Positions 1 to 64,000 of a stretch of DNA of 64,000 nt are shown here, piece after piece (positions within the stretch are counted from its first letter, which is position 1; every line of letters starts with the position of its first letter). The notes under the pieces were generated by a model. The model was not told the origin of the DNA. It did not search any database and saw only the letters and a list, made by a program, of their open reading frames with translations. Location of the stretch: IMG/VR virus record IMGVR_UViG_3300045988_146577; one strand, given 5' to 3'. The position numbers and the translations under genes were made by a program. Source of the DNA: a virus (Duplodnaviria; Heunggongvirae; Uroviricota; Caudoviricetes).

Positions 1-66
1 CTCGCTGATTTCTAAACCAGTTTTATCAATGATGTCGCAGGCTAATTTCTGAATTTCGTCTTTCAT
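1..66 (-). CDS. partial CDS, N-terminal 22 codons only (continues beyond window start); unknown product
   Basis: ATG at 64-66 (minus) with AGGAG 5 nt upstream; reading frame runs off the window edge. Confidence 0.35.
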   Translation of the reverse strand, partial: MKDEIQKLACDIIDKTGLEISE

Positions 67-107
67 ACCAACTCCTAGCTAACAGATGAAAGTATTCTTA
101 CAGAAAG

Positions 108-127
108 ATAAGTAATCATCTACTTAT
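108..127 (-). promoter_or_regulatory. class-2 palindrome (TAAGTA..TACTTA family)
   Basis: ATAAGTAATCATCTACTTAT upstream of partial CDS at window start. Confidence 0.4.
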
Positions 128-141
128 TTTAGCGGCACTTG

Positions 142-1395
142 TTACGATAGCGCCTTAATGCCCAAAACCTTGCTTTGCAACTCCAACTGTTTGGTATACG
201 GTTTTGCCCGATAATAGGCTTTGATAATTTGTTCTGGCGTTGCATCGCCTGGGTCGAGTCCTTCCTCGCCCAAACATGCTACTTTGACATTAAGACCAAT
301 ACTGGTCAGTCGCCTGGCTGCGGCCATAGTGTTGCGTATAGCTTGCTTTTCACTATCCCACATCATGATCACATTACGTAATCCACGCGCCTTGAGCGTC
401 AGGAACGCGCCCAACTGATCTTCTGCATCCTGAGTGGTGTTACCAGATAGATGCATCCCGAACGTTCCTATCGGTTCCACGTAATCACGTAATGTTTCTT
501 CATCAAAAATAGCTCGTTTAACTCCCATAACATCGAACGCCCCCTCACAGACAACTACAGTCTGTTTGCCGACCGCATTATGGCCGTTGTAGAGAAACTT
601 ACCTGAAGCTGGAAGCTGCATAGGAAAGAGGTAGCGACGTTCAGCTGTACCGGTAATGTCTCGTCCCTGAAATGTCTTCATTACCCCATCCAGATCGTAA
701 ACCGGTATCAGTATTCGCATATCGAATATCTGTCCTTTAACCTGATCTGTATACGGATCTACATAGGCGTGCTTGCCTTCGACGCAGTATCGTAGGTCAA
801 AATACTTTGCCATTTCAGGCGATATGTTTCGTTCAACCAGATAGTCTGGAAGACGGCCATCTATAGGAAGCTCGTAATGACGAGGGAGTGCAACTGGCCC
901 CTCTAACTCGACTGTGCTTGCAAGCACTATCTCTTCTTTCTTTGGTGCCCACCCCTGGGAAAGAAGGGCGTTCTGCACATATTCCTCGAACTGTCGTCGT
1001 GATTTGCCGCTGTAGTGCTTGAGGAAGACCAGCTTATTGAACTGAATCTCTTCGGGATGATCACCAGCGAAGCATTTACCGACGCCACTGGTCAGATTGA
1101 AATATACCTTCCAGTTGGAGCTGCCACATACCGGACACTCCTTGATATTCACTTCACGACCGCGAGTACTCACGCCTCCACGTCGATAAACGATACCTTC
1201 AGTATCCAACCATTGTTCAAAATCTAATTCGGTAATTAGCTCTTTCAGCTCGCTCACGATAATTCCACTTTTAACAGGCAATATTGTGACCAACCTAAAT
1301 GTTGATATAACATAAAGGCTCATGTGTTTTTCTTTTGTGGTTTGGCAAAAGAAAAGTTGTTTCACCAATGAATCAAGCGTGGAGGTGTTCTCCAC
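142..1395 (-). CDS. DnaG-like DNA primase (zinc-finger + TOPRIM)
   Basis: CPVCGSS...C zinc-binding motif followed by TOPRIM-like acidic motifs (VVVCEGAFDVMGV); immediately downstream of the helicase gene. Confidence 0.75.
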   Translation of the reverse strand: MENTSTLDSLVKQLFFCQTTKEKHMSLYVISTFRLVTILPVKSGIIVSELKELITELDFEQWLDTEGIVYRRGGVSTRGREVNIKECPVCGSSNWKVYFNLTSGVGKCFAGDHPEEIQFNKLVFLKHYSGKSRRQFEEYVQNALLSQGWAPKKEEIVLASTVELEGPVALPRHYELPIDGRLPDYLVERNISPEMAKYFDLRYCVEGKHAYVDPYTDQVKGQIFDMRILIPVYDLDGVMKTFQGRDITGTAERRYLFPMQLPASGKFLYNGHNAVGKQTVVVCEGAFDVMGVKRAIFDEETLRDYVEPIGTFGMHLSGNTTQDAEDQLGAFLTLKARGLRNVIMMWDSEKQAIRNTMAAARRLTSIGLNVKVACLGEEGLDPGDATPEQIIKAYYRAKPYTKQLELQSKVLGIKALS

Positions 1396-1404
1396 GCTTA
1401 TTTT

Positions 1405-2745
1405 TTAGGTAACGTCTAAGATTCGCTCAATGAAGCGCATTTGTTCGAGGTTTTGTTTAACGCGAATGCTGATCCCTCCCTGCTGGTTACGTGAACCAGC
1501 AAAGTAGAGACGAGCCTCTCCTTTCGCTTCTTCTTCTTCGGTTTTGTTGATCGTTATTACCAGGTCAGCAATACGTACTTTTTCGATGTTGTCGGCAGCG
1601 TGCATCATTGTGGCAACTTCTGACGCGCCACCTTCACGGTTTGTCTGCGATGCCGTGATACCAGCAACGTTGTGTTTGTCATAAAGAGCACGTAAGTCGG
1701 TATAGATACTACGTATGTTGGCGCGATCATCACGAAGGTCATAACTGGCACGCATCAAATCTGCATAGTCGACAACAACCATGTCAGGCACCATGCCATT
1801 GGCTTTCATGCTGTTAAGCATACGATCCAGATCTGCCGGTGACATACTTCCTGACGGACGCTCAACAACCCACAAACTACCAATCCCCTTCGTGGCTCCC
1901 AACTCTGCCAACTTACGATGAACCTCATCGCGCCGTTCCACCAGCTTGGACATTTCTGTCTCCGACAATCTTGCATCAAAACGGTCGGATAAAATGGTGG
2001 TGTGAACCTCCAGCGAGAGATACAGAACATTGTAGCCAGCAAGCGTTGCGTTTATGGAAAACTCACCCATTGCGGTCGATTTACCGGATTTAGCGAACCC
2101 CATGAAGAGCACCATTTCGCGCTTTGCCCAGCCTTTTTGGTACAGCAACCTATCGAGCAGAGGGAGTCCAGTTGTAATGCTGTTTGGCACATACTCCTCT
2201 GAAGCCTCATATTCACGCGCTTTCAATCGCTCACTTGCGGAGGTGTAGTAGTCATAGATTCCGGTCGCTTCGTTCGATCCAATCTGCTGAACCTTGGCCA
2301 TGATTGCCATCGCCCCCTGAAAGTCGCCTTTCTCTTTCAGTTCAGCAGCCTTAATCAGAGCATCATCAAACGCTACGCTTTTTGCGAAGGTTGATACCTG
2401 GTCAACCATGTACGAGGTATCGGACAATTTTTCTGCAAGGATGCGCTTAAACGCAGCAACAACATCGGCGAATAGTTCCTCACGGATAGTCTTATCGCGT
2501 TTCGCACGCTTAAGCATATCCAGAATTGCAGATGAAGAGGGCGCGCTCTTGTACATACGGTAATAGCCCGAAACCATATTAACCAATATGGCATTGGCCA
2601 CATTGGCAAATTGGCTAGGCACAACCAGATCTCCCGCACGAGTAAGAAACTCGTGATCACGACAAAAATATGCCGTCAGTCTGTTCTGGAAATCTTCATC
2701 AAACTCTTCGGACAGCCCGCGTCCTGTATGGCAAAGTTCGGTCAT
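1405..2745 (-). CDS. DnaB-family replicative helicase
   Basis: RecA-like core with Walker A GFAKSGKST and Walker B-like VVVDYADL; AAGGA RBS; class-1 palindrome in leader. Confidence 0.75.
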   Translation of the reverse strand: MTELCHTGRGLSEEFDEDFQNRLTAYFCRDHEFLTRAGDLVVPSQFANVANAILVNMVSGYYRMYKSAPSSSAILDMLKRAKRDKTIREELFADVVAAFKRILAEKLSDTSYMVDQVSTFAKSVAFDDALIKAAELKEKGDFQGAMAIMAKVQQIGSNEATGIYDYYTSASERLKAREYEASEEYVPNSITTGLPLLDRLLYQKGWAKREMVLFMGFAKSGKSTAMGEFSINATLAGYNVLYLSLEVHTTILSDRFDARLSETEMSKLVERRDEVHRKLAELGATKGIGSLWVVERPSGSMSPADLDRMLNSMKANGMVPDMVVVDYADLMRASYDLRDDRANIRSIYTDLRALYDKHNVAGITASQTNREGGASEVATMMHAADNIEKVRIADLVITINKTEEEEAKGEARLYFAGSRNQQGGISIRVKQNLEQMRFIERILDVT

Positions 2746-2764
2746 GTGCTTTCCTTTGTTTTTT

Positions 2765-2780
2765 AAACAAATTGTTTTCT
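2765..2780 (-). promoter_or_regulatory. class-1 palindrome (AGAAAACAA-N-TTGTTT) in helicase leader
   Basis: AAACAAATTGTTTTCT about 20 nt upstream of helicase ATG. Confidence 0.5.
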
Positions 2781-2788
2781 AGTATTAG

Positions 2789-3529
2789 TTAATTAGATAG
2801 GGGATCAATAAACCGCCGTGCTTCTTCCAGTTCTTCTGGAAAGTGGGCGGAAATAAGGCGCTCTGGAACGATTTCCATTAGCCAGATAGCGGAGAAAATT
2901 GCGCGTATGCGCTTGCTGCGGGGGATGGTGCGTAAACGCTCCAGAATCCACTCAAAATAGCTTTCCTGAATCGGGTTGAACTGCATGTCTCCCATATGCT
3001 TAAAGCTAACGAGAGAGTCATCCAGACGGGTTGTTGCGCGTCTGGCTAATTTCTCTTCGAATATCTCAATCAGCTCTGGCTGCCACAAATGCTGTGGGCG
3101 CGGCAGCTTGTCCCACAGCCGTCGTGCAGCTGCGGAAAGAACGGTGGAGATAAAGTAGTCGTATGAGCAGCAATAGCGATCCGCAAACTGGCGTGCTTTC
3201 CATAGCGACGTTTTATTGGCAGTCGACAACTCCTGATAAGGCAGGCGTTTTAACCCGGTGGTGAACGGAGCTGTTTCAAAGTGTTCGCGACCGTGCGTCA
3301 GCATGATATTTGAGTACTGACGTTTGTATGCCTCCGTAAAAAGACAGGTGGCCATGAGAGGATGCATGTCGCGGTAATCAAACCACTTCGTCTCGAAGAG
3401 TTCAGCCTCGTCTTTACAGCGCGACAAACCAATGTTTTCAGCGACCCACTTGTCCATAACAGCGGTATTCCACTCTGTCATGAAGTCGTACTGGTCGTTG
3501 TCGATGGTATCGAAAAAGATTTGGCTCAT
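2789..3529 (-). CDS. hypothetical protein (replication-module neighbour)
   Basis: ORF track 2789..3538 (GTG); ATG at 3529 has AGGTGA RBS; no recognisable motif. Confidence 0.45.
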   Translation of the reverse strand: MSQIFFDTIDNDQYDFMTEWNTAVMDKWVAENIGLSRCKDEAELFETKWFDYRDMHPLMATCLFTEAYKRQYSNIMLTHGREHFETAPFTTGLKRLPYQELSTANKTSLWKARQFADRYCCSYDYFISTVLSAAARRLWDKLPRPQHLWQPELIEIFEEKLARRATTRLDDSLVSFKHMGDMQFNPIQESYFEWILERLRTIPRSKRIRAIFSAIWLMEIVPERLISAHFPEELEEARRFIDPLSN

Positions 3530-3540
3530 GTGGCTCACCT

Positions 3541-3562
3541 GGTAGGTAGTTACTTACTTATC
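3541..3562 (-). promoter_or_regulatory. class-2 palindrome
   Basis: GGTAGGTAGTTACTTACTTATC about 15 nt upstream of RBS of 2789 gene. Confidence 0.45.
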
Positions 3563-3645
3563 ACAATGAGCGGATGATAGCGACTGGTGGCAGTTTTTGG
3601 AAGTGGAAACGGAAGGGAGTTGTTCTGGTGGTGTCTTTTAAAAGA

Positions 3646-3700
3646 CCTGCTTCCGTATATATTTAATAAGTTACTTATTATTTATATATACAGAAGCAGG
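3646..3700. repeat. 55-bp AT-rich imperfect palindrome (copy 1)
   Basis: CCTGCTTCCGTATATATTTAATAAGTTACTTATTATTTATATATACAGAAGCAGG; near-identical copy at 35258-35312. Confidence 0.6.
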
Positions 3701-3805
3701 CTCCTAATGGATACCAAGAACAACATAATTTGACTCCAACCCCAGATGCTATGTCATTGACAGATTTATCAAGGGAGATCATGTTAGAATCAGTGTTTTA
3801 GCCTC

Positions 3806-4879
3806 GTGGATATTGTCACCATGCGCATGAATAGACTTCCAGGATATGGCCTTACCGAACTGGCTTTTTGGCCTCAGCCTAAATATGAACGGAATAAATG
3901 GTCGATGTTCTGTCTGAAACTCCGTAATGATGGAACCCTTGCTTGGTATCGGCGATATGTTGATCGTGGTATGCCAAACCACGCTTTTGATGACGACTAC
4001 GATAACTATCCTGAAGCAAGAAAAGCGGCATTAGAGCTGAATAAAAACGTGAGCTTTGACATTGAAAAACTTCCTCTATCTATGTTTCAAAAGAAGTCAT
4101 TGCGTTTGAAAGTTGACAAAGCACTCAAAGCCAAATCACGTCTCATGGATGAAGAGCATATAATGCTCAACGAAGCAATTAAGGCACACGCCAACGATCC
4201 GCGAGTGACATTAAATGAGTTAATAATTAACCCAGATTACGAAACTTTGCGTCAACCCCTTTTTGACGTGCTAAGCGAGATGCCTTACTTACATTTTGTT
4301 TTTCTTCCCAAATTCCAAGTTTCACTTCAACTCGTTGCTCCTAACACTTGGGAATGTTCATATAACAACAAAGCTAAGACAGCGAAGATCTGCTACCAAG
4401 AACGCATAGCCAGAGGTTTTGGTTTATCAGGCGCTGCACATTGGGGAAAAACAAAAGCGACTATTCGCTCAATGCTTCTGCCGCGTGCTAACCGGTTACT
4501 GCAACTCGCCAGCGTAAAAAGAATGCTGGATGAAGCTCTCAGGAATGGGCAAAAGGTACTGGTTGTTGGCAACTTTGTTTTCTGGTTTGAGGACAAAAAT
4601 CAGGTAGGTTGGAGTGTTAAAGTTGCTAGCGAAAGCGAAACCACCTCAAGAGGCAATACGCTCTGGAAAGAAGGAACTATCATTTCAAAAAATCACGGTC
4701 GAATTGTCGTGCTGCCGTATACAAAAGAAAACGGTAAACATGTAAAAGGTTATACCAAGAATGCCCCTAACGACGGCAACGCAATTCCGAGACATAAGGA
4801 TGAGTATGTCGAGTTGCCCTTTGAAATTTTGGATGGTGACTTGATGTTCAGTCTGTTCGGTGAGCTTAACTACGAATAG
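3806..4879 (+). CDS. hypothetical protein (357 aa)
   Basis: Long ORF divergent from replication genes; GTG start per ORF track; no recognisable domain. Confidence 0.45.
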   Translation: MDIVTMRMNRLPGYGLTELAFWPQPKYERNKWSMFCLKLRNDGTLAWYRRYVDRGMPNHAFDDDYDNYPEARKAALELNKNVSFDIEKLPLSMFQKKSLRLKVDKALKAKSRLMDEEHIMLNEAIKAHANDPRVTLNELIINPDYETLRQPLFDVLSEMPYLHFVFLPKFQVSLQLVAPNTWECSYNNKAKTAKICYQERIARGFGLSGAAHWGKTKATIRSMLLPRANRLLQLASVKRMLDEALRNGQKVLVVGNFVFWFEDKNQVGWSVKVASESETTSRGNTLWKEGTIISKNHGRIVVLPYTKENGKHVKGYTKNAPNDGNAIPRHKDEYVELPFEILDGDLMFSLFGELNYE

Positions 4880-4939
4880 CTTTCATAGAACGAAATATTT
4901 CTAAGGCTGTCCAATGCAGACCAGCCTTAGAGATTTATA

Positions 4940-5299
4940 TCAACCTTTCTTCATCAACTCTCGTTTGATTTCATCGGTACGCATCGTGACATCGGCAGCG
5001 GTGATCGCCTCATTCAATTTCACGATGTCCTCGATTTCCTGCGGTGACTTCTCTGCCAGATGGAAAATGGCTGCTCGAATCACGTCAGAACGAGTGAACT
5101 TCTCGAAGCGAGGGATGAACTTCATCATCTCCAGCAGTTCGAAGTATTCGTCCTCCAGTGACATTGTGCGGCTTTTAATTTTCTCTTTGCCACGAGTCGG
5201 GCGTCCCTGTGGTCTGACTGGTTGGCGCAAAGGAGTTGTGTTCTTAGCCGGTGCATCAGGCTCTTTGCGCTTTGCTAGGTCACCCATTTTCATGGACAT
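4940..5299 (-). CDS. small basic protein cotranscribed with ParA; candidate centromere-binding partner (ParG/ParB-like role)
   Basis: Start overlaps parA stop (5299); Lys/Arg/Pro-rich N-terminus then predicted helices; position-based inference. Confidence 0.4.
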   Translation of the reverse strand: MSMKMGDLAKRKEPDAPAKNTTPLRQPVRPQGRPTRGKEKIKSRTMSLEDEYFELLEMMKFIPRFEKFTRSDVIRAAIFHLAEKSPQEIEDIVKLNEAITAADVTMRTDEIKRELMKKG

Positions 5300-5967
5300 T
5301 ATTCTTCTTCCTCCAGACTCAACAGATAATCTACAAATTCTTCAAACTCGGCTTCCGCCTTTTTGTCGCGCTCGCTACCGGTCATTTCAAAGATAGAACG
5401 ACCAGACTCTTCCGCATCATCATAGACGTTGCGGTTATATAGATTGACTGGCGCAGACTCGATTCCAAACGTCTCAACAATCTCTTTAGCCGCCAGAATG
5501 CGAGACACTTGTGATGGCAAAGCCGGGCACTGGTTCATGACCGCGCGGACCTTCACTTTATCGTTTACATTGCGAACATTGTCGATAATAGGATCGATGT
5601 CACGTAAAGATTTCAAATCACGACGCTTAGGACGCAGCGGGATAATGATAACGTCAGCCATCAGCATCGCTTGTCGCTGAATTTCGGAGTCGAAGCCACC
5701 AGCATCTACCACTACAAACTCAGCTCTACCCTGAAGCGATTTTAGGTGCTTAATGATGTCATCCTGAACGTATGCAAAAGGAATCAGCTCAAGGTCTTCG
5801 TTCTGTCGACGGTCTTCACACCAGCTCGTTGTCGTGCGCTGAATATCTATATCGGTAATATAAACCTTCTTCTTCTTTTTGACTTTCATGCAAACGGCAA
5901 TTTGCTGGGCAACGGTGGATTTGCCAGGCCCGCCCTTTGTGCCGCCAACCACAAAGATCTTGGTCAT
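5299..5967 (-). CDS. parA: ParA-family partition ATPase (small, type Ib-like)
   Basis: Deviant Walker A VVGGTKGGPGKST, 222 aa; class-1 palindrome about 36 nt upstream of start. Confidence 0.8.
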   Translation of the reverse strand: MTKIFVVGGTKGGPGKSTVAQQIAVCMKVKKKKKVYITDIDIQRTTTSWCEDRRQNEDLELIPFAYVQDDIIKHLKSLQGRAEFVVVDAGGFDSEIQRQAMLMADVIIIPLRPKRRDLKSLRDIDPIIDNVRNVNDKVKVRAVMNQCPALPSQVSRILAAKEIVETFGIESAPVNLYNRNVYDDAEESGRSIFEMTGSERDKKAEAEFEEFVDYLLSLEEEE

Positions 5968-6002
5968 TGGAGAGTTCCCTTTGCGTATATAATTATCGTC
6001 TG

Positions 6003-6018
6003 AAACAACTTGTTTTCT
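6003..6018 (-). promoter_or_regulatory. class-1 palindrome in parA leader
   Basis: AAACAACTTGTTTTCT about 36 nt upstream of parA start. Confidence 0.5.
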
Positions 6019-6285
6019 TATATGTGATATAGCCTAAATGCCTACGGCTGCGGTGTAAAGGTTAAATGGTAGGTTGTGATTAACAATTGGCAATCATAGC
6101 TTGTATTTGTCTGTTGAAAAAAGTAACAATGACCTCTATATTACAAGTACGGTGATATGCCGTACACAATTTGATAATGCACACGTAATGGGCTATAGCC
6201 TTTTAAAGTAATTTTTGAGTCGAAAACTCAGTTTGAACAGAGGAGATTGATGGCCTTCCTACATCACGGCCATCAGGAGGAATAC

Positions 6286-6555
6286 ATGTCAGCACTAAAA
6301 AAGCAGCGCATCGATTTGAGATTAACCGATGACGATAAAAGCATCATCGAGGAAGCTGCCGCAATGTCTAACCAGAGCATTACTCAGTTTATGGTTAGCA
6401 GTGCATCTGAACGTGCCGTGAAAGTTATAGAGCAACACCGTAGACTAGTTCTGAATGAAGAATCCTGGAATCTGGTTATGGACGCTATAAGCAATCCTCC
6501 GGCACCGAACGACAAGCTGAAACGAGCTGCTGATCGTCTGAAAAGCATGGAGTAG
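6286..6555 (+). CDS. DUF1778-type antitoxin (TacA/KacA-like)
   Basis: About 90 aa ORF immediately upstream of GNAT toxin; AGGAGG RBS 7 nt before ATG at 6286 (ORF track starts 6247). Confidence 0.7.
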   Translation: MSALKKQRIDLRLTDDDKSIIEEAAAMSNQSITQFMVSSASERAVKVIEQHRRLVLNEESWNLVMDAISNPPAPNDKLKRAADRLKSME

Positions 6556-6562
6556 TTTACTC

Positions 6563-7084
6563 GTGAGCAATACAACGATAGAGATTTTCTCTGGAGAGAA
6601 AGATTATGATCTAAACGGTTTTGATTGCGGCGAAGAGTCACTAAACGCCTTTTTAGCCAACCACTTAAAAAGGCAGCATGAGGGAAAAATTCTTCGTGCT
6701 TATGTGCTTTGCACTCAAGAAGAAAGGCCAAAAGTGTTAGGATATTACACTTTGTCAGGTAGTTGTTTTGAAAAGGAGTCCTTACCTTCAAGAAGCAAAC
6801 AAAAGAAGGTTCCTTATCGGAATGTTCCAAGTGTTACTTTGGGTAGGCTGGCTTTGGACAAGTCCCTTCAAGGTCAAGGATTTGGCTCAATGCTTGTAAC
6901 ACATGCAATGCGCGTTGTGTACAATGCATCTCTTGCTGTAGGCATTCATGGACTTTTCGTTGAGGCGTTAAATGACAAAGCCAAGGCGTTTTATAAAAGT
7001 TTAGGCTTTATCCAGCTGGTTGGTAACAACGAGCGTTCTTTGTTCTATCCTACAAAATCTATCGAAAAATTGTTCGAAGAATAA
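6563..7084 (+). CDS. GNAT-family acetyltransferase toxin (TacT/AtaT/KacT-like, aminoacyl-tRNA acetylating family)
   Basis: 173 aa GNAT fold with GQGFGSML motif; GTG start 8 nt after antitoxin stop; classic antitoxin-toxin order. Confidence 0.75.
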   Translation: MSNTTIEIFSGEKDYDLNGFDCGEESLNAFLANHLKRQHEGKILRAYVLCTQEERPKVLGYYTLSGSCFEKESLPSRSKQKKVPYRNVPSVTLGRLALDKSLQGQGFGSMLVTHAMRVVYNASLAVGIHGLFVEALNDKAKAFYKSLGFIQLVGNNERSLFYPTKSIEKLFEE

Positions 7085-7116
7085 TGTGTTCCCCTCATTT
7101 GAGGGGAACTTCGACA

Positions 7117-7302
7117 TCACCAACCACAAACCCTCTCTCCCATCGTATTGTGAAAAAGGATTTGGCGTTCGGTTTCTTCAGTCATTACATCATTATTGCT
7201 GATATAGATAGGCTCAGCCCCATCGCAGAACAACACGCTGGCTGTTTGTGGTTTAATGACGCACCCACTTATCATACAACTCACGATGAACGGCAGAAGC
7301 AT
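7117..7302 (-). CDS. putative o-spanin (Rz1-like lipoprotein), overlapping Rz in another frame
   Basis: Signal peptide MLLPFIVSCMISGC with lipobox-like ISGC; embedded in the 3-prime end of the i-spanin ORF; start moved to M11 of track ORF 7117..7332. Confidence 0.4.
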   Translation of the reverse strand: MLLPFIVSCMISGCVIKPQTASVLFCDGAEPIYISNNDVMTEETERQILFHNTMGERVCGW

Positions 7303-7504
7303 CTTTCTGACGTATTTTACTGCTCGTCTCATTCACCACTTTCACTGTGTTTTGAAGTCGTTTTCTGTCTTCCTGTTTTGCCTTCTCTTCCATTGCTCGT
7401 CGCGCCGCATTCCCGCCCATCGTGTAAGCGCCGACAAGAACGAAAAGAACGGCAGCCAGCGTAATCAAAGCAACTTTTAGCTTTGTCATCAGGCTGCCTA
7501 GCAT
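7253..7504 (-). CDS. putative i-spanin (Rz-like)
   Basis: N-terminal transmembrane helix then charged coiled-coil segment; directly downstream of putative endolysin. Confidence 0.5.
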   Translation of the reverse strand: MLGSLMTKLKVALITLAAVLFVLVGAYTMGGNAARRAMEEKAKQEDRKRLQNTVKVVNETSSKIRQKDASAVHRELYDKWVRH

Positions 7505-7505
7505 A

Positions 7506-8225
7506 TTAGACCATCCCTTTCTGGTGTTTTCTTACCTGCGACCAGGCAATGAATCCTGCCACAACAATAGTGGCAATACCGAAGATGATGCGTACTGTAT
7601 CCCCGCTAGAGATATGACCTTGTGCTTTATCCATAGCAGCGGAAACCTGCGGCATAACATCGGCCAGCTGCGCCAGACCAATACCTGCTGTAACAGTTGC
7701 GCCTGCGGTTTCTTTAGTTACAGGAACAGCCTTCACGGTTTTCACCGGCTTAACAACGCCAGCTCGACGCAGACCTTCCTCAATAACTTCTGCCGCATAC
7801 CAGGTGTTCAGCGTTTTTAGCGGACCTCGCCCATTCTCATGGCGAATGATTGCCTCAACCAAAGGTCGAAGAATGTCGTAATCATGCAGATCGATAATCA
7901 TGTCTGCGGTTACACCAACGGCTTTAGACACCTCATTAATGTAGGCGTCAGTATTATTTTCATTCGGCGGTGCCCAGCGTTCAATAACTTCACGAATGGT
8001 ATCGATACTTGAGCCGTCTTTTGCGCGACGTTTGTCGTGGTAGGTAATTAGAGTCACCGCCAGCGCACGAATCCCCCAAACAGGGTCTTTAAACGTGCAA
8101 AAGCGCGGTTCGTCTGGATTCGCAACCAGACCTTGCCACGGTGATCCTTTATCAAGATTACCGGGGTTATTATTACGAATGCCTCTCGGAGTCTTCATCC
8201 TTGATCTCCTGTTATTGCAGTCCAT
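7506..8225 (-). CDS. putative lysis-cassette protein (possible endolysin; C-terminal transmembrane helix)
   Basis: Position between holin-like and spanin genes; conserved-looking GIRNNNPGNL motif; C-terminal hydrophobic helix. Function is position-based. Confidence 0.4.
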   Translation of the reverse strand: MDCNNRRSRMKTPRGIRNNNPGNLDKGSPWQGLVANPDEPRFCTFKDPVWGIRALAVTLITYHDKRRAKDGSSIDTIREVIERWAPPNENNTDAYINEVSKAVGVTADMIIDLHDYDILRPLVEAIIRHENGRGPLKTLNTWYAAEVIEEGLRRAGVVKPVKTVKAVPVTKETAGATVTAGIGLAQLADVMPQVSAAMDKAQGHISSGDTVRIIFGIATIVVAGFIAWSQVRKHQKGMV

Positions 8226-8547
8226 TTTTTACGCCATACGCGGCTAACCCCAAAAGCAGTGCAGTAATAATGAACGACGTTATTTTAGAAACAATGCCGC
8301 CAAAGAACCCACTGGAGATGGAATCTAACCGGTTAAGGAGTTTGTCCAGATTGGAGTGTTGAATACTATGTTGCGCCGGGGTCATATCACCAAAGTAGGT
8401 TTTCAGCTGATCATTGACCTCCTGGCCAATTTCTTCACGTAGCTCTTTACCTAATTTACCAACAACCTCCCGAGCAACGATCGCGGCAATACGCTCAACT
8501 TGCTCTGTTGTAACGCCCGCCATCTCGTTCGACATGTTTTCCTCCAT
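8212..8547 (-). CDS. holin-like small membrane protein
   Basis: 111 aa, single C-terminal TM helix, first gene of the lysis cluster, preceded by a terminator and a class-2 palindrome. Confidence 0.35.
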   Translation of the reverse strand: MEENMSNEMAGVTTEQVERIAAIVAREVVGKLGKELREEIGQEVNDQLKTYFGDMTPAQHSIQHSNLDKLLNRLDSISSGFFGGIVSKITSFIITALLLGLAAYGVKNGLQ

Positions 8548-8597
8548 GAAAAGTCAAATCGGGATGGCGGATTTATATCACATTTCACCCTTTTGTT

Positions 8598-8620
8598 GTA
8601 GGTGTGTACTTACCTATCTA
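8598..8620 (-). promoter_or_regulatory. class-2 palindrome upstream of lysis cassette
   Basis: GTAGGTGTGTACTTACCTATCTA, downstream of tail-fibre terminator hairpin. Confidence 0.45.
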
Positions 8621-8737
8621 TGTATATACCGTTTAACGGCTGTTCAAATTCGTATCTAGTAACTCACTAATATATCCCTATGATTGCGGCTGTGAGATCG
8701 CATTTTAAACCTCACAGCCATATAAATAATGTCTAAA

Positions 8738-11700
8738 TCAGTTACTTGTTGCCCCAACAGTACCGGCAAATTTCAGCCATTGACCTGACGGACTTCTATT
8801 ACTGCGGTAGTGATAAACGAGGATTGCGTTTGTCACTCCACCGTAATCAGCTTTATGTGACGTTGTTAAACGAATTGTATAATCACCGTTAGGTAGATTA
8901 AAAACTTCGATTATAGATTCTGCTAATTCTACAGCACCAAATCCCGTTATATTGTTGATACTGCCAGCATTGAATCCCATAGCATCGCCAAAGCCAATCC
9001 AATATCTTTTGCTAAACGCCCCATTTGATTTAAGGTGGCTAATGAATGTGGACAAACTCATGCCCATATCCCCACCTGAAATAGAGGAAGTTCGCACAGT
9101 CATGCTTGGAAGAGCACTGCTCTTCACATAGGAACTTAGAAGATTCGTTACCTCTGTTTTCGTATAAGCATTAAGGTTAGCCGCAGTCAAAGTAATATCG
9201 GCAGAGCCATCAAACGCCACACCAGCAATTTTCCTTGCTGTCTGCAATTTTGTGGCGGTTGCAGCATTACCAGTAGTGTTCTGGTTCCCATCTGCATTCA
9301 CACCTGGGATGCTGTCTTTTTTAGTATATATCTGAGTCCAGTCCTCTTCGAACCCATAGCCATCACGTGATGAACGGTAATACAATCCACCATTTTTATA
9401 ATGCGCTCGGATTTGGAGAGTCCGACAACTACCTACGCCTATATAAAAATTTGCAACGATATAAGAATCCCCGGAGCGTGTAACATTATACGCACCTGAT
9501 TCGGCATTCCACGGGACCGCACCACTAGTATCGGCATAAGTTCCAGTAGCGCGTCGAGCAAAAGCAGATACATTTGCAGCTGTTAGTGTTATATCAGCAG
9601 AACCATCAAAAGACACGCCGCTTATTTTTCTAGCAGTTTGCAACTTCGTAGCTGTTGAAGCATTACCGTTCAAACTACCATTTACGCCACCAGTAACATT
9701 TAGTCCATTACCAATGGACACAGCACCGCTGGTATTATTAATTGTAATAGGTCGCAAACCGTTCCATGAACCTAATGTGTTTCCTGATGCTGTTAGCATG
9801 AAATATGTGTTCGATCCATCATTACGGATAAAGAACCCAAAGCTACCGTAAGCAATGCGGAAACCATTTGCATATTTTGAAACGATCTCACCAGAAGACG
9901 TTAATCCGCCAGTTAACGCTCCTCCAGATAGTGGTAAAGCTCCGACATCAGCCGCAGTAGGCTTGTTTTTAGTGTTATACGCTCTGCGCCATCCTGGTGA
10001 ATAGCTCGTCCCGTTAAATACATAGATAAACTCCGCATTAGTGAGAGCACCAGAGACACTCGTCGTTGTGGCCGTTGTTATACGGATCGTATAATTGTTT
10101 GAGCTACTACCGTTATTAAATACCTCAATAACTGCGCCAGCCAGTGGAATAATGCCGCATCCTGTTTCGCTGTCTGGTATGGATGCACTATTTGCATACG
10201 CCCAAGCACAACGCGCTATCCATGCCTTTGCATTAAAAGCACCATTATTTTGCAATAACGTCACTAACTGTGCTGTTGTTATTGCTCCGCCATTACTTCC
10301 TGTAGTTAACCAACCAGTAGGAGATGCCGGGCAACCTATATTTGTTGGCGACAAGGAAATATTTGCCGAGCCGTCAAACGACACCCCATTGATAGTACGC
10401 GCAGTCTGCAACTTCGTAGCAGTAGCCGCGTTGCCCGTTGTATTCTGATTACCAGTCGTATTAACACCTGGCAAATTAATATTCGCAGTACCATCAAAGC
10501 TCACGCCGCCGATAGTTCTTGCCGTCTGAAGTTTTGTAGCAGTTGCAGCATTACCAGTGGTGTTCTGATTACCCGTAGTATTTACACCTGGAAGGTTGAT
10601 ATTTGCAGAACCGTCGAAACCAACTCCACCGATAGATCTTGCCGTCTGCAATTTCGTTGCTGTACTTGCATTACCATTTAATGTTCCGGTGATCCCACCA
10701 GTAACAGACAACGGACCTGAAACTGTTCCTCCGGTTGTTGGCAGTGCTCCAATATCTAACGGCGTCGGTTTCTGATGTGTGCTATACATCGTATAAACAA
10801 CACCATCGGTAACGCTGGAAGGCTTACTAGCTGAATATGTTGGCGATGTATAAATAGAAACTGTCGCATTTGCAGTACAATCCCAATGGATATTTACACG
10901 AGTCGCATAATTGCCAATCTCAACGTAAATATCATATGTATCGCCGGATGTGTTGATCCAGGCGAAATTCGTTAATCCGACAGCTGTACGCTTCCACAAA
11001 GCACCTGTAATCCCTTTGGGGTTTCCATTGCCTGCTCGTAGAACCAGTTCTGAAATGCCTGCCTGATGTGGGGAGCCGACGTTGTAACCAGCGCCACCAA
11101 TCAATGCGATGTAAACGATGGAACTCGCTTGTGGCATTGTAACAGTAGCCAGTTTGAACCACCCGGCCCCGCCAGAGAAAGACATCGTTATTGAATTTAA
11201 AGTACCAATATCTTTCGGCGTTAATGTGATATCCGCAGTCAGTGCTTTACCGTTAACTTTTCGGTTAGATGGCACCCTGCTATTCGCATTGTCATTGGCT
11301 GCTTTAACTGCTTTTGGCGTTGCGGCCAGCGATTCACTGGTGCTATCAACAGCACTGCTAAGTTTCACAACACCTTTAGTTGTAAGGCTTGCGTCTTCCA
11401 TCGCAACTGCACCGGCAATCTCTTCAGCACGATCAGCAGCAGCTTCCGCACGGGTCGCAGCGGATTCAGCAGCAGTTTTGCTCTGAGATGCTGCCGTCGC
11501 ACTGCCTGCCGCCTCTGTCGCCTTCGTGGATGCTGTCGTGGCGCTGCCCTTCGCTGCGGACGCTTGTCTGGTCGCCTCATCTTTTGAAGCAGACGCCGAT
11601 GATGCCGATGACGCCGCCGAACTGGCGGACGATGCGGCAGCCGTTTTTGAGGATTCTGCGCTGGTTTCCGACGCTTTCGCGTTCGTTTCGGATGTCTTCG

Positions 11701-12763
11701 CTGCGGAAGCTGACCTCGCTGCTGCGCTGGCCTGTTCAGTGGCTTCGCCAGCCTTCGTTGTGGCTGTTGAAGCGGATGATGCGGCGCTTTCTGCCGATTT
11801 TCCGGCGGCGGTGGCACTGGCTGAGGCCTGCCCGGCACTTGTTGACGCGGCACTGGCAGACGACGCAGCCGCTGTTTTTGAGCCTGCCGCAGCTGAGGCG
11901 CTCTGTCCCGCTGCCGTCTCAGAAGACCTGGCGTTCGCCTCGGACTTTTTTGCCGCCTTCGCGGAATTTCCTGCCGCCGTTGCCGAGGAAGCGGCACTAC
12001 TGGCGCTCGAGGATGCGTTCGTTTCTGATGATTTCGCTGCCTCTTTTGAGGCCGCCGCATCCCGGGCTGAGGTGGCAGCTTCTGACGCCTTCGTGGTCGC
12101 GGTGGATGCAGAAGTGGCTGCAGATTTTTGTGACGCTGCAGCATTCGTTTCAGACGTTTTCGCGGCACCGGCACTGGTGGCCGCCGCGCTTTTTGAGGAC
12201 TCTGCAGCGGATGCACTTTGAGACGCTTGAGAGGCTTTTTCTCCAGCGGTATTGGCGCTTTCTGCTGCTGCGGCAGCACTGGCCGCCGCCTCACGAGCTT
12301 TGTCGCCAGCAGCATCAATCGCGTCAGTGTTATTTTTATACCACTCAACGTTTTCGTTGTGCTCGTTGACGATCTGCATTAGCGGCTTAACGGTCACTTC
12401 TGTACCGTCTTCACGCTCGATTGTCACCTCATCCAGAGCAGTCAACCAACTGCGCATGGACTTGGAATCAGCCGACATACGCGACATTAGTGCTGTAAAG
12501 CGCGCGCTAAACTGTGTTAAGTCGCCTTCATAGGTCGTAATGATTCGGCACGGAACTTCAGACTGAGTTTCGCCGGTATAAGGTTCTGAGAGAACAATGT
12601 TCGTATCGCTTATTACGCGCTTGATCTCATACAGCTTATTGTCGGGGCCAATGACGATCATCCCCGGCAACACACCATTAGCTGTTACGTTCCAGGCTGT
12701 CCCTGCCCCAACCAGAGTATTGCTACCCTGTGTAAATGTGATAGTACCTTCCCTGTACCACAT
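8738..12763 (-). CDS. tail fibre protein with repeated GNAATATKLQTAR (phage tail-fibre repeat) units and a long Ala/Ser-rich low-complexity segment
   Basis: 1341 aa; at least 5 copies of NTTGNAATATKLQTAR-type repeat; directly downstream of J-like gene. Confidence 0.8.
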   Translation of the reverse strand: MWYREGTITFTQGSNTLVGAGTAWNVTANGVLPGMIVIGPDNKLYEIKRVISDTNIVLSEPYTGETQSEVPCRIITTYEGDLTQFSARFTALMSRMSADSKSMRSWLTALDEVTIEREDGTEVTVKPLMQIVNEHNENVEWYKNNTDAIDAAGDKAREAAASAAAAAESANTAGEKASQASQSASAAESSKSAAATSAGAAKTSETNAAASQKSAATSASTATTKASEAATSARDAAASKEAAKSSETNASSSASSAASSATAAGNSAKAAKKSEANARSSETAAGQSASAAAGSKTAAASSASAASTSAGQASASATAAGKSAESAASSASTATTKAGEATEQASAAARSASAAKTSETNAKASETSAESSKTAAASSASSAASSASSASASKDEATRQASAAKGSATTASTKATEAAGSATAASQSKTAAESAATRAEAAADRAEEIAGAVAMEDASLTTKGVVKLSSAVDSTSESLAATPKAVKAANDNANSRVPSNRKVNGKALTADITLTPKDIGTLNSITMSFSGGAGWFKLATVTMPQASSIVYIALIGGAGYNVGSPHQAGISELVLRAGNGNPKGITGALWKRTAVGLTNFAWINTSGDTYDIYVEIGNYATRVNIHWDCTANATVSIYTSPTYSASKPSSVTDGVVYTMYSTHQKPTPLDIGALPTTGGTVSGPLSVTGGITGTLNGNASTATKLQTARSIGGVGFDGSANINLPGVNTTGNQNTTGNAATATKLQTARTIGGVSFDGTANINLPGVNTTGNQNTTGNAATATKLQTARTINGVSFDGSANISLSPTNIGCPASPTGWLTTGSNGGAITTAQLVTLLQNNGAFNAKAWIARCAWAYANSASIPDSETGCGIIPLAGAVIEVFNNGSSSNNYTIRITTATTTSVSGALTNAEFIYVFNGTSYSPGWRRAYNTKNKPTAADVGALPLSGGALTGGLTSSGEIVSKYANGFRIAYGSFGFFIRNDGSNTYFMLTASGNTLGSWNGLRPITINNTSGAVSIGNGLNVTGGVNGSLNGNASTATKLQTARKISGVSFDGSADITLTAANVSAFARRATGTYADTSGAVPWNAESGAYNVTRSGDSYIVANFYIGVGSCRTLQIRAHYKNGGLYYRSSRDGYGFEEDWTQIYTKKDSIPGVNADGNQNTTGNAATATKLQTARKIAGVAFDGSADITLTAANLNAYTKTEVTNLLSSYVKSSALPSMTVRTSSISGGDMGMSLSTFISHLKSNGAFSKRYWIGFGDAMGFNAGSINNITGFGAVELAESIIEVFNLPNGDYTIRLTTSHKADYGGVTNAILVYHYRSNRSPSGQWLKFAGTVGATSN

Positions 12764-12807
12764 GTTGAATATGCTCCTTGATTTGGCGGGCTATCCTTGC
12801 CCGCCAT

Positions 12808-12826
12808 TAAGTAAATACTTACCTAT
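12808..12826 (-). promoter_or_regulatory. class-2 palindrome upstream of tail fibre gene
   Basis: TAAGTAAATACTTACCTAT followed by hairpin and AAGGAG RBS. Confidence 0.45.
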
Positions 12827-12856
12827 TTTTACCGATATAAAATTTTTTTTCCACCA

Positions 12857-15800
12857 TCACAGACGGCCAATTCTTACTCGTAGGACGTTGTTATCGTCAT
12901 AAACGTCAATCCGCTGACCATTTATAACCAATCGCCCATTGCCGCCGCTATTACCGTTGATCTCAAGCGTTCCATTTTTGCCGAACCGCCATCCAGATCT
13001 ACCGCTAACAAAATTGGTAGATTGCAGATCGCCTACTTTTGCATTGGTGATTGTGCCATCCTTGATATACGCTCCATTCATATAGGCGATACTGTTTTCG
13101 ATAACAAATGGCGTTGTGATCTTCCCGTTAACAGAGTTGACCAAACCAAACCTGTCCGCCTGAACCAAAAACTGAGATAGCCCAGTGGTGTCAATACCAA
13201 GAGCAATACCGGCAACATACTTCTGCCCTCCGCTCGTTGAAGTCTCCATTTTCAACGTCCACGCGGTTGAGACTTTTTTGTTGGTATCAGCAATGGCTGT
13301 TGCCTGCTGTTGAATTGTCGCGGTATTTCCATCCACCTCTGCTTTCAGAGTATCGATTCGCCCACTTAGAGCATTATCTGCCTGCGTTCTCGCTGTCGTT
13401 TCAGTTGTGACCGCCGCAGAAATGTTGGCTGCCGTTTGAGACTCTAAGTTTGTGATTTGAGTCGCCAGTGCCGCATCTTGCTCTGTACGCGTTTTCGTTT
13501 CGGTTGCTACAGCCGCTTTAATATCCTCTTTGTATTGAGAGGTCAGCTTGGTGATCTGAGACGACAACGCCGAGTCAGCATCAGTTCGAGCCTGCGTTTC
13601 AACTGCAACGGCCGCACTAATATCTTTCGCAGTCTGTGCTTTTAAACTTGAAACCTCTTTTGTTAAAGCGGTATCACCATCTGCACGAGCCGTTGTTTCT
13701 CTGGCAAGAGATGCCTCAAGATCATTAGCTTTTGCTGTAAGAGACGTAATCTGAGTGGACAATGCACTATCGGCATCAGTCCTTGCCTTTGTCTCTACAG
13801 CAACCGCTGCGGCAATATCAGTTCCGGTCTGTGCTCGCAGGCTGTTAATTTCTCGTGAGAGCGCCTGGTCAGCACTTGCCCTGGCCTCCTGCTCCTGAGT
13901 GATGGCAGCGGATATATCACCGTCAACCTTTGACTGAAGCTGGTTTATTTGTTTGGCTAACGCAGAGTCCCCGCTTGCTCGAGCCTCCTGCTCACTACGT
14001 ATTGCAGCAGAAATATCATCATCAACCTTTGCCTGAAGTTGTGTGATCTGGCTTGCCAGAGCCGAATCTTCCGTTGCTCGGGCTTCTTGCTCTTCCTTAA
14101 TAGCTGCGACGATATCGTTGCTTACTTTCGACTCAAGCTGAGTGATCTGTGTCGTCAGAGCTTCATCGGCAGATGTACGAGCCTCCTGCTCTGTACTAAT
14201 CGCCGCGCTGATATCTCCTTCAAACTTAGATTGCAGCTGAGTGACACGCTTTGCCAACGCTTCATCGCCATCGGCACGAGCGGTGGACTCTTCCAGAATA
14301 CTGGCCTTAATGTCTTCGCCAATTTCTACGCGAATTTCCTCAACCTTCGTGGCCATTGCAGACATATCATCAGCAAAGGTTTTCTGTGTTGTTGCGATCT
14401 TCGCGTTATTGACCATCTGCTTGTGCTGGTCTTCATCTTGACGAAGAGCCAGGTCAATATTTGTTTTGGCCAACGCCTCAATGTTCGTAGTCAGTTCTGC
14501 ACTGGCACGATCGACCTCTGCAACCGTCTTTTTCATTTCTTCAACGGCAGCGGAGCTTTCCTCTACCGTTGACTGCAACACTTCCAGTTGTTTAGCGTTT
14601 GCAGCATCGCCTTCAACACGAGCCTCGCTTTCCTTAGCAATAAGAGCCGCCGCTTCATCTCTTGCAGCCTTTATTGCCTCGACTGTATTAGCGAGAGCTT
14701 TATCGTGTTCAGATACGGTGTTTTCGATTTCAACAATTGCAGCATCAGTAGCATCAATTTTTTCAAACGCTTCATTGACCTTGTCGATCGTTGCCGAAAC
14801 CTCACCTTTAAGCTCGGTTTGTGCGTTCTCCAAAGCATCGCTACGCTCGTTGAATTTTATTTCAAAATCCGCGAGGTTATCGCTGAACTGCTTATCTAAT
14901 TCAGCTATATCTTCCTTAACGTCGTTTACCGACCCCTCCAAAGATTCGACGCTCTGGTTGATATGCTCATTTAACTCGTCAACTGCTTCTTGAGAGGCTT
15001 TGCTGTTGATGTCCTCAAGCAGAGCCTGACCAAGCTCGGAAGATGTAATTTTGCCAGTCAGGAACGACAGTACATCGCGAGTTGTCGCCTCTGTACCCAA
15101 GTTTGAGTTCGGAGGACTTAACATACCTCGCTTGTTCGATGCTCGAACCCAGTAATACCACGTTTCGCTATCCCCAAGACCAGCATGTGTAAAGGTGGTG
15201 CTTGCAGACTCTGCGATCAGTTTCGCCGTATCCAGATTGTTGGTCTGGGATGCGTAAACATTAATGTGATCAAGGTCTACCGAATCTGGATTAACCCAAT
15301 TCAGTATCACATTACGATAGTCTCCAACGGCCGTTAATGACGTTGGTGCATCCGGCGGTGTCATTGTGCCCAGCACCTGATAAACGGCACTGATAATTTC
15401 TGTTTTTTTACCGTTGAATGAAACCGCATACAGTTGGAAGTCGTAGCGTCCATTCTCCGCGACATTAACGATTTCGTATTGCTCTTCGGTTACACGCGCC
15501 GATTGCCAGTTCGATACATTGTTTTCATCAGAACGTCGCCAACTGATCCAATACTCTGGAGATTTCCCTTCCCATGTTGCAGTCAGTTTTACTGACAGGT
15601 TGCCAGGGCTTGAGAGATAAGTCCCTTCGGTGATTTGCAAATTAGACGGCTTGGAGTAAGTCGGGTCCAATACCGTCGTATTTTGCGGGATAAGCGTTGC
15701 ACCATTGTCGATCGCCTCATATTTAGACGGATTGTTCTCAACAGCGGTGATGTCAAAGCTACCCGGCGTTTCCCCCTGCGCGATGTTAACGATGCGAACG

Positions 15801-17590
15801 CGCATAGGTTCGAGGTCTGGTTCTGTAATAGTCCAGACGCCGTTCAAAACAGGCGTTTCAGCCGAAGACAGGGATTTTGAAAACGTAACTTTTGTTATAT
15901 TTTCGCCAGTTTCAAGAACATCGCGTTCAACGATTTTGCCTTCCTGATTCAGTATTCGAATAAAGCAGCCGCCTTTGGCTAACGACACCGGCGCATCGAG
16001 TGTGACGCTGTTTTTGGTAAACGCCACAATTCGACCTGAGTTACGTTTGCCTGCGCGATATTTGTTCTGAATCAGAACGGTTTCACCAGGCATCAGAAAT
16101 GACGCGTCTAAGCCGGCAGTAAATGTAATTACATCCGACTCCATTCTGGCGGTATATAAAAGCCACAAACCAACTCGGTGAGCCTGCCCTCGGCTTGTAC
16201 AGCCAAATGCTACGACTTCTGTCTTACGCTCACCATAACGGCGCATTGCGTCCTGATCTTCAACGTACTCGATGTTTTGCTTATAACCGTCCTCCTTGTT
16301 GTTGTAGGTTACGAGCGCAACGGATGGGCGATCTTTACGCGCAGAACCTTTATAGGTAAACAATCCATCTTTGACGTTAGAGTTGGTAAACATCATTACC
16401 GGATCTGATGGGCTATCCTGCATGATGTTAACCATCCCACCAGCCCAAAACACCATGCCGCGGAATGCTCCAGCAATATCCTGAATTAGTCGGTATGCGT
16501 CCTGTCGACTGGTGATCTGCGTATTGATTGCAAAGCGTTTCTCTTTGCCACCAAAGCCATCATCGACCTCTTCGTCACAATATCGACCAATCTGGTACAA
16601 CTGGCCAAGGTCAATCATAGATTCCGACACATACTGACCAAGGCCATATCGAGCATTGGTCAGCAAATCAAAGAGAATCCACGCGGGGTTCGAAGAAGAC
16701 AACAGCTTAAAAGTGCCATCCCATACCCCAGCGTAAGTGTTACTGGACTCGTTATAGTTTGAAGGTACTCGAATTTTTAGGCCACGCACCAGATAAGAGC
16801 GAGATGGCATGGTGCTGCCGAATTGCTCAGAGTTTACCTTCAATCCAACTAAAACAGAGTTTGGATAGTTCATCGGTGTATCGACAATTTCCCCGATTGA
16901 ATCCACCCATGTATCGTTATAGAGATACTGGCTACTGTTATCATCGGTAATACGGACTACACGAACCTTGTATGCGCGTCCAGGCTTAGGCAGCTTCAGC
17001 TCGTAGCTACGGTAATAAACGCCGGTCTTCTTTGCTGTTAGCTTAATGCCAACGCTTTTTTCACCTTCCGCGACCACATCTACAAATGTTGAGTCGCCAT
17101 TTGCTATCTGGAACTTGTACTCAACAGTCGTACCGTTCGTGTCACCAGTTTTTTTATCTATGCTTCGCAAAGAAGGAAACTTCATGATGACACGAACCCG
17201 ATCAGCTTCATCGTTATCGATTGAAACCGTTACATAATGTGTTTTTTTTAACTGGATATTGACGGATTTAGGCGTTTCAACGAAATCAAAGCCAGACATT
17301 GGAGTTTGGTCTTGCGAACCGTCGCGAAAATCCCATGTGATTCCGCTGAAGTTGGAGGAACCGTCTTCATTTACAATCGGCAGATCGTCGATAAAAATAG
17401 ATCTTGCGCCATTTACCAAGCCGCCAATTACACCTTCCCCAAGAAGATCGAGGATAGCGGCCATTGCACGAGAATTTACGGTATCGTCGGCTTCAACCGG
17501 TGTACGGCTAGAGCTTTTGCTGCTTTTTTTACCACCCGCACCTGCAATAAACAGCGGTAACTTTTTCTTCTTGAACTGTTCCATGTTCAA
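12857..17590 (-). CDS. lambda gpJ-like central tail fibre / host-specificity protein with long coiled-coil tandem repeats
   Basis: N-terminus resembles lambda J (GSSK...AILDLLGEGVIGGLVNG); about 500 aa of Ala/Glu-rich 29-aa periodic repeats; 1577 aa. Confidence 0.85.
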   Translation of the reverse strand: MNMEQFKKKKLPLFIAGAGGKKSSKSSSRTPVEADDTVNSRAMAAILDLLGEGVIGGLVNGARSIFIDDLPIVNEDGSSNFSGITWDFRDGSQDQTPMSGFDFVETPKSVNIQLKKTHYVTVSIDNDEADRVRVIMKFPSLRSIDKKTGDTNGTTVEYKFQIANGDSTFVDVVAEGEKSVGIKLTAKKTGVYYRSYELKLPKPGRAYKVRVVRITDDNSSQYLYNDTWVDSIGEIVDTPMNYPNSVLVGLKVNSEQFGSTMPSRSYLVRGLKIRVPSNYNESSNTYAGVWDGTFKLLSSSNPAWILFDLLTNARYGLGQYVSESMIDLGQLYQIGRYCDEEVDDGFGGKEKRFAINTQITSRQDAYRLIQDIAGAFRGMVFWAGGMVNIMQDSPSDPVMMFTNSNVKDGLFTYKGSARKDRPSVALVTYNNKEDGYKQNIEYVEDQDAMRRYGERKTEVVAFGCTSRGQAHRVGLWLLYTARMESDVITFTAGLDASFLMPGETVLIQNKYRAGKRNSGRIVAFTKNSVTLDAPVSLAKGGCFIRILNQEGKIVERDVLETGENITKVTFSKSLSSAETPVLNGVWTITEPDLEPMRVRIVNIAQGETPGSFDITAVENNPSKYEAIDNGATLIPQNTTVLDPTYSKPSNLQITEGTYLSSPGNLSVKLTATWEGKSPEYWISWRRSDENNVSNWQSARVTEEQYEIVNVAENGRYDFQLYAVSFNGKKTEIISAVYQVLGTMTPPDAPTSLTAVGDYRNVILNWVNPDSVDLDHINVYASQTNNLDTAKLIAESASTTFTHAGLGDSETWYYWVRASNKRGMLSPPNSNLGTEATTRDVLSFLTGKITSSELGQALLEDINSKASQEAVDELNEHINQSVESLEGSVNDVKEDIAELDKQFSDNLADFEIKFNERSDALENAQTELKGEVSATIDKVNEAFEKIDATDAAIVEIENTVSEHDKALANTVEAIKAARDEAAALIAKESEARVEGDAANAKQLEVLQSTVEESSAAVEEMKKTVAEVDRASAELTTNIEALAKTNIDLALRQDEDQHKQMVNNAKIATTQKTFADDMSAMATKVEEIRVEIGEDIKASILEESTARADGDEALAKRVTQLQSKFEGDISAAISTEQEARTSADEALTTQITQLESKVSNDIVAAIKEEQEARATEDSALASQITQLQAKVDDDISAAIRSEQEARASGDSALAKQINQLQSKVDGDISAAITQEQEARASADQALSREINSLRAQTGTDIAAAVAVETKARTDADSALSTQITSLTAKANDLEASLARETTARADGDTALTKEVSSLKAQTAKDISAAVAVETQARTDADSALSSQITKLTSQYKEDIKAAVATETKTRTEQDAALATQITNLESQTAANISAAVTTETTARTQADNALSGRIDTLKAEVDGNTATIQQQATAIADTNKKVSTAWTLKMETSTSGGQKYVAGIALGIDTTGLSQFLVQADRFGLVNSVNGKITTPFVIENSIAYMNGAYIKDGTITNAKVGDLQSTNFVSGRSGWRFGKNGTLEINGNSGGNGRLVINGQRIDVYDDNNVLRVRIGRL

Positions 17591-17602
17591 AAAAATCCTT
17601 GT

Positions 17603-18196
17603 TTACATTAGCTGGTCAATCGTGATTGAAGAACTCACAACCTGTGAGCCAACCAGAATTTCCTCGCCGTAGATAAGTTGTACTGGGTTTCCCTGGTTTT
17701 CTGTATTTTGAGGGCCGTCGAAATAATATGAGTTCGAATTATCCGCTTGCCTCACACTTTCGTTAGTGGCTTGCGGCGATATGATTTGTGATATACCGCC
17801 CATCATCAGTGACAAACCGAGAGGTGCTAAAGCAGGCATCATTACCGCCGATACAACCAACAAAGCGGCCCCTACTACCGTCTGAAACCACCCAAAAGCA
17901 GATCCGCCGCTCCCTCGCGGAACAGGGGTAATGCGTATTTTGGCAATGTTGTCAGACTGCCCCATCATCTGATATTCACTCTCGTCCACAGACCACTTGT
18001 GACCCTGTTTATTGGTGATCTGGATGTGGTATCTGTCATAGGTTTTGATGTTGCGCTTCATCCATGCTTTAAACCCAGGCTTGTTAGCCTCAATTAAATC
18101 CAGAGCCTGTTTTGTATTACGCACCTTTAGATGCCAGTGGCGGCCAAAATGTTTGGCCATAGGGCCGCCAAGCTGCACATGAACTAACTCAGACAC
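17603..18196 (-). CDS. lambda gpI-like tail assembly protein
   Basis: Size and position (between K and J); hydrophobic central segment as in gpI. Confidence 0.65.
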   Translation of the reverse strand: MSELVHVQLGGPMAKHFGRHWHLKVRNTKQALDLIEANKPGFKAWMKRNIKTYDRYHIQITNKQGHKWSVDESEYQMMGQSDNIAKIRITPVPRGSGGSAFGWFQTVVGAALLVVSAVMMPALAPLGLSLMMGGISQIISPQATNESVRQADNSNSYYFDGPQNTENQGNPVQLIYGEEILVGSQVVSSSITIDQLM

Positions 18197-19008
18197 GTCT
18201 CATCTCCCTTGAGCAAGTCTCTGTGACGCAAGTGATGCGTCGTATGTTTCTGATACATTCCGCCGTAATAAGCACGACAACTAAGGCGGTCGATCTGGTG
18301 ATGAAGAATCATTCCATCGCCGATATAAACCGCGCAGTGGTCAGGCATTTTCCCGTATTGGATAAAGAAGATGTCCCCACGTTGAGGCTCTGTTCCGGGC
18401 GCAAGACGCACCAATCCCTCGTTACGGTAGTTCTGATCGAGAATGTCGTTATCGCCGGTGTACCACGATGGAATATGCAGGTGTGCGTTCGGGTTTAGTT
18501 CGACGTTAAACTCACGCTTCAAATAGTCCCGACACAACATCCAGCAATCGAATACGCCAAATACATACGGTCTGCCCAGATATGGCATTTCGAAACCATC
18601 AGGTGTGATCACATTCATCTCGCTAAAATGGAAAGGGGCATCTCCCTCAACATTCTTGCGAATAGCCAGAATCATCCACGGAACTTCCGTCGCTTCGCAG
18701 CCTGCACGATCGGCATCAGATGCTTCTGCTGATTCATCAGTATGTGAATGCCAGATTGCGATAACATCACCCGCATCCTCTGCCGCCATAATGTCGTCAA
18801 CGTGCATTACAAAAGTGTTCTGCGGGTTCTCCGAAACATTCCGCGCTTCCATAAAGCGATATTTGTCGCCATTAGTTCTAACCAGAAAGCCACACGCTTC
18901 ATTAGGGTAGCGATTTATGGCGCAGAGATAGATTTGCTGCATAACGTCAGAGCCAAGCTCAGGGATTGCTTTATTACCCATACCGCGTAGCTCCAATAAA
19001 TCCGCCAA
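18184..19008 (-). CDS. lambda gpK-like tail assembly protein (MPN/JAMM + NlpC/P60-like)
   Basis: HSH..D JAMM-like motif (IAIWHSHTDESAEASDADR) and Cys/His NlpC-like region; synteny L-K-I; true start may be an internal Met. Confidence 0.75.
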   Translation of the reverse strand: MADLLELRGMGNKAIPELGSDVMQQIYLCAINRYPNEACGFLVRTNGDKYRFMEARNVSENPQNTFVMHVDDIMAAEDAGDVIAIWHSHTDESAEASDADRAGCEATEVPWMILAIRKNVEGDAPFHFSEMNVITPDGFEMPYLGRPYVFGVFDCWMLCRDYLKREFNVELNPNAHLHIPSWYTGDNDILDQNYRNEGLVRLAPGTEPQRGDIFFIQYGKMPDHCAVYIGDGMILHHQIDRLSCRAYYGGMYQKHTTHHLRHRDLLKGDETCLS

Positions 19009-19672
19009 AATGGATCACACCGTCGGCAAAATAATTCCGACGCGCATTACAGGCGTCATAACGTTTTGTGCAGTAATCCGCACCAGACATAGACGTCTGC
19101 TGGTTATTTTTGTCGAAATATGGACCGGTATAGCCGCATTCTGGCCCTCGGTATTTCCACGGGCAGGTGTTTTTAATGATCTGACGATACGGCAGTTGCA
19201 CCCCCATCAAATCGAACACACTGGACAATTCAAACTCGACAACCTGATGAGTTTCGAGAGTTTTCTGTTCGATAAACCACATTTCATCCGGGAAATGTTG
19301 GTTTGGATCTGCTGTTGGGTTGCCATCTTTAAAATTAACGGCATCGAGGAAGCGAGCCAGCGTCATCTTGCGAATAATGCGGCAGCCAACAAGATCGTCG
19401 TTTGCCTGAACTTCCGCAGAGACAGTTCCGGCAAAGTTCGATACCTGAATTTTTGGACGTGGCAACGTTCCCTGGCCAGTTTTGTCAAAGCCTGATGCTT
19501 TGATTGGCCACGGCTCGTATGTCACTCCTTGCCAGACGACCGGTTGCATCAGTTCGTTTGTTCCGGCGTGGAAGAATAGCTCCCCCCCTGAAGTTGTGTT
19601 CGACATATCCAGTACGAACAACTCAATGAGTGCAGAGGGAGATAAGCTCTGAATATCAGCTTTAATTCCCAT
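18974..19672 (-). CDS. lambda gpL-like minor tail protein
   Basis: ARFLDAVNF and CPWKYRGPECGYTGP match lambda L signature; AAGGA RBS before M12 gives 232 aa (ORF track 18974..19705). Confidence 0.85.
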   Translation of the reverse strand: MGIKADIQSLSPSALIELFVLDMSNTTSGGELFFHAGTNELMQPVVWQGVTYEPWPIKASGFDKTGQGTLPRPKIQVSNFAGTVSAEVQANDDLVGCRIIRKMTLARFLDAVNFKDGNPTADPNQHFPDEMWFIEQKTLETHQVVEFELSSVFDLMGVQLPYRQIIKNTCPWKYRGPECGYTGPYFDKNNQQTSMSGADYCTKRYDACNARRNYFADGVIHFGGFIGATRYG

Positions 19673-19723
19673 TGTTTCATCCTTGAAATAAGTAGGCGCT
19701 AACATCCTGTCAGCGCCACAATG

Positions 19724-19746
19724 ATAGTAAATTAGTACTTACTTAT
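19724..19746 (-). promoter_or_regulatory. class-2 palindrome upstream of gpL-like gene
   Basis: ATAGTAAATTAGTACTTACTTAT. Confidence 0.45.
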
Positions 19747-19754
19747 CCAGATAC

Positions 19755-20090
19755 TTAAGCCTCAAATACTTGTCTGAATGTAGCAGTTAAGACACAGTAC
19801 CCCTGATATCGCTTGACCGTATGACTGTCACATACAACTACAATCCGTTTTCCTCTTGGATTAACCCAATAGAACGACTCAACGCCTGCTCGCTCAGTCA
19901 GGAAGTCATCGATTGCATTAATTTCGTTGTATGATCTGGTAAAGGTTAACGACCATTCTTCTTTAATACGATTAAGACCTTGAGCCTGTCGCTGCTCGTA
20001 GTCATCACCAAAATTAAGTATCGTTACATTCGGTTTTACGCTTTTTTCAGATTCGTAATCTGGATACCAATTAAACGTTTGTCTTTCCAT
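19755..20090 (-). CDS. lambda gpM-like minor tail protein
   Basis: 111 aa ORF between tape measure and L; position and size. Confidence 0.65.
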   Translation of the reverse strand: MERQTFNWYPDYESEKSVKPNVTILNFGDDYEQRQAQGLNRIKEEWSLTFTRSYNEINAIDDFLTERAGVESFYWVNPRGKRIVVVCDSHTVKRYQGYCVLTATFRQVFEA

Positions 20091-20132
20091 CTCACATCCT
20101 TGTGAGACTGCCCCGGTCGGGGCAGTCGATAG

Positions 20133-23100
20133 TTAGTTACGTTGAGTGTTTGGGTTGAGTGATCCGCCAGGGCGTTTCTCTTGAGCGATAGTCTCAAGCG
20201 CGATTGCTTTCATCCGTTGAGCGGCATTGTTCCATATGCTTTCTGTATCGCCGGATTCAGTTGCGCTACCGTCACTATGGACGTTGATCTCAATTGATAC
20301 CGGAGAAAGAACATTTCCTCCTCCACTCATGCCATCGGTACTGAGCGTTACAGGGATTGTTCGACCATCAGGCAATGGAACATACGCCTCATTCATATCG
20401 CCTTCCCCAAACAACGCCAATTGAGGTGAGTTGGCGATACCGCCTTTCTGGTATGCCCGGAGCGGGATCACGCCGTCTTTTCCGAATATGCCACCATTTG
20501 CAAACTTCGGAATTGCAGGAATACCATTCGTGCCATCGGCAGCAGAACTGGTCAGATTGTTGAACCCGGAAGTTGAACCAGAAGAACCGGACATCAATCC
20601 ATCGAATCCACCACTAGCCCATACTGAAACCAAACCAGATGCAACTGTCGCGCCGAAATTCAACCACTTATTACCAGAGCCGGAAGCATTAGCTCCAAGC
20701 ATTGCAAACGCGGCAGACAGCGCGCCGGTAACAGAACTGAGGTTCTGCATCGAGAAGATGGAGTCCTTCACGGCTTTTGTCTCGGCATCTTTGGCTTCAG
20801 TGCTATCAAATAGCCCTGATACCCAGCTACCAATCGCATTTGTTGCAGTGCCAATTGCGCTGGTGGTCTGCTGTGTTGTTTGCCCCAATCCAGTTACCGA
20901 ACTGGACGTCTCCTTCGTGGCTTCTCCTACCGACTTGTCGCCATTAACAGTGTTGCTTATGCGCACACCTTGATTGGCAACTGCGGAAGCAACCCCGGTG
21001 AGCAAATTACCACTCTGTGAACTACCAGCTGCGGTGGCTCCCATCCCCAACATGTTCATTAGAGGCAGCGTGATTTGCGACTTCACGACCATATTGGTGA
21101 TATCTTTCAAAATGGACTGAGACAGGCTGGAGAAGCTCATCTTCCCGTTAATAACGAAATCAGTCAGGACATCAGTTAAGCCACTAAACAAATCAGTCCA
21201 GGTGCTTTCGATCTGCTCTGCCAGGTTTTCGTATTCCAGTGCCAACTTCTGCGTCGCAGTCCCCGTCTCTTTAATAAGCGCGGTATTGCCAGCAGCAATC
21301 AGTTGATTGATTTTCTTTGTATAAAGCGCCACAACTTTAGGATCAGACGCCTTATCACGAAGTTCTATCAACGCTTTGAGATTGCGGTTGTAGGTGTCTT
21401 CGAAATCAGCAACTTTATCTTCGCGAGACGGCGTATAGCCAGCACTAATAATGGAATCCGCCTTCGGTGCCCAAGTGGAGATCATCTGCTCAACATTGCG
21501 GCGATTAAACATCTCGCGATATTCAGGTGTCGCATTTTTGAGGTCTTCAAGACGTTTTTTCGCCTTGTCGATCATCTCTTGAGTGATGAACTCGTTAGGA
21601 ACCGCATTAGCCAAATCTGTCAGCGATTTCGTTGTATCGCGAAGAGACTGATCAAACGATACCGTAGCCTTAGAGCTTTCACCCATTTGCCCCATAAGCT
21701 GATCGGCTTTATCCAGAGCCTTCTGGTATCCGGCTGCCAGTTTCTGTTGCGCTGCCTGTTCCTTCTTGGCCGCACGCTGCGAGGCGTTAGCTGATCGTTG
21801 GGCTGCTTTCTCGGCAGCTGCTGCATCCTGTTCACGAGCTTTAGTCAGTGCAGCAATGGCTGCGGCACGCTCTTCATCGCTCATTTTCTCCAGAGAGCTG
21901 GCACTGGATGCTTTCTGCAAATTAAGCTGCGTCTTGAGTTGTTTAGGCCCAATAATCGGCTTACCTTCGAAGTCCATCATCGGAGTGCCGTCAGGCAGAG
22001 TACGCTGATAAGTCGCAGAATCCATCTGGTTTCGCATATATTGCGCCAGCGCCTTCTGAGCTGCTTTATCAGTTGTACCTAACCCCAGAACATCTCCATT
22101 GATTGACACTAAGCCATTACCACTTTTGGCCGCGTTATCCCTCTTAAACTCTGCCTGAGTCAGTTCCTGAGCGACGACTTCCAAATTCTCCTGATAACCA
22201 CGAATACTGCCTTGCAGTTTCTTGATCTGCTCGGTGTTTCCTTCCCTTTTCGCTTTTTCAAGCTGATCATTAAGAGTGGCTATTTGCCCCTCGACAGCAT
22301 TCTTACGAGAAGAAAGTGAATCAACCAATTCTTGCGCTGGTTTCAGATAGCTTTTGTTTACCGTTTCACGTAACGGTGCCAATAGCTTGTTCTTTTCGTC
22401 ATCTGAAAGTGAACCGTCATCCTTGATTTTCTGAATCTTCTCCAGAGCCTCCTGACGAGATTTAACGAATGTTGCCGCAAAGTCTCTATTCTCTTCGAGT
22501 ATTTTCTCTATCTGTGATTCTGCCGCATCTTTTGCAAGACGTTTTGCAACAGCTGTGTCTCCACGTTCAATAGCCCCAGTAGTTTTATCGAGTTCCTTAC
22601 GAAGATCATTTAACCCAGTTTCTATTCGCTTCCGTTCATCCTGATCAATCTTTACTGTGGTTCCAGCCATACCCGGCCCATAAACCACCTTTTCGCCAGA
22701 TTTTAACTGTTGTTCCTTTTGCGTGATTTGTTGCTCGAGACGCGCTTTATACTCCGCCATCTGTGCACGTTTGGCCGCCGTCATCGCTTCTGGTATTTTC
22801 CTAATCTCGTCAACGACCTTTGAAGTTTCGCTACGAAGCATGGTCATATACGTGATTAAGCCAGCAACAGCGGTCATTGCAGCAGTGAAAACAAAACCTA
22901 TCGGATTCGCCGCAATAAACGCAGTCAAGCCAGCAAAAGCGCCTTTAAGCCCCGTAATCGCCCCACGGATGGCGAAAATAAGAGAGGGGATCGGAGCCAG
23001 CCCCATACGTGCCGCACGATTGAATCGGGTTACTGCTGTAGCGCCGAGGTTAAATGGAGTCTGTATGGCGGTCGCCATCGTGGCAAAGGTGCTAACCATC

Positions 23101-24731
23101 TGGCTGCCTGCGCCAACTACCCCCATGATCCCTGCTCGCATCAGTTTGAACGCAACCATCGCGGCCACGACCTTACCGAGATTAATTACCAGCTCTTGGT
23201 TCTTTGCTAACCATTGAGCAAGCTGACGCAACCCATCGATTGCCGTTGTTAACCCCGAACCTAAAGAATTGGCAAACGAAATCCCTTCGGCGCTATTCAT
23301 GATTGAAGCCAGTTCTTTCATCCCCTTCGATAGAGAATCCAGATATCCGGCCTGACCAACCCGATCAGCAAATAACGAGAATGACGTCTGAAGTTGCGCC
23401 AGCGCACCTGTGTAGGTTTGCATCATGTCTTTCGCTGCGTTCTCATTCTCCGCACGCAGACCAACAAACATCAGAGACAACGCCTGTTTTGCCTCAACCA
23501 TACCGCTGGCAACGGCTTTAGTCAGTTCCCCCATAGTGATGCCTGCGGCGTCTGCCATTGCCTGCATCGCGTTAGGAACGGCTTCACCTAATTGCTGACG
23601 TAGCTCTTCCATTGACACAACGCCCTTACCGGACATCTGCTGAACGGCCACAGCCGCACGTTTCAACAGCTCACTATCACCACCAAAACGAGCAACGGAG
23701 TCCACCAGCGCCTTCAGAGAACCATCGGTTGGATCTAAGCCAGCAGAACGAAACTTCACGAAGGAGTCTGTTAACGCCTGCATCGCGAACGGCGCATTTT
23801 GAGCCATGTCTACGATGTACTTCATATCATCAGCGGCAGCCTGGCCCGGGTTGGACTTCTCCTTATTCAACCCTCGAAGCATCACCCGCATACGTTCCAT
23901 TTCGGCCGCAGCTTCAACAATAGGCTTCTGCCACCCAAACATGATGTCAGTAACCGTTCTGGCTGCATCTCCGATCTCGCCAAGCAGGAAAATGTTGCCA
24001 CGAAGGCCAGAGAACATACCTCCTTCGTTACTTTTACCGCTATGGCCAGAAGCGCCGCTACGCCGCCCGCTACCACCATCGCCACTTCCAGATGTACGAA
24101 CGCGTACCGGCTTGCTAATCAGTTGCTGACGTCCGATAACTTCGTCCATCTGCTCACGAACCTTTTTCAGTCCCTCGGCAGCCTGACTCGTTGTGACACC
24201 CCAATTACTGAGTCGCTTCGTCGTGGTATTAAGGCGCGTATTCATGCCACTCACGGACGCAGAGGCTTCTTTGACCTCCGTACCAAAGCGGCTTGCGCTT
24301 TTGCTTGCATAGGTCGCCCAATCAGAGAAATCATTTAGCTCTGATTGCACTTTACGTAATGACGCGGTGAGTTTATCTACTGAAGAAGTTGTCGTATCGA
24401 CGCGCTCAATCAGGGCTTTAAGACCAGAATTGAGGCTGGTGATGTTGCCACGCATTTTACGCGTAGCATCTGAAGCAAGCTCAAAACCGGCAGCTACATC
24501 CTGTAGTTTATCTGCCGTAGAATCGAGCTTGCTTTCCAGAACGCCAATGATACGGGCGACCGAACCCAAAGAGCGTTCAAAGGTTTGGATTTTTTGAGCA
24601 GGCTTTGTTACCTGCTCACCAAATCGAGTAAGCAGTTTCCCCGCACGATCGATTGACGCTGTAAACTGTTTGTCTTCCAGCGACAGGATAAACTCTACGT
24701 TTTGTGACATTCCCTTGTCATCCTCTGCCAA
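20133..24731 (-). CDS. tail tape measure protein
   Basis: 1532 aa, coiled-coil-rich, Gly/Ala-rich hydrophobic segments; between G/GT and M. Confidence 0.85.
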   Translation of the reverse strand: MAEDDKGMSQNVEFILSLEDKQFTASIDRAGKLLTRFGEQVTKPAQKIQTFERSLGSVARIIGVLESKLDSTADKLQDVAAGFELASDATRKMRGNITSLNSGLKALIERVDTTTSSVDKLTASLRKVQSELNDFSDWATYASKSASRFGTEVKEASASVSGMNTRLNTTTKRLSNWGVTTSQAAEGLKKVREQMDEVIGRQQLISKPVRVRTSGSGDGGSGRRSGASGHSGKSNEGGMFSGLRGNIFLLGEIGDAARTVTDIMFGWQKPIVEAAAEMERMRVMLRGLNKEKSNPGQAAADDMKYIVDMAQNAPFAMQALTDSFVKFRSAGLDPTDGSLKALVDSVARFGGDSELLKRAAVAVQQMSGKGVVSMEELRQQLGEAVPNAMQAMADAAGITMGELTKAVASGMVEAKQALSLMFVGLRAENENAAKDMMQTYTGALAQLQTSFSLFADRVGQAGYLDSLSKGMKELASIMNSAEGISFANSLGSGLTTAIDGLRQLAQWLAKNQELVINLGKVVAAMVAFKLMRAGIMGVVGAGSQMVSTFATMATAIQTPFNLGATAVTRFNRAARMGLAPIPSLIFAIRGAITGLKGAFAGLTAFIAANPIGFVFTAAMTAVAGLITYMTMLRSETSKVVDEIRKIPEAMTAAKRAQMAEYKARLEQQITQKEQQLKSGEKVVYGPGMAGTTVKIDQDERKRIETGLNDLRKELDKTTGAIERGDTAVAKRLAKDAAESQIEKILEENRDFAATFVKSRQEALEKIQKIKDDGSLSDDEKNKLLAPLRETVNKSYLKPAQELVDSLSSRKNAVEGQIATLNDQLEKAKREGNTEQIKKLQGSIRGYQENLEVVAQELTQAEFKRDNAAKSGNGLVSINGDVLGLGTTDKAAQKALAQYMRNQMDSATYQRTLPDGTPMMDFEGKPIIGPKQLKTQLNLQKASSASSLEKMSDEERAAAIAALTKAREQDAAAAEKAAQRSANASQRAAKKEQAAQQKLAAGYQKALDKADQLMGQMGESSKATVSFDQSLRDTTKSLTDLANAVPNEFITQEMIDKAKKRLEDLKNATPEYREMFNRRNVEQMISTWAPKADSIISAGYTPSREDKVADFEDTYNRNLKALIELRDKASDPKVVALYTKKINQLIAAGNTALIKETGTATQKLALEYENLAEQIESTWTDLFSGLTDVLTDFVINGKMSFSSLSQSILKDITNMVVKSQITLPLMNMLGMGATAAGSSQSGNLLTGVASAVANQGVRISNTVNGDKSVGEATKETSSSVTGLGQTTQQTTSAIGTATNAIGSWVSGLFDSTEAKDAETKAVKDSIFSMQNLSSVTGALSAAFAMLGANASGSGNKWLNFGATVASGLVSVWASGGFDGLMSGSSGSTSGFNNLTSSAADGTNGIPAIPKFANGGIFGKDGVIPLRAYQKGGIANSPQLALFGEGDMNEAYVPLPDGRTIPVTLSTDGMSGGGNVLSPVSIEINVHSDGSATESGDTESIWNNAAQRMKAIALETIAQEKRPGGSLNPNTQRN

Positions 24732-24987
24732 ATATTTGCATCAGTTGCTCTTTGGCGTCAGGGTCTGCCTTATCCTGGCTTGGATCGTAGACTTTATCTG
24801 TTACGACTGGTCTTCCAATCCTGAGTTGCAAACCCTCCATGAACGCCTTCACAGCCTCGCCATCCGCCTGGGACGCACGAGCGACTTGTAAGTTGCGGAC
24901 ATCCTCTTCCGCACGCAGACGGTCTATATTGCGACTGAGCATCCAGAACATCGTGAGAGGAACGTTCAGTAGCTCTAATGGCGACAC
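24718..24987 (-). CDS. T-domain of tail assembly chaperone, probably expressed as G-T fusion by programmed -1 frameshift
   Basis: Frame is -1 relative to the G ORF and stays open upstream into the last ~12 codons of G; lambda G/GT analogy. Confidence 0.5.
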   Translation of the reverse strand: MSPLELLNVPLTMFWMLSRNIDRLRAEEDVRNLQVARASQADGEAVKAFMEGLQLRIGRPVVTDKVYDPSQDKADPDAKEQLMQIFGRG

Positions 24988-25067
24988 GGCGTAGTGAGCA
25001 ACTACACGACTGAAATAGAATCCGAGATCTATTGAGACGGTCCTTGTCCCGGATTCATCGCGGGAAA

Positions 25068-25385
25068 TTACTTTGCCCCTTCGCCAGCCGCTTTTTCGTT
25101 TTCTTCATCAATCACTTCCATAGCGAAGGTGAAGATCTGCTGGAGTTGCGGAACAGTCAGTTTTTCAAGAACTTCGTCAGGTACTGAAGGGATAACCTTA
25201 CGAACCAGATCTGCATAAGCTGTCACTTGCTCAACAGGAGACATGTTCATGAGATCTTTGCCTTCCATCTGCTTGATGGAAACGAACAGACCTACCGTCA
25301 TTTCAACGATGGGATATTCCTGACCGCCAAATTTGATGCTTTTCTTCGGAGGCAGAATGGAATCGAGATCGAGTAATTTGGTCAT
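25068..25385 (-). CDS. lambda gpG-like tail assembly chaperone
   Basis: 105 aa acidic protein directly upstream of tape measure; overlapping -1 frame ORF downstream. Confidence 0.6.
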   Translation of the reverse strand: MTKLLDLDSILPPKKSIKFGGQEYPIVEMTVGLFVSIKQMEGKDLMNMSPVEQVTAYADLVRKVIPSVPDEVLEKLTVPQLQQIFTFAMEVIDEENEKAAGEGAK

Positions 25386-25440
25386 TGGTTAAAATCCTTT
25401 TAAAAGAGAGGCCCATCCTGAGCCTCTGCTTAATTACTGA

Positions 25441-26187
25441 TTAATCTGCGGGGTTAATCGTTACTGACTTAGTTGCCTTCTTACCACCGCTATTGCTGGT
25501 GAAGGAAATATTTGTAGAACCCTGCGCCACACCACGTACCAGACCCGTTTGATCTACCGTGGCCTTTTCCTGGTCTTCGGATTCCCAAACACCGGTTTTG
25601 TCTGCGGCATCAGCTGGAGTGATTTCGGCTGTCAGTTGCACAGTTTCTCCAGCTTTTACGGTTGGAGATTCCGGTGAGATCGACACAGTTTTTACCGGTT
25701 TAGGACCGCTCATTTTGCCCAGAACGCCTTCATCATCCGGGTATGCGCTGAACTGAACAGAGAACACACGAACATCATCAGACTGGTAGGTCATAGTGAA
25801 GTTGCCCGCGGTTGCCGCTTTCGGGATGGTCAACACATAGTCGGTGGTGTCCTGCGGAGTCAGAACCAGCTCCTTCGCCACATCAATCAGGTTAACGCCC
25901 TGTGCAGATGTGATCGTGACAGAGTTGTCATCTTCGCTCAGAGTAGAACCAGGCATCAGGTCAACCATGTTTTGGAGTACAGACTCAGCCAGAGGCGCGG
26001 TGATGGTAATGTTGCGCCCCTGAACTAATTCGGAAATTACGGTCTGCCCCAACTGATCGACGGTGACTTTCAGCGTTTCAGTGGCTACTTCAACCTGAAC
26101 ACCACCTTTGGTGTAACCCAAATCCACACCACCAAACGACACCTTACAGGCACCAAGTTTGATGTTTTTTACATGGGTATTAGACAT
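25441..26187 (-). CDS. major tail protein with C-terminal Ig-like (Big_2) domain
   Basis: Big_2-like C-terminus (VSISPESPTVKAGETVQLTAEI...); AAGGAG RBS before ATG at 26187 (ORF track 26223). Confidence 0.75.
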   Translation of the reverse strand: MSNTHVKNIKLGACKVSFGGVDLGYTKGGVQVEVATETLKVTVDQLGQTVISELVQGRNITITAPLAESVLQNMVDLMPGSTLSEDDNSVTITSAQGVNLIDVAKELVLTPQDTTDYVLTIPKAATAGNFTMTYQSDDVRVFSVQFSAYPDDEGVLGKMSGPKPVKTVSISPESPTVKAGETVQLTAEITPADAADKTGVWESEDQEKATVDQTGLVRGVAQGSTNISFTSNSGGKKATKSVTINPAD

Positions 26188-26235
26188 TGATGGAAAACTC
26201 CTTTTTCCGTTAATTCTACGCATTCATTGCGCTAA

Positions 26236-26255
26236 TAGTAAGTATATACTTACTA
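26236..26255 (-). promoter_or_regulatory. class-2 palindrome (perfect) upstream of major tail gene
   Basis: TAGTAAGTA-TA-TACTTACTA perfect dyad. Confidence 0.5.
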
Positions 26256-26261
26256 ATTGAG

Positions 26262-26618
26262 TTAATTCAATAAATAGCCAGCAAATTCAACAGGAATGCC
26301 TGCTTCTATTAATGCCCCATCATTTTTGGGATAAATGATTGGCATCGCCATCGGTCGTACAAGTCGAAAATAAACACCACCAGATTCCGTTTCCTCTACT
26401 GGAAACATCTCAATGATTTTATTGGCTTTCTCAACCGTCGTAGTAATTGACGAACCACGCACAATGATTGTGAATGATTCGAGATAAAAGCCCTGTAGCT
26501 CATGATCGATGCTGATACCGGTATTTGGGTTAATAAGCAGGACGCCAGATTTCACATTGGCAGGCAAGTAGTGACAGAAAATGTCAGTCCCGACCGTGCC
26601 AATCTTTGCCTTCTGCAT
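26262..26618 (-). CDS. putative tail terminator / tail completion protein (position-based)
   Basis: Small ORF directly upstream of major tail gene; start chosen at internal Met to avoid a 120-nt overlap (track 26262..26768). Confidence 0.35.
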   Translation of the reverse strand: MQKAKIGTVGTDIFCHYLPANVKSGVLLINPNTGISIDHELQGFYLESFTIIVRGSSITTTVEKANKIIEMFPVEETESGGVYFRLVRPMAMPIIYPKNDGALIEAGIPVEFAGYLLN

Positions 26619-26646
26619 CAAACTTGCAAACGCTTCAATAAACACA

Positions 26647-27120
26647 TTAACCTCTCGTAAATCCGGCTTTTCTGGCAGCCTCAAGAATCGCTTCTGAGAA
26701 CTGCTTCTCGCTAATTTCCACCGCTCTTTCCAGAAAGTGTGGCCCAACACGGGGTTTAACACCGGCAATTGGTGGGTTTGTCACGTTCTTCATTCGAGAA
26801 AGATAACCGAGTCGGTATTTACCCAGCTCCATGTACTTAGCATAGTCACCTACTTCTACGCCCGGATGCCCCTGACGTGGTTTTGCTCCAGACACAGAAA
26901 GCTCAATACGCAGCCCTGAATAACCTTCTTTAATCACCCTGGCAAAGATGGCTGTCTCCAGAGATCCGGTTTCCAGCGGGGCCATTGCACGGCTGAGACG
27001 CTCAACCAAACGCGCCAGCTTTTCCATGTCCCGAATAAGATATCGCTTAAATGCTTTCTGGCTGTTGTTGAGTCGATTCCCCGCACGTTTGAACTGATGC
27101 GCATCGTATTTCAGACCCAT
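26647..27120 (-). CDS. putative tail completion protein (HK97 gp10-like by position/size)
   Basis: 157 aa in the neck/tail-completion position. Confidence 0.4.
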   Translation of the reverse strand: MGLKYDAHQFKRAGNRLNNSQKAFKRYLIRDMEKLARLVERLSRAMAPLETGSLETAIFARVIKEGYSGLRIELSVSGAKPRQGHPGVEVGDYAKYMELGKYRLGYLSRMKNVTNPPIAGVKPRVGPHFLERAVEISEKQFSEAILEAARKAGFTRG

Positions 27121-27551
27121 ATATTCGCCCCTACTTCAAGATGCCCAGGTCTTCCTCGTAGCCCCCAGCGGCGATGAACACTGGACACCTTTAATTTTTG
27201 ACCTTCAAGGATCAGTACATCATCAAGTTGTACAGCCGCTTCCAAAGGGACAACTAACACAGCATCAAACAGCTCCAGACTCGCCTTACCACGACTACCA
27301 GAGCTATCAGCACGAACTGACGATTTCTCATTACTCTGTTCGAACTTAACCACGCCGACATTCGTCTTCCTGACGAATTGTAATTGCGCCTCACCGTAAA
27401 CGTTCTTTGCGCCAAAGCGGTAGATCGCAATTTCTGTTTGCCATGAAATATTCATGCTCTCTCCCTGTTGTTGTCGGTCGCTCTCATTACTGGCCAAAAA
27501 CCCTTTAGACCAAAAGTAAATAATGCGACTGGCGTTACGCACGGCGAACAA
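27111..27551 (-). CDS. putative head-tail connector/adaptor protein
   Basis: Position between head and tail genes; real start may be internal Met (MNISWQT). Confidence 0.35.
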   Translation of the reverse strand: MFAVRNASRIIYFWSKGFLASNESDRQQQGESMNISWQTEIAIYRFGAKNVYGEAQLQFVRKTNVGVVKFEQSNEKSSVRADSSGSRGKASLELFDAVLVVPLEAAVQLDDVLILEGQKLKVSSVHRRWGLRGRPGHLEVGANIWV

Positions 27552-28368
27552 TCATACGGTTGTTGATGTAACTGACCAGCAAGCGCCAGGTACTACGAGC
27601 CACATGCACGTTTGCAGCTTTACCGGTACGGTACATATTGGTTGTTTCACCGATGGACTCTGACAAAATGCCATCCTCTCGTGCTGCGGCTACATCATTG
27701 CCATTTGCGATCTCACACGCTTCGTTGACAACGGCAAGCATCAACGCTTCTTTGAAGTAGTCAGGGAACTCTTCAAACTTCTCCTGCGTCATCTTTTCCC
27801 AATCGACTAAATCATGCCGGTACGCTCCATCTGCTCCCCACGGAATGTCATACACATTCAGCATATTTTGAGGGCGATCGTATCGGTCAAAGTCGATACG
27901 TAGAATTTTGCGGATTGAGAACGGTAAAGTTTTAATTCGTCTGGTAGCCTCAATGAGACGCTTGCGCATTAAGCCTTCACCATCCGACAGCAAAGTGTCC
28001 CCATTCAGCATATCGATCGCCTGCATTTGAGCATCAGCGACAGTTGCAAACGACTGTTCTGGTATCGACAGTTCAAAACTATTCAGCAGAACATACATTT
28101 GCCGCTCTTCATGCGTCAGACCCGATGCAACAGCCTTCACAATGACGTACCGCAGATCGCGTTCTTTCTCAGAGAGCTGGTTATATTCAGCCGACACGAC
28201 AACCGGAATCGACATTTGACCGCTGGTAATTTCTAGCGGCTCGCCATCAACGAGAATAGCCCCGGTGCTGTCCTTTACTGTGTAGGTAGCAGATTCGATA
28301 TCCAGCACGTTGAAGGCAAATGAAAGGGAAACAGCTTCACCGCTACGATACGAGTCGATCTGCGCCAT
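27535..28368 (-). CDS. virion morphogenesis protein, unknown function
   Basis: 277 aa ORF in the head-completion region; no motif recognised. Confidence 0.35.
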   Translation of the reverse strand: MAQIDSYRSGEAVSLSFAFNVLDIESATYTVKDSTGAILVDGEPLEITSGQMSIPVVVSAEYNQLSEKERDLRYVIVKAVASGLTHEERQMYVLLNSFELSIPEQSFATVADAQMQAIDMLNGDTLLSDGEGLMRKRLIEATRRIKTLPFSIRKILRIDFDRYDRPQNMLNVYDIPWGADGAYRHDLVDWEKMTQEKFEEFPDYFKEALMLAVVNEACEIANGNDVAAAREDGILSESIGETTNMYRTGKAANVHVARSTWRLLVSYINNRMIVRRA

Positions 28369-28802
28369 TACTCACCGCCTTGTGCTTTCAGGATGCCTTC
28401 AATCATCTCGACAATTCCTTTCGCTTTGACACCAACCTGATTACCAATCACACGTAGACCGGCAATGCCTTCATTGTCTGCAATTGACTCCAACTCTTCT
28501 CGTGTGAAAGTCTGGATCTGTTTGGCCGGTTCATCTGGTGTCCCACGTTTCATTGGCACAATGTCAGGTGCTGCTGGCTCGGTAATCAGGTCTGCGGTCA
28601 ACTCGCCACGATCACTGTATGCGGCAGACGGAGAAACATTTTTGCCCTCGACTGTTGATGCTCGCATTGAGGCACAAATCCTTTGCTGATCGATAAAAGG
28701 CAACTCCGCTACGGACACCCCGTTCTCGAACTGAACGCCGCACAACATTCCCGAATAACCGGAAAATTGCGGTTCTAATAAAACAATTTTTGCTGGTTTC
28801 AT
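28368..28802 (-). CDS. virion morphogenesis protein, unknown function
   Basis: 144 aa ORF translationally coupled to the downstream gene. Confidence 0.35.
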   Translation of the reverse strand: MKPAKIVLLEPQFSGYSGMLCGVQFENGVSVAELPFIDQQRICASMRASTVEGKNVSPSAAYSDRGELTADLITEPAAPDIVPMKRGTPDEPAKQIQTFTREELESIADNEGIAGLRVIGNQVGVKAKGIVEMIEGILKAQGGE

Positions 28803-28846
28803 AACGCATTCTCTCTACATGGGCGGCTTTCGCCGCCCAATATTGA

Positions 28847-29767
28847 TTATTCCTGTGCAGCAGTGACTTCTACAGTTGCTGTCGCTTTGTGGCTACCATC
28901 TTGGGTAGTAACCTCGATTGTGGCAGTACCAGCCGCAACACCAGTTACAACACCGGTTTCGCTGTCAACCGTTGCAAACTCGGTATTTTTGGATTCCCAA
29001 GTAACGGTTTTATTTGTGGCTCCTGCCGGCTCGACATTTGCGGTCAGCTGAACAGTTTTGTTTGCCTCAACGGTTGTGCTATTTGGGTCGATTTCGACGG
29101 CGGTAACAGCCACAACAGGCGCAGTTACTTCCACCGTTGCAGTTGCCTTTTTGCTGCCATCTTGGGAAACGATCTCAATCGTCGCAGTGCCAACTTCTAC
29201 ACCAGTAACGTTCCCGCTCTGGTCTACCGTTGCCTTATCTTCATTTTTTGAAGACCAGGTAACAGCCTTATTCGTCGCATTTGACGGCTGAACATTCGCT
29301 TTCAGACTGACTGATTTCCCTTTCTCAACAGAGGTTGAGTCTGGCGTTACCGTTACGGATTGAACGGCTACCGGATTTACGGTGACTTCCACTGACGCGG
29401 AAAGCTGGGTTTCCTGATCAGTTGCAGTAATTTTTACTTTGCCTGGTGCTACACCAGTTACTAATCCAGTGCCGTTAACGGTTGCAATTTGATCATTCGC
29501 TGACTTCCAGGTGAATGAACTGGCACTCTTACCCATACTAATACCTGCACTAAGTTGAACAGTTTTCCCAACCAAAACTGACGGTGAAGCCGGGGTTATG
29601 TTTACGGATTGGGAGAGGGGAACCGCCTGCAAACAAGCAGATAGCTGACTTTGTTGCCGCTCGGTTAAAGGTTCATCGGAGATAGAATTGGTAAATCCGG
29701 CGCGGCACATATGCCCCGTAAAATCCGAAAATGCCTCTTCCGTAATCTTCATCTTTTGTTCTGGCAT
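28847..29767 (-). CDS. Ig-like (3x Big_2) capsid decoration / surface protein
   Basis: Three tandem Big_2-like domains (TV.P.S.TV..GKTVQL.A.V.P..ATNK.VTW.S); directly after capsid gene. Confidence 0.6.
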   Translation of the reverse strand: MPEQKMKITEEAFSDFTGHMCRAGFTNSISDEPLTERQQSQLSACLQAVPLSQSVNITPASPSVLVGKTVQLSAGISMGKSASSFTWKSANDQIATVNGTGLVTGVAPGKVKITATDQETQLSASVEVTVNPVAVQSVTVTPDSTSVEKGKSVSLKANVQPSNATNKAVTWSSKNEDKATVDQSGNVTGVEVGTATIEIVSQDGSKKATATVEVTAPVVAVTAVEIDPNSTTVEANKTVQLTANVEPAGATNKTVTWESKNTEFATVDSETGVVTGVAAGTATIEVTTQDGSHKATATVEVTAAQE

Positions 29768-29781
29768 TTCTTGCTCCTACA

Positions 29782-29810
29782 AAAAGGGTGGGCGTATAGC
29801 CCACCCTTTA
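29782..29810 (-). terminator. hairpin downstream of capsid gene
   Basis: AAAGGGTGGGC-gtata-GCCCACCCTTT. Confidence 0.55.
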
Positions 29811-29813
29811 ACA

Positions 29814-29832
29814 TAGATAACTACTTATCTAC
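29814..29832 (-). promoter_or_regulatory. class-2 palindrome between capsid and decoration genes
   Basis: ATAGATAACTACTTATCTA next to terminator hairpin 29782-29810. Confidence 0.45.
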
Positions 29833-29840
29833 TACACTGA

Positions 29841-30716
29841 TTAAATTTTTACATTGGTCAGTGCAGCGATAGCCTTATCATGCTTATTCGCCAGAGAGCA
29901 GTACCACTTCACACGGGTACGTACTGCGTCTTTGTTCTGTACAGTGCCAATGTTTTCAACAACGATACCTGCGTTGTCGCCGCCATACAGACCAGTAACG
30001 CCGTTCTCTTCTGACAGGTGCAGGCAGTAGATGCTTGCTTTGCCAGAATCGGTCGGGATGAAGTCGTTGATGATGAACGGAACGCCGTTATGACACAGCA
30101 TCGGACGACCGAAGTTCTCCATCATGATTTCAGACGGGCCTACGTTTACTGTACGCAGCAGCGCACGGTAAGCACGCAGGTGCTCTGAACGCATCATGAT
30201 GCAGTCAGCACCAAGATCTTTCACCGCATCGACCAGTTCGTCGAACATAGAGAAAGTCATAGATGCACCGGCGATATCGATCTTCTGATCTGCGTGCATC
30301 AGGCGTGGAATGCCGTCAAACGCCTTGTTGTTGGAGCTGGAGTCACCCAAAATCAGGTTGCGACGGAACGCACGAGCCAGACCTTTAACTTTCTGACGAA
30401 CCTGAATAGCCAACTGGTTGTTGGTGTCGGCCATAGTGGTCGCCAGGAATTTATCAACGTCTACGTCACCAGCCAGAATACGCAGTTTCGCAACGCATTC
30501 TTCGAAGGTTGCTGCACCTTCAGGGATGGTGTCGTTAACGTCGATGAAGGTAGCTTCACTCAGCGTTTTTTCACGGTTGTACAGATATGCCTTTGAATTA
30601 ATTTTCATAAAAGGCAGGATGGCAAACAGGTCATCGCGATCGATGATGGTTTCAATCACGCCCTGTTCAAGTTCGTTGTTAGACAGCTTTTCAGCTTCTT
30701 CACGCAGTAATGGCAT
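29841..30716 (-). CDS. major capsid protein
   Basis: 291 aa, position after scaffold, followed by strong terminator hairpin. Confidence 0.65.
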   Translation of the reverse strand: MPLLREEAEKLSNNELEQGVIETIIDRDDLFAILPFMKINSKAYLYNREKTLSEATFIDVNDTIPEGAATFEECVAKLRILAGDVDVDKFLATTMADTNNQLAIQVRQKVKGLARAFRRNLILGDSSSNNKAFDGIPRLMHADQKIDIAGASMTFSMFDELVDAVKDLGADCIMMRSEHLRAYRALLRTVNVGPSEIMMENFGRPMLCHNGVPFIINDFIPTDSGKASIYCLHLSEENGVTGLYGGDNAGIVVENIGTVQNKDAVRTRVKWYCSLANKHDKAIAALTNVKI

Positions 30717-30741
30717 CTATCAATTCCCTTTGATTTAGATG

Positions 30742-31629
30742 TTACTTAAGTCCAATTTTCCCCAGACCGGAGGCCAACTTATCCATAGTCGACTTGTTCT
30801 TCGGTTGGGATATTGTGTAGGTCGATTTGGAATGTGAGCCTACACCCTGCTTGGCTTCGCTACGCATCAATGCGTCAGCTTCCGGATCTGCCCGCACAAT
30901 GCGTTCAATCGCGGATTCAAACGGCAACGGCTTACCTTCACCGTCAACCAGAACAGCTCGTTCTTTATGACCTGCCGGTTTGTCATAACCCACTACGCTA
31001 CCGTCTTCACCCACTTCAAAATGAGAACCGTAGATCACGCGGGCTTTTGCCGGAGTCATCAGAACTTTGTCACGTAGGAAGAGAGAGTTACTGAAGGAAG
31101 CGCCCACGGTCATCTCGACTAATTGAGATTTCAGTGATGCGTTTTCACTTTCCAGTGCTGCATAACGTTCGTCACGCTGTGCCAGCTCTGCCTGGTGTGC
31201 TTCGATCATCTGTTTTTTAACAGCATCGAACTCACCACGACGCTCCAGTTCAGCTTGCTCCGCCTCACGACGTGCGTTTTCTGCGGCCTGTTCAGCTTCT
31301 AAAAGCTGGCGAGCACGCGCCGGGTCGATATCACCGTACTGAGCAAGCTGATCGGCCAATGTGCGCTCTTTCTCTTTGCGCTTCATGTTCTCTTTCAGCA
31401 GTTCAGCACCAGCTTTCTTGGTTTTGCGAAGTTCGGCCAGTAACTCTTCATGAGTCATGCCAGCGTATTCGTCATCACCCTTCGGCTGCTCTTTTTGTTC
31501 ACCCTGTTTGTCAGGATCTTGTGTACTCTGCTCATTATCAGCAGCTACACCGCCAGCGCCTCCACGCTCATGCGCTTCAGCAACACCCATCAGACCACGA
31601 CGGGCCAAAAGCATTTGCCACAGTTGCAT
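30742..31629 (-). CDS. head scaffolding protein
   Basis: Coiled-coil, Glu/Ala/Arg-rich central segment; between portal and capsid. Confidence 0.55.
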   Translation of the reverse strand: MQLWQMLLARRGLMGVAEAHERGGAGGVAADNEQSTQDPDKQGEQKEQPKGDDEYAGMTHEELLAELRKTKKAGAELLKENMKRKEKERTLADQLAQYGDIDPARARQLLEAEQAAENARREAEQAELERRGEFDAVKKQMIEAHQAELAQRDERYAALESENASLKSQLVEMTVGASFSNSLFLRDKVLMTPAKARVIYGSHFEVGEDGSVVGYDKPAGHKERAVLVDGEGKPLPFESAIERIVRADPEADALMRSEAKQGVGSHSKSTYTISQPKNKSTMDKLASGLGKIGLK

Positions 31630-31650
31630 AAAAATTCCCTTTGTTACTTA

Positions 31651-33225
31651 TCACTCGTTCTCTTGAGTAGATGAGTCCCCATTCCCTCGGGGTTGATCTT
31701 GCCCGCTTTCTTGGGCTGCGCCTTGATCATAAGTAAGTACTGACTTATTTTCAAGAGTATTTAGATCATTTTTTGGCGGAAAATTCAAGAGATCTTTATC
31801 AAATTCCTTCTTCATCGCCTCAGTGATGTTCGGGAAAATCTTCTCAATCAGCATTTCCATCTGGTGACGACGTACAGAGTCCGGTGCCTGAAGTAACGAC
31901 AGTTTCTCGGCAACAGAAAATTCATCAGTAAGGCCACGAATATCGAAACTTTCTGGATACGCAATTAATGAGTGGTCTTCGTCCAGATCTACCCCCATCC
32001 ATTTCGCAACCAGTAGCATGATTTGGCGTTCAGCCCTTTCCAGACGCTCTGCTTTTGTGACAAGCAAGCTATTTACACGCTGGAAGTCATACATTTTTGC
32101 GGCACCAGATGAGTTATCGATTCCCTGTGCGTTGTCCTGCTTCGTTCGCTCACCAGCTACACCAACTGAATGGTAGATTTCGTTAATCACCGTCTTAATC
32201 GTAGTGATGATCATCTGAGCTTGTTTCGGGTCTGGTGACAGATAAAACGGCTGGTTTCCACCTTCAGAATCGTAGGTGAAGACTCGCTTTGTGCCCATTT
32301 CAAGCACTTTAGTGTGGTTTTCATCACCAGGTAAAAGCGACTGTACCGGTATAGCCAACTGGCTAAATGTCTGATCCTGAATAATGGCATCAAGGTTTGA
32401 CAGATAGTTTGCAACCGCACGATCAAGATAAGCGATATCATCGATCAACGATGGGCTGAAATACGGTGATTCACTTTCTCCAATACAATCAACAGGAAAC
32501 ACAGGAACTACGCCGAGATTATGCTCACCGCTATCCTCTAAAATAACTTTTGCCTGACGGCGACCTGCTCCACCAGCGCCCTTCTTCACTTCCTCACGGA
32601 ACAGATACCACTCGTTTTGTGTCCACAGACGATAACGTTGGTATTCCTGACCTGTAGAAGTAAAAGGATCTGCGTCATCACGAGCGACTTCCACAATTAA
32701 CGCCCACAACATATTCCCGTCGTCGTCCCATGCCACATCCAGCATTTGCTGAGGTGAAATCCAGTAGGCGTAGGCGCGAGCATCTTTCTTTTTCTCGTCA
32801 GCTACTGACTCAACATCACCACTCATCGTGCTATCGACAACAACCCATATGCGACCGTAAATAGACGACTGCAAATCAATAGCGGCCATAAATGAGTCAA
32901 TAGAGGCATTCTGGCGAGTCGCACGTTTCCAGAAATTGCGGATCTGCTCTGGTGCCTCTTCGATATTTCTATGAATGTCTTCTTTAAAGAGATATTTGTT
33001 GATGAGGTTTACCACCTCACGAGTGTGGTTGAAGCGATAAGCACGCTCAACTCGCTCCTTAAACTCCTGATCTCCCTCTTTAAAGTAACGAAAGATATTG
33101 TCTGTAAACCAACCACGCCCGCCAGCGTAAGTGCTGGCGAGGAAGTCCCAATGTTCTTTTTTCTTTTCGTATTCCGGGTGGCGTCGCGCCACCAGATCCT
33201 TAATTTGTTTGTCGTTCAATTCCAT
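31651..33225 (-). CDS. portal protein
   Basis: 524 aa immediately downstream of large terminase; acidic C-terminus. Confidence 0.75.
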   Translation of the reverse strand: MELNDKQIKDLVARRHPEYEKKKEHWDFLASTYAGGRGWFTDNIFRYFKEGDQEFKERVERAYRFNHTREVVNLINKYLFKEDIHRNIEEAPEQIRNFWKRATRQNASIDSFMAAIDLQSSIYGRIWVVVDSTMSGDVESVADEKKKDARAYAYWISPQQMLDVAWDDDGNMLWALIVEVARDDADPFTSTGQEYQRYRLWTQNEWYLFREEVKKGAGGAGRRQAKVILEDSGEHNLGVVPVFPVDCIGESESPYFSPSLIDDIAYLDRAVANYLSNLDAIIQDQTFSQLAIPVQSLLPGDENHTKVLEMGTKRVFTYDSEGGNQPFYLSPDPKQAQMIITTIKTVINEIYHSVGVAGERTKQDNAQGIDNSSGAAKMYDFQRVNSLLVTKAERLERAERQIMLLVAKWMGVDLDEDHSLIAYPESFDIRGLTDEFSVAEKLSLLQAPDSVRRHQMEMLIEKIFPNITEAMKKEFDKDLLNFPPKNDLNTLENKSVLTYDQGAAQESGQDQPRGNGDSSTQENE

Positions 33226-33236
33226 TTGAATAACCT

Positions 33237-33255
33237 TAGATAATTACTTACCTAT
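33237..33255 (-). promoter_or_regulatory. class-2 palindrome between terL and portal
   Basis: TAGATAATTACTTACCTAT overlapping terL stop, 12 nt from portal start. Confidence 0.45.
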
Positions 33256-34508
33256 CGAGAGCCACCAAGAATAACACGGTTTTTGACTGGATACCTACGA
33301 TGTACTGGATAGCCCAATGCGTCTGCACTATGCTCAATGCCACCTGTCTTATCCATATCTCGTGTTCCAGGCTTGTAGATGACTTTTTCCAGTGAATCAA
33401 TCAAATGCTTGCACTTCGGATCGATATACAGCCGGATATCTCCAGATGCGGTCATCAGCATTCGGTTAACAGCATTAACACGATCCGCAATTGGCGGGTG
33501 CTTTTTCGAATAATCGACACGTAAGAATCCCTTCTCTTTGAATATGTCGACGTCAGACTCCCCGCGAGCATGTTGGCGATAAGCACCTGCCGGATCTGGA
33601 AATACCGTTATCTGTGATTTCCAGCGCCAGAAGCGTCTCTCAAGCTCATCACAAACCTCTGCCGTGTTAGAGGAAAAGAGCACCAATTCATCAATTGCCC
33701 ATAGCTCACCATTTGGCTGAGGTTGCAAAATTACTGAAGACATCGGGTCAATGTTGAAGTCCTGCCCTACCCATATAGGCAACCGAGGGTTGAACTGAAG
33801 CGGTTTTACATGCACGTTACGATCGAACGGGTAGTAAACGCGCCCGGACATGTTCTCAAAGCTCGCCAGGTACTCCTGAGCGAACGATTTCGGGTCCATA
33901 TCGTTCTTAGCAGCTTCAATTTCCGCCGTAGGTACAAACGGAGAATCGGCAGTTACAAACTGCCAGCTCTTCCACTGTCCCTTTCTTTGCAGCTCTACGT
34001 TCTGGCCTATAGTCCACAGTTTGTGAAATTCCGAGAAGCCTTTTGGCGTACCAATGATCAGTGCACCGCCGCGTGTCGATGAAAGAGTAGGTCGTAACAC
34101 CTTGTACCAGGTGTCAGCCTTCATATCCTGAAATTCATCAAGCACTACAAAATGCAACGCTACGCCGCGCAGAGTGTCAGGCTTATCAGCACCTTTGAGG
34201 GCGATCTCCGAACCGTTCTTCAACACGATTGTCATCGTGGTGTCGTTCTTTCTCCTAACCCACTTACGAGGCAGAACTTCCTGTAGATCGTCCCACAAAA
34301 TCTGGCGAGCCATCTGGTAAGTAGGAGCGACATACCAGACCCTTTGCTTTTTTTCCTTTGCCGCCGCACGAATAATAGTGGAGATCGACAACCGGGATTT
34401 TCCCCAGCGTCGACCAGCACAAACAACTTTAAATCGATGCGGAGACTGGAAGACTTTCATCTGTCCAGAATGCAGTTGCACAAGACTGAGCGAGGACGGG
34501 ATTGCCAT
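33252..34508 (-). CDS. terminase large subunit
   Basis: Walker A-like GRRWGKS, Walker B-like FVVLDEF, C-terminal nuclease-like acidic residues; 418 aa. Confidence 0.85.
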   Translation of the reverse strand: MAIPSSLSLVQLHSGQMKVFQSPHRFKVVCAGRRWGKSRLSISTIIRAAAKEKKQRVWYVAPTYQMARQILWDDLQEVLPRKWVRRKNDTTMTIVLKNGSEIALKGADKPDTLRGVALHFVVLDEFQDMKADTWYKVLRPTLSSTRGGALIIGTPKGFSEFHKLWTIGQNVELQRKGQWKSWQFVTADSPFVPTAEIEAAKNDMDPKSFAQEYLASFENMSGRVYYPFDRNVHVKPLQFNPRLPIWVGQDFNIDPMSSVILQPQPNGELWAIDELVLFSSNTAEVCDELERRFWRWKSQITVFPDPAGAYRQHARGESDVDIFKEKGFLRVDYSKKHPPIADRVNAVNRMLMTASGDIRLYIDPKCKHLIDSLEKVIYKPGTRDMDKTGGIEHSADALGYPVHRRYPVKNRVILGGSR

Positions 34509-35140
34509 TATTCGTCCTCCCCTTCACTTCCATCATCTGTCGCATCAAATTCGCTTAGAGCTTCTTCTTCCAACGTCTCAAGCAATTCGTCATCGATGAT
34601 TTCAGGCTCGTCGTCTTCCTGACGTAATTTCGCCACCTGGGAAGGCGTAAGCTCACCAAATACCAGGTTCGGAATTTCTTCCTCGTCATTTTCCGCATGA
34701 TCCATGCCCAATGCTTTGGACGAAACTTCAAAGCATTTTGCAAGGGTATTACTGGCTCTCTGTAAGCTCTTGAGAGAATCCTCAATCGCCCCTAAAGGCT
34801 TACCCTCACGTTTGGCCGTAGTGACTTCGACCATCACCATCTGCCCCAACGCATACGCCCAGCCGTCATAACGTGTACGACGTTCTTCTATCTTTTCCGC
34901 ACGGGCTTTAGCGCGAAGCTCTGCGTCAGATTTAAGAGACTCACGAACCATCTTCCCAACAGAGTCCGCGCCTTTCTCTAATCCTCGCTTTTTGAAATGT
35001 CTGGAGAGTGTTTCACGACGAATGCCGTACTCTTCCTCCAGCTTTGAGAGTGTATATTCGCCTGACGTCCATTTGGCTTCAGCTTCGGCCCACTCCGCTG
35101 GTGTCAGGCGAGTTTTTACCTCGTCTTTTTCGACCGTCAT
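34508..35140 (-). CDS. terminase small subunit
   Basis: N-terminal HTH (TLSKLEEEYGIRRETLSRHF), acidic C-terminus, stop overlaps terL start. Confidence 0.6.
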   Translation of the reverse strand: MTVEKDEVKTRLTPAEWAEAEAKWTSGEYTLSKLEEEYGIRRETLSRHFKKRGLEKGADSVGKMVRESLKSDAELRAKARAEKIEERRTRYDGWAYALGQMVMVEVTTAKREGKPLGAIEDSLKSLQRASNTLAKCFEVSSKALGMDHAENDEEEIPNLVFGELTPSQVAKLRQEDDEPEIIDDELLETLEEEALSEFDATDDGSEGEDE

Positions 35141-35205
35141 AGATCCCTCTAAAACACACAGAGCGCGTCCATGCGCTCTAAAACAACTTGTTTACTGCAT
35201 CTTCT

Positions 35206-35221
35206 AACCAACTTGTTTTCT
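35206..35221 (-). promoter_or_regulatory. class-1 palindrome upstream of terminase small subunit
   Basis: AACCAACTTGTTTTCT; degenerate second copy at about 35181-35196. Confidence 0.45.
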
Positions 35222-35257
35222 GGGGTGTTTAATTAGGTCTGGGCATGTCTTACTAAG

Positions 35258-35312
35258 CCTGCTTCCGTATATATTTAATAAGTTACTTATTATTTATATA
35301 TACAGATGCAGG
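35258..35312. repeat. 55-bp AT-rich imperfect palindrome (copy 2)
   Basis: Same sequence as 3646-3700 with one substitution; about 120 bp upstream of terminase small subunit. Confidence 0.6.
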
Positions 35313-35336
35313 TCTTTAAATAAGCTCCCAGACCGA

Positions 35337-35603
35337 TTACATCACCAGTAACTTCGCTTTGGCTCGACCTAAAGTGGTTAACCCAAGAGTTCGGCGGTGA
35401 TAGCGATTGTCACTGCGTTGGCGCGTATGCCCTTTCTCCACCAGCCCCTTTTTTATCAGAGCGCGAATTGAGAACTGGATACTTTGCTTGGTTGTCTTGT
35501 ACGGCAAAACTTCAAGCAATTCGTCCAGATCAAGTAGATGACCTCGCTCATAACCGAGATTGAGCGTTTTGATGATGTCCTTTTGTTTATCGGTTAACGT
35601 CAT
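35337..35603 (-). CDS. small winged-helix DNA-binding protein (candidate transcription regulator)
   Basis: 88 aa, basic, helix-turn-helix-like segment; first gene upstream of terminase operon. Confidence 0.45.
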   Translation of the reverse strand: MTLTDKQKDIIKTLNLGYERGHLLDLDELLEVLPYKTTKQSIQFSIRALIKKGLVEKGHTRQRSDNRYHRRTLGLTTLGRAKAKLLVM

Positions 35604-35612
35604 GGCAAATCC

Positions 35613-36503
35613 TTATGCCGGTAAAGCAATTTCTAACGGTTTATCCAAAGGTTGTTTGTCGAATGCCAGCAGTGGCAGCGTGTCAGGCAGTCGACGGCCA
35701 AAGTCAGGGTTTCGGTACACACCATACAACGGAGACGTAAAGCTCAGGTTGTGAATGTCCTTGAGCAGCTTCACAATGCTGGCCTCGTCCACCAGACTGT
35801 CGGCAATGTCCTGAATCGTCGTGCCACGATTCCGCCCAGCTTTTGCCAGGGAACTGTTCTTGTGGTAGTCCGCCACCAGATCACGCAATGCACGGCGACG
35901 ACGAGACTCGCTCATTGCGAACAACTCTTTGACGATCGCCTCGTTATCACCCGGGTCGGAACGGAAATGGCGCTGGAATACACGCAGTGCACTTTCATAG
36001 CTCTTCGGTCGCTCAGGGCGGATGAACTTAAACCCTGCTTTCATGGCGAAGGGATTGTATTTGCTCATCGAGGACTGGATCTCAATGATTGGCCGGTCAT
36101 GCATCCTGCTAACCAGGTTAATCATTCGATAAGAGACGCCTACGCCACGATACTGAGTATCCACAACTGAGCGACTGATCACCGCAAAGTTGTTATTCAC
36201 GTACCGACCCCAGTACTGGTTAGCCACGGTGGTATTAGTGGTTGGTTTCAACTTAGGAAACATGCGGTGGCGAGGTGCCAACAGTAGTTTCGGGTAAGCC
36301 ATAACCACGACGCCCACCAGACGGTCATCAAGTTCGCAGCGATAGTAAGTTGGCGCGAAAGGTTTGCCGTCTGTTTTGTAGTGAAGCGACTTAAGAGCGT
36401 GCCAGTCCTCTACAGTTCCCTTTGTGACAGTCATTCGCTCCAGAAAGTCCAGATGACGCGGAAACTCTTCAGGGCGGTAGCGTTTAATGATGATGTCCGT
36501 CAT
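35613..36503 (-). CDS. hypothetical protein with GNAT-like motif
   Basis: VISRSVVDTQYRGVGVSYRMINLV resembles GNAT motif A; otherwise unassigned. Confidence 0.3.
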   Translation of the reverse strand: MTDIIIKRYRPEEFPRHLDFLERMTVTKGTVEDWHALKSLHYKTDGKPFAPTYYRCELDDRLVGVVVMAYPKLLLAPRHRMFPKLKPTTNTTVANQYWGRYVNNNFAVISRSVVDTQYRGVGVSYRMINLVSRMHDRPIIEIQSSMSKYNPFAMKAGFKFIRPERPKSYESALRVFQRHFRSDPGDNEAIVKELFAMSESRRRRALRDLVADYHKNSSLAKAGRNRGTTIQDIADSLVDEASIVKLLKDIHNLSFTSPLYGVYRNPDFGRRLPDTLPLLAFDKQPLDKPLEIALPA

Positions 36504-37165
36504 AAATGAACCTCATCATGACTACCATTGTGATATTCCACCTTCACGCGTTCTTTGTAGTGCTTGGTGATCTGCATATCCGGGCGCAGCGCGTTCTTCA
36601 GGTCTTCGTGAGTCGTCGCCACCATTACCGTTGCACCAACCTTTCGAGCGGCACGCTGGAGGTTAGATGCCACAACCTGAGCGGTTACACGGTCTAGAAC
36701 AGCACCGAACTCGTCAGCAGCCCACACTTTAGCGCCTGACTCAATCAGTTTGGCAATCTTGAGACGATATTTCTGACCGTCTGACATTTCAGAAGGCTTG
36801 CGAACAAACAGATATGCATCGTTCAGACCAGCCATAGATAACAACCCAAGCGCATCGCTGGTCGTTTTGCCCAACTGATCGATGACGTTAACCTCATTAT
36901 CGAAGGTAAAATCATCGATGGAGGCTACAGACAGCCCTTCATCCTTCATCTGTCGTTGCAACTCGCGCAGCACAACGGATTTGCCGGAACCGGATTGGCC
37001 GGTGATGTACACCACATCGCCCTGCTTCACTTCCAGCTCCAGATTGTCGTAAAGCGTCCACTCTTTTTCGTCCAGGCCAAGCCCGAACGACTCAGCGATT
37101 TCCAACGTGCGAGTGGTTTTATTTACGCGTGTCTGAAACGATACGTTGATGATGTATTTGCTCAT
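36500..37165 (-). CDS. ABC-type ATPase (stand-alone nucleotide-binding domain)
   Basis: Walker A GQSGSGKS, signature-like MSDGQKYRL, Walker B VWAADEFGA, H-loop TTHEDL. Confidence 0.65.
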   Translation of the reverse strand: MSKYIINVSFQTRVNKTTRTLEIAESFGLGLDEKEWTLYDNLELEVKQGDVVYITGQSGSGKSVVLRELQRQMKDEGLSVASIDDFTFDNEVNVIDQLGKTTSDALGLLSMAGLNDAYLFVRKPSEMSDGQKYRLKIAKLIESGAKVWAADEFGAVLDRVTAQVVASNLQRAARKVGATVMVATTHEDLKNALRPDMQITKHYKERVKVEYHNGSHDEVHL

Positions 37166-37863
37166 GCAGCCATCTCCCCGGAAGAGATCTTCTCCGCATA
37201 TGCCACAAATGCGTCTACCCCGCTTTCTCCCGTCATTTCTTCCATGTGGGCAAGCAAATCACCAACAACAATGGCAGAGCCAGCAGGGAGCGTTTTAAAG
37301 CCCAATACGTCGACAACACGTACTTCTTCCGCTGCAACTTCACGACTGATCTCGGTGTGTTCATCCTTCTGTCGTTTAGTTTCTTCGCCAAGATCGATAA
37401 CTAGCGAGTCGGTGTCCATTTCTTCTGTCATGCTGCCAACGAGAACATTCAACTCACGCTCTTCAAAGCCGAAAACCTCGATATCGTCCAGAACAAGCGA
37501 CTCAAGCTCTTTCTGTAGCTTAATTGCATCGTAATCAATGCTGGCAAGTCGGTTATCTTCAAGGCGCTTCGCACGAACCTCGTCATCACTGAGATCATCG
37601 CGAACAATAACCGGTACGCGCTCAAGTCCAGCAAAAATTGCAGCCTCACGGCGGCCGTGGCCAGTAATAATTACGTCGTTCTTATCGACCGTAATTGGCT
37701 GGTCAAATCCGCGCTTTTTAATGGCTGCGGCCAGATCTCGGATCTGCTGTTCATCATGCTTTTTGGCATTCATCTCATAGGGAATAAGATCTGCCGGGTC
37801 GCGATATACGATTTCAAACTTTTTGGTCATTACATACGCTCCTTGTAGTAGTCGACCAGCCAC
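37162..37863 (-). CDS. ParB-like nuclease-domain protein
   Basis: ParB/Srx N-domain motif VIITGHGRREAAIFAGLERVPV; acidic C-terminus. Confidence 0.65.
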   Translation of the reverse strand: MAGRLLQGAYVMTKKFEIVYRDPADLIPYEMNAKKHDEQQIRDLAAAIKKRGFDQPITVDKNDVIITGHGRREAAIFAGLERVPVIVRDDLSDDEVRAKRLEDNRLASIDYDAIKLQKELESLVLDDIEVFGFEERELNVLVGSMTEEMDTDSLVIDLGEETKRQKDEHTEISREVAAEEVRVVDVLGFKTLPAGSAIVVGDLLAHMEEMTGESGVDAFVAYAEKISSGEMAA

Positions 37864-38528
37864 ACCAGAGCCTCACCAGCGTTCTCCATTTCATTACCGG
37901 TGTTAATAGCCTGCTCTTTGATGATGTTTTTTATGGTTTCTGCAACACGATCTGACGCATCGAAAGTTACTTTGAAGCGCATGGTCTGATGTTCCGCACC
38001 CACACGTTCGGTTTTCTCTCGTTTGTCGGTATCGACAGGCTCATCACTACCACGAGACAACGCCTCCAGTGCTTCAAGGTCGATTGCCGCCTCTTTTGCT
38101 AAAACCATCGAGATTTCGTCGTCATACGGGGCGATTTCAGACAGTTGATAGTCAAGTTCTGACTGAATTTCTTCAATGAAGCGTTGCAATGCGATTTGGT
38201 CGTCTTCACCGTATCGCTCGTTGTCCACCAGTGACATCTGTTTAGCTACGACATCGCTAATTTTGCCCACAGAAAGCACCGGAACCGTTGAAATTCCTTG
38301 CTCAATAGCAGCACGCCAGCGATGTTCGCCGCCGAGGATTTCAAAAAATCCATCTTCAAGTTCACGAGCCAAAATTGGCTTAAAAAAGCCCAATTTTTCG
38401 ATAGAACCTTTCAGTTTTTCAAAATTCTGCGCACCAACCGAATTGGTGTTCCAGGTATTCGGGCGAAGGTTGGCAACATCAACCTGCAAAATCGTGATTT
38501 TTACATCCATTTTATTGCTACAATCCAC
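37830..38528 (-). CDS. ParB-like nuclease-domain protein (second paralog)
   Basis: ParB/Srx N-domain motif FEILGGEHRWRAAIEQGISTVPV; GTG start per ORF track. Confidence 0.65.
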   Translation of the reverse strand: MDCSNKMDVKITILQVDVANLRPNTWNTNSVGAQNFEKLKGSIEKLGFFKPILARELEDGFFEILGGEHRWRAAIEQGISTVPVLSVGKISDVVAKQMSLVDNERYGEDDQIALQRFIEEIQSELDYQLSEIAPYDDEISMVLAKEAAIDLEALEALSRGSDEPVDTDKREKTERVGAEHQTMRFKVTFDASDRVAETIKNIIKEQAINTGNEMENAGEALVWLVDYYKERM

Positions 38529-38548
38529 TAAGTAATCACTTACTTATT
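38528..38548. promoter_or_regulatory. class-2 palindrome in divergent region between ParB-like gene and helicase
   Basis: CTAAGTAATCACTTACTTATT adjacent to TATAAT hexamer (38548-38553). Confidence 0.45.
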
Positions 38549-38592
38549 ATAATAGCCAAATAACATACAAAAGGCACTAAGGAAAGAGGTTT

Positions 38593-40152
38593 ATGACTGT
38601 TCGGATTGTATCTAACGCAGTTAATGCGCTTATTTCTGGCGCAGATGACAAGGTAAAGCAAATGGTGCAACAGATGTTGAGCTACGAAGTCGAGACTGGC
38701 GACTGGAAGGGCACAAGCACGATGTTCAACTGGAGTAAAAACTCGTTCCCTGCTGGCTTTGCCAAGCCTGTAGCGGCGAACTTGAACAAGGCGGGCATAA
38801 AATGTGTTCATATCCGCAAAGACAAAGCCCCGGCGCTTGGTAAACCAAATCCGGCGGTTAACCCATTCCCATGCAATCCTGATTATGCGTATCAGGATCA
38901 GACTGTGGAAACACTAGTTCGAGAGGGAATGATGATTGCGCAGATCGCTACTGGTGGCGGGAAATCTAATGTTGCCTGCAAAGCAGCTGCACGTATCGGT
39001 CGAATGACATTATTTTTAACAACCCGCTCTGTTCTGATGTTTCAGATGGCCGAAAACTTCCAGAGATCCATCGACTACCGCGCCGAAAATGGCGAACCGT
39101 GGTTAAAAGACCAAAAGGTTGGAGTCATTGGCTCGGGTGAGTTCCAGGTATCACGACATATCAACGTCGCTACAGTTCAAACTCTTGCAAGTTTCCTCGA
39201 AGAACCACCACGCGATGCAACACCAGATAAGAAAAGCTTCCACCTCAAACGTCGGGAGTTGGTGAAACGCTTCCTTTCAAGTGTCTCTCTTCTTATTCTG
39301 GAAGAGGCGCATGAGTCTTCAGGCTCAAATTTCTATGACATTGCCAGATTATGTGTGAACGCAGACTATCGTCTGGCACTTACGGCCACGCCGTTCATGA
39401 AGGATTCTACAGAAGCCAACATGCGTCTGATGGCTGTGGCTGGGCGAATTGAAATCAAAGTCACAGAAAAGTACCTGATTGATCGAGGCATTCTGGCAAA
39501 ACCGTACTTCCTTTATCATAAAGTTGCCTACAAGCCAGACGAGGTCAGAATAAAGGCGGAACTTGCCAACAAACACCTCAATTTTAGAGTTGGTATGAGC
39601 ACCGCCTACCAAAAGGCTTATCAGTTGGGGATCGTGTATAATTTGGGACGTAACGAGGCCATTGTGCGCGAAGCATTGCTCTATAAGCAACATTCTCTCA
39701 ATTGTATGACTCTGGTTCGTCTTAAACGCCACGGGCAAATCCTGATGGAAATGATGAAAGAGTCCGGCCTTAGAGTTGACTTCATTTATGGGGAATCGAA
39801 CCAGTCGACAAGGCAAGCAAAGCTGAACAGTTTAGCGTCTGGTGAAATAGATGTTTTAATAGGCTCGACTATTCTGGATGTTGGTGTTGATGTGCCAAGC
39901 GTTGGTGCGGTCATTCTTGCTGGTGGTGGGAAAGCAGAAGTTGAAATGAGACAGCGTGTCGGTCGTGGCTTACGAGCCAAGAAGAATCAGGCAAACGTGT
40001 GTTTTATCACTGATTTCATTGACATTAGCAACAAATACCTGTTGTCTCACTCTTATGAGCGAAAACACATCATCGACACCACACCTGGCTTTGCAGAAGG
40101 TGTATTGCCTATTGATGGCGCATTCGATTTTGGAGTTCTGAAACGAGATTAG
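38593..40152 (+). CDS. SF2 (DEAH-like) helicase
   Basis: Motif I ATGGGKS, motif II LILEEAHE, motif III TATP, motif VI QRVGRGLR; AAGGAAAGAGG RBS. Confidence 0.8.
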   Translation: MTVRIVSNAVNALISGADDKVKQMVQQMLSYEVETGDWKGTSTMFNWSKNSFPAGFAKPVAANLNKAGIKCVHIRKDKAPALGKPNPAVNPFPCNPDYAYQDQTVETLVREGMMIAQIATGGGKSNVACKAAARIGRMTLFLTTRSVLMFQMAENFQRSIDYRAENGEPWLKDQKVGVIGSGEFQVSRHINVATVQTLASFLEEPPRDATPDKKSFHLKRRELVKRFLSSVSLLILEEAHESSGSNFYDIARLCVNADYRLALTATPFMKDSTEANMRLMAVAGRIEIKVTEKYLIDRGILAKPYFLYHKVAYKPDEVRIKAELANKHLNFRVGMSTAYQKAYQLGIVYNLGRNEAIVREALLYKQHSLNCMTLVRLKRHGQILMEMMKESGLRVDFIYGESNQSTRQAKLNSLASGEIDVLIGSTILDVGVDVPSVGAVILAGGGKAEVEMRQRVGRGLRAKKNQANVCFITDFIDISNKYLLSHSYERKHIIDTTPGFAEGVLPIDGAFDFGVLKRD

Positions 40153-40154
40153 TT

Positions 40155-40433
40155 ATGAGCGAAAAGAAAACAACTTATTGCCAAGTGGCATTGTCTGATA
40201 AGGCCAATGAAAAACTTGGAAAATTCCAAATAAAACTCAAAGAGAAAAAAATCAAGATGTCTAAGGCTGAAGTTATCAATGCCATTCTGGAGACGATGAC
40301 TATGGCTGAATTTGACAAAGTCACATCTGCCGTTGGGGTTTCCGCTAAGACGCGTGAGAAAATCATGCGCATCTATGAAAACTCCAATATGACAAAAAAA
40401 GATCTAGAGGAAATACTGAGCAGGTTGCCGTAA
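40155..40433 (+). CDS. hypothetical protein (92 aa)
   Basis: ATG 2 nt after helicase stop. Confidence 0.4.
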   Translation: MSEKKTTYCQVALSDKANEKLGKFQIKLKEKKIKMSKAEVINAILETMTMAEFDKVTSAVGVSAKTREKIMRIYENSNMTKKDLEEILSRLP

Positions 40434-40498
40434 CATTTCATATTTACCCCCTATCTACTAATTCTATGATGTGCTCACTTGTTAGAAAGGAGCACATC

Positions 40499-41065
40499 AT
40501 GAGTTGGTTAAAAGAATTATCATTTGTTGACACCACTGGCGCTAAGAAAAATCATTCTTTCTGGAAAGTCAGCGATCCTTCTGATTTTCTTGTTGGTGCT
40601 AATGCTGCTTTTGAATTGCTTAACTTTTATCAACGTTATCCAGAAATGAAACACAGTCCACTCCTGTACAGAATAACAAACGATATGAATAGGTCTGGTT
40701 TATTATCAAGTGAGTCAGCGAAAGGCTTTTTTAGCAAAATTACGCCACACATATCATTCGATGCTGCAAACGAAATTGATTATCTATCCACGAAACCTCA
40801 AGAACAATTATCTGTACCACCTGAGAAAAAAGAAAGACGAATTGCCAGCATTGAAAATATATCGAAAGAGCTTCGCACAACAACGTTGAGGCTGCTGAAC
40901 TTTCTTACGCTGCTTAATTGGATAGATGATCAAACATTGATTCCATCAACAGATGCGTTGGATAACAGAGTCCTTAGGCTGAACAAAAAATCGCAATTTG
41001 GTTTTGTGTTCACCAAAAAAGGTGAAGATTTAATCAAAAGAAAATATAGATTATTGAATGATTAA
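40499..41065 (+). CDS. hypothetical protein
   Basis: AAGGAG RBS before ATG at 40499 (track 40466); RBS lies in an inverted repeat GATGTGCTC/GAGCACATC; terminator hairpin at about 41084-41110. Confidence 0.4.
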   Translation: MSWLKELSFVDTTGAKKNHSFWKVSDPSDFLVGANAAFELLNFYQRYPEMKHSPLLYRITNDMNRSGLLSSESAKGFFSKITPHISFDAANEIDYLSTKPQEQLSVPPEKKERRIASIENISKELRTTTLRLLNFLTLLNWIDDQTLIPSTDALDNRVLRLNKKSQFGFVFTKKGEDLIKRKYRLLND

Positions 41066-41449
41066 TAGTCTACATGCAGGTGTATGAGAGCACCTGCATG
41101 TGACATTCATCACATTTTTGAATGTATATACCTTCGGCTGAAAAAGATCTTGATAGGCTGAATGATATTTGTAGGCTTCGCCTCCGAAGAAATTCGGAGG
41201 ATATATGCGACAATTTATAAAAACGTGTGACCTAAGAAATATAGTAGATGATATTGCATGTGATGAAATTAGCAAAAAAGAGAAGAACAAAAACGCCAAT
41301 TAACGCTATCTACCTATAAATCTGAAGAGTTCAATAGGATGCATATCTGAAACACGCCCTCGACAATACCAAAAAGATTTGTCGAGGGCGTCGGGCTTTC
41401 CCTATGTCTGAACGATTAAATTTTACAGCAATTAAATATTTTGTATATG

Positions 41450-42250
41450 TTATTCTTCTGGTGGCACGACAAAATCATCGAGCTTATTCTTTTCGTCTCG
41501 AAGCAACTTGATTTCTTCTTCTGTTATACATTTGTCATAATCTGTTTGTTCAGAATGGCACAGTGTAACCGCGAATGGATAGCCGGTATAAGACAGTCCC
41601 CTAACAGGTTCTAGTTCACCGTTGTCTTTTTTCCTAAATTTGTAAAAGTCAGGAGTGTCATAATTGGTGACGCTAACAAGAGCATATTTATCATTTTCTC
41701 TTGCATACACTTCACTAACACCTCTCGATTCGCCCAACTCTCTACTCACATATGTCGAATCACTTGCAGCATCAAACACAGCCTGACCTAATGGAGTTTT
41801 TTTTAAATCATCTATTTTCTCTTTTTCCTTCCTGATTTTAGATTCGTTTTCCAGATAAAGTTTCACACCGTTTTCTTTGCATGCTAGATTTTGGCGTTCA
41901 AAACGTAATCGTTCTCTTGCCGAGTTGGTACTTTTATCCATTGTAACGAATACAATCGGGTTACGTTCACGAACATCAAAGATGTGCGCATTGAATGCGG
42001 TCGCACCTGTATAGGCATTCAAGACGTTTTTGCCATTCACTTCTCCACATACCATATATGAATAGCTATTTTCACCTAACTGAATAGCTCGCATATTCGT
42101 GAACCGACCAGCATCAGGATCTAGCAGTGTAGAGCGAATATCCTTTTCAACTAGATCTATGGCTCGCTCTTCATCAGAATCACAACCTGTTAATAGTAAA
42201 GCCGCTATTAACAATGCTAATGAGTATTTTTTATTCACCCCATTCTTCAT
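41450..42250 (-). CDS. lipoprotein (AT-rich moron)
   Basis: Signal peptide plus lipobox LLLTGC; low GC; own terminator hairpin downstream. Confidence 0.6.
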   Translation of the reverse strand: MKNGVNKKYSLALLIAALLLTGCDSDEERAIDLVEKDIRSTLLDPDAGRFTNMRAIQLGENSYSYMVCGEVNGKNVLNAYTGATAFNAHIFDVRERNPIVFVTMDKSTNSARERLRFERQNLACKENGVKLYLENESKIRKEKEKIDDLKKTPLGQAVFDAASDSTYVSRELGESRGVSEVYARENDKYALVSVTNYDTPDFYKFRKKDNGELEPVRGLSYTGYPFAVTLCHSEQTDYDKCITEEEIKLLRDEKNKLDDFVVPPEE

Positions 42251-42352
42251 GAAACTTATTCCATAATCAATTTTTGGTGGAATGTACGGTTAGTCTGTCT
42301 ACGCATCATAGAGATGTATATAATGACCAAAAAAGACTTAAAAAGGTAGACT

Positions 42353-42874
42353 ATGGTTAAAGACATCACCTACGGCATACCGGCTGAAGTATGGCCGCGA
42401 GACTACGAACATGCTGAACGCACCTTGCTCTTCTGGCGGAGAGCTAAATTTCCTGTAAGAGTCACTCTCGAAGACGGCCAAGTGTTTTGCATGTACGTTT
42501 ATGGTCTCATGTCATCTCGTAACAAAGTTGACCTTTGTCCAACTCCATTTGACAAAGAAAATCGTATAAGGCTCCCACTTGAGCGCATTAGCACAATTGA
42601 ATCAGGCGTAATTGATGGCATTGATTACGATTTCAAAGGGAGACTAACAATACACCCTGACTATGTAGACAACCAGCCATCACGTCGTGACTTTTTTAAG
42701 ATATGTCGTCAGGCTTACCAAAACGGCAAATCTATAAGGGTCTACATGGCAGACGGTCGCGAAATTGAGGGAACGTCAGATGGCGTTGACGCCTGTCTAG
42801 TCACACTTAAGTTGGAAGACGGTAGAAAAATACTTATTTTCTTCGATTGGGTTGAACGAATCCTTCCGTTTTAG
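42353..42874 (+). CDS. hypothetical protein (173 aa)
   Basis: ORF with ATG start; no motif recognised. Confidence 0.4.
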   Translation: MVKDITYGIPAEVWPRDYEHAERTLLFWRRAKFPVRVTLEDGQVFCMYVYGLMSSRNKVDLCPTPFDKENRIRLPLERISTIESGVIDGIDYDFKGRLTIHPDYVDNQPSRRDFFKICRQAYQNGKSIRVYMADGREIEGTSDGVDACLVTLKLEDGRKILIFFDWVERILPF

Positions 42875-42883
42875 GATATTGAT

Positions 42884-43183
42884 ATGAAAACTGTAGCAGC
42901 ATTCACATTCTTAACTTTCATTTTTAGCTCTTCCGCATTTCCTCAAGAAAATAGCATTGAACGAGTGCAACGTGTCTCTACAGAGTTGTGTTCAAAGGCG
43001 GAAGACTACGATTTGTGCATGTTAGACCTAAGCATGGCTTTAGGCGCTGCATATCAAGATGGACTGATCGTTGCGGGATGCAAGTTGGGACTTGATGAGC
43101 CTTCGAAAGACAAATGCGAAAACTCGGAGCGTTTTCAGGAATATATAATAAAAGAAATCAGGAACTATGCAAAAAAGATGTAA
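42884..43183 (+). CDS. small secreted Cys-containing protein
   Basis: N-terminal signal peptide MKTVAAFTFLTFIFSSSAF; 4 Cys in mature part. Confidence 0.45.
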   Translation: MKTVAAFTFLTFIFSSSAFPQENSIERVQRVSTELCSKAEDYDLCMLDLSMALGAAYQDGLIVAGCKLGLDEPSKDKCENSERFQEYIIKEIRNYAKKM

Positions 43184-43378
43184 ATTCCTATAAGGGTAAT
43201 AACCGGCTAAGTCCGGTTATTATTTTACATGCCATTCGTTTAACACTCATTCAATTCTCCCCCGTATAAATATATATAAGGTCAAAAGCCGGAATTTATT
43301 ATTTATTTAGGGAACACCTTCGACGATCTCGCTTTTATTTCTAGGGCTTTCATCCCTGCAAAAAACTTAAAAAAATAC

Positions 43379-43406
43379 TTGCAATCTTTTTTCGCGTGTC
43401 GATAAT
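43379..43406 (+). promoter_or_regulatory. sigma70-like promoter
   Basis: TTGCAA -N16- GATAAT about 60 nt upstream of ATG at 43467, in AT-rich spacer. Confidence 0.45.
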
Positions 43407-43466
43407 TGGACTCATCGAAAGCGAAATTGCTAACGATAATTAAATTTTATACTAAGGATTGAAATC

Positions 43467-44117
43467 ATGACTAACATTATCATTTCTAAAAAATCCATCA
43501 TTGAAGCTGCTGCCATTGTATCCGACGAGCTGCGCGAAAAAGCAGATCTGGCAACTCAAACATATAACGAACATTATAAAAATGGTACGCACACAAAAGC
43601 AGACAAAGCAAATATGCAAGCTGCGACCACCAAACTTGCTTACTTCATCAACAACGTCGTAAACGCAGTAGAAGACGAAAAATTGTGCTCTGTTTTCTAC
43701 TATGCGATCAAAGCAAGCAAACAAGCGCCAGAAGTATTTTTCCGTGATGCAATGACTAATAGTTATTCTCTGGAAAAACTGGTTTATCTGGTTAAATCCA
43801 TTAAAGCTGGAAAGTGTGTTTATTCCGTCGCTGATATGTCCGGATCTCGTGTATTCGCATTAATCGATATGATTAACGACGAGATCGAGACGTTCACAAA
43901 TGGCGCTGTTTTCGATTTAATGAATGAAGCGAAAAAAGCCAACGAAATAAAATTAGACGCAGGATACACTCAAGCCAACCAGCTTATCAATCTTTGCGAA
44001 CGTCTTGGACTTGTTGAGAAAGTCAAAGGAATGGGAAGCGCAAAAGCTGGTACGCAGCAATATCGCTTTATTAAAAATGATTTCTATAACTATCTGGCTG
44101 ATGCTTTCAAAGCGTAA
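43467..44117 (+). CDS. hypothetical protein (216 aa)
   Basis: AAGGA RBS; own promoter and terminator. Confidence 0.45.
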   Translation: MTNIIISKKSIIEAAAIVSDELREKADLATQTYNEHYKNGTHTKADKANMQAATTKLAYFINNVVNAVEDEKLCSVFYYAIKASKQAPEVFFRDAMTNSYSLEKLVYLVKSIKAGKCVYSVADMSGSRVFALIDMINDEIETFTNGAVFDLMNEAKKANEIKLDAGYTQANQLINLCERLGLVEKVKGMGSAKAGTQQYRFIKNDFYNYLADAFKA

Positions 44118-44130
44118 TTAATGGAATCTG

Positions 44131-44150
44131 GCGCCCACTATGGGCGCTTT
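44131..44150 (+). terminator. rho-independent terminator
   Basis: GCGCCCA-cta-TGGGCGC hairpin followed by TTTT. Confidence 0.6.
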
Positions 44151-44164
44151 TAAGGAGCTTAATC

Positions 44165-44395
44165 ATGTTTATTCTTATCGCTGGCGTTAACGTGCGCAAT
44201 GAATATTTTGTTAATCGCATCGCTGGGATCGCTGGTTACGCTGGGCGCGCAGTCGAGCTTATAGATGAAACGACGCGCAAAATTGACTTATTGAGCGACC
44301 AGGAGCGAAAAAAAGCAGACGTGAATGACGCTGATATATTTTTAATGTTAAAAGCGTTTGTAGAAATGGGATTTGAAATCAGTTTACATAAATAA
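44165..44395 (+). CDS. hypothetical small protein (76 aa)
   Basis: AAGGAG RBS; flanked by two identical terminator hairpins. Confidence 0.4.
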   Translation: MFILIAGVNVRNEYFVNRIAGIAGYAGRAVELIDETTRKIDLLSDQERKKADVNDADIFLMLKAFVEMGFEISLHK

Positions 44396-44401
44396 AATCG
44401 A

Positions 44402-44424
44402 GCGCCCACTATGGGCGCTTTTTT
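44402..44424 (+). terminator. rho-independent terminator (duplicate of 44131 hairpin)
   Basis: GCGCCCA-cta-TGGGCGC followed by TTTTTT. Confidence 0.65.
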
Positions 44425-44449
44425 CGTTTCCAATACTTCCACCATAACG

Positions 44450-44472
44450 CGCCAATGATGGCGCTTTTTTTA
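44450..44472 (+). terminator. rho-independent terminator
   Basis: GCGCCA-atga-TGGCGC followed by TTTTTTT. Confidence 0.6.
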
Positions 44473-44884
44473 TTGTCTTTGACTCAAGCCAACAACATAA
44501 AAATAAGCGCCAAAATAACGCCATAGACGCGCTTTTATATCCTTACCAGTACATACCCATTACTTAGCGCATTAACGCGCTTAAATCGCGTTATATTGCG
44601 TTATGGTGTATGGTTAATCATTGGCTTTTATTCTTGCTATGTGATCCGCGTTTAATTGTCGGCGCGGATCGGCATTTTGTTTTGTTCCGTATCCGCTCGC
44701 GTATTATGTGCGCGTGATTTTTCACATAATCACACCACTTAATCACATATGTGATTACGCTACGAAAGAAATCTGGATGTCTCAGGCGACGAAAGTCATC
44801 ATAATTTTCCCCGCTCACCTGTCCGACAACCGCTGGTTGGATTCCACCAGCTTCCCGATGTTTTTTCTATATAAAGGCGAATGC

Positions 44885-45002
44885 AGCCGTTTCCCGAAAA
44901 AATCCTGGCCGTTTCCCGTCGGCTCATGAATACGTTCCTCGCCGTTTCTGAAAATTTCCCTGCGGCAGCTGGTGGCTATATAGAAAGGGCCGTTTCTGGC
45001 CC
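44885..45002. repeat. iteron-like cluster 1: four degenerate copies of GCCGTTTCC(C)GAAAA
   Basis: Copies at about 44885, 44907, 44940, 44988, spaced 22-48 bp; each contains small dyad TTTC..GAAA. Confidence 0.55.
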
Positions 45003-45011
45003 TCTTCTCAG

Positions 45012-45494
45012 TTACACGCCATCAAGGATGTGGATGCGGTTGCTTGCGTATACATTCAGCATAAAGTTAGCGCAAAACAGTTTCCATGTATCAACGCCAG
45101 CGGTATACGTAATGTTTTTGCATTTAATCGCATTGTTGGCGATCCGCATCCCCTGCGATACTGCTTCATCGTCGGAAAATTTGAACGACGATTGAGTTTT
45201 AATCCAGACAGAAATCTGCGTAGCGAACTCAATCAGCTTGGACTGGCAGAATCGCCCGGAGCGCACCGGAAAGACGAACGTTCCGAATCCAGAATTTACC
45301 ACATACGCTTTCTCAAATACCCGCGAGTAACGACGATTGCCAATGATGTCGCGTGCAATAATGCATTTTTCTTGTGCTGACAGTTCTACCGTCTCATTGT
45401 CGCGCCATGCACCAAGTACTCGTTTTTCAATGTCAGAGAACGTTACAGCGATATTGCCATGTGCGGGTGCGTTTACAGTAGCGATAAAATTCAT
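45012..45494 (-). CDS. hypothetical protein (160 aa)
   Basis: AAGGAA RBS; class-1 palindrome in leader. Confidence 0.5.
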   Translation of the reverse strand: MNFIATVNAPAHGNIAVTFSDIEKRVLGAWRDNETVELSAQEKCIIARDIIGNRRYSRVFEKAYVVNSGFGTFVFPVRSGRFCQSKLIEFATQISVWIKTQSSFKFSDDEAVSQGMRIANNAIKCKNITYTAGVDTWKLFCANFMLNVYASNRIHILDGV

Positions 45495-45515
45495 GATTAA
45501 TTCCTTATCGTAAAT

Positions 45516-45530
45516 AACAAATTGTTTTCT
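45516..45530 (-). promoter_or_regulatory. class-1 palindrome
   Basis: ACAAATTGTTTTCT followed by TGTTGGTGTTAATTATCG. Confidence 0.5.
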
Positions 45531-45580
45531 TGTTGGTGTTAATTATCGTTGTACGAATAAGGCGTCAAAGTGGAAAGTTG

Positions 45581-45669
45581 CGGTAGCCGGACGGGAACAG
45601 GTGGGTTTGTCGGTTGCCTGGAGGTAAGAGGTTGGTGTTTTTAGCCTGCGGGAAACAGGATGGTCATTT
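45581..45669. repeat. three tandem degenerate ~30-nt repeats (CGGTAGCCNGG...AGGTGGGTnTTT)
   Basis: Direct tandem units read on + strand; paralogous copy at 49207-49290. Confidence 0.5.
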
Positions 45670-45698
45670 AAGGCCACCAGCATTGGTGGCCTTACTCT

Positions 45699-45980
45699 TT
45701 AGTGGAGCAGACCGATGTCGATGGTATCCCCTGAATCATCCACACGGATCATCAGCATGGCGAAGGCGTTTAGTGGATAGCTTGCGTGCCATTCAGGGAA
45801 GCGGTCATCTCGCATGAAGTCGGCAATGTCGTAAACGCAGCCCTCAAAGTGGAAGAATCGCGTGCTTACCTGCTCGTCATATTCCACATGATCCATTTCT
45901 TGCTGTTCTGTTTCCGGCAAGTCCAGCCATGATTCAAGGAATACATTTTGTGCTTTAGGGGTAATGGTGAAATCAGTCAT
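45699..45980 (-). CDS. hypothetical small acidic protein (93 aa)
   Basis: GAGG RBS before ATG at 45980; track ORF 45699..46112 reads through the leader motif. Confidence 0.45.
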   Translation of the reverse strand: MTDFTITPKAQNVFLESWLDLPETEQQEMDHVEYDEQVSTRFFHFEGCVYDIADFMRDDRFPEWHASYPLNAFAMLMIRVDDSGDTIDIGLLH

Positions 45981-45999
45981 GAGCATATCCTCACTGCGT

Positions 46000-46015
46000 A
46001 AACATATTGTTTTCT
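46000..46015 (-). promoter_or_regulatory. class-1 palindrome
   Basis: AAACATATTGTTTTCT followed by TGTTGGTGTAATTATCG. Confidence 0.5.
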
Positions 46016-46315
46016 TGTTGGTGTAATTATCGCAGTGTAGATAAGGCATAAAAGAAGTTAATACAGGCTGAATACACAAGAAAGGTTCTGGAAGTTGATA
46101 GCCAGGTTTCAAACTAACCTTCGGTTATTAAAAGTCATTTAAGACCACCAATGCTGGTGGCCTTAATAATTATCGCCCGATTACGCTAAGGATCTTTTCC
46201 TCAACTGATTTGTTGTTGCGACTAAACTGCCTTGCGTATCTGATGACAGAAGAGGCGTTTTGCTTTCTGACCATCTCGACTCTTTCCTTCAGGCGTTTCT
46301 TGAAATCGCCCATAT

Positions 46316-46690
46316 TTACCACCAGGCGCAGAAGGTCAGTCTGTTATTGTGAAAGTCGTGGTTCTTAATCAGATCTTCCACAAGCTCTTTCAACTCCCCC
46401 ACATCATGCCAGTAACCTTCATCGTACTCCTGACTGCCGAAGAAAAAACCTTCCCGGGTAGGCAAGTACTCTTCGCAATTACTTTCGTTTATGTGCATCA
46501 AATGAGCCTTCAGAAAACAAATGTCATTCATCGTTAATTCTAAAAGCTCACAATTTTCGACTTCACCTACGTTGCGCTCCATCCACCCAACGAGCGCATT
46601 GAACTTACGGAAGTAAGCAACCTGCTTTCTGGATGCCTCGTTATTCAGATCGTTTTTAGGCTGTGTCTCGATATAGATATCAAGTCCCAT
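46316..46690 (-). CDS. hypothetical small acidic protein (124 aa)
   Basis: AAGGA RBS before ATG at 46690 (track start 46732 is GTG). Confidence 0.45.
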   Translation of the reverse strand: MGLDIYIETQPKNDLNNEASRKQVAYFRKFNALVGWMERNVGEVENCELLELTMNDICFLKAHLMHINESNCEEYLPTREGFFFGSQEYDEGYWHDVGELKELVEDLIKNHDFHNNRLTFCAWW

Positions 46691-46746
46691 GATGGTTTCC
46701 TTATTAAGTTGCTTCAGTGAAATCATTTTCACAAATCAGATAAGGC

Positions 46747-46762
46747 AGAAAACAAATTGTTA
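46747..46762 (+). promoter_or_regulatory. class-1 palindrome, inverted orientation, adjacent to terminator
   Basis: AGAAAACAAATTGTTA next to hairpin 46775-46799. Confidence 0.4.
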
Positions 46763-46774
46763 TCGGGCATAATA

Positions 46775-46799
46775 AAATGGCGCGGTTTGCGCGCCATTT
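46775..46799 (-). terminator. rho-independent terminator
   Basis: AAATGGCGCG-gtttg-CGCGCCATTT hairpin followed by U-rich tract on minus strand, after stop of 46808 gene. Confidence 0.6.
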
Positions 46800-46807
46800 A
46801 AAGAGGA

Positions 46808-47203
46808 TTAAGCGAATACGCTTTCAGGGATTAAGGTGTCGGCAGGAATGCCAGAGGTAATGCGCAGACCGTACTGGCCAATCCAGGTGGTGCTGGTGTT
46901 CAGGCTGGAGGCGAATACGGTGTTAACCATATTCATCATGGTTTCAAACACCTCTTCATCAACCTGGCGGAAGTAGTTCTCGATTTTCAGCAGCAGAGGG
47001 TCAGTTGCATCGAGAATGGACTGGTATTGAGTCGCGTACTCGCCGCCGGAGGCATCACCTTTACGCACGATCGTACTGGCCTGGACTTCGGCACCAGTTT
47101 CGGTGTTGTACGTAACAACGGTGATTTTTGCCACATTCTTACCTTCGGCGGTTTCAGAGGCATAGTAAACATCAACTGTCAGTTTTTCGCGTTTAACGGT
47201 CAT
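46808..47203 (-). CDS. hypothetical protein (131 aa)
   Basis: GGAG RBS before ATG at 47203; class-2 palindrome and terminator upstream. Confidence 0.45.
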   Translation of the reverse strand: MTVKREKLTVDVYYASETAEGKNVAKITVVTYNTETGAEVQASTIVRKGDASGGEYATQYQSILDATDPLLLKIENYFRQVDEEVFETMMNMVNTVFASSLNTSTTWIGQYGLRITSGIPADTLIPESVFA

Positions 47204-47245
47204 TTCACTCTCCGTAGTGTTTTGGTTATTTTTATATTCTATGAT

Positions 47246-47263
47246 CGTAAGTATGTACTTACA
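47246..47263 (-). promoter_or_regulatory. class-2 palindrome
   Basis: CGTAAGTATGTACTTACA just downstream of terminator hairpin 47272-47298. Confidence 0.45.
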
Positions 47264-47271
47264 ATACAAAA

Positions 47272-47298
47272 AAGCCCCGTAAGGATGGCGGGGCTGTC
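47272..47298 (-). terminator. hairpin terminator
   Basis: GCCCCG-taaggatgg-CGGGGC downstream of 47330 gene stop. Confidence 0.5.
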
Positions 47299-47329
47299 GT
47301 ACTGTCGACTAATTACCACTTGCACATTA

Positions 47330-47641
47330 TCAGGCTATTGCCATCACTGATGCTCTCTGAATTTCTTGCTGGGCCACGCGGTTAACTTCCATCAAAGCCA
47401 GTTCGAGCTGATGTTCCGGCCACATTCTTTGAAATGCCATCCAGCCTTTTCCACGCTGGCGACGAACATTCATTACATAACGAGTAAAGGTGTTTTTATC
47501 GAAAGACACCGCTGTTTCACGGAACAGACGAATAGAGGTTCCATTGGCAACGATGTCCAGCAAAGTTAATTGAGCAACCAGCGCAGGCTTCTCTTTTCTC
47601 TTCTGGTCTTTGTCCAGACCAAGAACCAATGATTTTTTCAT
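47330..47641 (-). CDS. hypothetical small basic protein (103 aa)
   Basis: GGAG RBS before ATG at 47641; class-1 palindrome in leader. Confidence 0.45.
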   Translation of the reverse strand: MKKSLVLGLDKDQKRKEKPALVAQLTLLDIVANGTSIRLFRETAVSFDKNTFTRYVMNVRRQRGKGWMAFQRMWPEHQLELALMEVNRVAQQEIQRASVMAIA

Positions 47642-47652
47642 CACAACTCCGT

Positions 47653-47668
47653 AAACAACTTGTTTTCT
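47653..47668 (-). promoter_or_regulatory. class-1 palindrome
   Basis: AAACAACTTGTTTTCT about 12 nt upstream of RBS. Confidence 0.5.
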
Positions 47669-47794
47669 CAATGGCGTAAATAATACCAGTAAGAAAACGG
47701 CTACAAAGCATATTGATCAGGTGCATGAGCGATATGCAGGTTCTTCCCTGCGGCTATAGAGAAATTAAGCCAGCAATGCTGGCTTTGGTTGGGA

Positions 47795-48124
47795 TTACTC
47801 GAATACTTCAAGAAACTCCTGAACGTCCCAATGCTGGACGAGGTGAAGATAGACCTTAGAAATCACGTCATTTTCGCTATCGCATGTGAAGTAGTACTTC
47901 TGGCTGCGGTTGTATGTGTCCACACAAAATTCGCTCATATCCATAAAGTCAGCATCTTCACCCATGTCGCAAATCATCAAAGCAGGTGCGTCATCACGAG
48001 TCATCAGCTCAAGCACCCACCGCGAATTGATCAGAGTGGAAGACCAACCTTCCAGCTCATAGAACTGGTCAAACTCTTTTTGAGTCAATTTCTTGATTTG
48101 GTTGATGTCGATATGTGCAAACAT
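47795..48124 (-). CDS. hypothetical small highly acidic protein (109 aa)
   Basis: AAGGA RBS before ATG at 48124; track start 48145 lies inside class-1 palindrome. Confidence 0.45.
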   Translation of the reverse strand: MFAHIDINQIKKLTQKEFDQFYELEGWSSTLINSRWVLELMTRDDAPALMICDMGEDADFMDMSEFCVDTYNRSQKYYFTCDSENDVISKVYLHLVQHWDVQEFLEVFE

Positions 48125-48136
48125 AAAGCAATCCTT

Positions 48137-48152
48137 AAACAACATGTTTTCT
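48137..48152 (-). promoter_or_regulatory. class-1 palindrome
   Basis: AAACAACATGTTTTCT followed by TGTTGGTGTTATTATCG. Confidence 0.5.
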
Positions 48153-48485
48153 TGTTGGTGTTATTATCGCAATAACGCACAGGCGAAAAAGGATTTTATT
48201 CCGGTGAATGTGGTTTTGGCAGTGAGTTTTCAGGTTCAGTACCGAGTACACTTTTTACATTATTCTGATTTAGTGGCCGAAGGTGGCTGGTGGGCAGAAT
48301 AATCATCTCCCCGAAAACCTACTGAAATCGATTGTGACCCGTTGGCTGTCTGGCACAATTACGCTGTAACTGGGCATTCAGAGGGAATCCAGCGGTAAGT
48401 AAGTTCGCCTGCACGTGAGCGCCTCTCTTCTTCCCGCACATTACAGGTGGGTAGCCGCAACTCTCCCTCTCGCTATACCGGTACG

Positions 48486-48617
48486 CCGCCGTTCCTGAAC
48501 CGGCATCGAGCCTTTTCCCGAAATCCACACAGGCAACTCGACCGTTTCCCTGAAAACCTCCAGCCGTTCCCCGAAGGCAACCCAGCCGTTTCTGTAGCGG
48601 GATGCAGCCTTTTCCCT
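48486..48617. repeat. iteron-like cluster 2: six degenerate copies of GCCGTT(T)CC(C)(T)GAA
   Basis: Copies at about 48486, 48510, 48540, 48562, 48584, 48605; 22-30 bp spacing. Confidence 0.55.
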
Positions 48618-48649
48618 GTATGGACCGAAGGCTGACCGTAGGGGTGTTA

Positions 48650-49600
48650 CGGGGGGGTAAAATCAGGAGTTGAATAAATACGAAAAAGGAGGCGACACCC
48701 CTCCTTCCCTCCCCACTTATACATACCTGTCTTGTTCGCTATACATGTTGTGTTTTCTTCGTGTTTTATCTGTCTCAACCTCTCTATAGGCGTTAATGCT
48801 CACTCCTTCCAGAACGTTCTATACGGCGACTATTTCTGTTGGTGAATTGGGTGTGTTGTTTTCTCTGTCGGTGTATGTAGTTTCATTAGTTTTGCGGTGG
48901 TTCTTCTATGGGGTGTTCTCGTCGTTTTGGTGATTGTTCTTCTCCGTGTATGGAGTAATGACAGGTGGGCGATTGCTTTCGTTATTGTGTTTGAGTTGTT
49001 TGTCTGGAGTGTGAAAGGCTTTTGTAGTTATTCGTGTATTGGGTAATGGCGTTTCCCGTGATTGTTATGTTTCGTGTCTTTTGGGATTGAGAGAAACCTT
49101 GCGGTTACAGGCTTCGTTGGGGTTTCAGTGATTCTGATGTTTCTTCGCTGTTTGGGTAATGGCGTGTCGTGAGTATCGCGCGTATGGAAGTTTCGAATTG
49201 CCTGTGAAAGTTAGGTTGGTTGTCCGGTAGCCTGGGAAGAAGAGGTGGGTCTTTTCGGTAGCCTGCCATAAAGAGGTTGGTTGTTTTGGGAATGGCATAT
49301 GTGTTATTTAGTTGTTTTGTTATGCCTGAAAATAAGTTGTTTATATGGTTATGTAACGCAACGGGAACGATTTTGAGCGTGTGTTTTTGTTGGTAGTGTG
49401 TTGGGTCGTCTGTGGTGAAAATTGGACGCTGTGGCGCTGTCTGCTGCGTAGAATTACGGGTATAAGCTGTGATGTGTGGAAACGTCAATTTTTTAGACCA
49501 AATCGGGTGAAAGCGTTGATGTTTCGTTGATCTGTTATTCAGTTGTTTTCTTGATTGTATAAACAACTATAACTTATTGATATTTAAGGATGTGATTGCG
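48650..49600. other. ORF-free, strongly G+T-skewed (on + strand) region with internal degenerate repeats; candidate non-coding RNA or origin-like region
   Basis: No plausible ORF on + strand; only minus-strand ORF is low-complexity; repeats TTGGGTAATGGCGT at about 49035 and 49151. Confidence 0.4.
49207..49290. repeat. tandem degenerate ~30-nt repeats, paralog of 45581-45669
   Basis: CCGGTAGCCTGGGAAGAAGAGGTGGGTCTTTT then CGGTAGCCTGCCATAAAGAGGTTGGTTGTTTT. Confidence 0.5.
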
Positions 49601-49676
49601 GGTATGGAAGGGGAGTAGTGGCGATCAACGGATTCTTATAGAAAAGAATCAAATTGTGACCGCCATTATCAATGTT

Positions 49677-50411
49677 TTACTTAGTTTTGTTTAGCAGAGA
49701 GAGAATTTCATCACTAATTTCACTCGCCTGTTTGATAGCCAATGCAGTTACCTCTTCTATGGTTGGTGACTGTTGATGCTCATGTTTGGTTTCAGTTATG
49801 ACAATGTGTTCTTCACCTGAATTTGCGCATAGTGCCGCATTGACTATAAGGTTTGAGTAAGAATTTAGCAGAGCACTGTTGATAAACGCTTTCACGGTAT
49901 TACTGTCTGCACCAAATACATCTTTTCTGACCGCTTCAGCCTCACAGCGAACCCCTGCAGCAACATCGTGAAGAACATGTATGGCCTTGGAGCTTGTTTG
50001 TTCACAGTACTCAATCATTATTGTCGAATTGTTCTGTTCAACAAATGATCTGATGCCTGACGATTCACCCATAGCATCGAAGGCAGCGTGACTCGCACTA
50101 GTAGAGATATCTTCATAGAGTTCTTCATCGCTATCTTTTTCTTCAGGTGTCGAGGTGTCTTCATCGTCGTAATAGATATTGCCTTTAATCAGTGTTTTGG
50201 ATACTTGATATAAACAATAAGAGACAAGATTTAAGCATTGGATTTTAGCTGTATTGTCCTTTGTCGCCTCGCTCTTCAGTTCTTTCGCTTCTTCAGTAAG
50301 GCTGTTGATAAGACTTTGTATTTTTTCCAACGCGTTAGGTGCACACTCCGCGTTGTCCATAAAGAATTTATAACCAGTTCCAGGGATTTCTAAACTTTTC
50401 AACTTTTTCAT
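49677..50411 (-). CDS. hypothetical protein (244 aa, AT-rich, acidic)
   Basis: ORF with ATG start; low GC relative to neighbours. Confidence 0.45.
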   Translation of the reverse strand: MKKLKSLEIPGTGYKFFMDNAECAPNALEKIQSLINSLTEEAKELKSEATKDNTAKIQCLNLVSYCLYQVSKTLIKGNIYYDDEDTSTPEEKDSDEELYEDISTSASHAAFDAMGESSGIRSFVEQNNSTIMIEYCEQTSSKAIHVLHDVAAGVRCEAEAVRKDVFGADSNTVKAFINSALLNSYSNLIVNAALCANSGEEHIVITETKHEHQQSPTIEEVTALAIKQASEISDEILSLLNKTK

Positions 50412-50456
50412 TTCTTTGATAATCCTAAAAACAAACTACCAATGCTTTAATATCTG

Positions 50457-50756
50457 TTACCAGTTCCAGCACTCAAGCCCTTCAACGACCGGTGCACCAC
50501 AATCAAAATGTACAGAGTCAAAGCCTACATCAAGTACTTTCTGAATGTTAGCAATCGCGCCTTCGGATATACCATATCGACGCAAGTCGTCTTTCCAGAC
50601 ATCATCCTGTAACCCGGCGTGGACAATACAACCGCCATCAATTTGTGAAACCCAATCCAGCTCATTGCTTGCGATCATGAATCGGCGAGCATCTTCCTCT
50701 GATGTATGAGATGAGCTGATCAATGCCACCTGGTAGGCTTGGGTAATGTTCAACAT
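50457..50756 (-). CDS. hypothetical small acidic protein (99 aa)
   Basis: GGAG RBS 9 nt before ATG at 50756; class-1 palindrome immediately upstream. Confidence 0.45.
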   Translation of the reverse strand: MLNITQAYQVALISSSHTSEEDARRFMIASNELDWVSQIDGGCIVHAGLQDDVWKDDLRRYGISEGAIANIQKVLDVGFDSVHFDCGAPVVEGLECWNW

Positions 50757-50769
50757 TTCAACCACTCCA

Positions 50770-50785
50770 AAACAAGTTGTTTTCT
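50770..50785 (-). promoter_or_regulatory. class-1 palindrome
   Basis: AAACAAGTTGTTTTCT immediately upstream of RBS of 50457 gene. Confidence 0.5.
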
Positions 50786-50817
50786 TATGTGGTTTATTAT
50801 CTCCATCAACAAAAGGC

Positions 50818-50834
50818 AGAAAACAAATTGTTTT
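50818..50834 (+). promoter_or_regulatory. class-1 palindrome, inverted orientation, about 40 nt from metG terminator
   Basis: AGAAAACAAATTGTTTT. Confidence 0.4.
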
Positions 50835-50874
50835 AGGTACTGTGTAAATCAGAAGGGATTGTGTCTATATGAAA

Positions 50875-50897
50875 ATGCCCGGCGTGTTGCCGGGCAT
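50875..50897 (-). terminator. rho-independent terminator of metG
   Basis: ATGCCCGGC-gtgtt-GCCGGGCAT hairpin followed by UUUUCAUAU on minus strand, about 20 nt after metG stop. Confidence 0.65.
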
Positions 50898-50917
50898 TGC
50901 GAAGAGAGGTTGTTTAA

Positions 50918-52951
50918 TTACTTAACCTGGTGGCCAGGTTTAGCACCAGCATCCGGGCTTAACAGGAAGATATCTTTCCCACCGGGGCCAGCAGCCATCA
51001 CCATACCTTCGGAGATACCGAAGCGCATTTTACGCGGAGCCAGGTTAGCCACCATAATGGTGTGACGACCAATCAGTGCCTGTGGGTCTGGATAAGCAGA
51101 ACGGATGCCTGAGAAGACATTGCGTTTTTCACCACCTAGATCCAGCGTCAGACGCAGCAGTTTGTCAGAGCCTTCAACAAACTCCGCGTTTTCAATCAGC
51201 GCCACGCGCAGGTCAACTTTGGCGAAGTCATCAAAGGTGATGGTTTCCTGAATCGGATCGTCTGCCAGCGGGCCAGTAACTGGCGCGGCAGTGGCTTTCA
51301 CTTCTTCTTTAGAGGCTTCCACCAGTGCTTCAACCTGCTTCATGTCGATGCGGTTATACAGTGCTTTGAACGGATTAACTTTGTGCGCCAGCAGCGGTTG
51401 CTGGATGCCATCCCAGGTCAGTTCCGTATTGAGGAATGCTTCTGCACGCTCGGTCAGTTTCGGCAGTACCGGCTTCAGGTAAGTCATCAGCACGCGGAAC
51501 AGGTTGATGCCCATTGAGCAAATTGCCTGCAGGTCGGCATCGCGGCCTTCCTGTTTCGCCACCACCCACGGAGCCTGTTCATCGACATAGCGGTTAGCCA
51601 GGTCAGCCAATGCCATGATTTCACGGATAGCTTTACCAAATTCACGGCTTTCCCATGCTTCGCCAATCACTTCAGCGGCATCAGTAAAGGTTTTGTACAG
51701 TTGCGGGTCAGCCAGTTCGCTTGCCAGCACGCCGTCAAAACGCTTGTTGATAAAGCCTGCATTACGAGAGGCCAGGTTAACCACTTTGTTCACGATATCG
51801 GCATTCACGCGCTGAACGAAATCCTCCAGGTTGAGATCGATATCATCAATGCGCGAAGAGAGTTTCGCAGTGTAGTAGTAACGCAGGCTGTCAGCGTCAA
51901 AATGATTCAGCCAGGTGCTGGCTTTAATAAAGGTGCCGCGAGACTTGGACATCTTTGCGCCGTTCACCGTCACATAGCCATGAACAAACAGGTTGGTCGG
52001 CTTGCGGAAGTTGCTGCCTTCCAGCATGGCAGGCCAGAACAGGCTGTGGAAGTAAACAATATCTTTACCGATGAAGTGGTACAGCTCGGCGGTGGAGTCT
52101 TTCTTCCAGTATTCATCGAAGCTTACGCTGTCGCCGCGCTTGTCGCACAGATTCTTGAAAGAACCCATGTAGCCAATCGGTGCGTCCAGCCAGACGTAGA
52201 AATATTTGCCCGGCGCGTTCGGAATTTCAAAACCGAAGTAAGGCGCATCGCGGGAGATATCCCACTGTTGCAGGCCGGATTCAAACCATTCCTGCATTTT
52301 GTTCGCCACCTGCTCCTGCAACGCGCCGCTGCGGGTCCATGCCTGCAACATTTCGCTGAAAGAAGGCAGATCAAAGAAGAAGTGTTCGGAATCACGCATT
52401 ACCGGGGTAGCGCCAGAAACCACCGATTTCGGCTCGATCAATTCAGTCGGGCTATATGTTGCGCCGCAGACTTCACAGTTATCGCCGTATTGATCTGGCG
52501 CTTTACATTTCGGGCAGGTGCCTTTCACAAAACGATCCGGCAGGAACATGCCTTTTTCCGGGTCGTACAACTGAGAGATAGTGCGGTTTTTAATAAAACC
52601 GTTCTCTTTCAGGCGAGTATAGATAAGCTCAGACAGCTGGCGGTTCTCTTCGCTGTGCGTCGAGTGATAGTTGTCATAGCTGATGTTAAAGCCTGCGAAA
52701 TCAGTCTGGTGTTCCTGACTCATTTCGCCAATCATCTGCTCCGGAGTGATACCAAGCTGCTGAGCTTTCAGCATGATCGGCGTACCGTGGGCATCGTCGG
52801 CACAGATGAAATTAACCTCGTGGCCGCGCATTCGCTGGTAACGAACCCAGACATCAGCCTGGATGTGCTCCAGCATATGGCCGAGGTGGATTGAGCCGTT
52901 AGCGTACGGCAGCGCGCACGTCACCAGAATTTTCTTCGCGACTTGGGTCAT
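50918..52951 (-). CDS. metG: methionyl-tRNA synthetase
   Basis: 677 aa; class I HIGH (GSIHLGH) and KMSKS motifs; Zn knuckle CPKC...CEVC; C-terminal tRNA-binding domain; start at MTQVAKK (track ORF extends 43 codons upstream). Confidence 0.95.
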
Positions 52952-53108
52952 AGTAGGCATTACTTCTTTGTAGTGAAAAGGGGCTTGATAGTAACAAAAT
53001 GGCCTTATGTCTGCCATGTGATAACAGCATTTCTCATAAATGATTAAATGTCGTAGCTGGAGTACACTACAAGGCGACAATTGCGCAAATTAAAATAAAG
53101 GAGACGGG

Positions 53109-54209
53109 ATGAGCGAGTCCAAATCGCCGGATGCCCTGAGAGCAATGGTAGCCGGTACGCTGGCTAATTTTCAGCACCCAACCCTGAAACACAACCTGAC
53201 TACGCTTAAAGCGTTACACCATGTTGCGTTGATGGATGACACACTGCATGTCGAACTAATCATGCCTTTCGTGTGGAATAAGCCTTTTGAAGACCTGAAA
53301 GAGCAATGTAGTGGTGATCTGCTCCGTATCACTGGCGCAAAGGCTATTGACTGGAAGCTGTCGTACAACATTGCCACGCTTAAGCGCGTCAAAAACCAAC
53401 CAGGCATTAATGGCGTTAAGAACATTATCGCCGTCAGCTCAGGCAAGGGCGGCGTGGGTAAATCCTCCACGGCGGTAAACCTGGCACTGGCGTTGGCTGC
53501 TGAAGGTGCGAAAGTTGGTATTTTGGATGCCGATATCTATGGTCCATCAATTCCAACCATGCTGGGCGCGGAAAACCAACGTCCAACCTCACCTGACGGT
53601 ACTCACATGGCACCTATCATGTCTCATGGCCTGGCAACCAACTCTATTGGTTATCTGGTCACCGACGACAATGCAATGGTGTGGCGTGGACCGATGGCCA
53701 GCAAGGCGCTGATGCAGATGTTGCAGGAAACTCTATGGCCTGATCTGGACTATCTCGTTCTCGATATGCCGCCGGGCACTGGTGATATTCAGTTGACGCT
53801 GGCGCAGAACATTCCTGTAACTGGTGCGGTTGTGGTAACTACGCCGCAAGACATCGCGCTGATCGATGCGAAGAAAGGCATTGTGATGTTCGAAAAAGTC
53901 GAAGTGCCGGTACTGGGTATCGTCGAAAACATGAGTGTGCATATTTGCAGTAACTGCGGTCATCACGAGCCAATTTTTGGCACCGGTGGCGCACAGAAAC
54001 TGGCCGAGAAATACAACACGCAGTTGTTAGGCCAAATGCCTCTTCATATCTCTCTTCGTGAAGATCTGGATAACGGAACACCAACCGTTATTAGTCGTCC
54101 AGATAGTGAATTTACGGCTATTTATCGTGACCTCGCAGATCGCGTTGCTGCCCAAATGTATTGGCAAGGTGAAGTAATACCTGGCGAAATCGCATTCCGC
54201 GCAGTGTGA
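53109..54209 (+). CDS. apbC: Fe-S cluster carrier ATPase ApbC/Mrp
   Basis: Deviant Walker A SGKGGVGKSS, CxxC (CSNCGHH); AAGGAG RBS; divergent from metG as in enterobacterial chromosomes. Confidence 0.9.
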   Translation: MSESKSPDALRAMVAGTLANFQHPTLKHNLTTLKALHHVALMDDTLHVELIMPFVWNKPFEDLKEQCSGDLLRITGAKAIDWKLSYNIATLKRVKNQPGINGVKNIIAVSSGKGGVGKSSTAVNLALALAAEGAKVGILDADIYGPSIPTMLGAENQRPTSPDGTHMAPIMSHGLATNSIGYLVTDDNAMVWRGPMASKALMQMLQETLWPDLDYLVLDMPPGTGDIQLTLAQNIPVTGAVVVTTPQDIALIDAKKGIVMFEKVEVPVLGIVENMSVHICSNCGHHEPIFGTGGAQKLAEKYNTQLLGQMPLHISLREDLDNGTPTVISRPDSEFTAIYRDLADRVAAQMYWQGEVIPGEIAFRAV

Positions 54210-54215
54210 TAAAAA

Positions 54216-54234
54216 GGTGGTGCATTGCACCACC
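54216..54234 (-). terminator. hairpin terminator (for HumD-like gene; overlaps apbC 3-prime end)
   Basis: GGTGGTGCA-t-TGCACCACC hairpin followed by UUUUUAUCA on minus strand. Confidence 0.5.
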
Positions 54235-54246
54235 TAAACAGTTCTC

Positions 54247-54636
54247 CTACATCACAGGACAATCATCAAACTCGCCACTTCTTGCGTCGTTGATAATGTG
54301 AGTGATCACACCAAACACGGCATTGCTGCCCGTGCATCCATCGTCATCCTTTGGCAATGCTTCCTTCTTACCGGTTCTTAAATCCTCCAGATGCTGACGT
54401 GGGTACTTCCGGTATCTTTTTACGCGATATTCCCCATCCAGAGCGCATACAAGCAGAGAACCATCAACCGGGGTAAGTGAGGAATCGACCACCAGCAATG
54501 CACCCTGTAATATTCCCTCACGATGATGGCTGTCAGCCGCTCTCATGAAGTAGGTCGCTGAAGGATGTCTAATTATCTGCTGATCAAGAGAAATACGGCT
54601 CTCAGCATAATCCGCCGCAGGAGAAGGGAAGCCCAT
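54247..54636 (-). CDS. UmuD'-like S24 peptidase-domain protein (HumD-like, lacks N-terminal cleavable arm)
   Basis: Starts MGFPSPAADY, matching UmuD just after its autocleavage site; Ser (DSHH) and Lys (RVKRYRK) catalytic dyad positions conserved; LexA box upstream. Confidence 0.8.
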   Translation of the reverse strand: MGFPSPAADYAESRISLDQQIIRHPSATYFMRAADSHHREGILQGALLVVDSSLTPVDGSLLVCALDGEYRVKRYRKYPRQHLEDLRTGKKEALPKDDDGCTGSNAVFGVITHIINDARSGEFDDCPVM

Positions 54637-54652
54637 AGCGTTTTGCCCTCAA

Positions 54653-54672
54653 TACTGTTCATTTATACAGTA
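54653..54672 (-). promoter_or_regulatory. LexA (SOS) box
   Basis: TACTGTTCATTTATACAGTA = CTGT-N8-ACAG consensus, about 17 nt upstream of HumD-like start. Confidence 0.75.
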
Positions 54673-54755
54673 TACATGAAAGAAGCTCACTCAGTGCAAC
54701 TGATCGGTACATAGCACCAGACAAAGGAACGTTATTTTCTCGAACAAGAAAAGGT

Positions 54756-54771
54756 AGAAAACAAATTGTTT
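54756..54771 (+). promoter_or_regulatory. class-1 palindrome fused to terminator hairpin (54772-54792)
   Basis: AGAAAACAAATTGTTT + AAGGCCAC-aacta-GTGGCCTT. Confidence 0.45.
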
Positions 54772-54808
54772 AAGGCCACAACTAGTGGCCTTAATGGAGA
54801 AGGGATGC

Positions 54809-55372
54809 TTATTGGCTATGGCTAAAAATCAAATGAGACACTTCATTTGGTTGTAGCTCGTCAAGATCCGGGGCCACAAAACCTTTTCCGAAAGACTTCA
54901 CAAGTGATTCACCAGCCGCATCATTGTCACCTATTACGCGAAAGTCATACGGCAGCATTGCCAGTTGACGACGTAATCCTGCTGAGAAAGTCGAACCTAA
55001 CAGCGCCCACGAATTTCCGCCCGCGTTGTGCACTGCTGCACTTTTAAAAATCGACTCAGTTATCCATATCGGTCCATCTTTTAAAGGAAGATAGGTTCCC
55101 CATAGTAGCTGTCTGCCGTTCGCTCGTGTGAAATACCGGGCCATCTTCGGATTGCTATGCTGCTTAGGAGCGCCTGGTCTGTATGTCTGATACCCGGCCA
55201 ACATCCCATCAAACCTGTATAGAGGGAACGTAACAACTCCTTCGCTTTCATCGATCCACTGTCTATATGGATGCACATCATGGCGGTAGTTACGAGTTAG
55301 CAAATGAGCTTCCAGCTTTCCATATTTGGTCATAACTTCGCATCCCTCATAACACTTCCCATTTATCACCAT
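54809..55372 (-). CDS. hypothetical protein with TOPRIM-like acidic motifs
   Basis: ITESIF ... GDNDAAGE resembles Glu / DxD TOPRIM signature; start may be M14 (55333). Confidence 0.35.
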   Translation of the reverse strand: MVINGKCYEGCEVMTKYGKLEAHLLTRNYRHDVHPYRQWIDESEGVVTFPLYRFDGMLAGYQTYRPGAPKQHSNPKMARYFTRANGRQLLWGTYLPLKDGPIWITESIFKSAAVHNAGGNSWALLGSTFSAGLRRQLAMLPYDFRVIGDNDAAGESLVKSFGKGFVAPDLDELQPNEVSHLIFSHSQ

Positions 55373-56201
55373 ATTTCTCCATAGCTCTTAGCCAGTAAAC
55401 ATGGCCACTAGGCATAGTGATGTGAGGCTCGCCAAACTCTTCTCCATGCACATCAAAGATGTCCCCAACAGAGAATTGGGGGATTTCTACGCCGTTTTCA
55501 CCTATATGCGTAATTCGTATACGTTTCGGTTGAGATTCTCCCCCTTTGAGCGAGTTGTTCACTGCTCTGGCAATCTTCTCCCGCAATTGCTGCGTTCCGT
55601 GGTACTGAACCGCAATATCCCTCAACTCATTCACCAGTTCTCGAATCTGGTGATCTTTAAGCTCATTATTTGAGTGATGGGTAACAACTCTGGTTAATTC
55701 ACCCTTGTCTTTTGCTCTTACGTATGCAGCTCTTGTGCATTCGACCCATGTATTACCGCCTACATTAACTTCGTAGATTAGGCTGGACTTATCTGTCAAT
55801 TCGGAACAAATACGGACCGTGGTCTGGCAACTAGAGCATTCGCAGTTATCGCGGAAACCGTGGTCTACTGGCTTCGGTTTCACATCATCAACTTTTTCTA
55901 CCCTATTGGAATTTAAATACTTCGAAGCCTTGCTATGCCAATCGCTGGTTTTAGGATCTTGTCCATCCATCAAACGCCAGGCTTCAGCGATTAACTCATA
56001 ACTAGTGACTGTAGCTTCCTGCGCATCACCAATAAGTCGTGTAATCTCTCTTTCAAGCCGACCGCCTAGCTCTGTTTTAGTGCAATGTTCTGACCAATCG
56101 CCAGCCTCAAGCAGCGCGAGAATGCTTAAAATATCGTCCAATAGAACGGTAGTATTATCGACTTCCTTCTGAAACTCACCGGCTACTGATTTATGCATCA
56201 T
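55347..56201 (-). CDS. hypothetical protein (284 aa, Cys cluster CECSSCQ)
   Basis: ORF overlapping upstream and downstream genes (operon). Confidence 0.45.
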   Translation of the reverse strand: MMHKSVAGEFQKEVDNTTVLLDDILSILALLEAGDWSEHCTKTELGGRLEREITRLIGDAQEATVTSYELIAEAWRLMDGQDPKTSDWHSKASKYLNSNRVEKVDDVKPKPVDHGFRDNCECSSCQTTVRICSELTDKSSLIYEVNVGGNTWVECTRAAYVRAKDKGELTRVVTHHSNNELKDHQIRELVNELRDIAVQYHGTQQLREKIARAVNNSLKGGESQPKRIRITHIGENGVEIPQFSVGDIFDVHGEEFGEPHITMPSGHVYWLRAMEKYGDKWEVL

Positions 56202-57274
56202 TCGTCATCCTCATCCGAGTCATCCTCATCACAGGATGAGAGTAGTGGGTTAGTCATTCGCCCTACTTGAGTGGCGTAGCCACGCCGACAGAGATTGCGC
56301 AGCACACTGTATATTTCGAACATCTCGGTTCGTTCATCGCCAACATCAAGCTCAGATGCTATAGCGTGGCATTCAGTCGCGAGAGCCGATATTTTCTGAA
56401 ATAACTCTGCATTATTCACTGTTCGACTCCTGCGGCGTTCTGGTAGTGACATCCAGTGTGTGACATTGCTAATCAGACCATATTCATTAGTTTGAGGATG
56501 GTTGCCGTTAGCGTCTCCGTATTTAAGACTCTCCATAAAGCCATAATGCCTATCACCATTAACGCTCACAAAGCCGTAATAAGCAGGTATAACGCCGATC
56601 TCACACGTAACCAGTAAAGGAAAACTAGTTCTCCAATTTAGCTCGCCAATTACAGGCATTCGCTCACTACAGCTTATCCAGCTATCCTTAATGCCACTAT
56701 CTTGACTCTGAAGCATGGCGGCGCGGCAGGCGTTCCATGCTCTCCAGTTGCGTGACTCAATCCCAGCTGGATAAGGGTCAGAGCTTCCTACGATGCACTT
56801 TTCATCCTCAACCATCCACCGTTCAAAATCCGCTCGGAACTTATCGTTGTCAACCACCGCTGGCTGCGGTAACTTTGGTTCCATCAGTGACTCCAGTTCA
56901 GCAATGCGCTTCTCTGCGGCTTCCAGCTCAACGCGCAGCTTCCCAACCGTTAGCGCAATATCCTCGTTCTCCTGGTCACGGCGTTTGATGTATTGCTGGT
57001 TCCTTTCCCGTTCATCCAGTAATACCAGCACAGTAGCCGGGTTGGCTGCGGCGATGAATTCAGCATTGGCCTGCTGCTCCATTTGGAAATCTTCATCGAA
57101 ACCGCTTTCAGGATGCGCTCCTTCAATTCTGCAAATGGGAATATATCCAGCAGCCTCGCGATGAATTAGTGCATCATCACCATCAAATCTGCCATCTCCA
57201 TATTCTAGCGACCACTCGCCACACGTTGCTTTCTCTGCCTTTTCACGCAGTGCCTGATAGTCAATCTTGCTCAC
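56198..57274 (-). CDS. Ea22-like early prophage protein
   Basis: N-terminus MSKIDYQALREKAEKATCGEWSLEYGDGRFD and DUF551-like C-terminus typical of lambdoid Ead/Ea22-family proteins; acidic tail. Confidence 0.55.
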   Translation of the reverse strand: MSKIDYQALREKAEKATCGEWSLEYGDGRFDGDDALIHREAAGYIPICRIEGAHPESGFDEDFQMEQQANAEFIAAANPATVLVLLDERERNQQYIKRRDQENEDIALTVGKLRVELEAAEKRIAELESLMEPKLPQPAVVDNDKFRADFERWMVEDEKCIVGSSDPYPAGIESRNWRAWNACRAAMLQSQDSGIKDSWISCSERMPVIGELNWRTSFPLLVTCEIGVIPAYYGFVSVNGDRHYGFMESLKYGDANGNHPQTNEYGLISNVTHWMSLPERRRSRTVNNAELFQKISALATECHAIASELDVGDERTEMFEIYSVLRNLCRRGYATQVGRMTNPLLSSCDEDDSDEDDE

Positions 57275-57822
57275 TGGTTGCCTCCTTTGCGAAGCTGTTC
57301 AGCAATACTTACGCATATCTCTGCGCCTCTAATCAGCCCCGGAACGTTCTTGTTTGGCCCAACTTCACCATCAACAAAATCAATCATCGCGTTACGAGCC
57401 ATATCCACGCCCTGCGCACGTACTTCAGCCAGAAAAGCATCGGTGGCTGGAGTTTCTATGCACTGCATTTCATGCAATGTCTGCATGTCCATAAAATCCC
57501 CGTCAGGCTCTGTGATAGTGGCGTTATATGCCGAGTAAATTTTTGACGCTTCATGTGCCAGTTCCGCAGCCTTAGATCGCAATGCCACATTCTCCGCCGC
57601 TAATGCGTCTCTCTGCGCCCGCAACTTCTCAATTTCGGCAGCCATGTAGTAACCAACCATAGCGAAGACGGCAAAAGAGTTGTCTGCCTCATCAGGCGAC
57701 ACTGAGGCCATTAGCAGGCCATCGTAAAAATCGTGACTCCCATTGGTGATCGCCACCGCATAGGAGTCGTGGTTCTCGCGCTTGTGAATGAGAACTACGG
57801 GATTTTCGATTTTGTTACTCAT
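57271..57822 (-). CDS. hypothetical early-region protein
   Basis: 183 aa, coiled-coil middle; translationally coupled to Ea22-like gene. Confidence 0.45.
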   Translation of the reverse strand: MSNKIENPVVLIHKRENHDSYAVAITNGSHDFYDGLLMASVSPDEADNSFAVFAMVGYYMAAEIEKLRAQRDALAAENVALRSKAAELAHEASKIYSAYNATITEPDGDFMDMQTLHEMQCIETPATDAFLAEVRAQGVDMARNAMIDFVDGEVGPNKNVPGLIRGAEICVSIAEQLRKGGNQ

Positions 57823-57893
57823 GTGTTTTTCTCTTCTTTGCTGTTACATAAGCACTACCAAGTGCTGGTTATTTTTCACAAATAAGAAAAGGT

Positions 57894-57909
57894 AGAAAAC
57901 AATTTATTT
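57894..57909 (+). promoter_or_regulatory. degenerate class-1 palindrome fused to hairpin (duplicate of 54756 module)
   Basis: AGAAAACAATTTATTT + AAGGCCACAACTTATGGCCTT. Confidence 0.35.
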
Positions 57910-57960
57910 AAGGCCACAACTTATGGCCTTTATTTATTCATGCCGAAGGATTTGTAGCGT

Positions 57961-58341
57961 CTAATTGCCGGATAAAATGGGGTGAGGTGCTTGCCAGTAG
58001 GCTCCACCGGTCCATGTGAACCCCATGCGAATAAGAGTGTTTATTGCGGCTTTGGTAGACTCCGATTCGACACTGGCTTTTCGAAACTCTTGAACCTCTT
58101 TCGCCAACTTGTATGTAATTGTGCAGGGGACGATTGCAGCCCAGCCTTTCTCATGACTGTTAATGACCATCTGGATGTGACCATCCAGAATAGGTTGATT
58201 AGGCATGTTATTGAAAATGTCTGCCTGTTTTTGAATGTGAAGAAAAAGCCTTGCCAGCTCCATTTGCTCACTACGAGACAAGGGATTATCAAGAGGGCTT
58301 TTTGCAAAAGCGGCTACACGCTGTGCGTCAATGCCAAACAT
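57961..58341 (-). CDS. hypothetical protein (126 aa)
   Basis: ORF coupled to upstream gene (shared boundary 58341). Confidence 0.45.
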   Translation of the reverse strand: MFGIDAQRVAAFAKSPLDNPLSRSEQMELARLFLHIQKQADIFNNMPNQPILDGHIQMVINSHEKGWAAIVPCTITYKLAKEVQEFRKASVESESTKAAINTLIRMGFTWTGGAYWQAPHPILSGN

Positions 58342-59045
58342 CAGCGCACCTCACCATCTTTATGGCTGGAGTTAACTTCCGTCATTAAATGTCTGACGTA
58401 ATCGACAAGAGAGCCGCCTGGTGGAATCTGGCATTCCTCAACTAACTGGAAGTAGATATCCGCTGCATTACGTGTATTGCTACCCGCGCATATTCTTTCT
58501 TCCCGAAGTGCATGAAGCTCGTTGATCAAACGGTCACACTCTCCGTTACGCTGATCCACAACGGCCTCAAGCTCTGCGACGCGTTCACCTGGCGTCTTAC
58601 CTTCTTTGTGTTGGATGGTAACGACGAAATCGCCAATTGCAGGGACGTTGTAATCCAGCTCAAGGTAGTTTTTGGCACCGCTGCGGACGAACTCACCCGC
58701 GAACATGGTGGCGAACATCGCAGAGGCCACTTCGCCGTTGAAAAGTGACTCCAGATCTAACGGAGTCCCGGCATCAAGAGCCTCTTTTGCTGTATCCATT
58801 GCATCCATGAACCGATCAAACTCATTGGCGCGCTTTTCCAGGTTTTTCCATTGCTCGCTCCAACGTTTGGCAACGAAGTCTATGAATGTTTTCGCGGATT
58901 CATCAAAATCCCCCTCAAACTTAACGATGCCTTTATCAATAATGATCTGGCCTACCGCATCCTCTGCATAACCTTTCAATGTAAACTTGAAAGGAAAATC
59001 AGAATGGCCTGTGACGTTAAAATGCTCTAACTGGAGGTTGTTCAT
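58341..59045 (-). CDS. hypothetical protein (234 aa)
   Basis: ORF preceded by class-2 palindrome. Confidence 0.45.
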   Translation of the reverse strand: MNNLQLEHFNVTGHSDFPFKFTLKGYAEDAVGQIIIDKGIVKFEGDFDESAKTFIDFVAKRWSEQWKNLEKRANEFDRFMDAMDTAKEALDAGTPLDLESLFNGEVASAMFATMFAGEFVRSGAKNYLELDYNVPAIGDFVVTIQHKEGKTPGERVAELEAVVDQRNGECDRLINELHALREERICAGSNTRNAADIYFQLVEECQIPPGGSLVDYVRHLMTEVNSSHKDGEVR

Positions 59046-59086
59046 GTGTTTTTCTCTTATCGTTTAGTAACTACATTCTTACACAA

Positions 59087-59109
59087 ATTAGGTAAGTATT
59101 TACCTATCA
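59087..59109 (-). promoter_or_regulatory. class-2 palindrome
   Basis: TTAGGTAAGTATTTACCTATCAT between MTase stop and next gene start. Confidence 0.45.
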
Positions 59110-60792
59110 TTTAACGCGTTTGAAAACGTATACGCTGACTGTGATCCCTGTGTCTTCAAACTCGTTGGTAAACGACTTCCCTCTGGCATAAACGTAATTA
59201 TCCATCGTCATCCAGTCCAGTATTGGCGCAGTGCCCGGCAATACTGCTACAAGACGCCCGCCGACTTTCAGATGCCCCAGCGCAGCCAGCGTGTGCTCTC
59301 TATGACGACCAAGCGAGTACGGCGGGTTCATAACGATTTTGTCGAACTGATAACCTGCGTTGTCCTCAGACCACTTTATGAAGTCGCAGCAAATCGTGTT
59401 CGTATACCCTTTTCCACGCAGGATATCAGCGAAGAGAGGTGCGATTTCTATGCAGGTAACATCTTCCAGATCGGCGTTAATATAGGCCAGAAGATCCCCA
59501 CGTCCGGCTTGAGGCTCCAGCAGCTTCTCACCAGGCTTCAATTCAGTGGCTCTGGCAACGTACTCAGCAATCAAGCGTGGGGTAGGGTAGAACTGGTGTG
59601 ATTTTGTATCCGGTATTAAACCGGTAGCCACAATCGTATTTAGCGTATGGCCGATGTCATACGGGAACTGCCAGTGCTTTTTCTCCTGCACGCCGCCAAT
59701 GAAGCTCAGTGTGCGCTCAAGCTCTTCCACCTGCGACTTCTGGAGAGCTGAATCAGAGAAGTACCATACGCCTTTGTCTTTGCTCAATCGCCCGTCACGA
59801 AGCGCAGTGCGAACCGGCACGGAGATCGTCTTCTGGATTAACCCGAACTGCTTTGGTGCCCGTGTTTTTGGCGCAGTTCGGCATGGCGCGGGAATTGCAG
59901 CAGGCATACTGTAAGCCAGCACCTCATTCAACTTCCAGGCCACGTCAGGATGTATTTCAAAGTGAACGTTGCCGTTCTTGAACATCTTCACGCGCATCAG
60001 ATTTCCATCGACGTTCATCCAGTCACCGGTCTGGCAGTCGTTTGCCCGATACGCAGCTGATAGCACCTCAGCAGTGCGGTTGATGGTAATAAATTCTTTG
60101 TGCGCGAAGAAATGAAGCAAGACACGCAGATCGTCGATGTAGTCCTCTTTGCGATAGTTCACGCTAACGCTGTCCCGCCAGAAATCAGAAATGCAGTCAG
60201 CGATTATCAGACGCTCGCTGAAACCGTTTGTCTTATTTGTCTTGTGCGCAGGACTCAGCGCCTTAAACAAGCCATACACGCGCTCAGAGAGATATTTGTG
60301 CCTGTCATTCAGCAAATTAAGCATCGTGGGTATGACCGTTTCTGCTTTGAACTCCGGTACACCAACGAACTCTTTAACCTTCATCTGGTAGCCGGTTCTG
60401 TCAGTTTTGATGACTTCCTGTTTGCCCTCTATAAACTGCTCGCGCCACTCATCTCGACGGGAAGCTGGCATGATCAGCAAAACGTTAGTCATGTCCGTGA
60501 CCTTCCTCCAGTACTCGGCCCAAATATTCTGTTTCACCCATTCCAGATCGACTTTATCCAACCAACCTCGATTTAAACGCGAGCGATCTTCATCTGGTCG
60601 ATGGTTTAGTCTCAGCAGGCGATTAATCATGTTGTGGCGTTCGTCGCCATAAACGAAGTCGTGAACCTGATACATGAAGGCGATCTCTTTCTCGCACTCG
60701 GCCACAATTTCGTGGATGACGTTCATTTCCTGCCGATAGTCGATAGCAGTGTTTGAGTTGGCATCGTCGATGATGGAAAGGGCTGTATTCAT
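59107..60792 (-). CDS. N6-adenine DNA methyltransferase (C-terminal MTase domain, N-terminal unknown domain)
   Basis: Motif I-like LEPQAGRGDL and motif IV NPPY (IVMNPPYS) in C-terminal third; 561 aa. Confidence 0.75.
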   Translation of the reverse strand: MNTALSIIDDANSNTAIDYRQEMNVIHEIVAECEKEIAFMYQVHDFVYGDERHNMINRLLRLNHRPDEDRSRLNRGWLDKVDLEWVKQNIWAEYWRKVTDMTNVLLIMPASRRDEWREQFIEGKQEVIKTDRTGYQMKVKEFVGVPEFKAETVIPTMLNLLNDRHKYLSERVYGLFKALSPAHKTNKTNGFSERLIIADCISDFWRDSVSVNYRKEDYIDDLRVLLHFFAHKEFITINRTAEVLSAAYRANDCQTGDWMNVDGNLMRVKMFKNGNVHFEIHPDVAWKLNEVLAYSMPAAIPAPCRTAPKTRAPKQFGLIQKTISVPVRTALRDGRLSKDKGVWYFSDSALQKSQVEELERTLSFIGGVQEKKHWQFPYDIGHTLNTIVATGLIPDTKSHQFYPTPRLIAEYVARATELKPGEKLLEPQAGRGDLLAYINADLEDVTCIEIAPLFADILRGKGYTNTICCDFIKWSEDNAGYQFDKIVMNPPYSLGRHREHTLAALGHLKVGGRLVAVLPGTAPILDWMTMDNYVYARGKSFTNEFEDTGITVSVYVFKRVK

Positions 60793-60832
60793 AATTGCAC
60801 CATTAAGAAGTGATTTGTTTAATGGTGCAATT
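60793..60832. promoter_or_regulatory. perfect 13-bp inverted repeat abutting the methyltransferase start codon
   Basis: AATTGCACCATTAA -N12- TTAATGGTGCAATT directly 5-prime of the ATG. Confidence 0.5.
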
Positions 60833-60895
60833 ATTTCAAAAATGAAAAGGTACTAAATAGAAATAAACAGGCAATCCTTCAAATAAAGGCATTGG

Positions 60896-61510
60896 CTAAT
60901 CATACTTGGAGGTATTTATCACCAGAATTTTGTTTGTATAAATCTTCTTAATATCCCATGTGACATTACCGGAATACCATTGACCGTTATATACTTGGTT
61001 TCCAGTTGCACCTGTCATTGTTACATAGACAGGTCTGTCGTAATCGGTTCGTCTATAGTTATATACCCCAACCATAGCAGGCATTACCGCACATGGATAC
61101 CCCATATCTATTGTAAATTGAGGGTCAGAAATAGTGATAAGTTTCGCATCAAGGGGCATCATCTCACCGTGATACACCATTGCGCCTGCGCTGTTATACA
61201 TGGCAATGCCATAGCCAGAATGTGGTAACACCATATCAGAAAAAGCATAAACTGTTATTGTTCCGGGGCTACCATTTACCTGATGCAATCTGAGAGCATT
61301 GTATCCGTTACTATGCTCATGAATAAACATCATGTTCGCCTTATTACTGCTTTTTATGAAAAAAAAACATGATTTGTTTGATGGGATTGATGTTTGAAAA
61401 ACAGAACCTTTAGATGTAGACATTGTCCCTTTATTAATCAGATTTTGCGGAGTAAATTCTGGACTCATCCACAAACTTCCATCTGATTGAGTAATTGACA
61501 TCCCGAACAT
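60896..61510 (-). CDS. hypothetical Asn/Tyr/Gly-rich protein (AT-rich moron)
   Basis: GGGGA RBS; ATG 2 nt after upstream gene stop; track ORF 60896..61567 overlaps upstream gene. Confidence 0.4.
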   Translation of the reverse strand: MFGMSITQSDGSLWMSPEFTPQNLINKGTMSTSKGSVFQTSIPSNKSCFFFIKSSNKANMMFIHEHSNGYNALRLHQVNGSPGTITVYAFSDMVLPHSGYGIAMYNSAGAMVYHGEMMPLDAKLITISDPQFTIDMGYPCAVMPAMVGVYNYRRTDYDRPVYVTMTGATGNQVYNGQWYSGNVTWDIKKIYTNKILVINTSKYD

Positions 61511-61512
61511 AA

Positions 61513-61794
61513 TTATCCCCAGTATGTGTATATGTAAGAACCAAGCCCCGTATATAAATTTGACCAACTAACCGTATTTCCATTAATAGTAACATTTGGA
61601 ACAGGTAAATTGATGTAGTTGTCGTTGTTAAGAGGCATTAATGACCACACGGCATGTAGTGATTTACCCGGTGGCGGATTAGAGTACGTCTTAGAGCCTG
61701 ATGACGCCGTAAATCGATCAAGAAAAAAAATAGGTGTAAGGAAGCCAGTAACGTTAATTCCTTTATTGTTGTAAATCCCTGTACCGTATGCCAT
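61513..61794 (-). CDS. hypothetical Asn/Tyr/Gly-rich protein (AT-rich moron)
   Basis: 93 aa ORF, low GC, terminator hairpin upstream. Confidence 0.4.
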   Translation of the reverse strand: MAYGTGIYNNKGINVTGFLTPIFFLDRFTASSGSKTYSNPPPGKSLHAVWSLMPLNNDNYINLPVPNVTINGNTVSWSNLYTGLGSYIYTYWG

Positions 61795-61848
61795 TTTTCA
61801 CCCTTGTTTTTATCAACACAATATGGCCGATCATGCGGCCATATCAGA

Positions 61849-62418
61849 TCAATTAGAGCTTTGAAAGACTTTGTGTGGTTGTGTTGCGAGGTTATGTCGA
61901 TGGCTTAACTCACGCATCATGTCTTCAAGGCGACTCTTTGTGTCGTCGAGTTGGTCGGCCATTGCTCCCAAAAGCTGACGAACGGCCATCGGATCATCGC
62001 TGTTTAGTGATGGCATTTTATAACCCGCCTGAGAAGACATAAGATTGAACGCAGACATCAACATCGTTAGAGAGGATTTAAGCCCAGCAATTTCACGATC
62101 TTTGCTGGCAATAATCGCCTCACTCTTGTTAGTGTCATCAGTTCGTTGAGTCTCGCTCACCATATCCAAAGTCGCCTGCAACTTATCAGCGCGCTCTTTT
62201 TCAGCAAGATAATGAACACCGAAATGATGTGCTAAAGCTACAACCTGAGTTGGCTCTTCAAAGGTGGACTCAAAATTAAGTGCTGTAACCACTCTCTCAA
62301 ATATGGAAACGTCTTCTATTCCTCGAAGAATGGCTAACATTTTGACCAGCTCATTAGCATCCATTTCTTCGAATAAGGCGTTTTGTTCATCAGCTATCGC
62401 TTTGCATTTCTTGCACAT
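61849..62418 (-). CDS. hypothetical protein (189 aa)
   Basis: AGGAAAAACAC-ATG leader; class-1 palindrome upstream. Confidence 0.45.
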   Translation of the reverse strand: MCKKCKAIADEQNALFEEMDANELVKMLAILRGIEDVSIFERVVTALNFESTFEEPTQVVALAHHFGVHYLAEKERADKLQATLDMVSETQRTDDTNKSEAIIASKDREIAGLKSSLTMLMSAFNLMSSQAGYKMPSLNSDDPMAVRQLLGAMADQLDDTKSRLEDMMRELSHRHNLATQPHKVFQSSN

Positions 62419-62436
62419 GTGTTTTTCCTAATGCTT

Positions 62437-62452
62437 AAACAAGTTGTTTTCT
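62437..62452 (-). promoter_or_regulatory. class-1 palindrome
   Basis: AAACAAGTTGTTTTCT about 18 nt upstream of ATG. Confidence 0.5.
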
Positions 62453-62557
62453 TATTGGCTTTATTGTGATGTGGCATAAAAGGGGAGCAAGCTAAACGTA
62501 AAGGTGCAAACTCTCTATTTCGGTCAACGAAACACAAGGGCCATTTGGCCCTTGTCA

Positions 62558-62714
62558 TTAACACGTTGCTTTACGGACTAGCGGATAAGCGAAGTAGATC
62601 GCCAGGCCAATGAGGACGCCATCAGAAATGACAGACATCATCTTTCCCGTAAAATCCACCAACACCGCCATCACCAGAAGAGCAATGACGGCCACAAGCC
62701 GGAATCTCTCAAGC
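62558..62714 (-). CDS. small hydrophobic peptide (about 52 aa, two predicted TM helices), translationally coupled to TerB-like gene
   Basis: ATG overlaps TerB-like stop (TAATG); below ORF-track size cutoff; followed by terminator hairpin near 62536-62555. Confidence 0.3.
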
Positions 62715-62715
62715 A

Positions 62716-63141
62716 TTAGAGATAAGCATCCAGTGACAACTGAAGCGCCTGGGCGATCTTTTTCAGTGCCTGCTCTTCTTGTTCACCAATGCCATCCTGA
62801 TCGGCAATATCAAGGCACAGACACAGAACATCGACCGCCTCTGGAGTACCCGCAATATCAGACAGCTCACGAATAGCCTGTGCATTAGCAGAACGAGGGG
62901 ACGCTTCGTAACGAGCACGGATATTGGCGCTCATTTGGGCAATTTCACCAGCAAACGGAGAAAACGCAGGCAGAGCTGCAATTGTCTTCTCAAGAATGGC
63001 AATTTCTTTTGCGTCACATGTGCCGTCGGCATAGGAGATCATGTACGCGCCCCACACGGTGGCCTCAACCGCATCACGGTTCTCCATTTTTTTGACTTCA
63101 ATAACAGCTTTACGAGTTTTCTTTTTGAAGAAACCTAACAT
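62716..63141 (-). CDS. TerB-like (tellurite-resistance TerB fold) protein
   Basis: Two ADG....E...L..iA.L repeats (ISYADGTCDAKEIAILEKTIAAL; IADQDGIGEQEEQALKKIAQAL). Confidence 0.6.
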   Translation of the reverse strand: MLGFFKKKTRKAVIEVKKMENRDAVEATVWGAYMISYADGTCDAKEIAILEKTIAALPAFSPFAGEIAQMSANIRARYEASPRSANAQAIRELSDIAGTPEAVDVLCLCLDIADQDGIGEQEEQALKKIAQALQLSLDAYL

Positions 63142-63165
63142 GTGTTTTCCTTTTATTATTTGTCA

Positions 63166-63181
63166 AAACAAGTTGTTTTCT
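63166..63181 (-). promoter_or_regulatory. class-1 palindrome in TerB-like leader
   Basis: AAACAAGTTGTTTTCT about 25 nt upstream of ATG. Confidence 0.5.
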
Positions 63182-63234
63182 AGTTTCATAAATTGCTTGC
63201 GCAAAGATGGTCAATGCATATGCACTAACAACCG

Positions 63235-63423
63235 TCAGAAATAACCAAGTACCGAACCAACTGGAAAAACAAAAATCCCAACTACACGAGCCAAGGTCAT
63301 GCCAGCCTGAAACTGGAGATCACCAGAGCAAACAAGTTTTATAATGTTCGATACCCAACCGGCGGCCATGAGGGCCAGAATTGCCAGCCAAATTTTTCCA
63401 AAGTGATTTGAAAACCAGTTCAT
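63235..63423 (-). CDS. small membrane protein (62 aa)
   Basis: Two hydrophobic helices; ATG start. Confidence 0.3.
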   Translation of the reverse strand: MNWFSNHFGKIWLAILALMAAGWVSNIIKLVCSGDLQFQAGMTLARVVGIFVFPVGSVLGYF

Positions 63424-63638
63424 ACAACCGCCTTAGTCACAACATGATCCTGAGTAACTGGATGAACTTGAGGTATCGCATCCACCGTCATCCCATCCAG
63501 AGTGACAGGACGCTCTACTGGAGTGGTGGTAATTGTCGTCGACGGAGGTGTGGTGATGGATGAATCCGGCATCAAAAGGCTCTGGCCGGCTGGAACAGCT
63601 ACCGTCGCCAGTGAAACTATAATGAGAACGTAGGCCAT
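63420..63638 (-). CDS. small secreted Thr/Pro-rich protein
   Basis: Signal-peptide-like MAYVLIIVSLATVAVPAG; overlaps alternative 164-aa frame. Confidence 0.3.
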   Translation of the reverse strand: MAYVLIIVSLATVAVPAGQSLLMPDSSITTPPSTTITTTPVERPVTLDGMTVDAIPQVHPVTQDHVVTKAVV

Positions 63639-64000
63639 TGGTTTCAGCCTCTTTCTTTGAAAATTTTCCATTCGAACTGTCCTTGTTGTTTTTCTCCTTC
63701 ACTAAAGGCCGTGCATTTTTCGCTTGGTGTGAAGAACCAGAGGTAACAATCGCCCCCACGTTCGCAACAACTGACGCTTGCTTATCTAAACGTTCATTCA
63801 GCAACCGAACGGTAGTCTCCAGTTCATCAAGACGTGACAGAACACGACCGCTAAATAATTCGGCCAAAATTTGACGTAGTGAACGAGGACGTTTAGTTGC
63901 AGAAGTGAAATAGGTTTGACGTGCCATGTGGACTCCATCCAGTGTCAGAAAGAGTTGCGGCTGGCGATTGCCAGGCCCCCCTTTTCGTTCTGAGGCCGCA

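Follow-up and report, generated by a model that had tools for sequence, protein, structure and literature searches.

A three-copy family of conserved long palindromes in SSU5-like phage-plasmids

At lambda tI/sib and at the RNase III sites of T7, sequence further downstream extends the hairpin of read-through RNA into a long, internally looped helix, and this is the form that RNase III cuts. Palindromes in phage and viral genomes also act as DNA. The phage-plasmid N15 has palindromic centromere sites scattered through its genome, some of them in lytic gene regions; the oriS and oriL origins of HSV are AT-rich palindromes with flanking inverted initiator sites; and SPP1 is a phage with two origins, oriL and oriR. 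The SSU5-like phage-plasmids, which include pMT1, pHCM2 and pLF82, are among the commonest phage-plasmids in Klebsiella, Escherichia, Enterobacter, Salmonella and Yersinia, and resistance genes are present on some of them. Their cis-acting signals have been almost unknown so far, and the literature on SSU5-like phages that we searched holds no description of the palindrome element reported here and no terminus or transcript-end data. The window, by which we mean the whole stretch of 64,000 nucleotides analyzed, is a phage-plasmid of the SSU5/pHCM2/pLF82 type with its genes read on the minus strand.

Two palindromes in the window and a third in relatives

The sequence CCTGCTTCCGTATATATTTAATAAGTTACTTATTATTTATATATACAGAAGCAGG at positions 3646-3700 (site A) recurs at 35258-35312 (site B) with a single substitution (A3695 versus T35307), as a preliminary description of this DNA had reported. 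There is no further match to the 55-mer in the window at up to three mismatches, and recurrence was seen in none of 100 dinucleotide-preserving shuffles, so none is expected by chance. The dyad that the preliminary description called a palindrome is present, but it is imperfect: the outer arms of 17 nt are 94% complementary, the inner arms of 16 nt are 88% complementary, and the two dyad centres are shifted by 1 nt from each other. At site A, the GC clamp CCTGCTTC/GAAGCAGG surrounds the AT-rich core, which in the family is 35 bp of almost pure A/T bounded by invariant inverted GC clamps. A search of Rfam, judged by gathering score and E-value, gave no family and only far-sub-threshold resemblance to miRNA hairpins. 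A 15-mer arm was too short a pattern for scanning 596 Gb of genome contigs: all matches shown looked like chance, and the sole enterobacterial candidate, a Kluyvera contig, proved on reading to be a chance match.

Site A lies directly upstream of a minus-strand operon that begins with a phrog_2500 gene of unassigned function (2789-3529, from the probable ATG at 3529 within an ORF spanning 2789-3538) and continues with a DnaB-like helicase (1405-2745) and a primase (142-1395). The phrog_2500 product has no recognizable fold or family. On the upstream (sense) side of the palindrome, whose functional sense is probably the minus strand, stands a lineage-specific cargo gene, phrog_22329 (3806-4879, plus strand), and homology to the closest E. 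coli relatives ends at 3701. The placement of this copy in a divergent region, given previously, is correct; it counts against reading the element as a terminator. In the window, this copy comes after a convergent gene pair rather than behind a same-strand gene end.

Site B follows an operon of two ParB_N proteins and an ABC-ATPase, the last member of which is an 88-amino-acid phrog_900 gene (35337-35603, minus strand) with faint winged-helix similarity that ends just before the palindrome and has syntenic counterparts in SSU5, pMT1, K. oxytoca and Cronobacter. Downstream is the late operon, in which the small terminase gene terS (phrog_867; 34508-35140, minus strand) is followed by TerL (33252-34508). 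The distance from the palindrome to the terS start at 35140 is 118 bp, matching the earlier estimate of about 120 bp. This interval contains the terS promoter/leader region (35159-35221, minus strand) with two AGAAAACAAnTTGTTT-type motifs (35177-35196 and 35202-35221) and a terminator-like hairpin (35159-35180), the latter the only hint of antitermination in this phage.

Relatives contain three copies per genome at fixed syntenic positions: site A before the phrog_2500-helicase-primase operon, site B between the small wHTH-like gene and the terS promoter, and site C after an adenine methyltransferase gene, approximately 1.6 kb past the right end of the window. Of the three members of this family of long hairpin elements, the window holds A and B. 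The element is conserved in about 800 SSU5-like enterobacterial phage-plasmids, its three positions and its polarity are kept across at least eight genera, and the synteny holds in 112 IMG/VR occurrences. The orthologues of site A are SSU5 33458-33513 and 13 flank variants among IMG/VR loci; those of site B are at the junction of the SSU5 record and in pMT1. In SSU5, all three copies lie 20-30 nt past a plus-strand gene and ahead of the next plus-strand gene; there and in pMT1, K. oxytoca and Cronobacter, each copy stands behind a same-strand gene end, at the 3' end of a unit. This placement and the uniform polarity of the copies relative to genes count for a terminator. On the upstream side of site A, at least seven unrelated contexts abut the palindrome in relatives, most with a TCTGG-type arm, and the junction between cargo and backbone falls at the palindrome. 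We found no isolated half-sites and no extra copies beyond the three sites. The third copy and the breadth of conservation had been missed in the preliminary description, as had the outer repeats described below. Relatives of 70-76 kb might have arisen by deletion between two copies, but in the single record inspected, pRM13322, this explanation failed, the record being linear and incomplete.

From Escherichia to Cronobacter the clamp CCTGCTTCC/GGAAGCAGG does not change, against an identity of 77-87% in the flanks, and 14 of the 19 inner pairs never vary. Such conservation goes beyond the need of an element that acts by structure only; it points to sequence-specific recognition or homogenization and weighs against a terminator. 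The centre is the least conserved part across lineages, being lineage-specific and yet common to the sites of one lineage. Dimensions also vary: the core length ranges from 52 to 57 bp with the clamps about 38 bp apart, and the outer repeats are spaced by 13-29 nt. The copies evolve in concert (A equals B in the window, but not in Cyrano), and the C/T and G/A arm alleles occur in all four combinations, hybrid arms among them. An operator, also proposed at the outset from the likeness of the central dyad to the class-2 motif TAAGTA..TACTTA, is a weak option: the half-site spacing differs and it is the centre that is least conserved.

The extended dyad, its RNA fold and the adjoining T-tracts

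Each copy is set in a longer dyad, with an outer inverted repeat of the GGTCTGGGAG...CTCCCAGACC type on both sides. Palindrome and outer repeat together form a hairpin of 110-140 nt with a predicted RNA fold of -51 to -57 kcal/mol (z about -8.5); the palindrome cores folded alone give -15 to -32 kcal/mol. At site A, the outer arm GTTGTTCTGGTGGT (3619-3632) pairs with ACCAAGAACAAC (3713-3724), which lies on the lineage-variable cargo side of the element, and minus-strand RNA of 3600-3745 folds at -57.4 kcal/mol (z -8.5). At site B, the arms are GGTCTGGGCA (35236-35245, plus strand), which belongs to helix 2 of the site B alignment, and GGTCTGGGAG (35325-35334, minus strand), which begins 2 nt past the stop codon of ORF 35337-35603. 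Elsewhere in the window, the GGTCTGGGAG motif shows no enrichment. RNA of the transcribed strand is predicted to form a stable, GC-containing stem-loop such as intrinsic terminators have, and a near-continuous helix of at least 20 bp that sequence beyond the tail lengthens, as in RNase III sites of the sib type. A simple terminator scanner misses the element because its AT-rich upper stem is bulged.

In the alignment of site B, 95.6% of cells are paired (92.6% in the outer helix), and the covariation score of 0.121, versus 0.090 in shuffles, is reached by none of 500 shuffles. Compensatory changes affect two outer-stem pairs and one base pair, the two outer-helix pairs having changed doubly in one lineage. 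The loops of 13-29 nt between outer and inner stems are asymmetric, so a single-stranded fold fits better than a duplex cruciform. Which strand is folded is less clear from mismatches: G.U pairs exceed A.C on the sense strand of sites A and B, whereas the sense-strand mismatches of the Salmonella-type site C are A.C, making the signal inconsistent between sites in a test that is also confounded by a possible transcription-linked C-to-T bias.

Directly 3' of the site A hairpin on the sense strand is a T-tract, TCTTTT (3640-3645, minus strand), followed by AAAAGAC. It has a tail score of -3.64 in the window, where the background is -2.13 (sd 0.62), and the tract is kept in 12 of 13 site A variants. 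Sense-side U-tracts are present at site A and in most variants of site C (CTTTTT or CTGTTTT), with mean tail scores of -3.54 and -3.12, respectively. The GC clamp directly adjoins the tail, as it does in intrinsic terminators, and this counts for a terminator. Two observations count against one: a U-tract on the sense side is missing in most lineages from site B, which adjoins terS, and the asymmetry between sense and antisense tails is small at B and C. In the window, the sense tail of site B scores -2.49, near background, and its T-run sits on the other strand, so that the T-tails of the two window copies are on opposite strands (the minus, or sense, strand at A and the plus strand at B).

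More distant relatives bear on the same question. In the K. oxytoca pCAV1752-111 lineage, site B holds a large but degenerate hairpin with T8 behind it; the dyad is gone from sites A and C, and a canonical GC hairpin with a T-tract lies within 60 nt downstream of each. The non-palindromic versions at these two sites are nearly identical, including part of a coding end, which argues against a terminator. Upstream of terS, the relatives in Acinetobacter and Aeromonas have terminators of the ordinary kind; the Acinetobacter hairpin is single-copy, indicating that the repeated family is specific to the enterobacterial group.

A proposed transcription hairpin weighed against other roles

We tentatively read the palindromes as a conserved hairpin that insulates transcription blocks by termination, possibly with RNase III processing, and put the chance of this a little short of even. 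The analysis establishes position, structure potential, conservation and tails; from these we infer termination, processing and which genes are expressed in lysogeny. SSU5-like phage-plasmids have three main same-strand gene blocks, and the hairpins would stand at the ends of these. A sense-strand transcript (minus in the window) would form a hairpin of about 25 bp with a GC-rich base, next to which sites A and C have a short U-tract. This hairpin would act as a factor-independent terminator or as an insulator against read-through into the next lytic operon. Site A might in this way shield the helicase-primase operon from transcription of cargo and partition genes, and site B might shield terS-terL from transcription of the ParB_N/ABC/wHTH operon. 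In RNA that reads through, the outer repeat beyond the tail would lengthen the helix to about 45 bp with internal loops, an architecture like that of the RNase III processing site at lambda tI/sib. Termination is also the part of the originally suggested bidirectional terminator that the evidence favours (3' gene ends, tails at A and C, ordinary terminators in the distant lineage); little speaks for its acting in both directions. The hairpin reading does not account for the near-invariance of the clamp or the concerted evolution of the copies, and DNA-level roles may exist.

One such role is that of a replication element, either a lytic origin with an AT-rich unwinding core between inverted protein-binding clamps, or a palindrome extruded and cut as a hairpin to start recombination-dependent replication. 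We consider this unlikely. The architecture of core and clamps is compatible with it, site A adjoins the helicase-primase operon, the sequence invariance fits protein recognition, and both concerted evolution and hybrid arms are expected of recombining copies; the family also encodes Mre11/SbcD-like, Rad50/SbcC-like, RecA-like, FEN and UvsW-like proteins. However, two of the three copies are far from replication genes, our searches turned up no iterons, DnaA boxes or isolated half-sites, and GC skew does not shift at the sites. Around site B, four-gamete (Hudson-Kaplan) analysis showed pervasive recombination with no hotspot at the palindrome, and in K. oxytoca, which lost the dyad at two of three sites, terminators are the only visible replacement. 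It is a long shot that the palindromes are programmed DNA structures, instead of or besides RNA signals, that on induction extrude, or fold on the lagging strand, and are cut by the phage Mre11/Rad50 (SbcCD-like) nuclease, giving the circular plasmid-prophage the double-strand ends needed for T4/T5-style recombination-dependent replication with the RecA-like, UvsW-like and FEN proteins; if true, this would account for the concerted evolution and would also explain why modules join at site A and why the SSU5 record breaks in copy B. Recognition by a plasmid or phage DNA-binding protein, as dispersed partition centromeres like those of N15 or as a set of repressor or roadblock operators, is quite improbable. 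Dispersed near-identical palindromes with invariant inverted clamps would suit it, ParA is encoded 1.6-2.3 kb from site A and the two ParB_N proteins 1.2-3 kb from site B, the region upstream of parA showed no centromere-like repeat array, and a centre common to the sites of one lineage is expected of co-evolution with a protein. Against this, site C is away from any partition gene, the clamp distance with its variable core and outer spacing is awkward for a rigid protein complex, the outer arms are compensated at one site rather than at all three, and we know of no parS sequence that the palindrome resembles.

There is a small chance that the element is a neutral or selfish repeat of the REP or MITE kind, held alike by gene conversion and at most a homology patch for module exchange. 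Concerted evolution (with A equal to C in K. oxytoca as A equals B in the window), the free combination of arm alleles and the cargo/backbone junction at site A all agree with this, but constant syntenic positions and polarity in so many plasmids do not; nor do the clamp, far more conserved than flanking intergenic DNA, the flanks, which on inspection had no target-site duplications, or the lack of extra copies. A packaging recognition or cleavage site (pac or cos), the former also raised in the preliminary description, has gained no support and is very improbable. Copy B is close upstream of terS, and the SSU5 record starts and ends inside it. It is, however, the only one of three near-identical copies to adjoin terS, the other two being 25-33 kb away, and the SSU5 break could just as well have arisen when an assembly broke at a hairpin. 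The Cyrano record is also cut inside copy B; its break lies within 1 nt of that in SSU5, so it appears to have been reoriented to match, and terminus mapping is absent from its source paper. Further records in the family are either circular or have another start point. With an identity of only about 25% to Jersey-like and T5-like terminases, TerL does not allow the packaging type to be deduced. A protelomerase target (telRL) was rejected despite its fitting size: no protelomerase is annotated in SSU5 or K. oxytoca, relatives are circular records, and three copies would fragment the genome.

Whichever role applies, an element of invariant sequence whose three copies bound the structural, replication and regulatory blocks offers a handle on the silencing of lytic genes in the plasmid state, on the sites of cargo-gene exchange and possibly on the start of lytic replication or packaging. 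It also provides a diagnostic signature of 15-17 nt for the SSU5-like family, and the hairpin may account for the breaks of the family's reference genomes or assemblies at copy B.

Comparison with known systems

The palindromes recall the origins of HSV (oriS/oriL) and SPP1 (oriL/oriR) in having inverted boxes around an AT-rich centre and several copies, one adjoining replication genes. This is a likeness of architecture, and two of the palindrome copies were lost in one lineage. With the centromere sites of N15 they share a phage-plasmid host and several scattered copies of one palindrome, some of them in lytic gene regions; their spacing and length are much above those of typical ParB/SopB sites. 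The REP and BIME elements of enterobacteria are likewise repeated intergenic palindromes downstream of genes that evolve in concert. Unlike these, the present element is borne by plasmids or phages in just three copies, each at a fixed syntenic position, has a GC clamp in an otherwise AT-rich sequence and shows no similarity to the REP consensus.

Intrinsic terminators of the type with an upstream A-tract, which can act bidirectionally, resemble the element in that the GC-rich base of the stem abuts a T-run (on the sense side at site A and in most site C variants) at the 3' end of a gene block, and the AAAAGA...TCTTTT symmetry around the palindrome stem is that of bidirectional terminators. 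The stem is nevertheless about 25 bp (55 nt) rather than 5-10 bp, the sequence of three near-identical copies is conserved between genera, copy B usually has no sense-side U-tract, and an extra outer stem extends beyond the tail. There is no sequence similarity to lambda tI/sib, and cleavage of the palindrome hairpin is a prediction; the element nonetheless shares with tI/sib and with the T7 RNase III sites a hairpin that could end the transcript, placed between the genes of long phage operons.

The duplicated palindrome and its gene setting

The duplication that had been noticed in the window is solid: the 55-mer CCTGCTTCCGTATATATTTAATAAGTTACTTATTATTTATATATACAGAAGCAGG at 3646-3700 (site A) is found again at 35258-35312 (site B), with A3695 versus T35307 as the only difference between the two copies. 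No further copies occur in the window at up to three mismatches, and none are expected by chance. The 55-mer is an imperfect palindrome with two dyad centres one base apart, its outer arms being 17 nt long and 94% complementary and its inner arms 16 nt and 88%.

The window is an SSU5-type phage-plasmid, 95.9-100% identical over matched stretches to Escherichia phages CMS-2020a, PhiR41_1 and Cyrano (= pLF82), and about 77-86% identical to Klebsiella relatives and Salmonella phage SSU5. Nearly all of its genes are carried on the minus strand, which we define as 'sense'. In that direction, site A lies upstream of phrog_2500 (2789-3529), a DnaB-like helicase gene (1405-2745) and a primase gene (142-1395), all on the minus strand. 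Site B sits between the end of an 88-aa gene (phrog_900; 35337-35603, minus), whose product has faint winged-helix similarity, and the promoter/leader of terS-terL (terS at 34508-35140, minus). This 88-aa gene closes the operon directly upstream of terS (35337-38528, minus), which encodes two ParB N-terminal-domain proteins and an ABC-type ATPase, and also a 296-aa protein, listed in PHROGs as an ABC transporter ATP-binding subunit and lacking a Pfam match. The operon is kept from Yersinia pMT1 to K. oxytoca, and its candidate roles are partition, packaging aid and late activator.

Several other repeats share the window. A partly palindromic motif, AGAAAACAAnTTGTTT on the sense strand, occurs in at least ten copies just upstream of operons, among others those of parA, the helicase gene and terS (two copies), at 2761-2793, 5999-6031, 35177-35234, 45515-45543, 46000-46028, 47649-47668, 48133-48165, 50766-50834, 62433-62465 and 63166-63194; it probably serves as a promoter or regulator site specific to the family. 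Related repeats of 61 nt are found at 46726, 50797, 54735 and 57873. The class-2 motif, to which the preliminary description likened the palindrome's central dyad, consists of dyads (TAAGTA-N2-6-TACTTA) or tandem repeats of TAAGTA; these occupy short gaps between genes, in most cases right ahead of the ribosome-binding site of a minus-strand gene (109-126, 3551-3565, 12808-12826, 19736-19762, 26239-26257, 31730-31745, 38529-38551 and 47248-47266), with four inside the late operon spaced about 6.5 kb; the resemblance of the palindrome centre to it is loose. Diverged repeats at 9155-10675 share a 77-nt core (60-77% identical), three consecutive copies being 120 nt apart and the other spacings 396 and 768 nt, within a 1341-aa ORF (8738-12763) whose synteny with SSU5 makes it a probable tail fibre.

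A conserved three-site family

The element proved bigger, more numerous and far better conserved than was visible from the window. A scan of IMG/VR with one palindrome arm retrieved at least 120 stretches, with at least 112 palindromes of 52-57 nt among the matches listed. Flank mapping separates three site classes: A and B as in the window, and C, whose flanks are unmatched there and which lies about 1.6 kb past the window's right end in E. coli relatives. All three are present in SSU5: A (33458-33513) follows SSU5_037, C (78304-78360) follows the adenine methyltransferase SSU5_088, and B, which comes after SSU5_130, spans the record ends. In PLSDB, a 121-nt site B query matched 2804 places in 800 plasmids (Klebsiella 313, Escherichia 237, Enterobacter 92, Yersinia 62, Salmonella 49, Citrobacter 25, Cronobacter 10, Shigella 8). 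These are essentially all enterobacterial plasmids encoding a window-type TerS, and Y. pestis pMT1 thereby belongs to the family. The searchable literature yielded no earlier account of the element. In the Enterobacter sp. plasmid pTAir-3 (NZ_CP063951.1; conjugative, IncFIB/IncY, 146 kb) the site B query matched at a single place, 94782-95634. The copy there is of the site A type, carries E. coli-type flanks, and may represent a piece of an SSU5-like element that moved to another replicon.

Outer inverted repeats (GGTCTGGGAG ... CTCCCAGACC type) place every copy inside a longer dyad, with arms 13-29 nt from the core on each side (3619-3632 / 3713-3724 at site A, 35236-35245 / 35325-35334 at site B). 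Bases next to the clamp, the GC-rich arm ends that enclose the AT-rich core, are partly symmetric too (AAAGA-CCTGC...GCAGG-TCTTT). RNA folds of the 136-146-nt element regions reach -51 to -57 kcal/mol (z about -8.5) for the sense strand, compared with -49 to -51 kcal/mol for its complement. In an alignment of site B from 12 diverse sequences, 95.6% of cells are paired and covariation scores higher than in any of 500 shuffles or any slid control, with compensatory double changes at two outer-helix pairs and one inner-helix basal pair; 14 of the 19 inner pairs are invariant. Among the copies, pair 9 shows all four combinations of its C/T and G/A alleles. The clamp CCTGCTTCC/GGAAGCAGG is identical from Escherichia to Cronobacter, whereas the flanks are merely 77-87% identical. 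The variable part is the AT-rich centre, which differs by lineage and is common to the sites within one: it is identical at A and B in the window, similar at A and B in SSU5, and similar at all three sites in a third lineage. Such sharing indicates that the copies evolve in concert.

Site A also marks a junction. Between the window and its nearest E. coli relatives, homology breaks off at 3701, the palindrome edge. Among relatives, the site borders on at least seven unrelated sequences in the sense-upstream direction and on a constant one downstream, as would be expected for variable cargo inserted before a conserved boundary element.

Possible roles at the DNA level

Roles exerted by the DNA itself, taken together, hold a substantial minority of the probability. 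A replication origin or unwinding element would suit the architecture, in which 35 bp of A/T lie between inverted clamps, and the placement of site A beside the helicase-primase operon. Programmed hairpin break sites for recombination-dependent replication are conceivable given the family's T4/T5-like recombination toolkit, here found in a plasmid-prophage: Mre11/SbcD-like and Rad50/SbcC-like partners, a RecA-like recombinase, a FEN and a UvsW-like helicase. A search for iterons, half-sites, a skew signal or a recombination hotspot found none. (SSU5 63215-66446 and 53367-55656 cover the Mre11/SbcD-like, Rad50/SbcC-like, RecA-like and 5'-3' flap exonuclease genes; the UvsW-like helicase is at 38593-40152 in the window.) Dispersed centromeres, as in N15, are compatible with ParA near site A and the ParB_N proteins near site B, but leave site C and the variable spacing unexplained.

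The case for a pac or cos site comes only from the position of B near terS and from the SSU5 record, which is linearised within copy B, between ACTTATTA and AATATATACGG on the sense strand. The ends of both SSU5 (NC_018843, 1 and 103299) and Cyrano (OV696614, 1 and 108379) fall inside this palindrome, 1 nt apart. However, the Cyrano break looks copied, its start probably having been chosen to match SSU5, and its source paper reports no terminus mapping; the SSU5 break may just as well have arisen where an assembly broke at a hairpin. The presence of three copies speaks against a unique packaging site, and no mechanism can be inferred from TerL, which has diverged too far from characterised terminases. 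A protelomerase target is ruled out by the lack of an annotated enzyme in SSU5 and K. oxytoca, the circular records and the copy number, and a mobile repeat by strict synteny.

A possible role in transcript termination and RNA processing

The best-supported mechanism, at somewhat short of an even chance, is a long RNA hairpin that would insulate three gene blocks by termination, possibly with RNase III processing. In all annotated relatives the copies come after a same-strand gene and ahead of the next operon. Sense-strand tails are TCTTTT(AAAAG) at site A and CTTTTT or CTGTTTT at site C, with mean TransTermHP-style tail scores of -3.54 and -3.12; the background of the window is -2.13 (sd 0.62). 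The K. oxytoca pCAV1752-111 lineage is distant (TerS 65% identical), and its site B holds a large but degenerate hairpin, with a stem base that has changed yet stays paired, followed by eight T. The left arm is gone from its sites A and C, and an ordinary GC-rich hairpin with a T-tract lies within about 60 nt downstream of either site. Aeromonas and Acinetobacter relatives carry single-copy ordinary terminators upstream of terS. Together, the gene-end placement, the tails and these terminators suggest that the positions need termination, which the palindrome would normally supply.

The phage-plasmid also uses conventional terminators elsewhere, as ordinary GC-rich hairpins occur in near-identical pairs: GGCGCCCACTATGGGCGCTTTT twice (44117-44151 and 44388-44422), and TTAAGGCCACCAGCATTGGTGGCCTTA in inverted copies flanking a gene (45668-45694 and 46140-46166). 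A perfect inverted repeat with 16-nt arms (60791-60834) lies at the start of a 561-aa methyltransferase gene.

Several features fit a plain terminator poorly. Site B lacks a sense-side U-tract in most lineages; in the window its tail CTTAGTAAGACATGC has a score of -2.49, and the T-run, TCTTTAAAT, falls on the plus strand. Tail asymmetry between strands is small at B and C. At A and B, G.U pairs speak for the sense strand, but the Salmonella-type site C shows a sense-strand A.C. Clamp invariance goes beyond what structure alone would require. The K. oxytoca A and C sites share a nearly identical, non-palindromic version that includes part of a coding end and is probably a recent conversion. These misfits make a sequence-specific partner on RNA or DNA, or strong homogenisation, likely, and the sequence invariance is the feature of the element most worth following.

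In the terS leader (35159-35180, minus), a terminator-like GC hairpin with GTGTGTTTT lies downstream of promoter-like motifs, and late genes may be under attenuation or antitermination; were late transcription antiterminated, read-through at the hairpins would become relevant. Since the outer stem lies past the tail, it can form only in read-through RNA, which RNase III might then process. This arrangement, an outer stem beyond the tail, is shared with lambda tI/sib, where the lengthened helix is an RNase III site.

Follow-up and report, generated by a model that had tools for sequence, protein, structure and literature searches.

Proteins in which an ABC-type ATPase is fused to a predicted acetyltransferase domain (the COG2401-type family, MK0520-like; PHROGs 293, 886 and 11143) have been named, yet we found no functional study of them in the literature, nor any paper describing a ParB-ABC-GNAT module. 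Better described are phage systems in which a ParB/Srx protein with no recognisable HTH is encoded beside an enzyme, as in the locus examined here. ParB-like proteins without a DNA-binding domain activate phage DNA T-dioxygenases (PMC13229309), and DpdB, a ParB-like ATPase, drives DpdA (PMC12839542); both 5mYOX and DpdA need their ParB-like partner to act on DNA (PMC13229309, PMC12839542). Our locus differs from these in two respects: in place of a dioxygenase or transglycosylase it has a GNAT accompanied by an ABC ATPase, and it has two ParB paralogues. GTP is bound by a ParB-acetyltransferase fusion (PMC12704722), and ParB-DNA methyltransferase fusions of phages and plasmids (phrog_498, PADLOC MTase_II) typically hold the same place as our locus, ahead of the terminase genes.

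The window, i.e. the whole stretch of 64,000 nucleotides that was analysed, represents an SSU5-like phage-plasmid with 99.5% identity to Escherichia phage Cyrano. As a plasmid the element is low-copy and ~108 kb in size; 772 PLSDB plasmids, Yersinia, Salmonella and Klebsiella records among them, carry the cluster. All six ORFs that a sequence-only reading had claimed were found where it placed them (Table 1). The five minus-strand genes form one translationally coupled operon, flanked by a divergent XPB/UvsW-like helicase on one side and TerS-TerL-portal on the other, with overlaps of 1 nt (ParB1/ParB2), 4 nt (ParB2/ABC) and 4 nt (ABC/GNAT) and a gap of 9 nt before the wHTH gene. The description of these genes as overlapping or abutting stands, with minor amendments to the ParB start sites: ParB2 most likely starts at ATG 37830 rather than GTG 37863, and ParB1 may start at ATG 38510, as in the Cyrano annotation. 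The five genes appear to be a phage module that is widespread (ParB/Srx, ABC ATPase, GNAT), here split into four parts, together with a small wHTH companion.

Table 1. Positions in the window of the operon, its neighbours and the flanking intergenic regions
Feature	Coordinates	Strand	Remarks
SF2 helicase	38593..40152	+	519 aa, XPB/Rad25/UvsW-like
ParB1/helicase divergent intergenic region	38529..38592	.	64 bp, TATAAT present
ParB1	37830..38528	-	first operon gene; 226-232 aa; start GTG 38528 or ATG 38510
ParB2	37162..37830	-	222 aa from ATG 37830
ABC ATPase	36500..37165	-	221 aa
GNAT-fold acyltransferase	35613..36503	-	296 aa
Small winged-helix protein	35337..35603	-	88 aa; last operon gene
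wHTH gene/TerS intergenic region	35141..35336	.	palindrome, direct repeat, hairpin
TerS-like DNA-binding protein	34508-35140	-	
TerL	33252-34508	-	
Portal	31651-33225	-	

We compared 33 diverse loci in elements of gamma-, alpha- and beta-proteobacteria, including phages nickie, RHEph10 and JGB6. The order Hel(-), ParB1-ParB2-ABC-GNAT-(wHTH)-TerS-TerL-portal was kept in all 33, wherever those genes fall within the locus, which is conservation far above chance. Linkage to the packaging genes downstream (31651..35140, minus strand; phrog_867, E 2e-100; Terminase_6N/6C, phrog_2 and phrog_10250) is constant, and across distant loci the ABC ATPase is as conserved as TerL (52-64% identity for each). 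The cluster shows none of the presence/absence variation typical of accessory islands among these loci: it is a core gene set of the SSU5/nickie clade, co-inherited with the terminase and portal genes.

This bears directly on whether the cluster is an embedded anti-phage defence or superinfection-exclusion system of the ATPase-plus-effector type. Such pairs are a frequent defence architecture, and PADLOC did return weak matches (ATPase to mad3/mad8, helicase to PbeA), but these were confined to generic P-loop, helicase or ParB N-terminal cores; no system model matched the region, and the likeness once drawn to OLD, Gabija, PARIS and Septu is unsupported. Since the cluster is also fixed in the core genome in strict synteny, unlike a variable island, and is carried by lytic phages, we regard such a system as highly improbable. 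Of the earlier interpretation, what survives is DNA processing tied to packaging, which is favoured over defence by co-inheritance with TerS, TerL and portal at matching divergence and by fused relatives that also adjoin terminase genes in unrelated phages; embedded defence and partition are not supported.

The ATPase and GNAT genes are together a split form of the COG2401-type fusion, a relationship that had been overlooked. Family and window share ATPase motifs (GxSGSGKS, SDGQKYR, DEF..LDR, ATTH) and GNAT motifs (W..L..HY, RGxG, E.., YNPF), the difference being that the window has two overlapping genes, plus two ParB genes and the wHTH gene. The ATPase (PF00005, 50 bits; cut-off 25) is a transporter-like nucleotide-binding domain without a membrane partner, and is the ATPase half of the split protein. 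Across 28 orthologues there is no variation in its Walker A (GQSGSGKS), signature (SDGQ), Walker B (DEF..LD) or H-loop (ATTH). The motif calls made earlier hold, and this short ATPase indeed lacks coiled-coil insertions. The GNAT, whose catalytic motifs are also invariant and which has a helical insertion of ~90 residues ahead of the last strand, is likely the effector enzyme, rather than a nuclease; this too had been missed.

When fused ABC-GNAT proteins were searched with an HMM of the window's ABC clade, their N-domains matched at 1e-40 to 1e-82. The family comprises 904 clusters at 50% identity (E<=1e-3), and the two domains are fused in about half of its best 150 representatives. ParB is itself joined to them in triple ParB-ABC-GNAT fusions (P0227, P0193, P0217, P0221 and L201), a feature of some members that had likewise been overlooked. 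In Leptospira LE4, Gordonia Axumite, Rhodococcus Jace, Arthrobacter EastWest, Oenococcus unk162, Pseudoalteromonas SL25 and the metagenomic locus L129, a ParB gene directly precedes ABC-GNAT. Many fused members, however, have no nearby ParB gene, so ParB is not obligatory. PolB-ABC-GNAT fusions occur on >24 contigs, within a replication module, and Enterococcus phage 9184 has a polymerase gene followed by separate ABC and GNAT genes. Three instances of an ASCH/PUA-like neighbour were also seen.

Both ParB proteins carry the ParB N-terminal NTP-binding fold common to canonical ParABS, Noc and KorB, with partial retention of Box II and Box III. "Nuclease" is a historical label for this fold, and we found no evidence of a nuclease. 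They are paralogous, as had been proposed (33% identity over 116 aa, E 6e-10). ParB1 (PF02195, 50 bits, E 3e-13; phrog_723, E 2e-79) has a Box II, GGEHRWRAA, that aligns with GERRxRAA of Spo0J/ParB, with G60, G61, H63 and R64 invariant in 27 orthologues; Box III retains N and R, and Box I has diverged. ParB2 (PF02195, 35 bits, E 1.5e-8; phrog_930, E 1e-112) has an invariant GHGR that aligns with GERR, the hydrolysis Glu being replaced by His, and the key Box II Arg is invariant in both proteins. In ParB2, residues 12-165 align with the N-terminal portions of phrog_498 "DNA methyltransferase" (E 5e-32) and of PADLOC MTase_II (E 3e-17). This subtype is the N-terminal module of the phage ParB-DNA methyltransferase fusions; the homology to that module covers ~150 residues and is weaker for ParB1. 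In contrast to those fusions, the window has no methyltransferase domain, and GNAT is the partner enzyme.

For a plasmid-borne element one may also consider partition, in which the ParB paralogues would be centromere-binding proteins and the ABC ATPase would stand in for ParA. The element is a low-copy plasmid, the Cyrano annotation holds no other ParA/ParB pair, and the palindromes described below could be centromere-like sites. Against this, we saw no ParA partner, and neither an HTH nor a ParA-binding motif turned up in the ParBs. Canonical ParB models stay under their cut-offs, ParB1 scoring 43 with TIGR00180 where 58 is required; the genes lie on the late/packaging side of the genome, and the GNAT would be left without a function. 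Moreover, lytic phages LE3/LE4 and integrated prophages also carry the module (PMC6078989). Partition is thus very unlikely.

Our best explanation, held tentatively and judged somewhat short of probable, is that NTP-gated ParB proteins and an ATP-driven ABC-GNAT machine acylate phage DNA, or else a protein bound to DNA, around the time of packaging, these targets being proposed by association. The two ParB paralogues, probably as a heterodimer, would bind nucleotide and thereby engage phage DNA or switch on their partner, as ParB-like proteins do with DpdA and the phage T-dioxygenases and, in cis, in ParB-methyltransferase fusions. The ABC ATPase would dimerise on ATP and drive its bound GNAT subunits, which would move an acyl group, most likely from acyl-CoA, onto a base in phage DNA or a DNA-bound protein at a late stage of infection, when packaging is about to begin or under way.

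The nearest architectural analogue is the ATP-dependent P-loop+GNAT enzyme TmcA/NAT10, a tRNA/rRNA cytidine N4-acetyltransferase that transfers acetyl from acetyl-CoA to a nucleic-acid base. A structure model of a fused ABC-GNAT protein is compact and confident (pLDDT 91, pTM 0.87), with HrtA, MacB, FtsE and YbbA as nearest solved ABC folds; TmcA, which likewise has a P-loop NTPase and then a GNAT, is the sole PDB entry aligning over both domains, at a global TM-score of 0.22 and with no sequence homology. TmcA differs in that its ATPase is a RecD-like helicase domain, not ABC, and in having no ParB partner. Mom, a GNAT-fold DNA adenine modifier, uses Gly-tRNA and reportedly not acetyl-CoA, and requires neither an ATPase nor a ParB, whereas the window module has both; the window GNAT retains the R-x-x-G loop but has no specific sequence similarity to Mom. 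Mom of phage Mu is a precedent for a GNAT modifying dsDNA, and its helical insertion is essential (PMC13219725).

We counted for acylation the translational coupling, strict gene order, ABC-GNAT and triple ParB fusions, upstream ParB genes, PolB fusions, TerL adjacency, ASCH/PUA-like neighbours, invariant ATPase, GNAT and ParB Box II Arg residues, the methyltransferase-type subtype of ParB2 and the TmcA alignment. Against it we counted the transporter type of the ATPase, unlike the DNA-clamping ABC proteins (Rad50, SMC, UvrA, MutS), the many fused members without a nearby ParB gene, the diverged Box I, and the hydrolysis Glu lost in ParB2; our literature search found no modified base reported for SSU5-like phages. 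The pre-terminase region of phages gathers many unrelated genes, and terminase adjacency is therefore weaker evidence than fusion. Four papers were also counted in favour (PMC13229309, PMC12839542, PMC12704722 and PMC13219725).

That adjacency is nevertheless what would be expected if the module acts with the terminase itself, for example if the ParBs mark the packaging start region and ABC-GNAT, by acetylation or some other form of regulation, acts on TerS, TerL, portal or a head protein and so tunes packaging initiation or termination. It occurs in two independent arrangements: in the SSU5 clade, LE4, Axumite and L129 the module precedes TerS/TerL, and in another fused clade TerL is immediately upstream in at least 36 of 71 loci, stop and start overlapping. 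The palindrome and repeats between module and TerS also fit. However, the PolB fusions and their replication-module placement indicate replication instead, members in Nonlabens P12024S, Jace and EastWest are far from any terminase gene, and we know of no characterised packaging system that requires a GNAT or ABC ATPase. We consider such an accessory role unlikely.

Alternatively, a ParB-targeted GNAT might inactivate a host DNA-bound factor (a restriction or defence complex, nucleoid protein or repair nuclease) in counter-defence or host takeover. Many temperate elements carry the module, but counter-defence genes are typically variable and host-specific, whereas this module is vertically conserved in hosts from Leptospira to Gordonia and diverges in the SSU5 clade at the rate of TerL; the PolB fusions are also difficult to account for. 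Phage GNATs that inactivate defence proteins have precedent in AcrVA5, which acetylates Cas12a (PMC9114340), and phage ParB fusions have been proposed, in a survey of the ParB fold from 2025, to serve in anti-defence (PMC12704722). We regard counter-defence as rather improbable.

The intergenic regions that flank the operon share a sequence motif, conserved in the closest relatives only. Between wHTH gene and TerS there is an AT-rich palindrome of ~55 bp at 35258-35312, with a second copy at 3646-3700, and a direct repeat, AAACAAGTTG(G/T)TT; between ParB1 and the helicase, the palindrome core recurs in part at 38533-38550 as TAATCACTTACTTATTAT (repeats D17/I6; exact 11-mer TTACTTATTAT). A terminator-like hairpin at 35180-35159, immediately ahead of the TerS ribosome-binding site, suggests that the five genes have a transcription unit of their own, or one regulated before the terminase operon. 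One might see here a regulatory module: late or early transcription from these regions would be under the control of KorB-like ParBs and the wHTH protein, with ABC-GNAT as their modulator. ParB2 does match KorB weakly (E 0.037), and KorB is a CTP-dependent transcription regulator of the ParB family, as cited in PMC13229309. Yet an ABC ATPase and a GNAT active site, both invariant, are more than a regulator would need, the motif is kept only in the closest relatives, and neither ParB showed an HTH, making this reading quite improbable.

The wHTH protein itself (phrog_900, E 2e-45; weak wHTH matches to LexA_DNA_bind, Lrs14 and Sta1) is a lineage-specific companion and possibly a regulator; BLAST found a small ORF in its position in 21 of the 33 diverse loci. 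The helicase has ResIII, DEAD and Helicase_C domains with EEAH as motif II, its nearest solved relatives being XPB/Rad25 and T4 UvsW (PDB matches: XPBII 1e-12, UvsW 3.5e-8). Outside the SSU5/nickie clade it is not linked to the module, whereas throughout that clade it is syntenic, being present and divergent in 32 of the 32 loci that reach that far.

The sequence-only reading had placed six ORFs at this point of the window, and all six were found where it had put them; its description required correction only in two start codons and in the historical 'nuclease' label of the ParB-like proteins. The five minus-strand genes overlap successively by 1, 4 and 4 nt and then leave a 9-nt gap, a pattern that matches a translationally coupled operon, and 64 bp separate ParB1 from the helicase gene. 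The helicase (PF04851 54.6 bits, PF00270 53.7 bits, PF00271 50.1 bits) belongs to the XPB/Rad25/UvsW-like SF2 enzymes with a DExH motif II, its PDB relatives being XPBII (1e-12) and UvsW (3.5e-8). The region shares 99.5% identity with Escherichia phage Cyrano and 83% with Salmonella phage SSU5, and the window therefore derives from an SSU5-like phage-plasmid of ~108 kb. In PLSDB, 772 plasmids carry the five-gene cluster (Klebsiella 307, Escherichia 218, Enterobacter 91, Yersinia 62, Salmonella 49), which places these genes on phage-plasmids of major pathogens; everywhere they are annotated as hypothetical, ParB-like or ABC proteins.

Positions of the cluster genes in the window and of polymerase-linked relatives in other phages
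Feature	Position	Strand	Remark
ParB1	37830-38528	minus	first gene of five; PF02195
ParB2	37162-37830, from its ATG	minus	PF02195
ABC ATPase	36500-37165	minus	PF00005
296-aa GNAT-fold protein	35613-36503	minus	
88-aa winged-helix protein	35337-35603	minus	
SF2 helicase	38593-40152	plus	divergent from ParB1
TerS-like DNA-binding protein, TerL, portal		same as module	downstream, after a 196-bp intergenic region
PolB-ABC-GNAT fusion	L124/L125 8001-11783		
Polymerase with separate ABC and GNAT genes	L123 1857-5373		adjacent genes; Enterococcus phage 9184

The ATPase is a member of the ABC superfamily (PF00005 50.1 bits, cut-off 25) in which every ABC motif is present, with GQSGSGKS, SDGQ, DEFGAVLD and ATTH invariant in 28 orthologues. 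Most records annotate it as an ABC transporter, an assignment that we reject because there is no permease gene and the NCBIfam transporter equivalogs all score far below their cut-offs; no membrane-protein partner was found in the operon or in 33 syntenic loci. Its neighbor is a member of the GNAT superfamily, in which neither the acyl-CoA loop (R119-x-x-G122) nor a group of probable catalytic residues varies, and searches of its sequence against the PDB returned only noise (e.g. AlkD at E about 1). The annotators of Cyrano had named this gene 'ABC-type ATPase fused to a predicted acetyltransferase domain'. When a GNAT-family profile was run against 1.84 billion representative proteins, it retrieved 904 clusters at E<=1e-3, and in about half of the best 150 of these 904 the ATPase forms the N-terminal domain of the same protein, ~450-500 aa in length. 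An HMM made from SSU5-clade ATPases alone matches these N-domains at 1e-40 to 1e-82, the GNAT profile matches the fused proteins at up to 1e-27, and hhalign gives E 4e-5 to LE4 gp15 and 1e-4 to Axumite gp2; the window's two proteins and the fused ones have almost the same consensus motifs. Both halves are therefore specifically homologous to the COG2401-like ABC-GNAT family, and the ATPase and GNAT of the window are a split form of this large fusion family. A fused protein was modeled as a single compact unit (pLDDT 91, pTM 0.87), and one family member carries a C-terminal TFIIB repeat. Another ABC-GNAT protein, P0164 (847 aa), contains within its ATPase domain an intein with a LAGLIDADG homing endonuclease; inteins usually reside in highly conserved proteins of DNA metabolism.

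Both ParB proteins exceed the PF02195 gathering score of 26.3 (ParB1 49.9 bits, ParB2 35.0 bits) and belong to the ParB/Srx superfamily; they are paralogues, with 33% identity (E 6e-10). When aligned to the solved structures of ParB, Spo0J and Noc, ParB1 has GGEHRWRAA in Box II, compared with GERRxRAA, and keeps the Asn and Arg of Box III, while ParB2 has GHGRREAA, in which the phosphate-binding Arg is kept and a His takes the place of the hydrolysis Glu. Box I, the base-reading element, has diverged in both. Among the residues that a putative CTPase switch would need, the key Box II Arg and the Box III Asn are thus kept, and the hydrolysis Glu is kept in ParB1 only. The NTP specificity of ParB-fold proteins is not predictable from sequence, and a ParB-acetyltransferase fusion binds GTP (PMC12704722). 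Over about 150 residues, ParB2 shares homology with the module at the N-terminus of ParB-DNA methyltransferase fusions of phages (phrog_498, E 5e-32; PADLOC MTase_II, E 3e-17). Neither ParB1 nor ParB2 has a Pfam match to an HTH; phage thymine dioxygenases are activated by ParB-like proteins without a DNA-binding domain (PMC13229309), and DpdA is driven by DpdB, a ParB-like ATPase (PMC12839542).

On a phage-plasmid, such a pair of genes might be taken for a plasmid partition system, and this reading deserves comment because the Cyrano annotation holds no ParA/ParB pair elsewhere. Nevertheless, partition is very unlikely: no ParA gene is present in the window or in the Cyrano annotation, canonical ParB features are missing (the two proteins reach 43.0 and 43.3 with the partition model TIGR00180, whose cut-off is 58.45), the module lies on the late side of the genome, and it occurs in the lytic phages LE3/LE4 (PMC6078989) as well as in integrated prophages.

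ParB also accompanies the fused form of the enzyme. ParB-ABC-GNAT triple fusions were found in four representative proteins (P0227, P0193, P0217 and P0221) and in one IMG/VR gene (L201), and in seven cases a ParB gene lies directly upstream of ABC-GNAT, namely in Leptospira phage LE4, Gordonia phage Axumite, Rhodococcus phage Jace, Arthrobacter phage EastWest, Oenococcus phage unk162 (another case of separate ABC and GNAT genes), Pseudoalteromonas phage SL25 (where the ORFs are unannotated) and a metagenomic phage (L129). In the SSU5 clade and in LE4, Axumite, SL25 and the metagenomic phage, the module closely precedes the terminase genes. A separate clade of ~480-aa fusions directly follows TerL, which is the immediate upstream gene in at least 36 of 71 cases, and no ParB gene was found within 6 kb of these. 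With regard to this linkage, one may consider that the module serves as an accessory to packaging, which we think unlikely. Elsewhere, in the replication module of an uncultured phage lineage (>24 contigs), ABC-GNAT is fused to a PolB polymerase in a protein of 1260 aa, and the GNAT part in Enterococcus phage 9184 bears the annotation 'DNA polymerase'. In three instances the immediate neighbor is an ASCH (PUA-like) gene. Every one of these recurrent partners is a DNA-handling protein.

Several neighboring genes were seen in single phages or in contig sets. Between ABC-GNAT and the terminase gene of Axumite lies a formyltransferase-like gene annotated as a tRNA methyltransferase (L009 1805-2452), and ABC-GNAT of Jace is followed by a gene annotated as aspartate decarboxylase (L010 6101-6526); these could encode accessory enzymes for the donor or the modification. 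In many IMG/VR provirus contigs (L130-L209) the fused ABC-GNAT gene comes last, with TerL just upstream and the stop codon exactly at the contig end, and in contig L127 it is followed by host metabolic genes on the opposite strand. This may reflect a position at one edge of these prophages, or trimming of proviruses at gene boundaries.

Conservation of gene order was examined in two ways, in contigs with distant GNAT homologues (~44% identity) and in a scan of one genome per species; a scan of IMG/VR with the GNAT profile returned only close relatives (80-100% identity), and sequence diversity was drawn from the species-level scan and the representative-protein search. The same arrangement was observed in the distant-GNAT contigs, in Pseudomonas phage nickie, Rhizobium phage RHEph10 and Xanthomonas phage JGB6, and the species-level scan yielded 28 further loci. 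The order helicase (opposite strand), ParB1, ParB2, ABC, GNAT, (small wHTH), TerS, TerL, portal is kept in 33 of 33 diverse loci of the clade, where the genes fall inside the locus, and the sole variation is that zero to three small unrelated ORFs separate ABC from GNAT or one ParB gene from the other. Across the distant loci, identity is 52-64% for both the ABC ATPase and TerL, 44-57% for the portal, 36-45% for the GNAT and 31-44% for ParB1 and ParB2. Thus, in gamma-, alpha- and beta-proteobacterial hosts alike, the module is inherited vertically together with the packaging genes, and the loss of gene order that the sequence-only reading had named as grounds for abandoning its proposal did not occur.

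Accessory defence or counter-defence islands do not show such vertical co-inheritance with strict gene order. The earlier suggestion of an embedded anti-phage defence system does not survive this comparison: the module is a core set, not an island, and PADLOC-DB v2 gave no system-level match, only partial ones (the P-loop to mad3/mad8/PtuA, the ParB N-terminal part to MTase_II and the helicase core to PbeA) and none for the GNAT. We regard such a defence role as most improbable. The cluster that had been called unusual is real and is no one-off; it is the split form, with two ParB genes, of a phage module that is widespread, conserved and unstudied in function.

The fusions and coupled genes show that ParB1, ParB2, ABC and GNAT constitute one functional unit; the active-site motifs of the four proteins are under strong constraint, and the unit is tied to DNA-handling genes. 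As a mechanism, we suggest that the ParB paralogues would target the enzyme to DNA or activate it there, that ATP-dependent dimerisation of the ABC domains would drive the GNAT, and that, late in infection, the GNAT would move an acyl group to a base of the DNA or to a protein bound to it. Since the pyrophosphate loop is kept in the GNAT, the donor is most likely acyl-CoA. We propose this full mechanism tentatively, as one that could be right but that we judge slightly less likely than not. Should the target be a protein, the unit would remain a conserved and unusual enzyme complex with a tie to packaging of the genome. Other uses of the unit have a lower standing: that it counters host defence by acylating proteins seems rather doubtful, and that it is a regulatory module is improbable.

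A more specific possibility, which we consider somewhat unlikely, is that an ATP-dependent, ParB-targeted acyl-CoA transferase acylates the exocyclic amine of a DNA base and represents a new phage DNA hypermodification machinery. By analogy with TmcA, the product would be, for example, N4-acyl-cytosine, installed during or after replication and before packaging, which would shield the genome from host nucleases. Such a machinery would account for the ParB fusions, the PolB fusions, the terminase linkage and the recurrent ASCH neighbors, ASCH being a reader of acyl-cytidine or modified bases. There are two systems to compare. TmcA/NAT10 combines a P-loop ATPase with a GNAT in ATP-dependent acetylation of a nucleic-acid base, and TmcA is the only PDB entry that aligned over both domains of the fused model, although at TM 0.22 this is a domain-level fit, and the RecD-like helicase ATPase, GNAT and tRNA-binding domain that define TmcA/NAT10 were not found together here. 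Mom of phage Mu, a GNAT with a helical insertion, modifies dsDNA (PMC13219725); it is among the structural matches, but such matches reflect generic GNAT similarity and do not by themselves speak for Mom-type membership. Against DNA modification, the ATPase is transporter-like (its nearest structures are HrtA, MacB and FtsE) and many family members have no ParB gene; no modified base is known from SSU5-like phages in the literature.

In the literature searched, we found no functional study of a ParB, ABC and GNAT module, the LE4 paper included, and the three papers cited above on ParB-fold proteins do not describe one either; the protein families are already catalogued by name, and ParB-assisted DNA-modifying enzymes are now an established idea. 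If a ParB-guided, ATP-driven DNA acyltransferase is indeed at work, acylation would be a new chemistry and the ABC ATPase a new motor for ParB-steered DNA-modifying enzymes, and a function would be gained for large 'hypothetical' families (PHROGs 293, 886, 723, 930 and 900, and ~900 clusters at 50% identity). Hypermodification of this kind would extend to the SSU5-like phage-plasmids of Yersinia pestis, Salmonella Typhi, Klebsiella and E. coli. Cultured phages (SSU5, Cyrano, nickie, LE4 and the Gordonia phages) and the phage-plasmids of pathogens allow the hypothesis to be tested directly.

An AT-rich near-palindrome of ~55 bp, CCTGCTTCCGTATATATTTAATAAGT-T-ACTTATTATTTATATATACAGA[A/T]GCAGG, occurs twice in the window (3646-3700 and 35258-35312), with ~135-145 nt from each copy to the gene start downstream of it (GTG 3806 on the plus strand, and the TerS ATG 35140 on the minus strand), and the block of virion genes lies entirely between the two. 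A partial copy (38533-38550) lies between ParB1 and the helicase gene, and the GenBank records of Cyrano and SSU5 both open inside the palindrome. The palindrome might act as an operator or late-promoter element, as a site where ParB loads, or in packaging. We do not claim it as part of the module, since only the closest relatives share the exact core and, upstream of TerS in the other clade loci, RHEph10 has an unrelated inverted repeat and the rest have none. About 20 nt before the TerS ribosome-binding site there is a GC-rich, terminator-like hairpin (35180-35159, minus strand), preceded by a direct repeat, AAACAAGTTG(G/T)TT, at 35180 and 35205 (third copy at 40167), which suggests that transcription reading through from the five-gene operon to the terminase operon is regulated.

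Outside the window, the annotation of Cyrano 33000-80000 (L210) includes RepA, HicAB, an integrase, a Pol III alpha subunit, RNR and ThyX, as well as a Dam-like methyltransferase and an 'ASCH' protein adjoining RepA. CYRAN_75, an 'ABC transporter' in Cyrano, was considered as a second ATPase paralogue and rejected, as it is a kinase-like AAA_28 P-loop protein. In phage nickie, tRNA-Met and tRNA-Asn genes (L005 1267-1428) lie ~200 nt past the 3' end of the divergent helicase gene. As the donor of Mom is aminoacyl-tRNA and the E. coli element carries metG, these tRNA genes may be relevant to the module, but their position is probably a coincidence. The metG gene is a full methionyl-tRNA synthetase gene (720 aa) with an adjacent apbC/mrp (window 50918-54209), both also present in Cyrano and in ~108-kb E. 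coli plasmids; this stretch is only 80-95% identical to most E. coli chromosomes, and most of it is held by 47 of 5426 complete genomes.

Follow-up and report, generated by a model that had tools for sequence, protein, structure and literature searches.

A metG-apbC pair as apparent cargo of an SSU5-type phage-plasmid of Escherichia and Shigella

The housekeeping genes metG and apbC are found in this viral DNA between two blocks of phage-like sequence, which raises the question of how they came to lie there. An earlier note on the window (the whole stretch of 64,000 nucleotides that was analysed) offered three readings, namely that one prophage had been split or rearranged around a chromosomal locus, that two related prophages flank that locus or, as a less likely case placed last, that a phage-plasmid had captured the host pair. 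The last of these proved to be the correct reading, although its ranking did not stand.

The metG-apbC module and its borders

As the earlier note had claimed, metG and apbC are divergent and both are intact. The features drawn upon are as follows.

5299-5967: ParA/MipZ-like ATPase, from a Pfam scan of the window
6286-7084, plus: TacA-like antitoxin and AtaT/KacT-type GNAT toxin (toxin 6563-7084), from PDB and Pfam matches
49677-50411, minus: coiled-coil protein, left of metG, from the Cyrano CYRAN_102/101 and WEM25 annotations
50457-50765, minus: DUF5983 protein, left of metG, from Pfam PF19419 and the Cyrano CYRAN_102/101 and WEM25 annotations
50769-50783 and 50820-50834, minus: two putative operator palindrome copies, bracketing a GATAAT -10 element ahead of the DUF5983 gene and directly downstream of the metG terminator
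50874-50898, minus: hairpin AATGCCCGGC-N5-GCCGGGCATT followed by TTTTCAT on the minus strand, read from the sequence
50918-52951, minus: metG, methionyl-tRNA synthetase (MetRS), complete, 677 aa, Pfam PF09334 (1e-165), PF19303 and PF01588
51998-52243, minus: 246-bp metG tract identical to K-12, the longest identical run against K-12 (reached in 0/5000 permutations)
52952-53108, no strand: 157-bp divergent promoter region of metG and apbC, from sequence comparison
53109-54209, plus: apbC/mrp, Fe-S cluster carrier P-loop ATPase, 366 aa, Pfam PF10609 (2.4e-102)
54215-54235, minus: hairpin AGGTGGTGCA-N1-TGCACCACCT where apbC and the humD-like gene converge, with a T-run on the minus strand
54247-54636, minus: humD/umuD-like S24 peptidase, Pfam PF00717
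54653-54672, minus: candidate LexA box TACTGTTCATTTATACAGTA, read from the sequence and belonging with the humD-like gene
54758-54772 abutting 54770-54794, minus: operator palindrome and terminator-like hairpin upstream of the humD-like gene
54809-55372, minus: toprim-domain protein, right flank, from the RefSeq annotation of the colinear plasmid
55347-56201, minus: hypothetical protein, right flank, from the same RefSeq annotation

The metG product was found to have all the marks of a full-length class I MetG, namely HLGH at residue 22, KMSKS at residue 333, the zinc knuckle CPKC...CEVC, and the anticodon-binding and C-terminal tRNA-binding/dimerisation domains. The apbC product carries the deviant Walker A motif GKGGVGKS at residue 112 and the CXXC motif CSNC at residue 280, as in a carrier of the NUBPL-type P-loop NTPase kind, and aligned with K-12 Mrp end to end with approximately 25 substitutions (dN 0.035). 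When the window was compared with K-12 and 80 other enterobacterial genomes, chromosomal similarity was confined to positions 50917-54205/54210; the module comprises the metG coding sequence, the 157-bp divergent promoter region and the apbC coding sequence, and nothing more. Foreign DNA had been thought to begin 30-130 bp past each 3' end, but in fact begins within 0-5 bp of each stop codon. The hairpins lying 3' of metG and apbC were unrelated to the K-12 terminators. That at 50874-50898 is a probable metG terminator, whilst the T-run on the minus strand indicates that the hairpin at 54215-54235 would serve as terminator for the humD-like gene, and it probably acts bidirectionally.

The palindrome AAAACAANTTGTTTT was present at 11 sites in the window at no more than one mismatch, compared with 0.04 expected from shuffled sequence. 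Its sites at 50769, 50820 and 54758 (with 8 others elsewhere) confirm that the same palindromes occur on both flanks, and its enrichment on both sides supports a single regulatory system, both of which had been proposed from the sequence. The module lies in the accessory/early region of the element, between phage-plasmid promoters bearing the element's own operator palindrome. There was no match to the palindrome between 50835 and 54757, so none lies in the region 52952-53108, and a consensus promoter scan of 50.7-54.9 kb gave sites no more numerous than in shuffled sequence. The palindrome-hairpin arrangement of 54758-54794 recurs at 57897. The humD-like gene was 88% identical to the Punavirus P1 gene annotated as LexA regulated function / error-prone repair protein (humD). 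A Pfam search of the genes at 54809-56201 gave zero matches, as did Rfam at its gathering threshold over 44-56 kb, and only weak degenerate repeats were found in the CDS-poor interval at 48.0-49.75 kb.

The replicon carrying the module

In the comparison with chromosomes and phage-plasmids that the earlier note had suggested, the flanks matched phage-plasmids and chromosomal similarity was limited to the module. Nucleotides 26343-90148 of the circular plasmid NZ_CP061531.1 (WEM25 p1, E. coli, approximately 108 kb) were colinear with the window over 58.2 of 64 kb at 95-99% identity, the segments unlike WEM25 p1 being 3701-4946, 8581-10483 and 40406-43180, and window positions 40000-56000 were 97.7% identical to phage Cyrano (pLF82, OV696614) over 92% of their length. 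The plasmid annotation places tail, tape-measure, capsid, portal, terminase and ParB genes and a helicase in the colinear stretch, and by this colinearity the SSU5-supergroup backbone of siphovirus structural and plasmid maintenance genes is present; in sequence comparison the SSU5 backbone was 67-87% identical to the window. These data identify the window as part of an SSU5-supergroup phage-plasmid from Escherichia/Shigella that belongs to the pLF82 (Cyrano) type. The repA gene of NZ_CP061531.1 (nt 1-1056) lies outside the stretch matching the window, which includes neither repA nor either replicon end, and the plasmid state is read from these relatives. Cyrano is kept at 5.5 copies in each cell, produces virions and can be induced with ciprofloxacin (PMC9928086); virion formation and induction are experimental results for that 97.7% identical relative, the window being known from sequence alone.

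Across the locus, Cyrano/pLF82 (OV696614, NC_011917) and WEM25 p1 (NZ_CP061531.1) were 97-98% identical to the window with the same gene order, and their annotations place metG and apbC in the corresponding position, Cyrano labelling the latter 'MinD'. The supergroup type members SSU5/pHCM2 share ParB genes, a helicase, small early genes and a DUF4942 methyltransferase on both sides of the module at 67-87% identity, but SSU5 lacks metG, apbC and humD and has approximately 5 kb of unrelated small genes in the corresponding interval. The junctions were identical in all seven aligned phage-plasmid copies, among them the Cyrano genome in re-annotated form and complete circular plasmids of four species. 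At least 80% of window positions 44400-56000 was present in 138 E. coli genomes and at least 80% of the module in 205 PLSDB records, approximately 190 of which were 95-99% identical (E. coli, S. sonnei, E. albertii, E. fergusonii), and approximately 4% of complete E. coli genomes bear the module at the same junctions. When the two 800-bp flanks were joined and queried against PLSDB for an empty site, they were adjacent in none of 966 matching records, and with no empty-site relative found the insertion event cannot be reconstructed.

An integrated prophage would be expected to show an integrase, an att duplication and chromosomal genes continuous with the locus. No integrase is annotated in the colinear part of the plasmid and none emerged from Pfam scans of those segments of the window that do not match it, in line with the earlier note, and the sole tyrosine recombinase of NZ_CP061531.1 (plasmid nt 18243-19346) lies outside the stretch covered by the window. 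There was no tRNA gene within the 64 kb and no chromosomal similarity past the two coding sequences, and yehE and yehF, the chromosomal neighbours of metG/apbC, were absent from the window. Amongst 5,426 complete E. coli genomes, approximately 216 records held the phage-plasmid apbC allele, the window gene being 95-100% identical to those plasmid copies, and 5,421 records held only an 82-83% identical allele. A chromosomal locus flanked by one rearranged or two related prophages is suggested by phage-like DNA with common regulatory palindromes on either side and by 95% identity of metG to E. coli metG; however, with a plasmid-type apbC allele, similarity that ends at the stop codons, and colinearity of the entire window with complete circular plasmids of approximately 108 kb and a phage genome, both forms of this reading are refuted. 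Hardly more credible is integration of a phage-plasmid in the chromosome through RecA recombination between its metG and the chromosomal metG. Two kilobases at 95% identity with identical tracts of several hundred bases would be a workable substrate, and chromosome records slightly outnumber best-match records in the 80-90% apbC band, such that a few chromosomes may hold the phage-plasmid allele; however, no chromosomal DNA occurs in the 51 kb left of the module or the 10 kb right of it, integration at metG would leave that gene abutting chromosomal sequence, and apbC here is the phage-plasmid allele. Misjoining of a chromosomal metG-apbC contig into a phage-plasmid may be dismissed, since a near-identical chromosomal metG paralogue could confuse assemblers but the junctions recur in all seven copies, including complete circular plasmids of four species, the same module is found in approximately 190 independent PLSDB plasmids, and the apbC half is not a chromosomal allele.

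The presence of an AtaT-family GNAT toxin (6563-7084) was also borne out. Over residues 1-172 its best solved relatives were AtaT (6GTS/6AJM, E 1e-79) and KacT (5ZGN, 4e-75), and the ORF upstream matched Pfam TacA1 (5.7e-26), a GNAT fold near solved AtaT/KacT preceded by a DUF1778/TacA antitoxin placing the pair in the AtaT/KacT-type class. A mechanistic link between toxin and metG is unsupported by position, the two lying 44 kb apart, and SSU5 has an annotated acetyltransferase in the corresponding region but no metG.

Different histories of metG and apbC

The chromosomal metG-mrp(apbC) locus of Enterobacteriaceae has the same two genes in divergent orientation with a homologous intergenic region, but in the window the terminators and neighbours are replaced by phage-plasmid DNA and apbC is deeply divergent. 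The two genes differ in their distance from E. coli. MetRS was 99% identical to K-12 MetRS with seven conservative substitutions, and metG was 95% identical to E. coli metG at the DNA level (dS 0.24, dN 0.005, dN/dS approximately 0.02) and clustered with Escherichia in the tree. The apbC DNA was only approximately 82% identical to any sampled chromosome, with dS of approximately 1.6 (1.59) and dN/dS of 0.02 against E. coli, dS of 1.4-1.7 against Escherichia, two Citrobacter species, Kluyvera and Enterobacter, and saturated values of 2.7-3.1 against Salmonella arizonae and Klebsiella grimontii. Within the promoter region the 47 bp adjoining the metG start (52952-52998) were Escherichia-like (89-91%), whilst for the remainder the best alignment was with Citrobacter (77-78%) and that with E. 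coli was poor; the region was identical in six of the seven phage-plasmid copies compared, F404 differing by 0.6%.

Because apbC and most of the intergenic DNA are equally distant from E. coli and Citrobacter, and the junctions are identical in all seven copies, these data point to a single old capture, in which the pair would have been taken once, long ago, from an enterobacterial chromosome other than that of E. coli. A recent capture in one step from an E. coli host, in which apbC would owe its low identity to relaxed or accelerated evolution as a hitchhiking gene, agrees with the grouping of metG with Escherichia but is very unlikely. The apbC divergence is nearly all synonymous and the ApbC protein is identical in five of the seven phage-plasmids (pN/pS 0.008 among copies), indicating a constrained rather than a relaxed gene; moreover, the alignment of the intergenic region is with Citrobacter, not E. 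coli, and MetRS residues outside converted tracts are in non-E. coli states. Faster mutation on the element may account for part of the apparent age of the old capture, and the case for such a capture is weakened by the donor searches. In a genome contig scan, nothing outside phage-plasmids was closer to apbC than approximately 82% DNA identity among the matches listed, which held few Escherichia species, the chromosomes of E. albertii and E. fergusonii being outside the comparison, and in a set of 5.8 billion proteins no chromosomal ApbC was closer than approximately 95% amino acid identity.

Differences in metG among the seven phage-plasmid copies were patchy, 1422 of 2485 site pairs failing the four-gamete test, and runs identical to K-12 reached 246 and 344 bp, with none as long in 5000 permutations. 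The window metG differed from the Cyrano/pLF82 and WEM25 p1-type copies by 2.9-3.7%, in patches. The window's own tract at 51998-52243 carries the E. coli-type S275/V276 where most other phage-plasmid copies have T275/T276, and we read it as a probable recent gene-conversion patch. Other than within converted tracts, variable MetRS residues were mostly common enterobacterial states, and metG pN/pS among copies was 0.019. The patchiness with K-12-identical tracts suggests repeated gene conversion from chromosomal metG. After capture, homologous recombination with the chromosomal gene of the host cell would thus have replaced short tracts of metG again and again, a process that would keep metG Escherichia-like, patchy and hypervariable, and the pair would be a mosaic of a foreign apbC allele and an Escherichia-like, patchy metG. 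For transfer in the opposite direction, the 3' 503 bp of metG were at least 95% identical to the window allele in 63 records as against 221 plasmid places, giving no excess pointing to chromosomal copies of that allele, the identity bands of this count being too coarse to exclude short tracts. Both genes were intact in all seven copies and are under strong purifying selection on the phage-plasmid itself.

Function and significance of the cargo

Since host-type promoters are kept without the phage operator, the module should be expressed in plasmid-state lysogeny at approximately five copies per cell, and it would provide the host with an additional Fe-S carrier and with another MetRS slightly unlike its own. 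In the Shigella sonnei phage-plasmid pWPMR2, an extra metG is reported to give rise to a subpopulation that survives antimicrobials (PMC12452169, citing Tam et al. 2024; 10.1101/2025.09.12.675607). By that account, pWPMR2 resembles the present element in belonging to the SSU5 supergroup, in its Shigella/E. coli hosts and in bearing a second metG. S. sonnei plasmids of 107-109 kb, presumably pWPMR2, have this module with identical junctions (module identity 96.4%), but between the window metG and the S. sonnei copy there is 5.0% divergence, and the changes G134C, A410T and D565E of the latter are absent from the window. Such an antimicrobial-surviving subpopulation is the most likely selected effect of metG, with a likelihood that we place just short of even. 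Published metG persistence phenotypes arise from reduced MetRS function and not from extra copies (PMC11004401), and in the LF82 transcriptome phage-plasmid metG was weakly expressed at approximately 16 normalised units against approximately 92 for apbC, a comparison that may be biased by mapping to a 95% identical paralogue (PMC9928086). Expression of apbC (CYRAN_99) was 9-fold above the element background (PMC9928086). This gene is clearly selected: its conservation equals or exceeds that of metG, and its expression seems to be higher.

Mobile second copies of aminoacyl-tRNA synthetase genes can confer inhibitor resistance, as with plasmid ileS2/mupA and mupirocin, where the enzymes are divergent and inhibitor-insensitive. 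The present module is like such elements in adding a mobile synthetase gene beside the chromosomal one, but its MetRS is 99% identical to the host enzyme and differs at residues in common enterobacterial states, which makes a resistant-target mechanism unlikely, and this candidate was rejected.

The alternative that survives best, itself improbable, is that the module serves the phage and not the host, a private MetRS and ApbC sustaining translation and metabolism during lytic growth or host shut-off. This would fit a self-sufficiency kit (tRNAs, NrdAB, ThyA, DHFR, DnaE, ligase), close relatives encoding four tRNAs and many nucleotide-metabolism and replication genes, as well as the strong purifying selection on both genes. 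However, the module has host-type promoters and no element operator palindrome, apbC is expressed in uninduced lysogens (PMC9928086), SSU5 and Klebsiella relatives propagate without it, and a MetRS so close to the host enzyme offers no new specificity. The explanation preferred as a whole, that of a phage-plasmid with metG-apbC cargo, an old capture, metG conversion and a host-directed function, is considered very probable.

The housekeeping pair within phage DNA at this locus is fixed cargo of a common phage-plasmid lineage and neither a prophage integration hotspot nor a misassembly, which corrects a plausible misreading of the locus. Carriage of metG-apbC by phage-plasmids has been described previously; the additions made here are modest, namely the exact trimming to two coding sequences and their promoter region, the differing evolutionary depths of the genes, the repeated gene conversion of metG, and the conservation and expression of apbC. 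The cargo is medically relevant because of the reported association of phage-plasmid metG with antimicrobial survival in epidemic Shigella sonnei, and the apbC data suggest that studies of metG only may overlook part of what selection acts on. A more specific proposal is put forward tentatively and is rather doubtful: that the pair is an old non-Escherichia acquisition with metG continually rewritten by conversion, that the element mixes and moves metG alleles between Escherichia and Shigella, and that apbC is the gene under tightest selection and of higher expression. If this is true, and if alleles also pass from the plasmid into the chromosome, variants of an essential, persistence-linked gene could be spread by an element that is both multicopy and infectious.

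Assignment to an SSU5-supergroup phage-plasmid

Circular E. coli plasmids of about 105–120 kb match window positions 44400–56000 at 96–98% identity with metG and apbC annotated at the equivalent place, and at least 80% of this query is present in 138 genomes. Positions 26343–90148 of the circular E. coli plasmid WEM25 p1 (NZ_CP061531.1) are colinear with the whole window (58.2 of 64 kb at 95–99%) and carry primase and helicase genes, a toxin-antitoxin pair, genes for tail, tape measure, capsid, portal and terminase, then ParB genes, the metG-apbC module and a series of small early genes. Escherichia phage Cyrano (pLF82; OV696614) is 97.7% identical to window 40000–56000, and the backbone of Salmonella phage SSU5 is 67–87% identical on either side of the module, although SSU5 itself lacks the module. 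Colinearity with the plasmids and Cyrano and the SSU5-like backbone indicate that the window is part of an SSU5-supergroup phage-plasmid, confirming capture of the host pair by a phage-plasmid, which an earlier note had considered the less likely option. Such cargo has already been described for a known phage-plasmid lineage and has stood in public annotations since pLF82; the additions made here are modest (exact trimming, contrasting gene depths, a metG conversion mosaic and tight apbC conservation) and may already be published.

Several other parts of the window were characterized. The closest plasmid has no match to 3701–4946 or 8581–10483, the latter within a 1341-aa tail-fibre gene (8738–12763) whose product has a trimerisation domain of Gp34 type; close relatives thus differ in their receptor-binding region. 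A low-GC region at 40000–44000 (37–41% versus about 47% elsewhere), present in Cyrano but different from WEM25 p1, encodes a putative lipoprotein and the FljA-like protein listed below. About 1.5 kb at about 48150–49676, to which RefSeq assigns no CDS in the closest plasmid, contains only weak degenerate repeats, is 67% identical to SSU5 and has no Rfam match; candidate natures are a non-coding element, an origin or unannotated genes. Strong GC skew (+0.29) and AT skew (-0.23) were observed at 49001–50000. The humD-like region is 88% identical to that of phage P1, suggesting that P1-type and SSU5-type phage-plasmids have exchanged modules, and its Cyrano homologue (CYRAN_98) has the top expression among genes around the module in LF82 data (PMC9928086).

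Features outside the metG-apbC pair
42353–42874: FljA-like 'repressor of phase-1 flagellin' (Pfam PF03614 at 3.5e-80)
54247–54672: humD/umuD-like S24 peptidase region, with consensus LexA box TACTGTTCATTTATACAGTA at 54653–54672

The metG-apbC pair and its junctions

The divergent metG and apbC genes reported in the earlier note are both complete and lie 157 bp apart. The predicted MetRS shows HLGH (residue 22) and KMSKS (residue 333) motifs, a zinc knuckle, and anticodon-binding and C-terminal tRNA-binding domains (PF09334 at 1e-165, PF19303, PF01588), and ApbC has Walker A (GKGGVGKS) and CSNC motifs (PF10609 at 2e-102).

Features of the module and its limits
50874–50898: hairpin 3' of metG, without counterpart downstream of the K-12 gene
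50918–52951, minus strand: metG, complete ORF, MetRS of 677 aa
53109–54209, plus strand: apbC, complete ORF, ApbC of 366 aa
54215–54235: hairpin between apbC and the humD-like gene, without counterpart downstream of the K-12 gene

Similarity to K-12 and 80 enterobacterial genomes is bounded by 50917/50918 and 54205–54210, both only a few bases from the stop codons, and the window lacks yehE and yehF, which adjoin the pair on the chromosome. An alignment of seven phage-plasmid copies, taken from E. coli, S. sonnei, E. albertii and E. fergusonii, shows these junctions in every one, and the module occurs at 95–99% identity in about 190 PLSDB plasmids; none in that database had the two flanks joined without it. 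These common junctions and plasmid occurrences rule out misassembly and, with the end of chromosomal similarity at the stop codons and the missing yehE/yehF, refute the originally preferred reading of a chromosomal locus between prophages.

Origin of the two genes

With an apbC-half query, 5,421 E. coli records had only an allele in the 80–90% identity band (82–83% in the examples listed), and an allele at 95–100% was found in about 216 records, matching 221 places on plasmids. The phage-plasmid apbC is therefore a distinct, foreign allele, which about 4% of complete E. coli genomes carry. A record labelled Enterobacter hormaechei B56 (CP170191.1) has a metG-apbC segment 88.98% identical to the window (K-12, 88.99%) over about 3.3 kb and downstream flanks unlike K-12; it may be mislabelled or contain an E. 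coli-like segment.

metG is 95.1% identical to K-12 DNA (dS 0.24, dN 0.005, seven conservative substitutions), and neighbour-joining nests its phage-plasmid alleles within Escherichia. apbC is about 82% identical to Escherichia and Citrobacter equally, and forms a single long branch near the base of the Escherichia/Citrobacter/Salmonella group. Its dS is 1.4–1.7 against Escherichia, Citrobacter, Kluyvera and Enterobacter (dN/dS about 0.02), above the 1.2–1.3 of K-12 apbC against those other genera, and saturated against Salmonella arizonae and Klebsiella grimontii. Ancestry switches in the intergenic region, where the 47 bp adjoining the metG start are 89–91% identical to Escherichia and the remainder is 77–78% identical to Citrobacter species and hardly alignable with E. 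coli.

Among the seven copies metG divergence is patchy (1.5–5.6%), that of apbC is 0.5–3.9%, and six share one intergenic sequence, from which the seventh (F404) differs by 0.6%. K-12-identical metG runs extend for 246 bp in the window (51998–52243) and 344 bp in the S. sonnei copy, with none of 5000 permutations as long as either, and 1422 of 2485 informative-site pairs fail the four-gamete test. At variable MetRS positions the phage-plasmid residues T112, T275, T276, T319, I442 and K538 are common enterobacterial states, and the E. coli-specific S275/V276 of the window's MetRS fall exactly within its K-12-identical tract. From these data we infer, as the simplest account, that the divergent pair was acquired intact, once and long ago, from an enterobacterium other than E. 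coli. Since then metG would have undergone repeated short-tract gene conversion by the chromosomal metG of one Escherichia host after another, whereas apbC would have diverged past efficient homologous exchange. Faster mutation on the element could make the implied capture age younger.

Both ORFs are full-length in all seven copies, pN/pS among these is lower for apbC (0.008) than for metG (0.019), and ApbC protein is identical in five, indicating that both genes are maintained by selection on the element and that apbC is no passive passenger.

Regulation, maintenance and function

The palindrome described earlier on both flanks of the pair is real: AAAACAANTTGTTTT has 11 window sites at no more than one mismatch (0.04 expected from shuffles), including 50769, 50820 and 54758. 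On the minus strand it occurs either directly past a GATAAT -10 element, 15–25 nt ahead of the ATG, or abutting a terminator hairpin on its downstream side and overlapping a -35-like TTGTTT. The palindromes look like the operator set of one putative repressor for many small early promoters. No copy is present in the metG-apbC intergenic region, so the module is probably driven by inherited host-type promoters.

Window sites of the 13-nt core AAACAANTTGTTT (16, at no more than one mismatch)
2765, 6003, 35181, 35206, 45515, 46000, 46750, 47653
48137, 49330, 50770, 50821, 54759, 57897, 62437, 63166

In strain LF82, Cyrano has a copy number of 5.5 per cell, produces virions and responds to ciprofloxacin by induction; its counterpart of apbC (CYRAN_99) belongs to the genes given as expressed 9-fold over the element's background (PMC9928086). 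Entries in the last three value columns of the S1 table of that study are 101.8, 81.6 and 91.7 for apbC and 17.9, 14.4 and 16.1 for metG, the latter possibly distorted by cross-mapping to chromosomal metG.

The element also carries the AtaT/TacT-family GNAT toxin proposed in the earlier note, preceded by a TacA-type antitoxin gene (pair, 6286–7084) and adjoined by a partition gene, and 5299–7084 is a plasmid-maintenance cluster within the phage-plasmid. The toxin lies 44 kb from metG; SSU5 has an acetyltransferase annotated in the corresponding region, yet lacks metG. Nothing in these data speaks for functional coupling between toxin and metG.

Features of the maintenance cluster
5299–5967, minus strand: ParA/MipZ-like partition ATPase, adjoining the TacA-like antitoxin and GNAT toxin
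6563–7084: GNAT toxin, nearest solved structures AtaT (E 1e-79) and KacT (4e-75)

MetRS is a dimer, so an extra MetRS could conceivably act via mixed dimers; dosage imbalance is another possible route. According to PMC12452169, citing Tam et al. 2024, the extra phage-plasmid metG of S. sonnei is linked to antimicrobial survival, and its expression generates a subpopulation predisposed to acquire third-generation cephalosporin resistance; a bioRxiv survey (10.1101/2025.09.12.675607) names the element pWPMR2, of the SSU5 supergroup, with hosts S. sonnei and E. coli CC131, CC23 and CC73. Independent work links metG to persistence through lowered charging capacity or lowered homocysteine editing (PMC11004401), although those mutants have reduced function whereas the phage-plasmid metG is an extra near-wild-type copy. 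The S. sonnei phage-plasmid MetRS (LR213459.1, 6001–8034) has G134C, A410T and D565E, found in none of the six other copies or 15 full-length chromosomal sequences tabulated; D565E adjoins residues 569–572, and a mutant lacking these four (metG ETIT deletion) is known for high persistence (PMC11004401). The selected role of metG judged most likely, if tentatively, is that it benefits the host during lysogeny; the chief alternative, that it supports lytic growth of the phage itself, seems rather unlikely.
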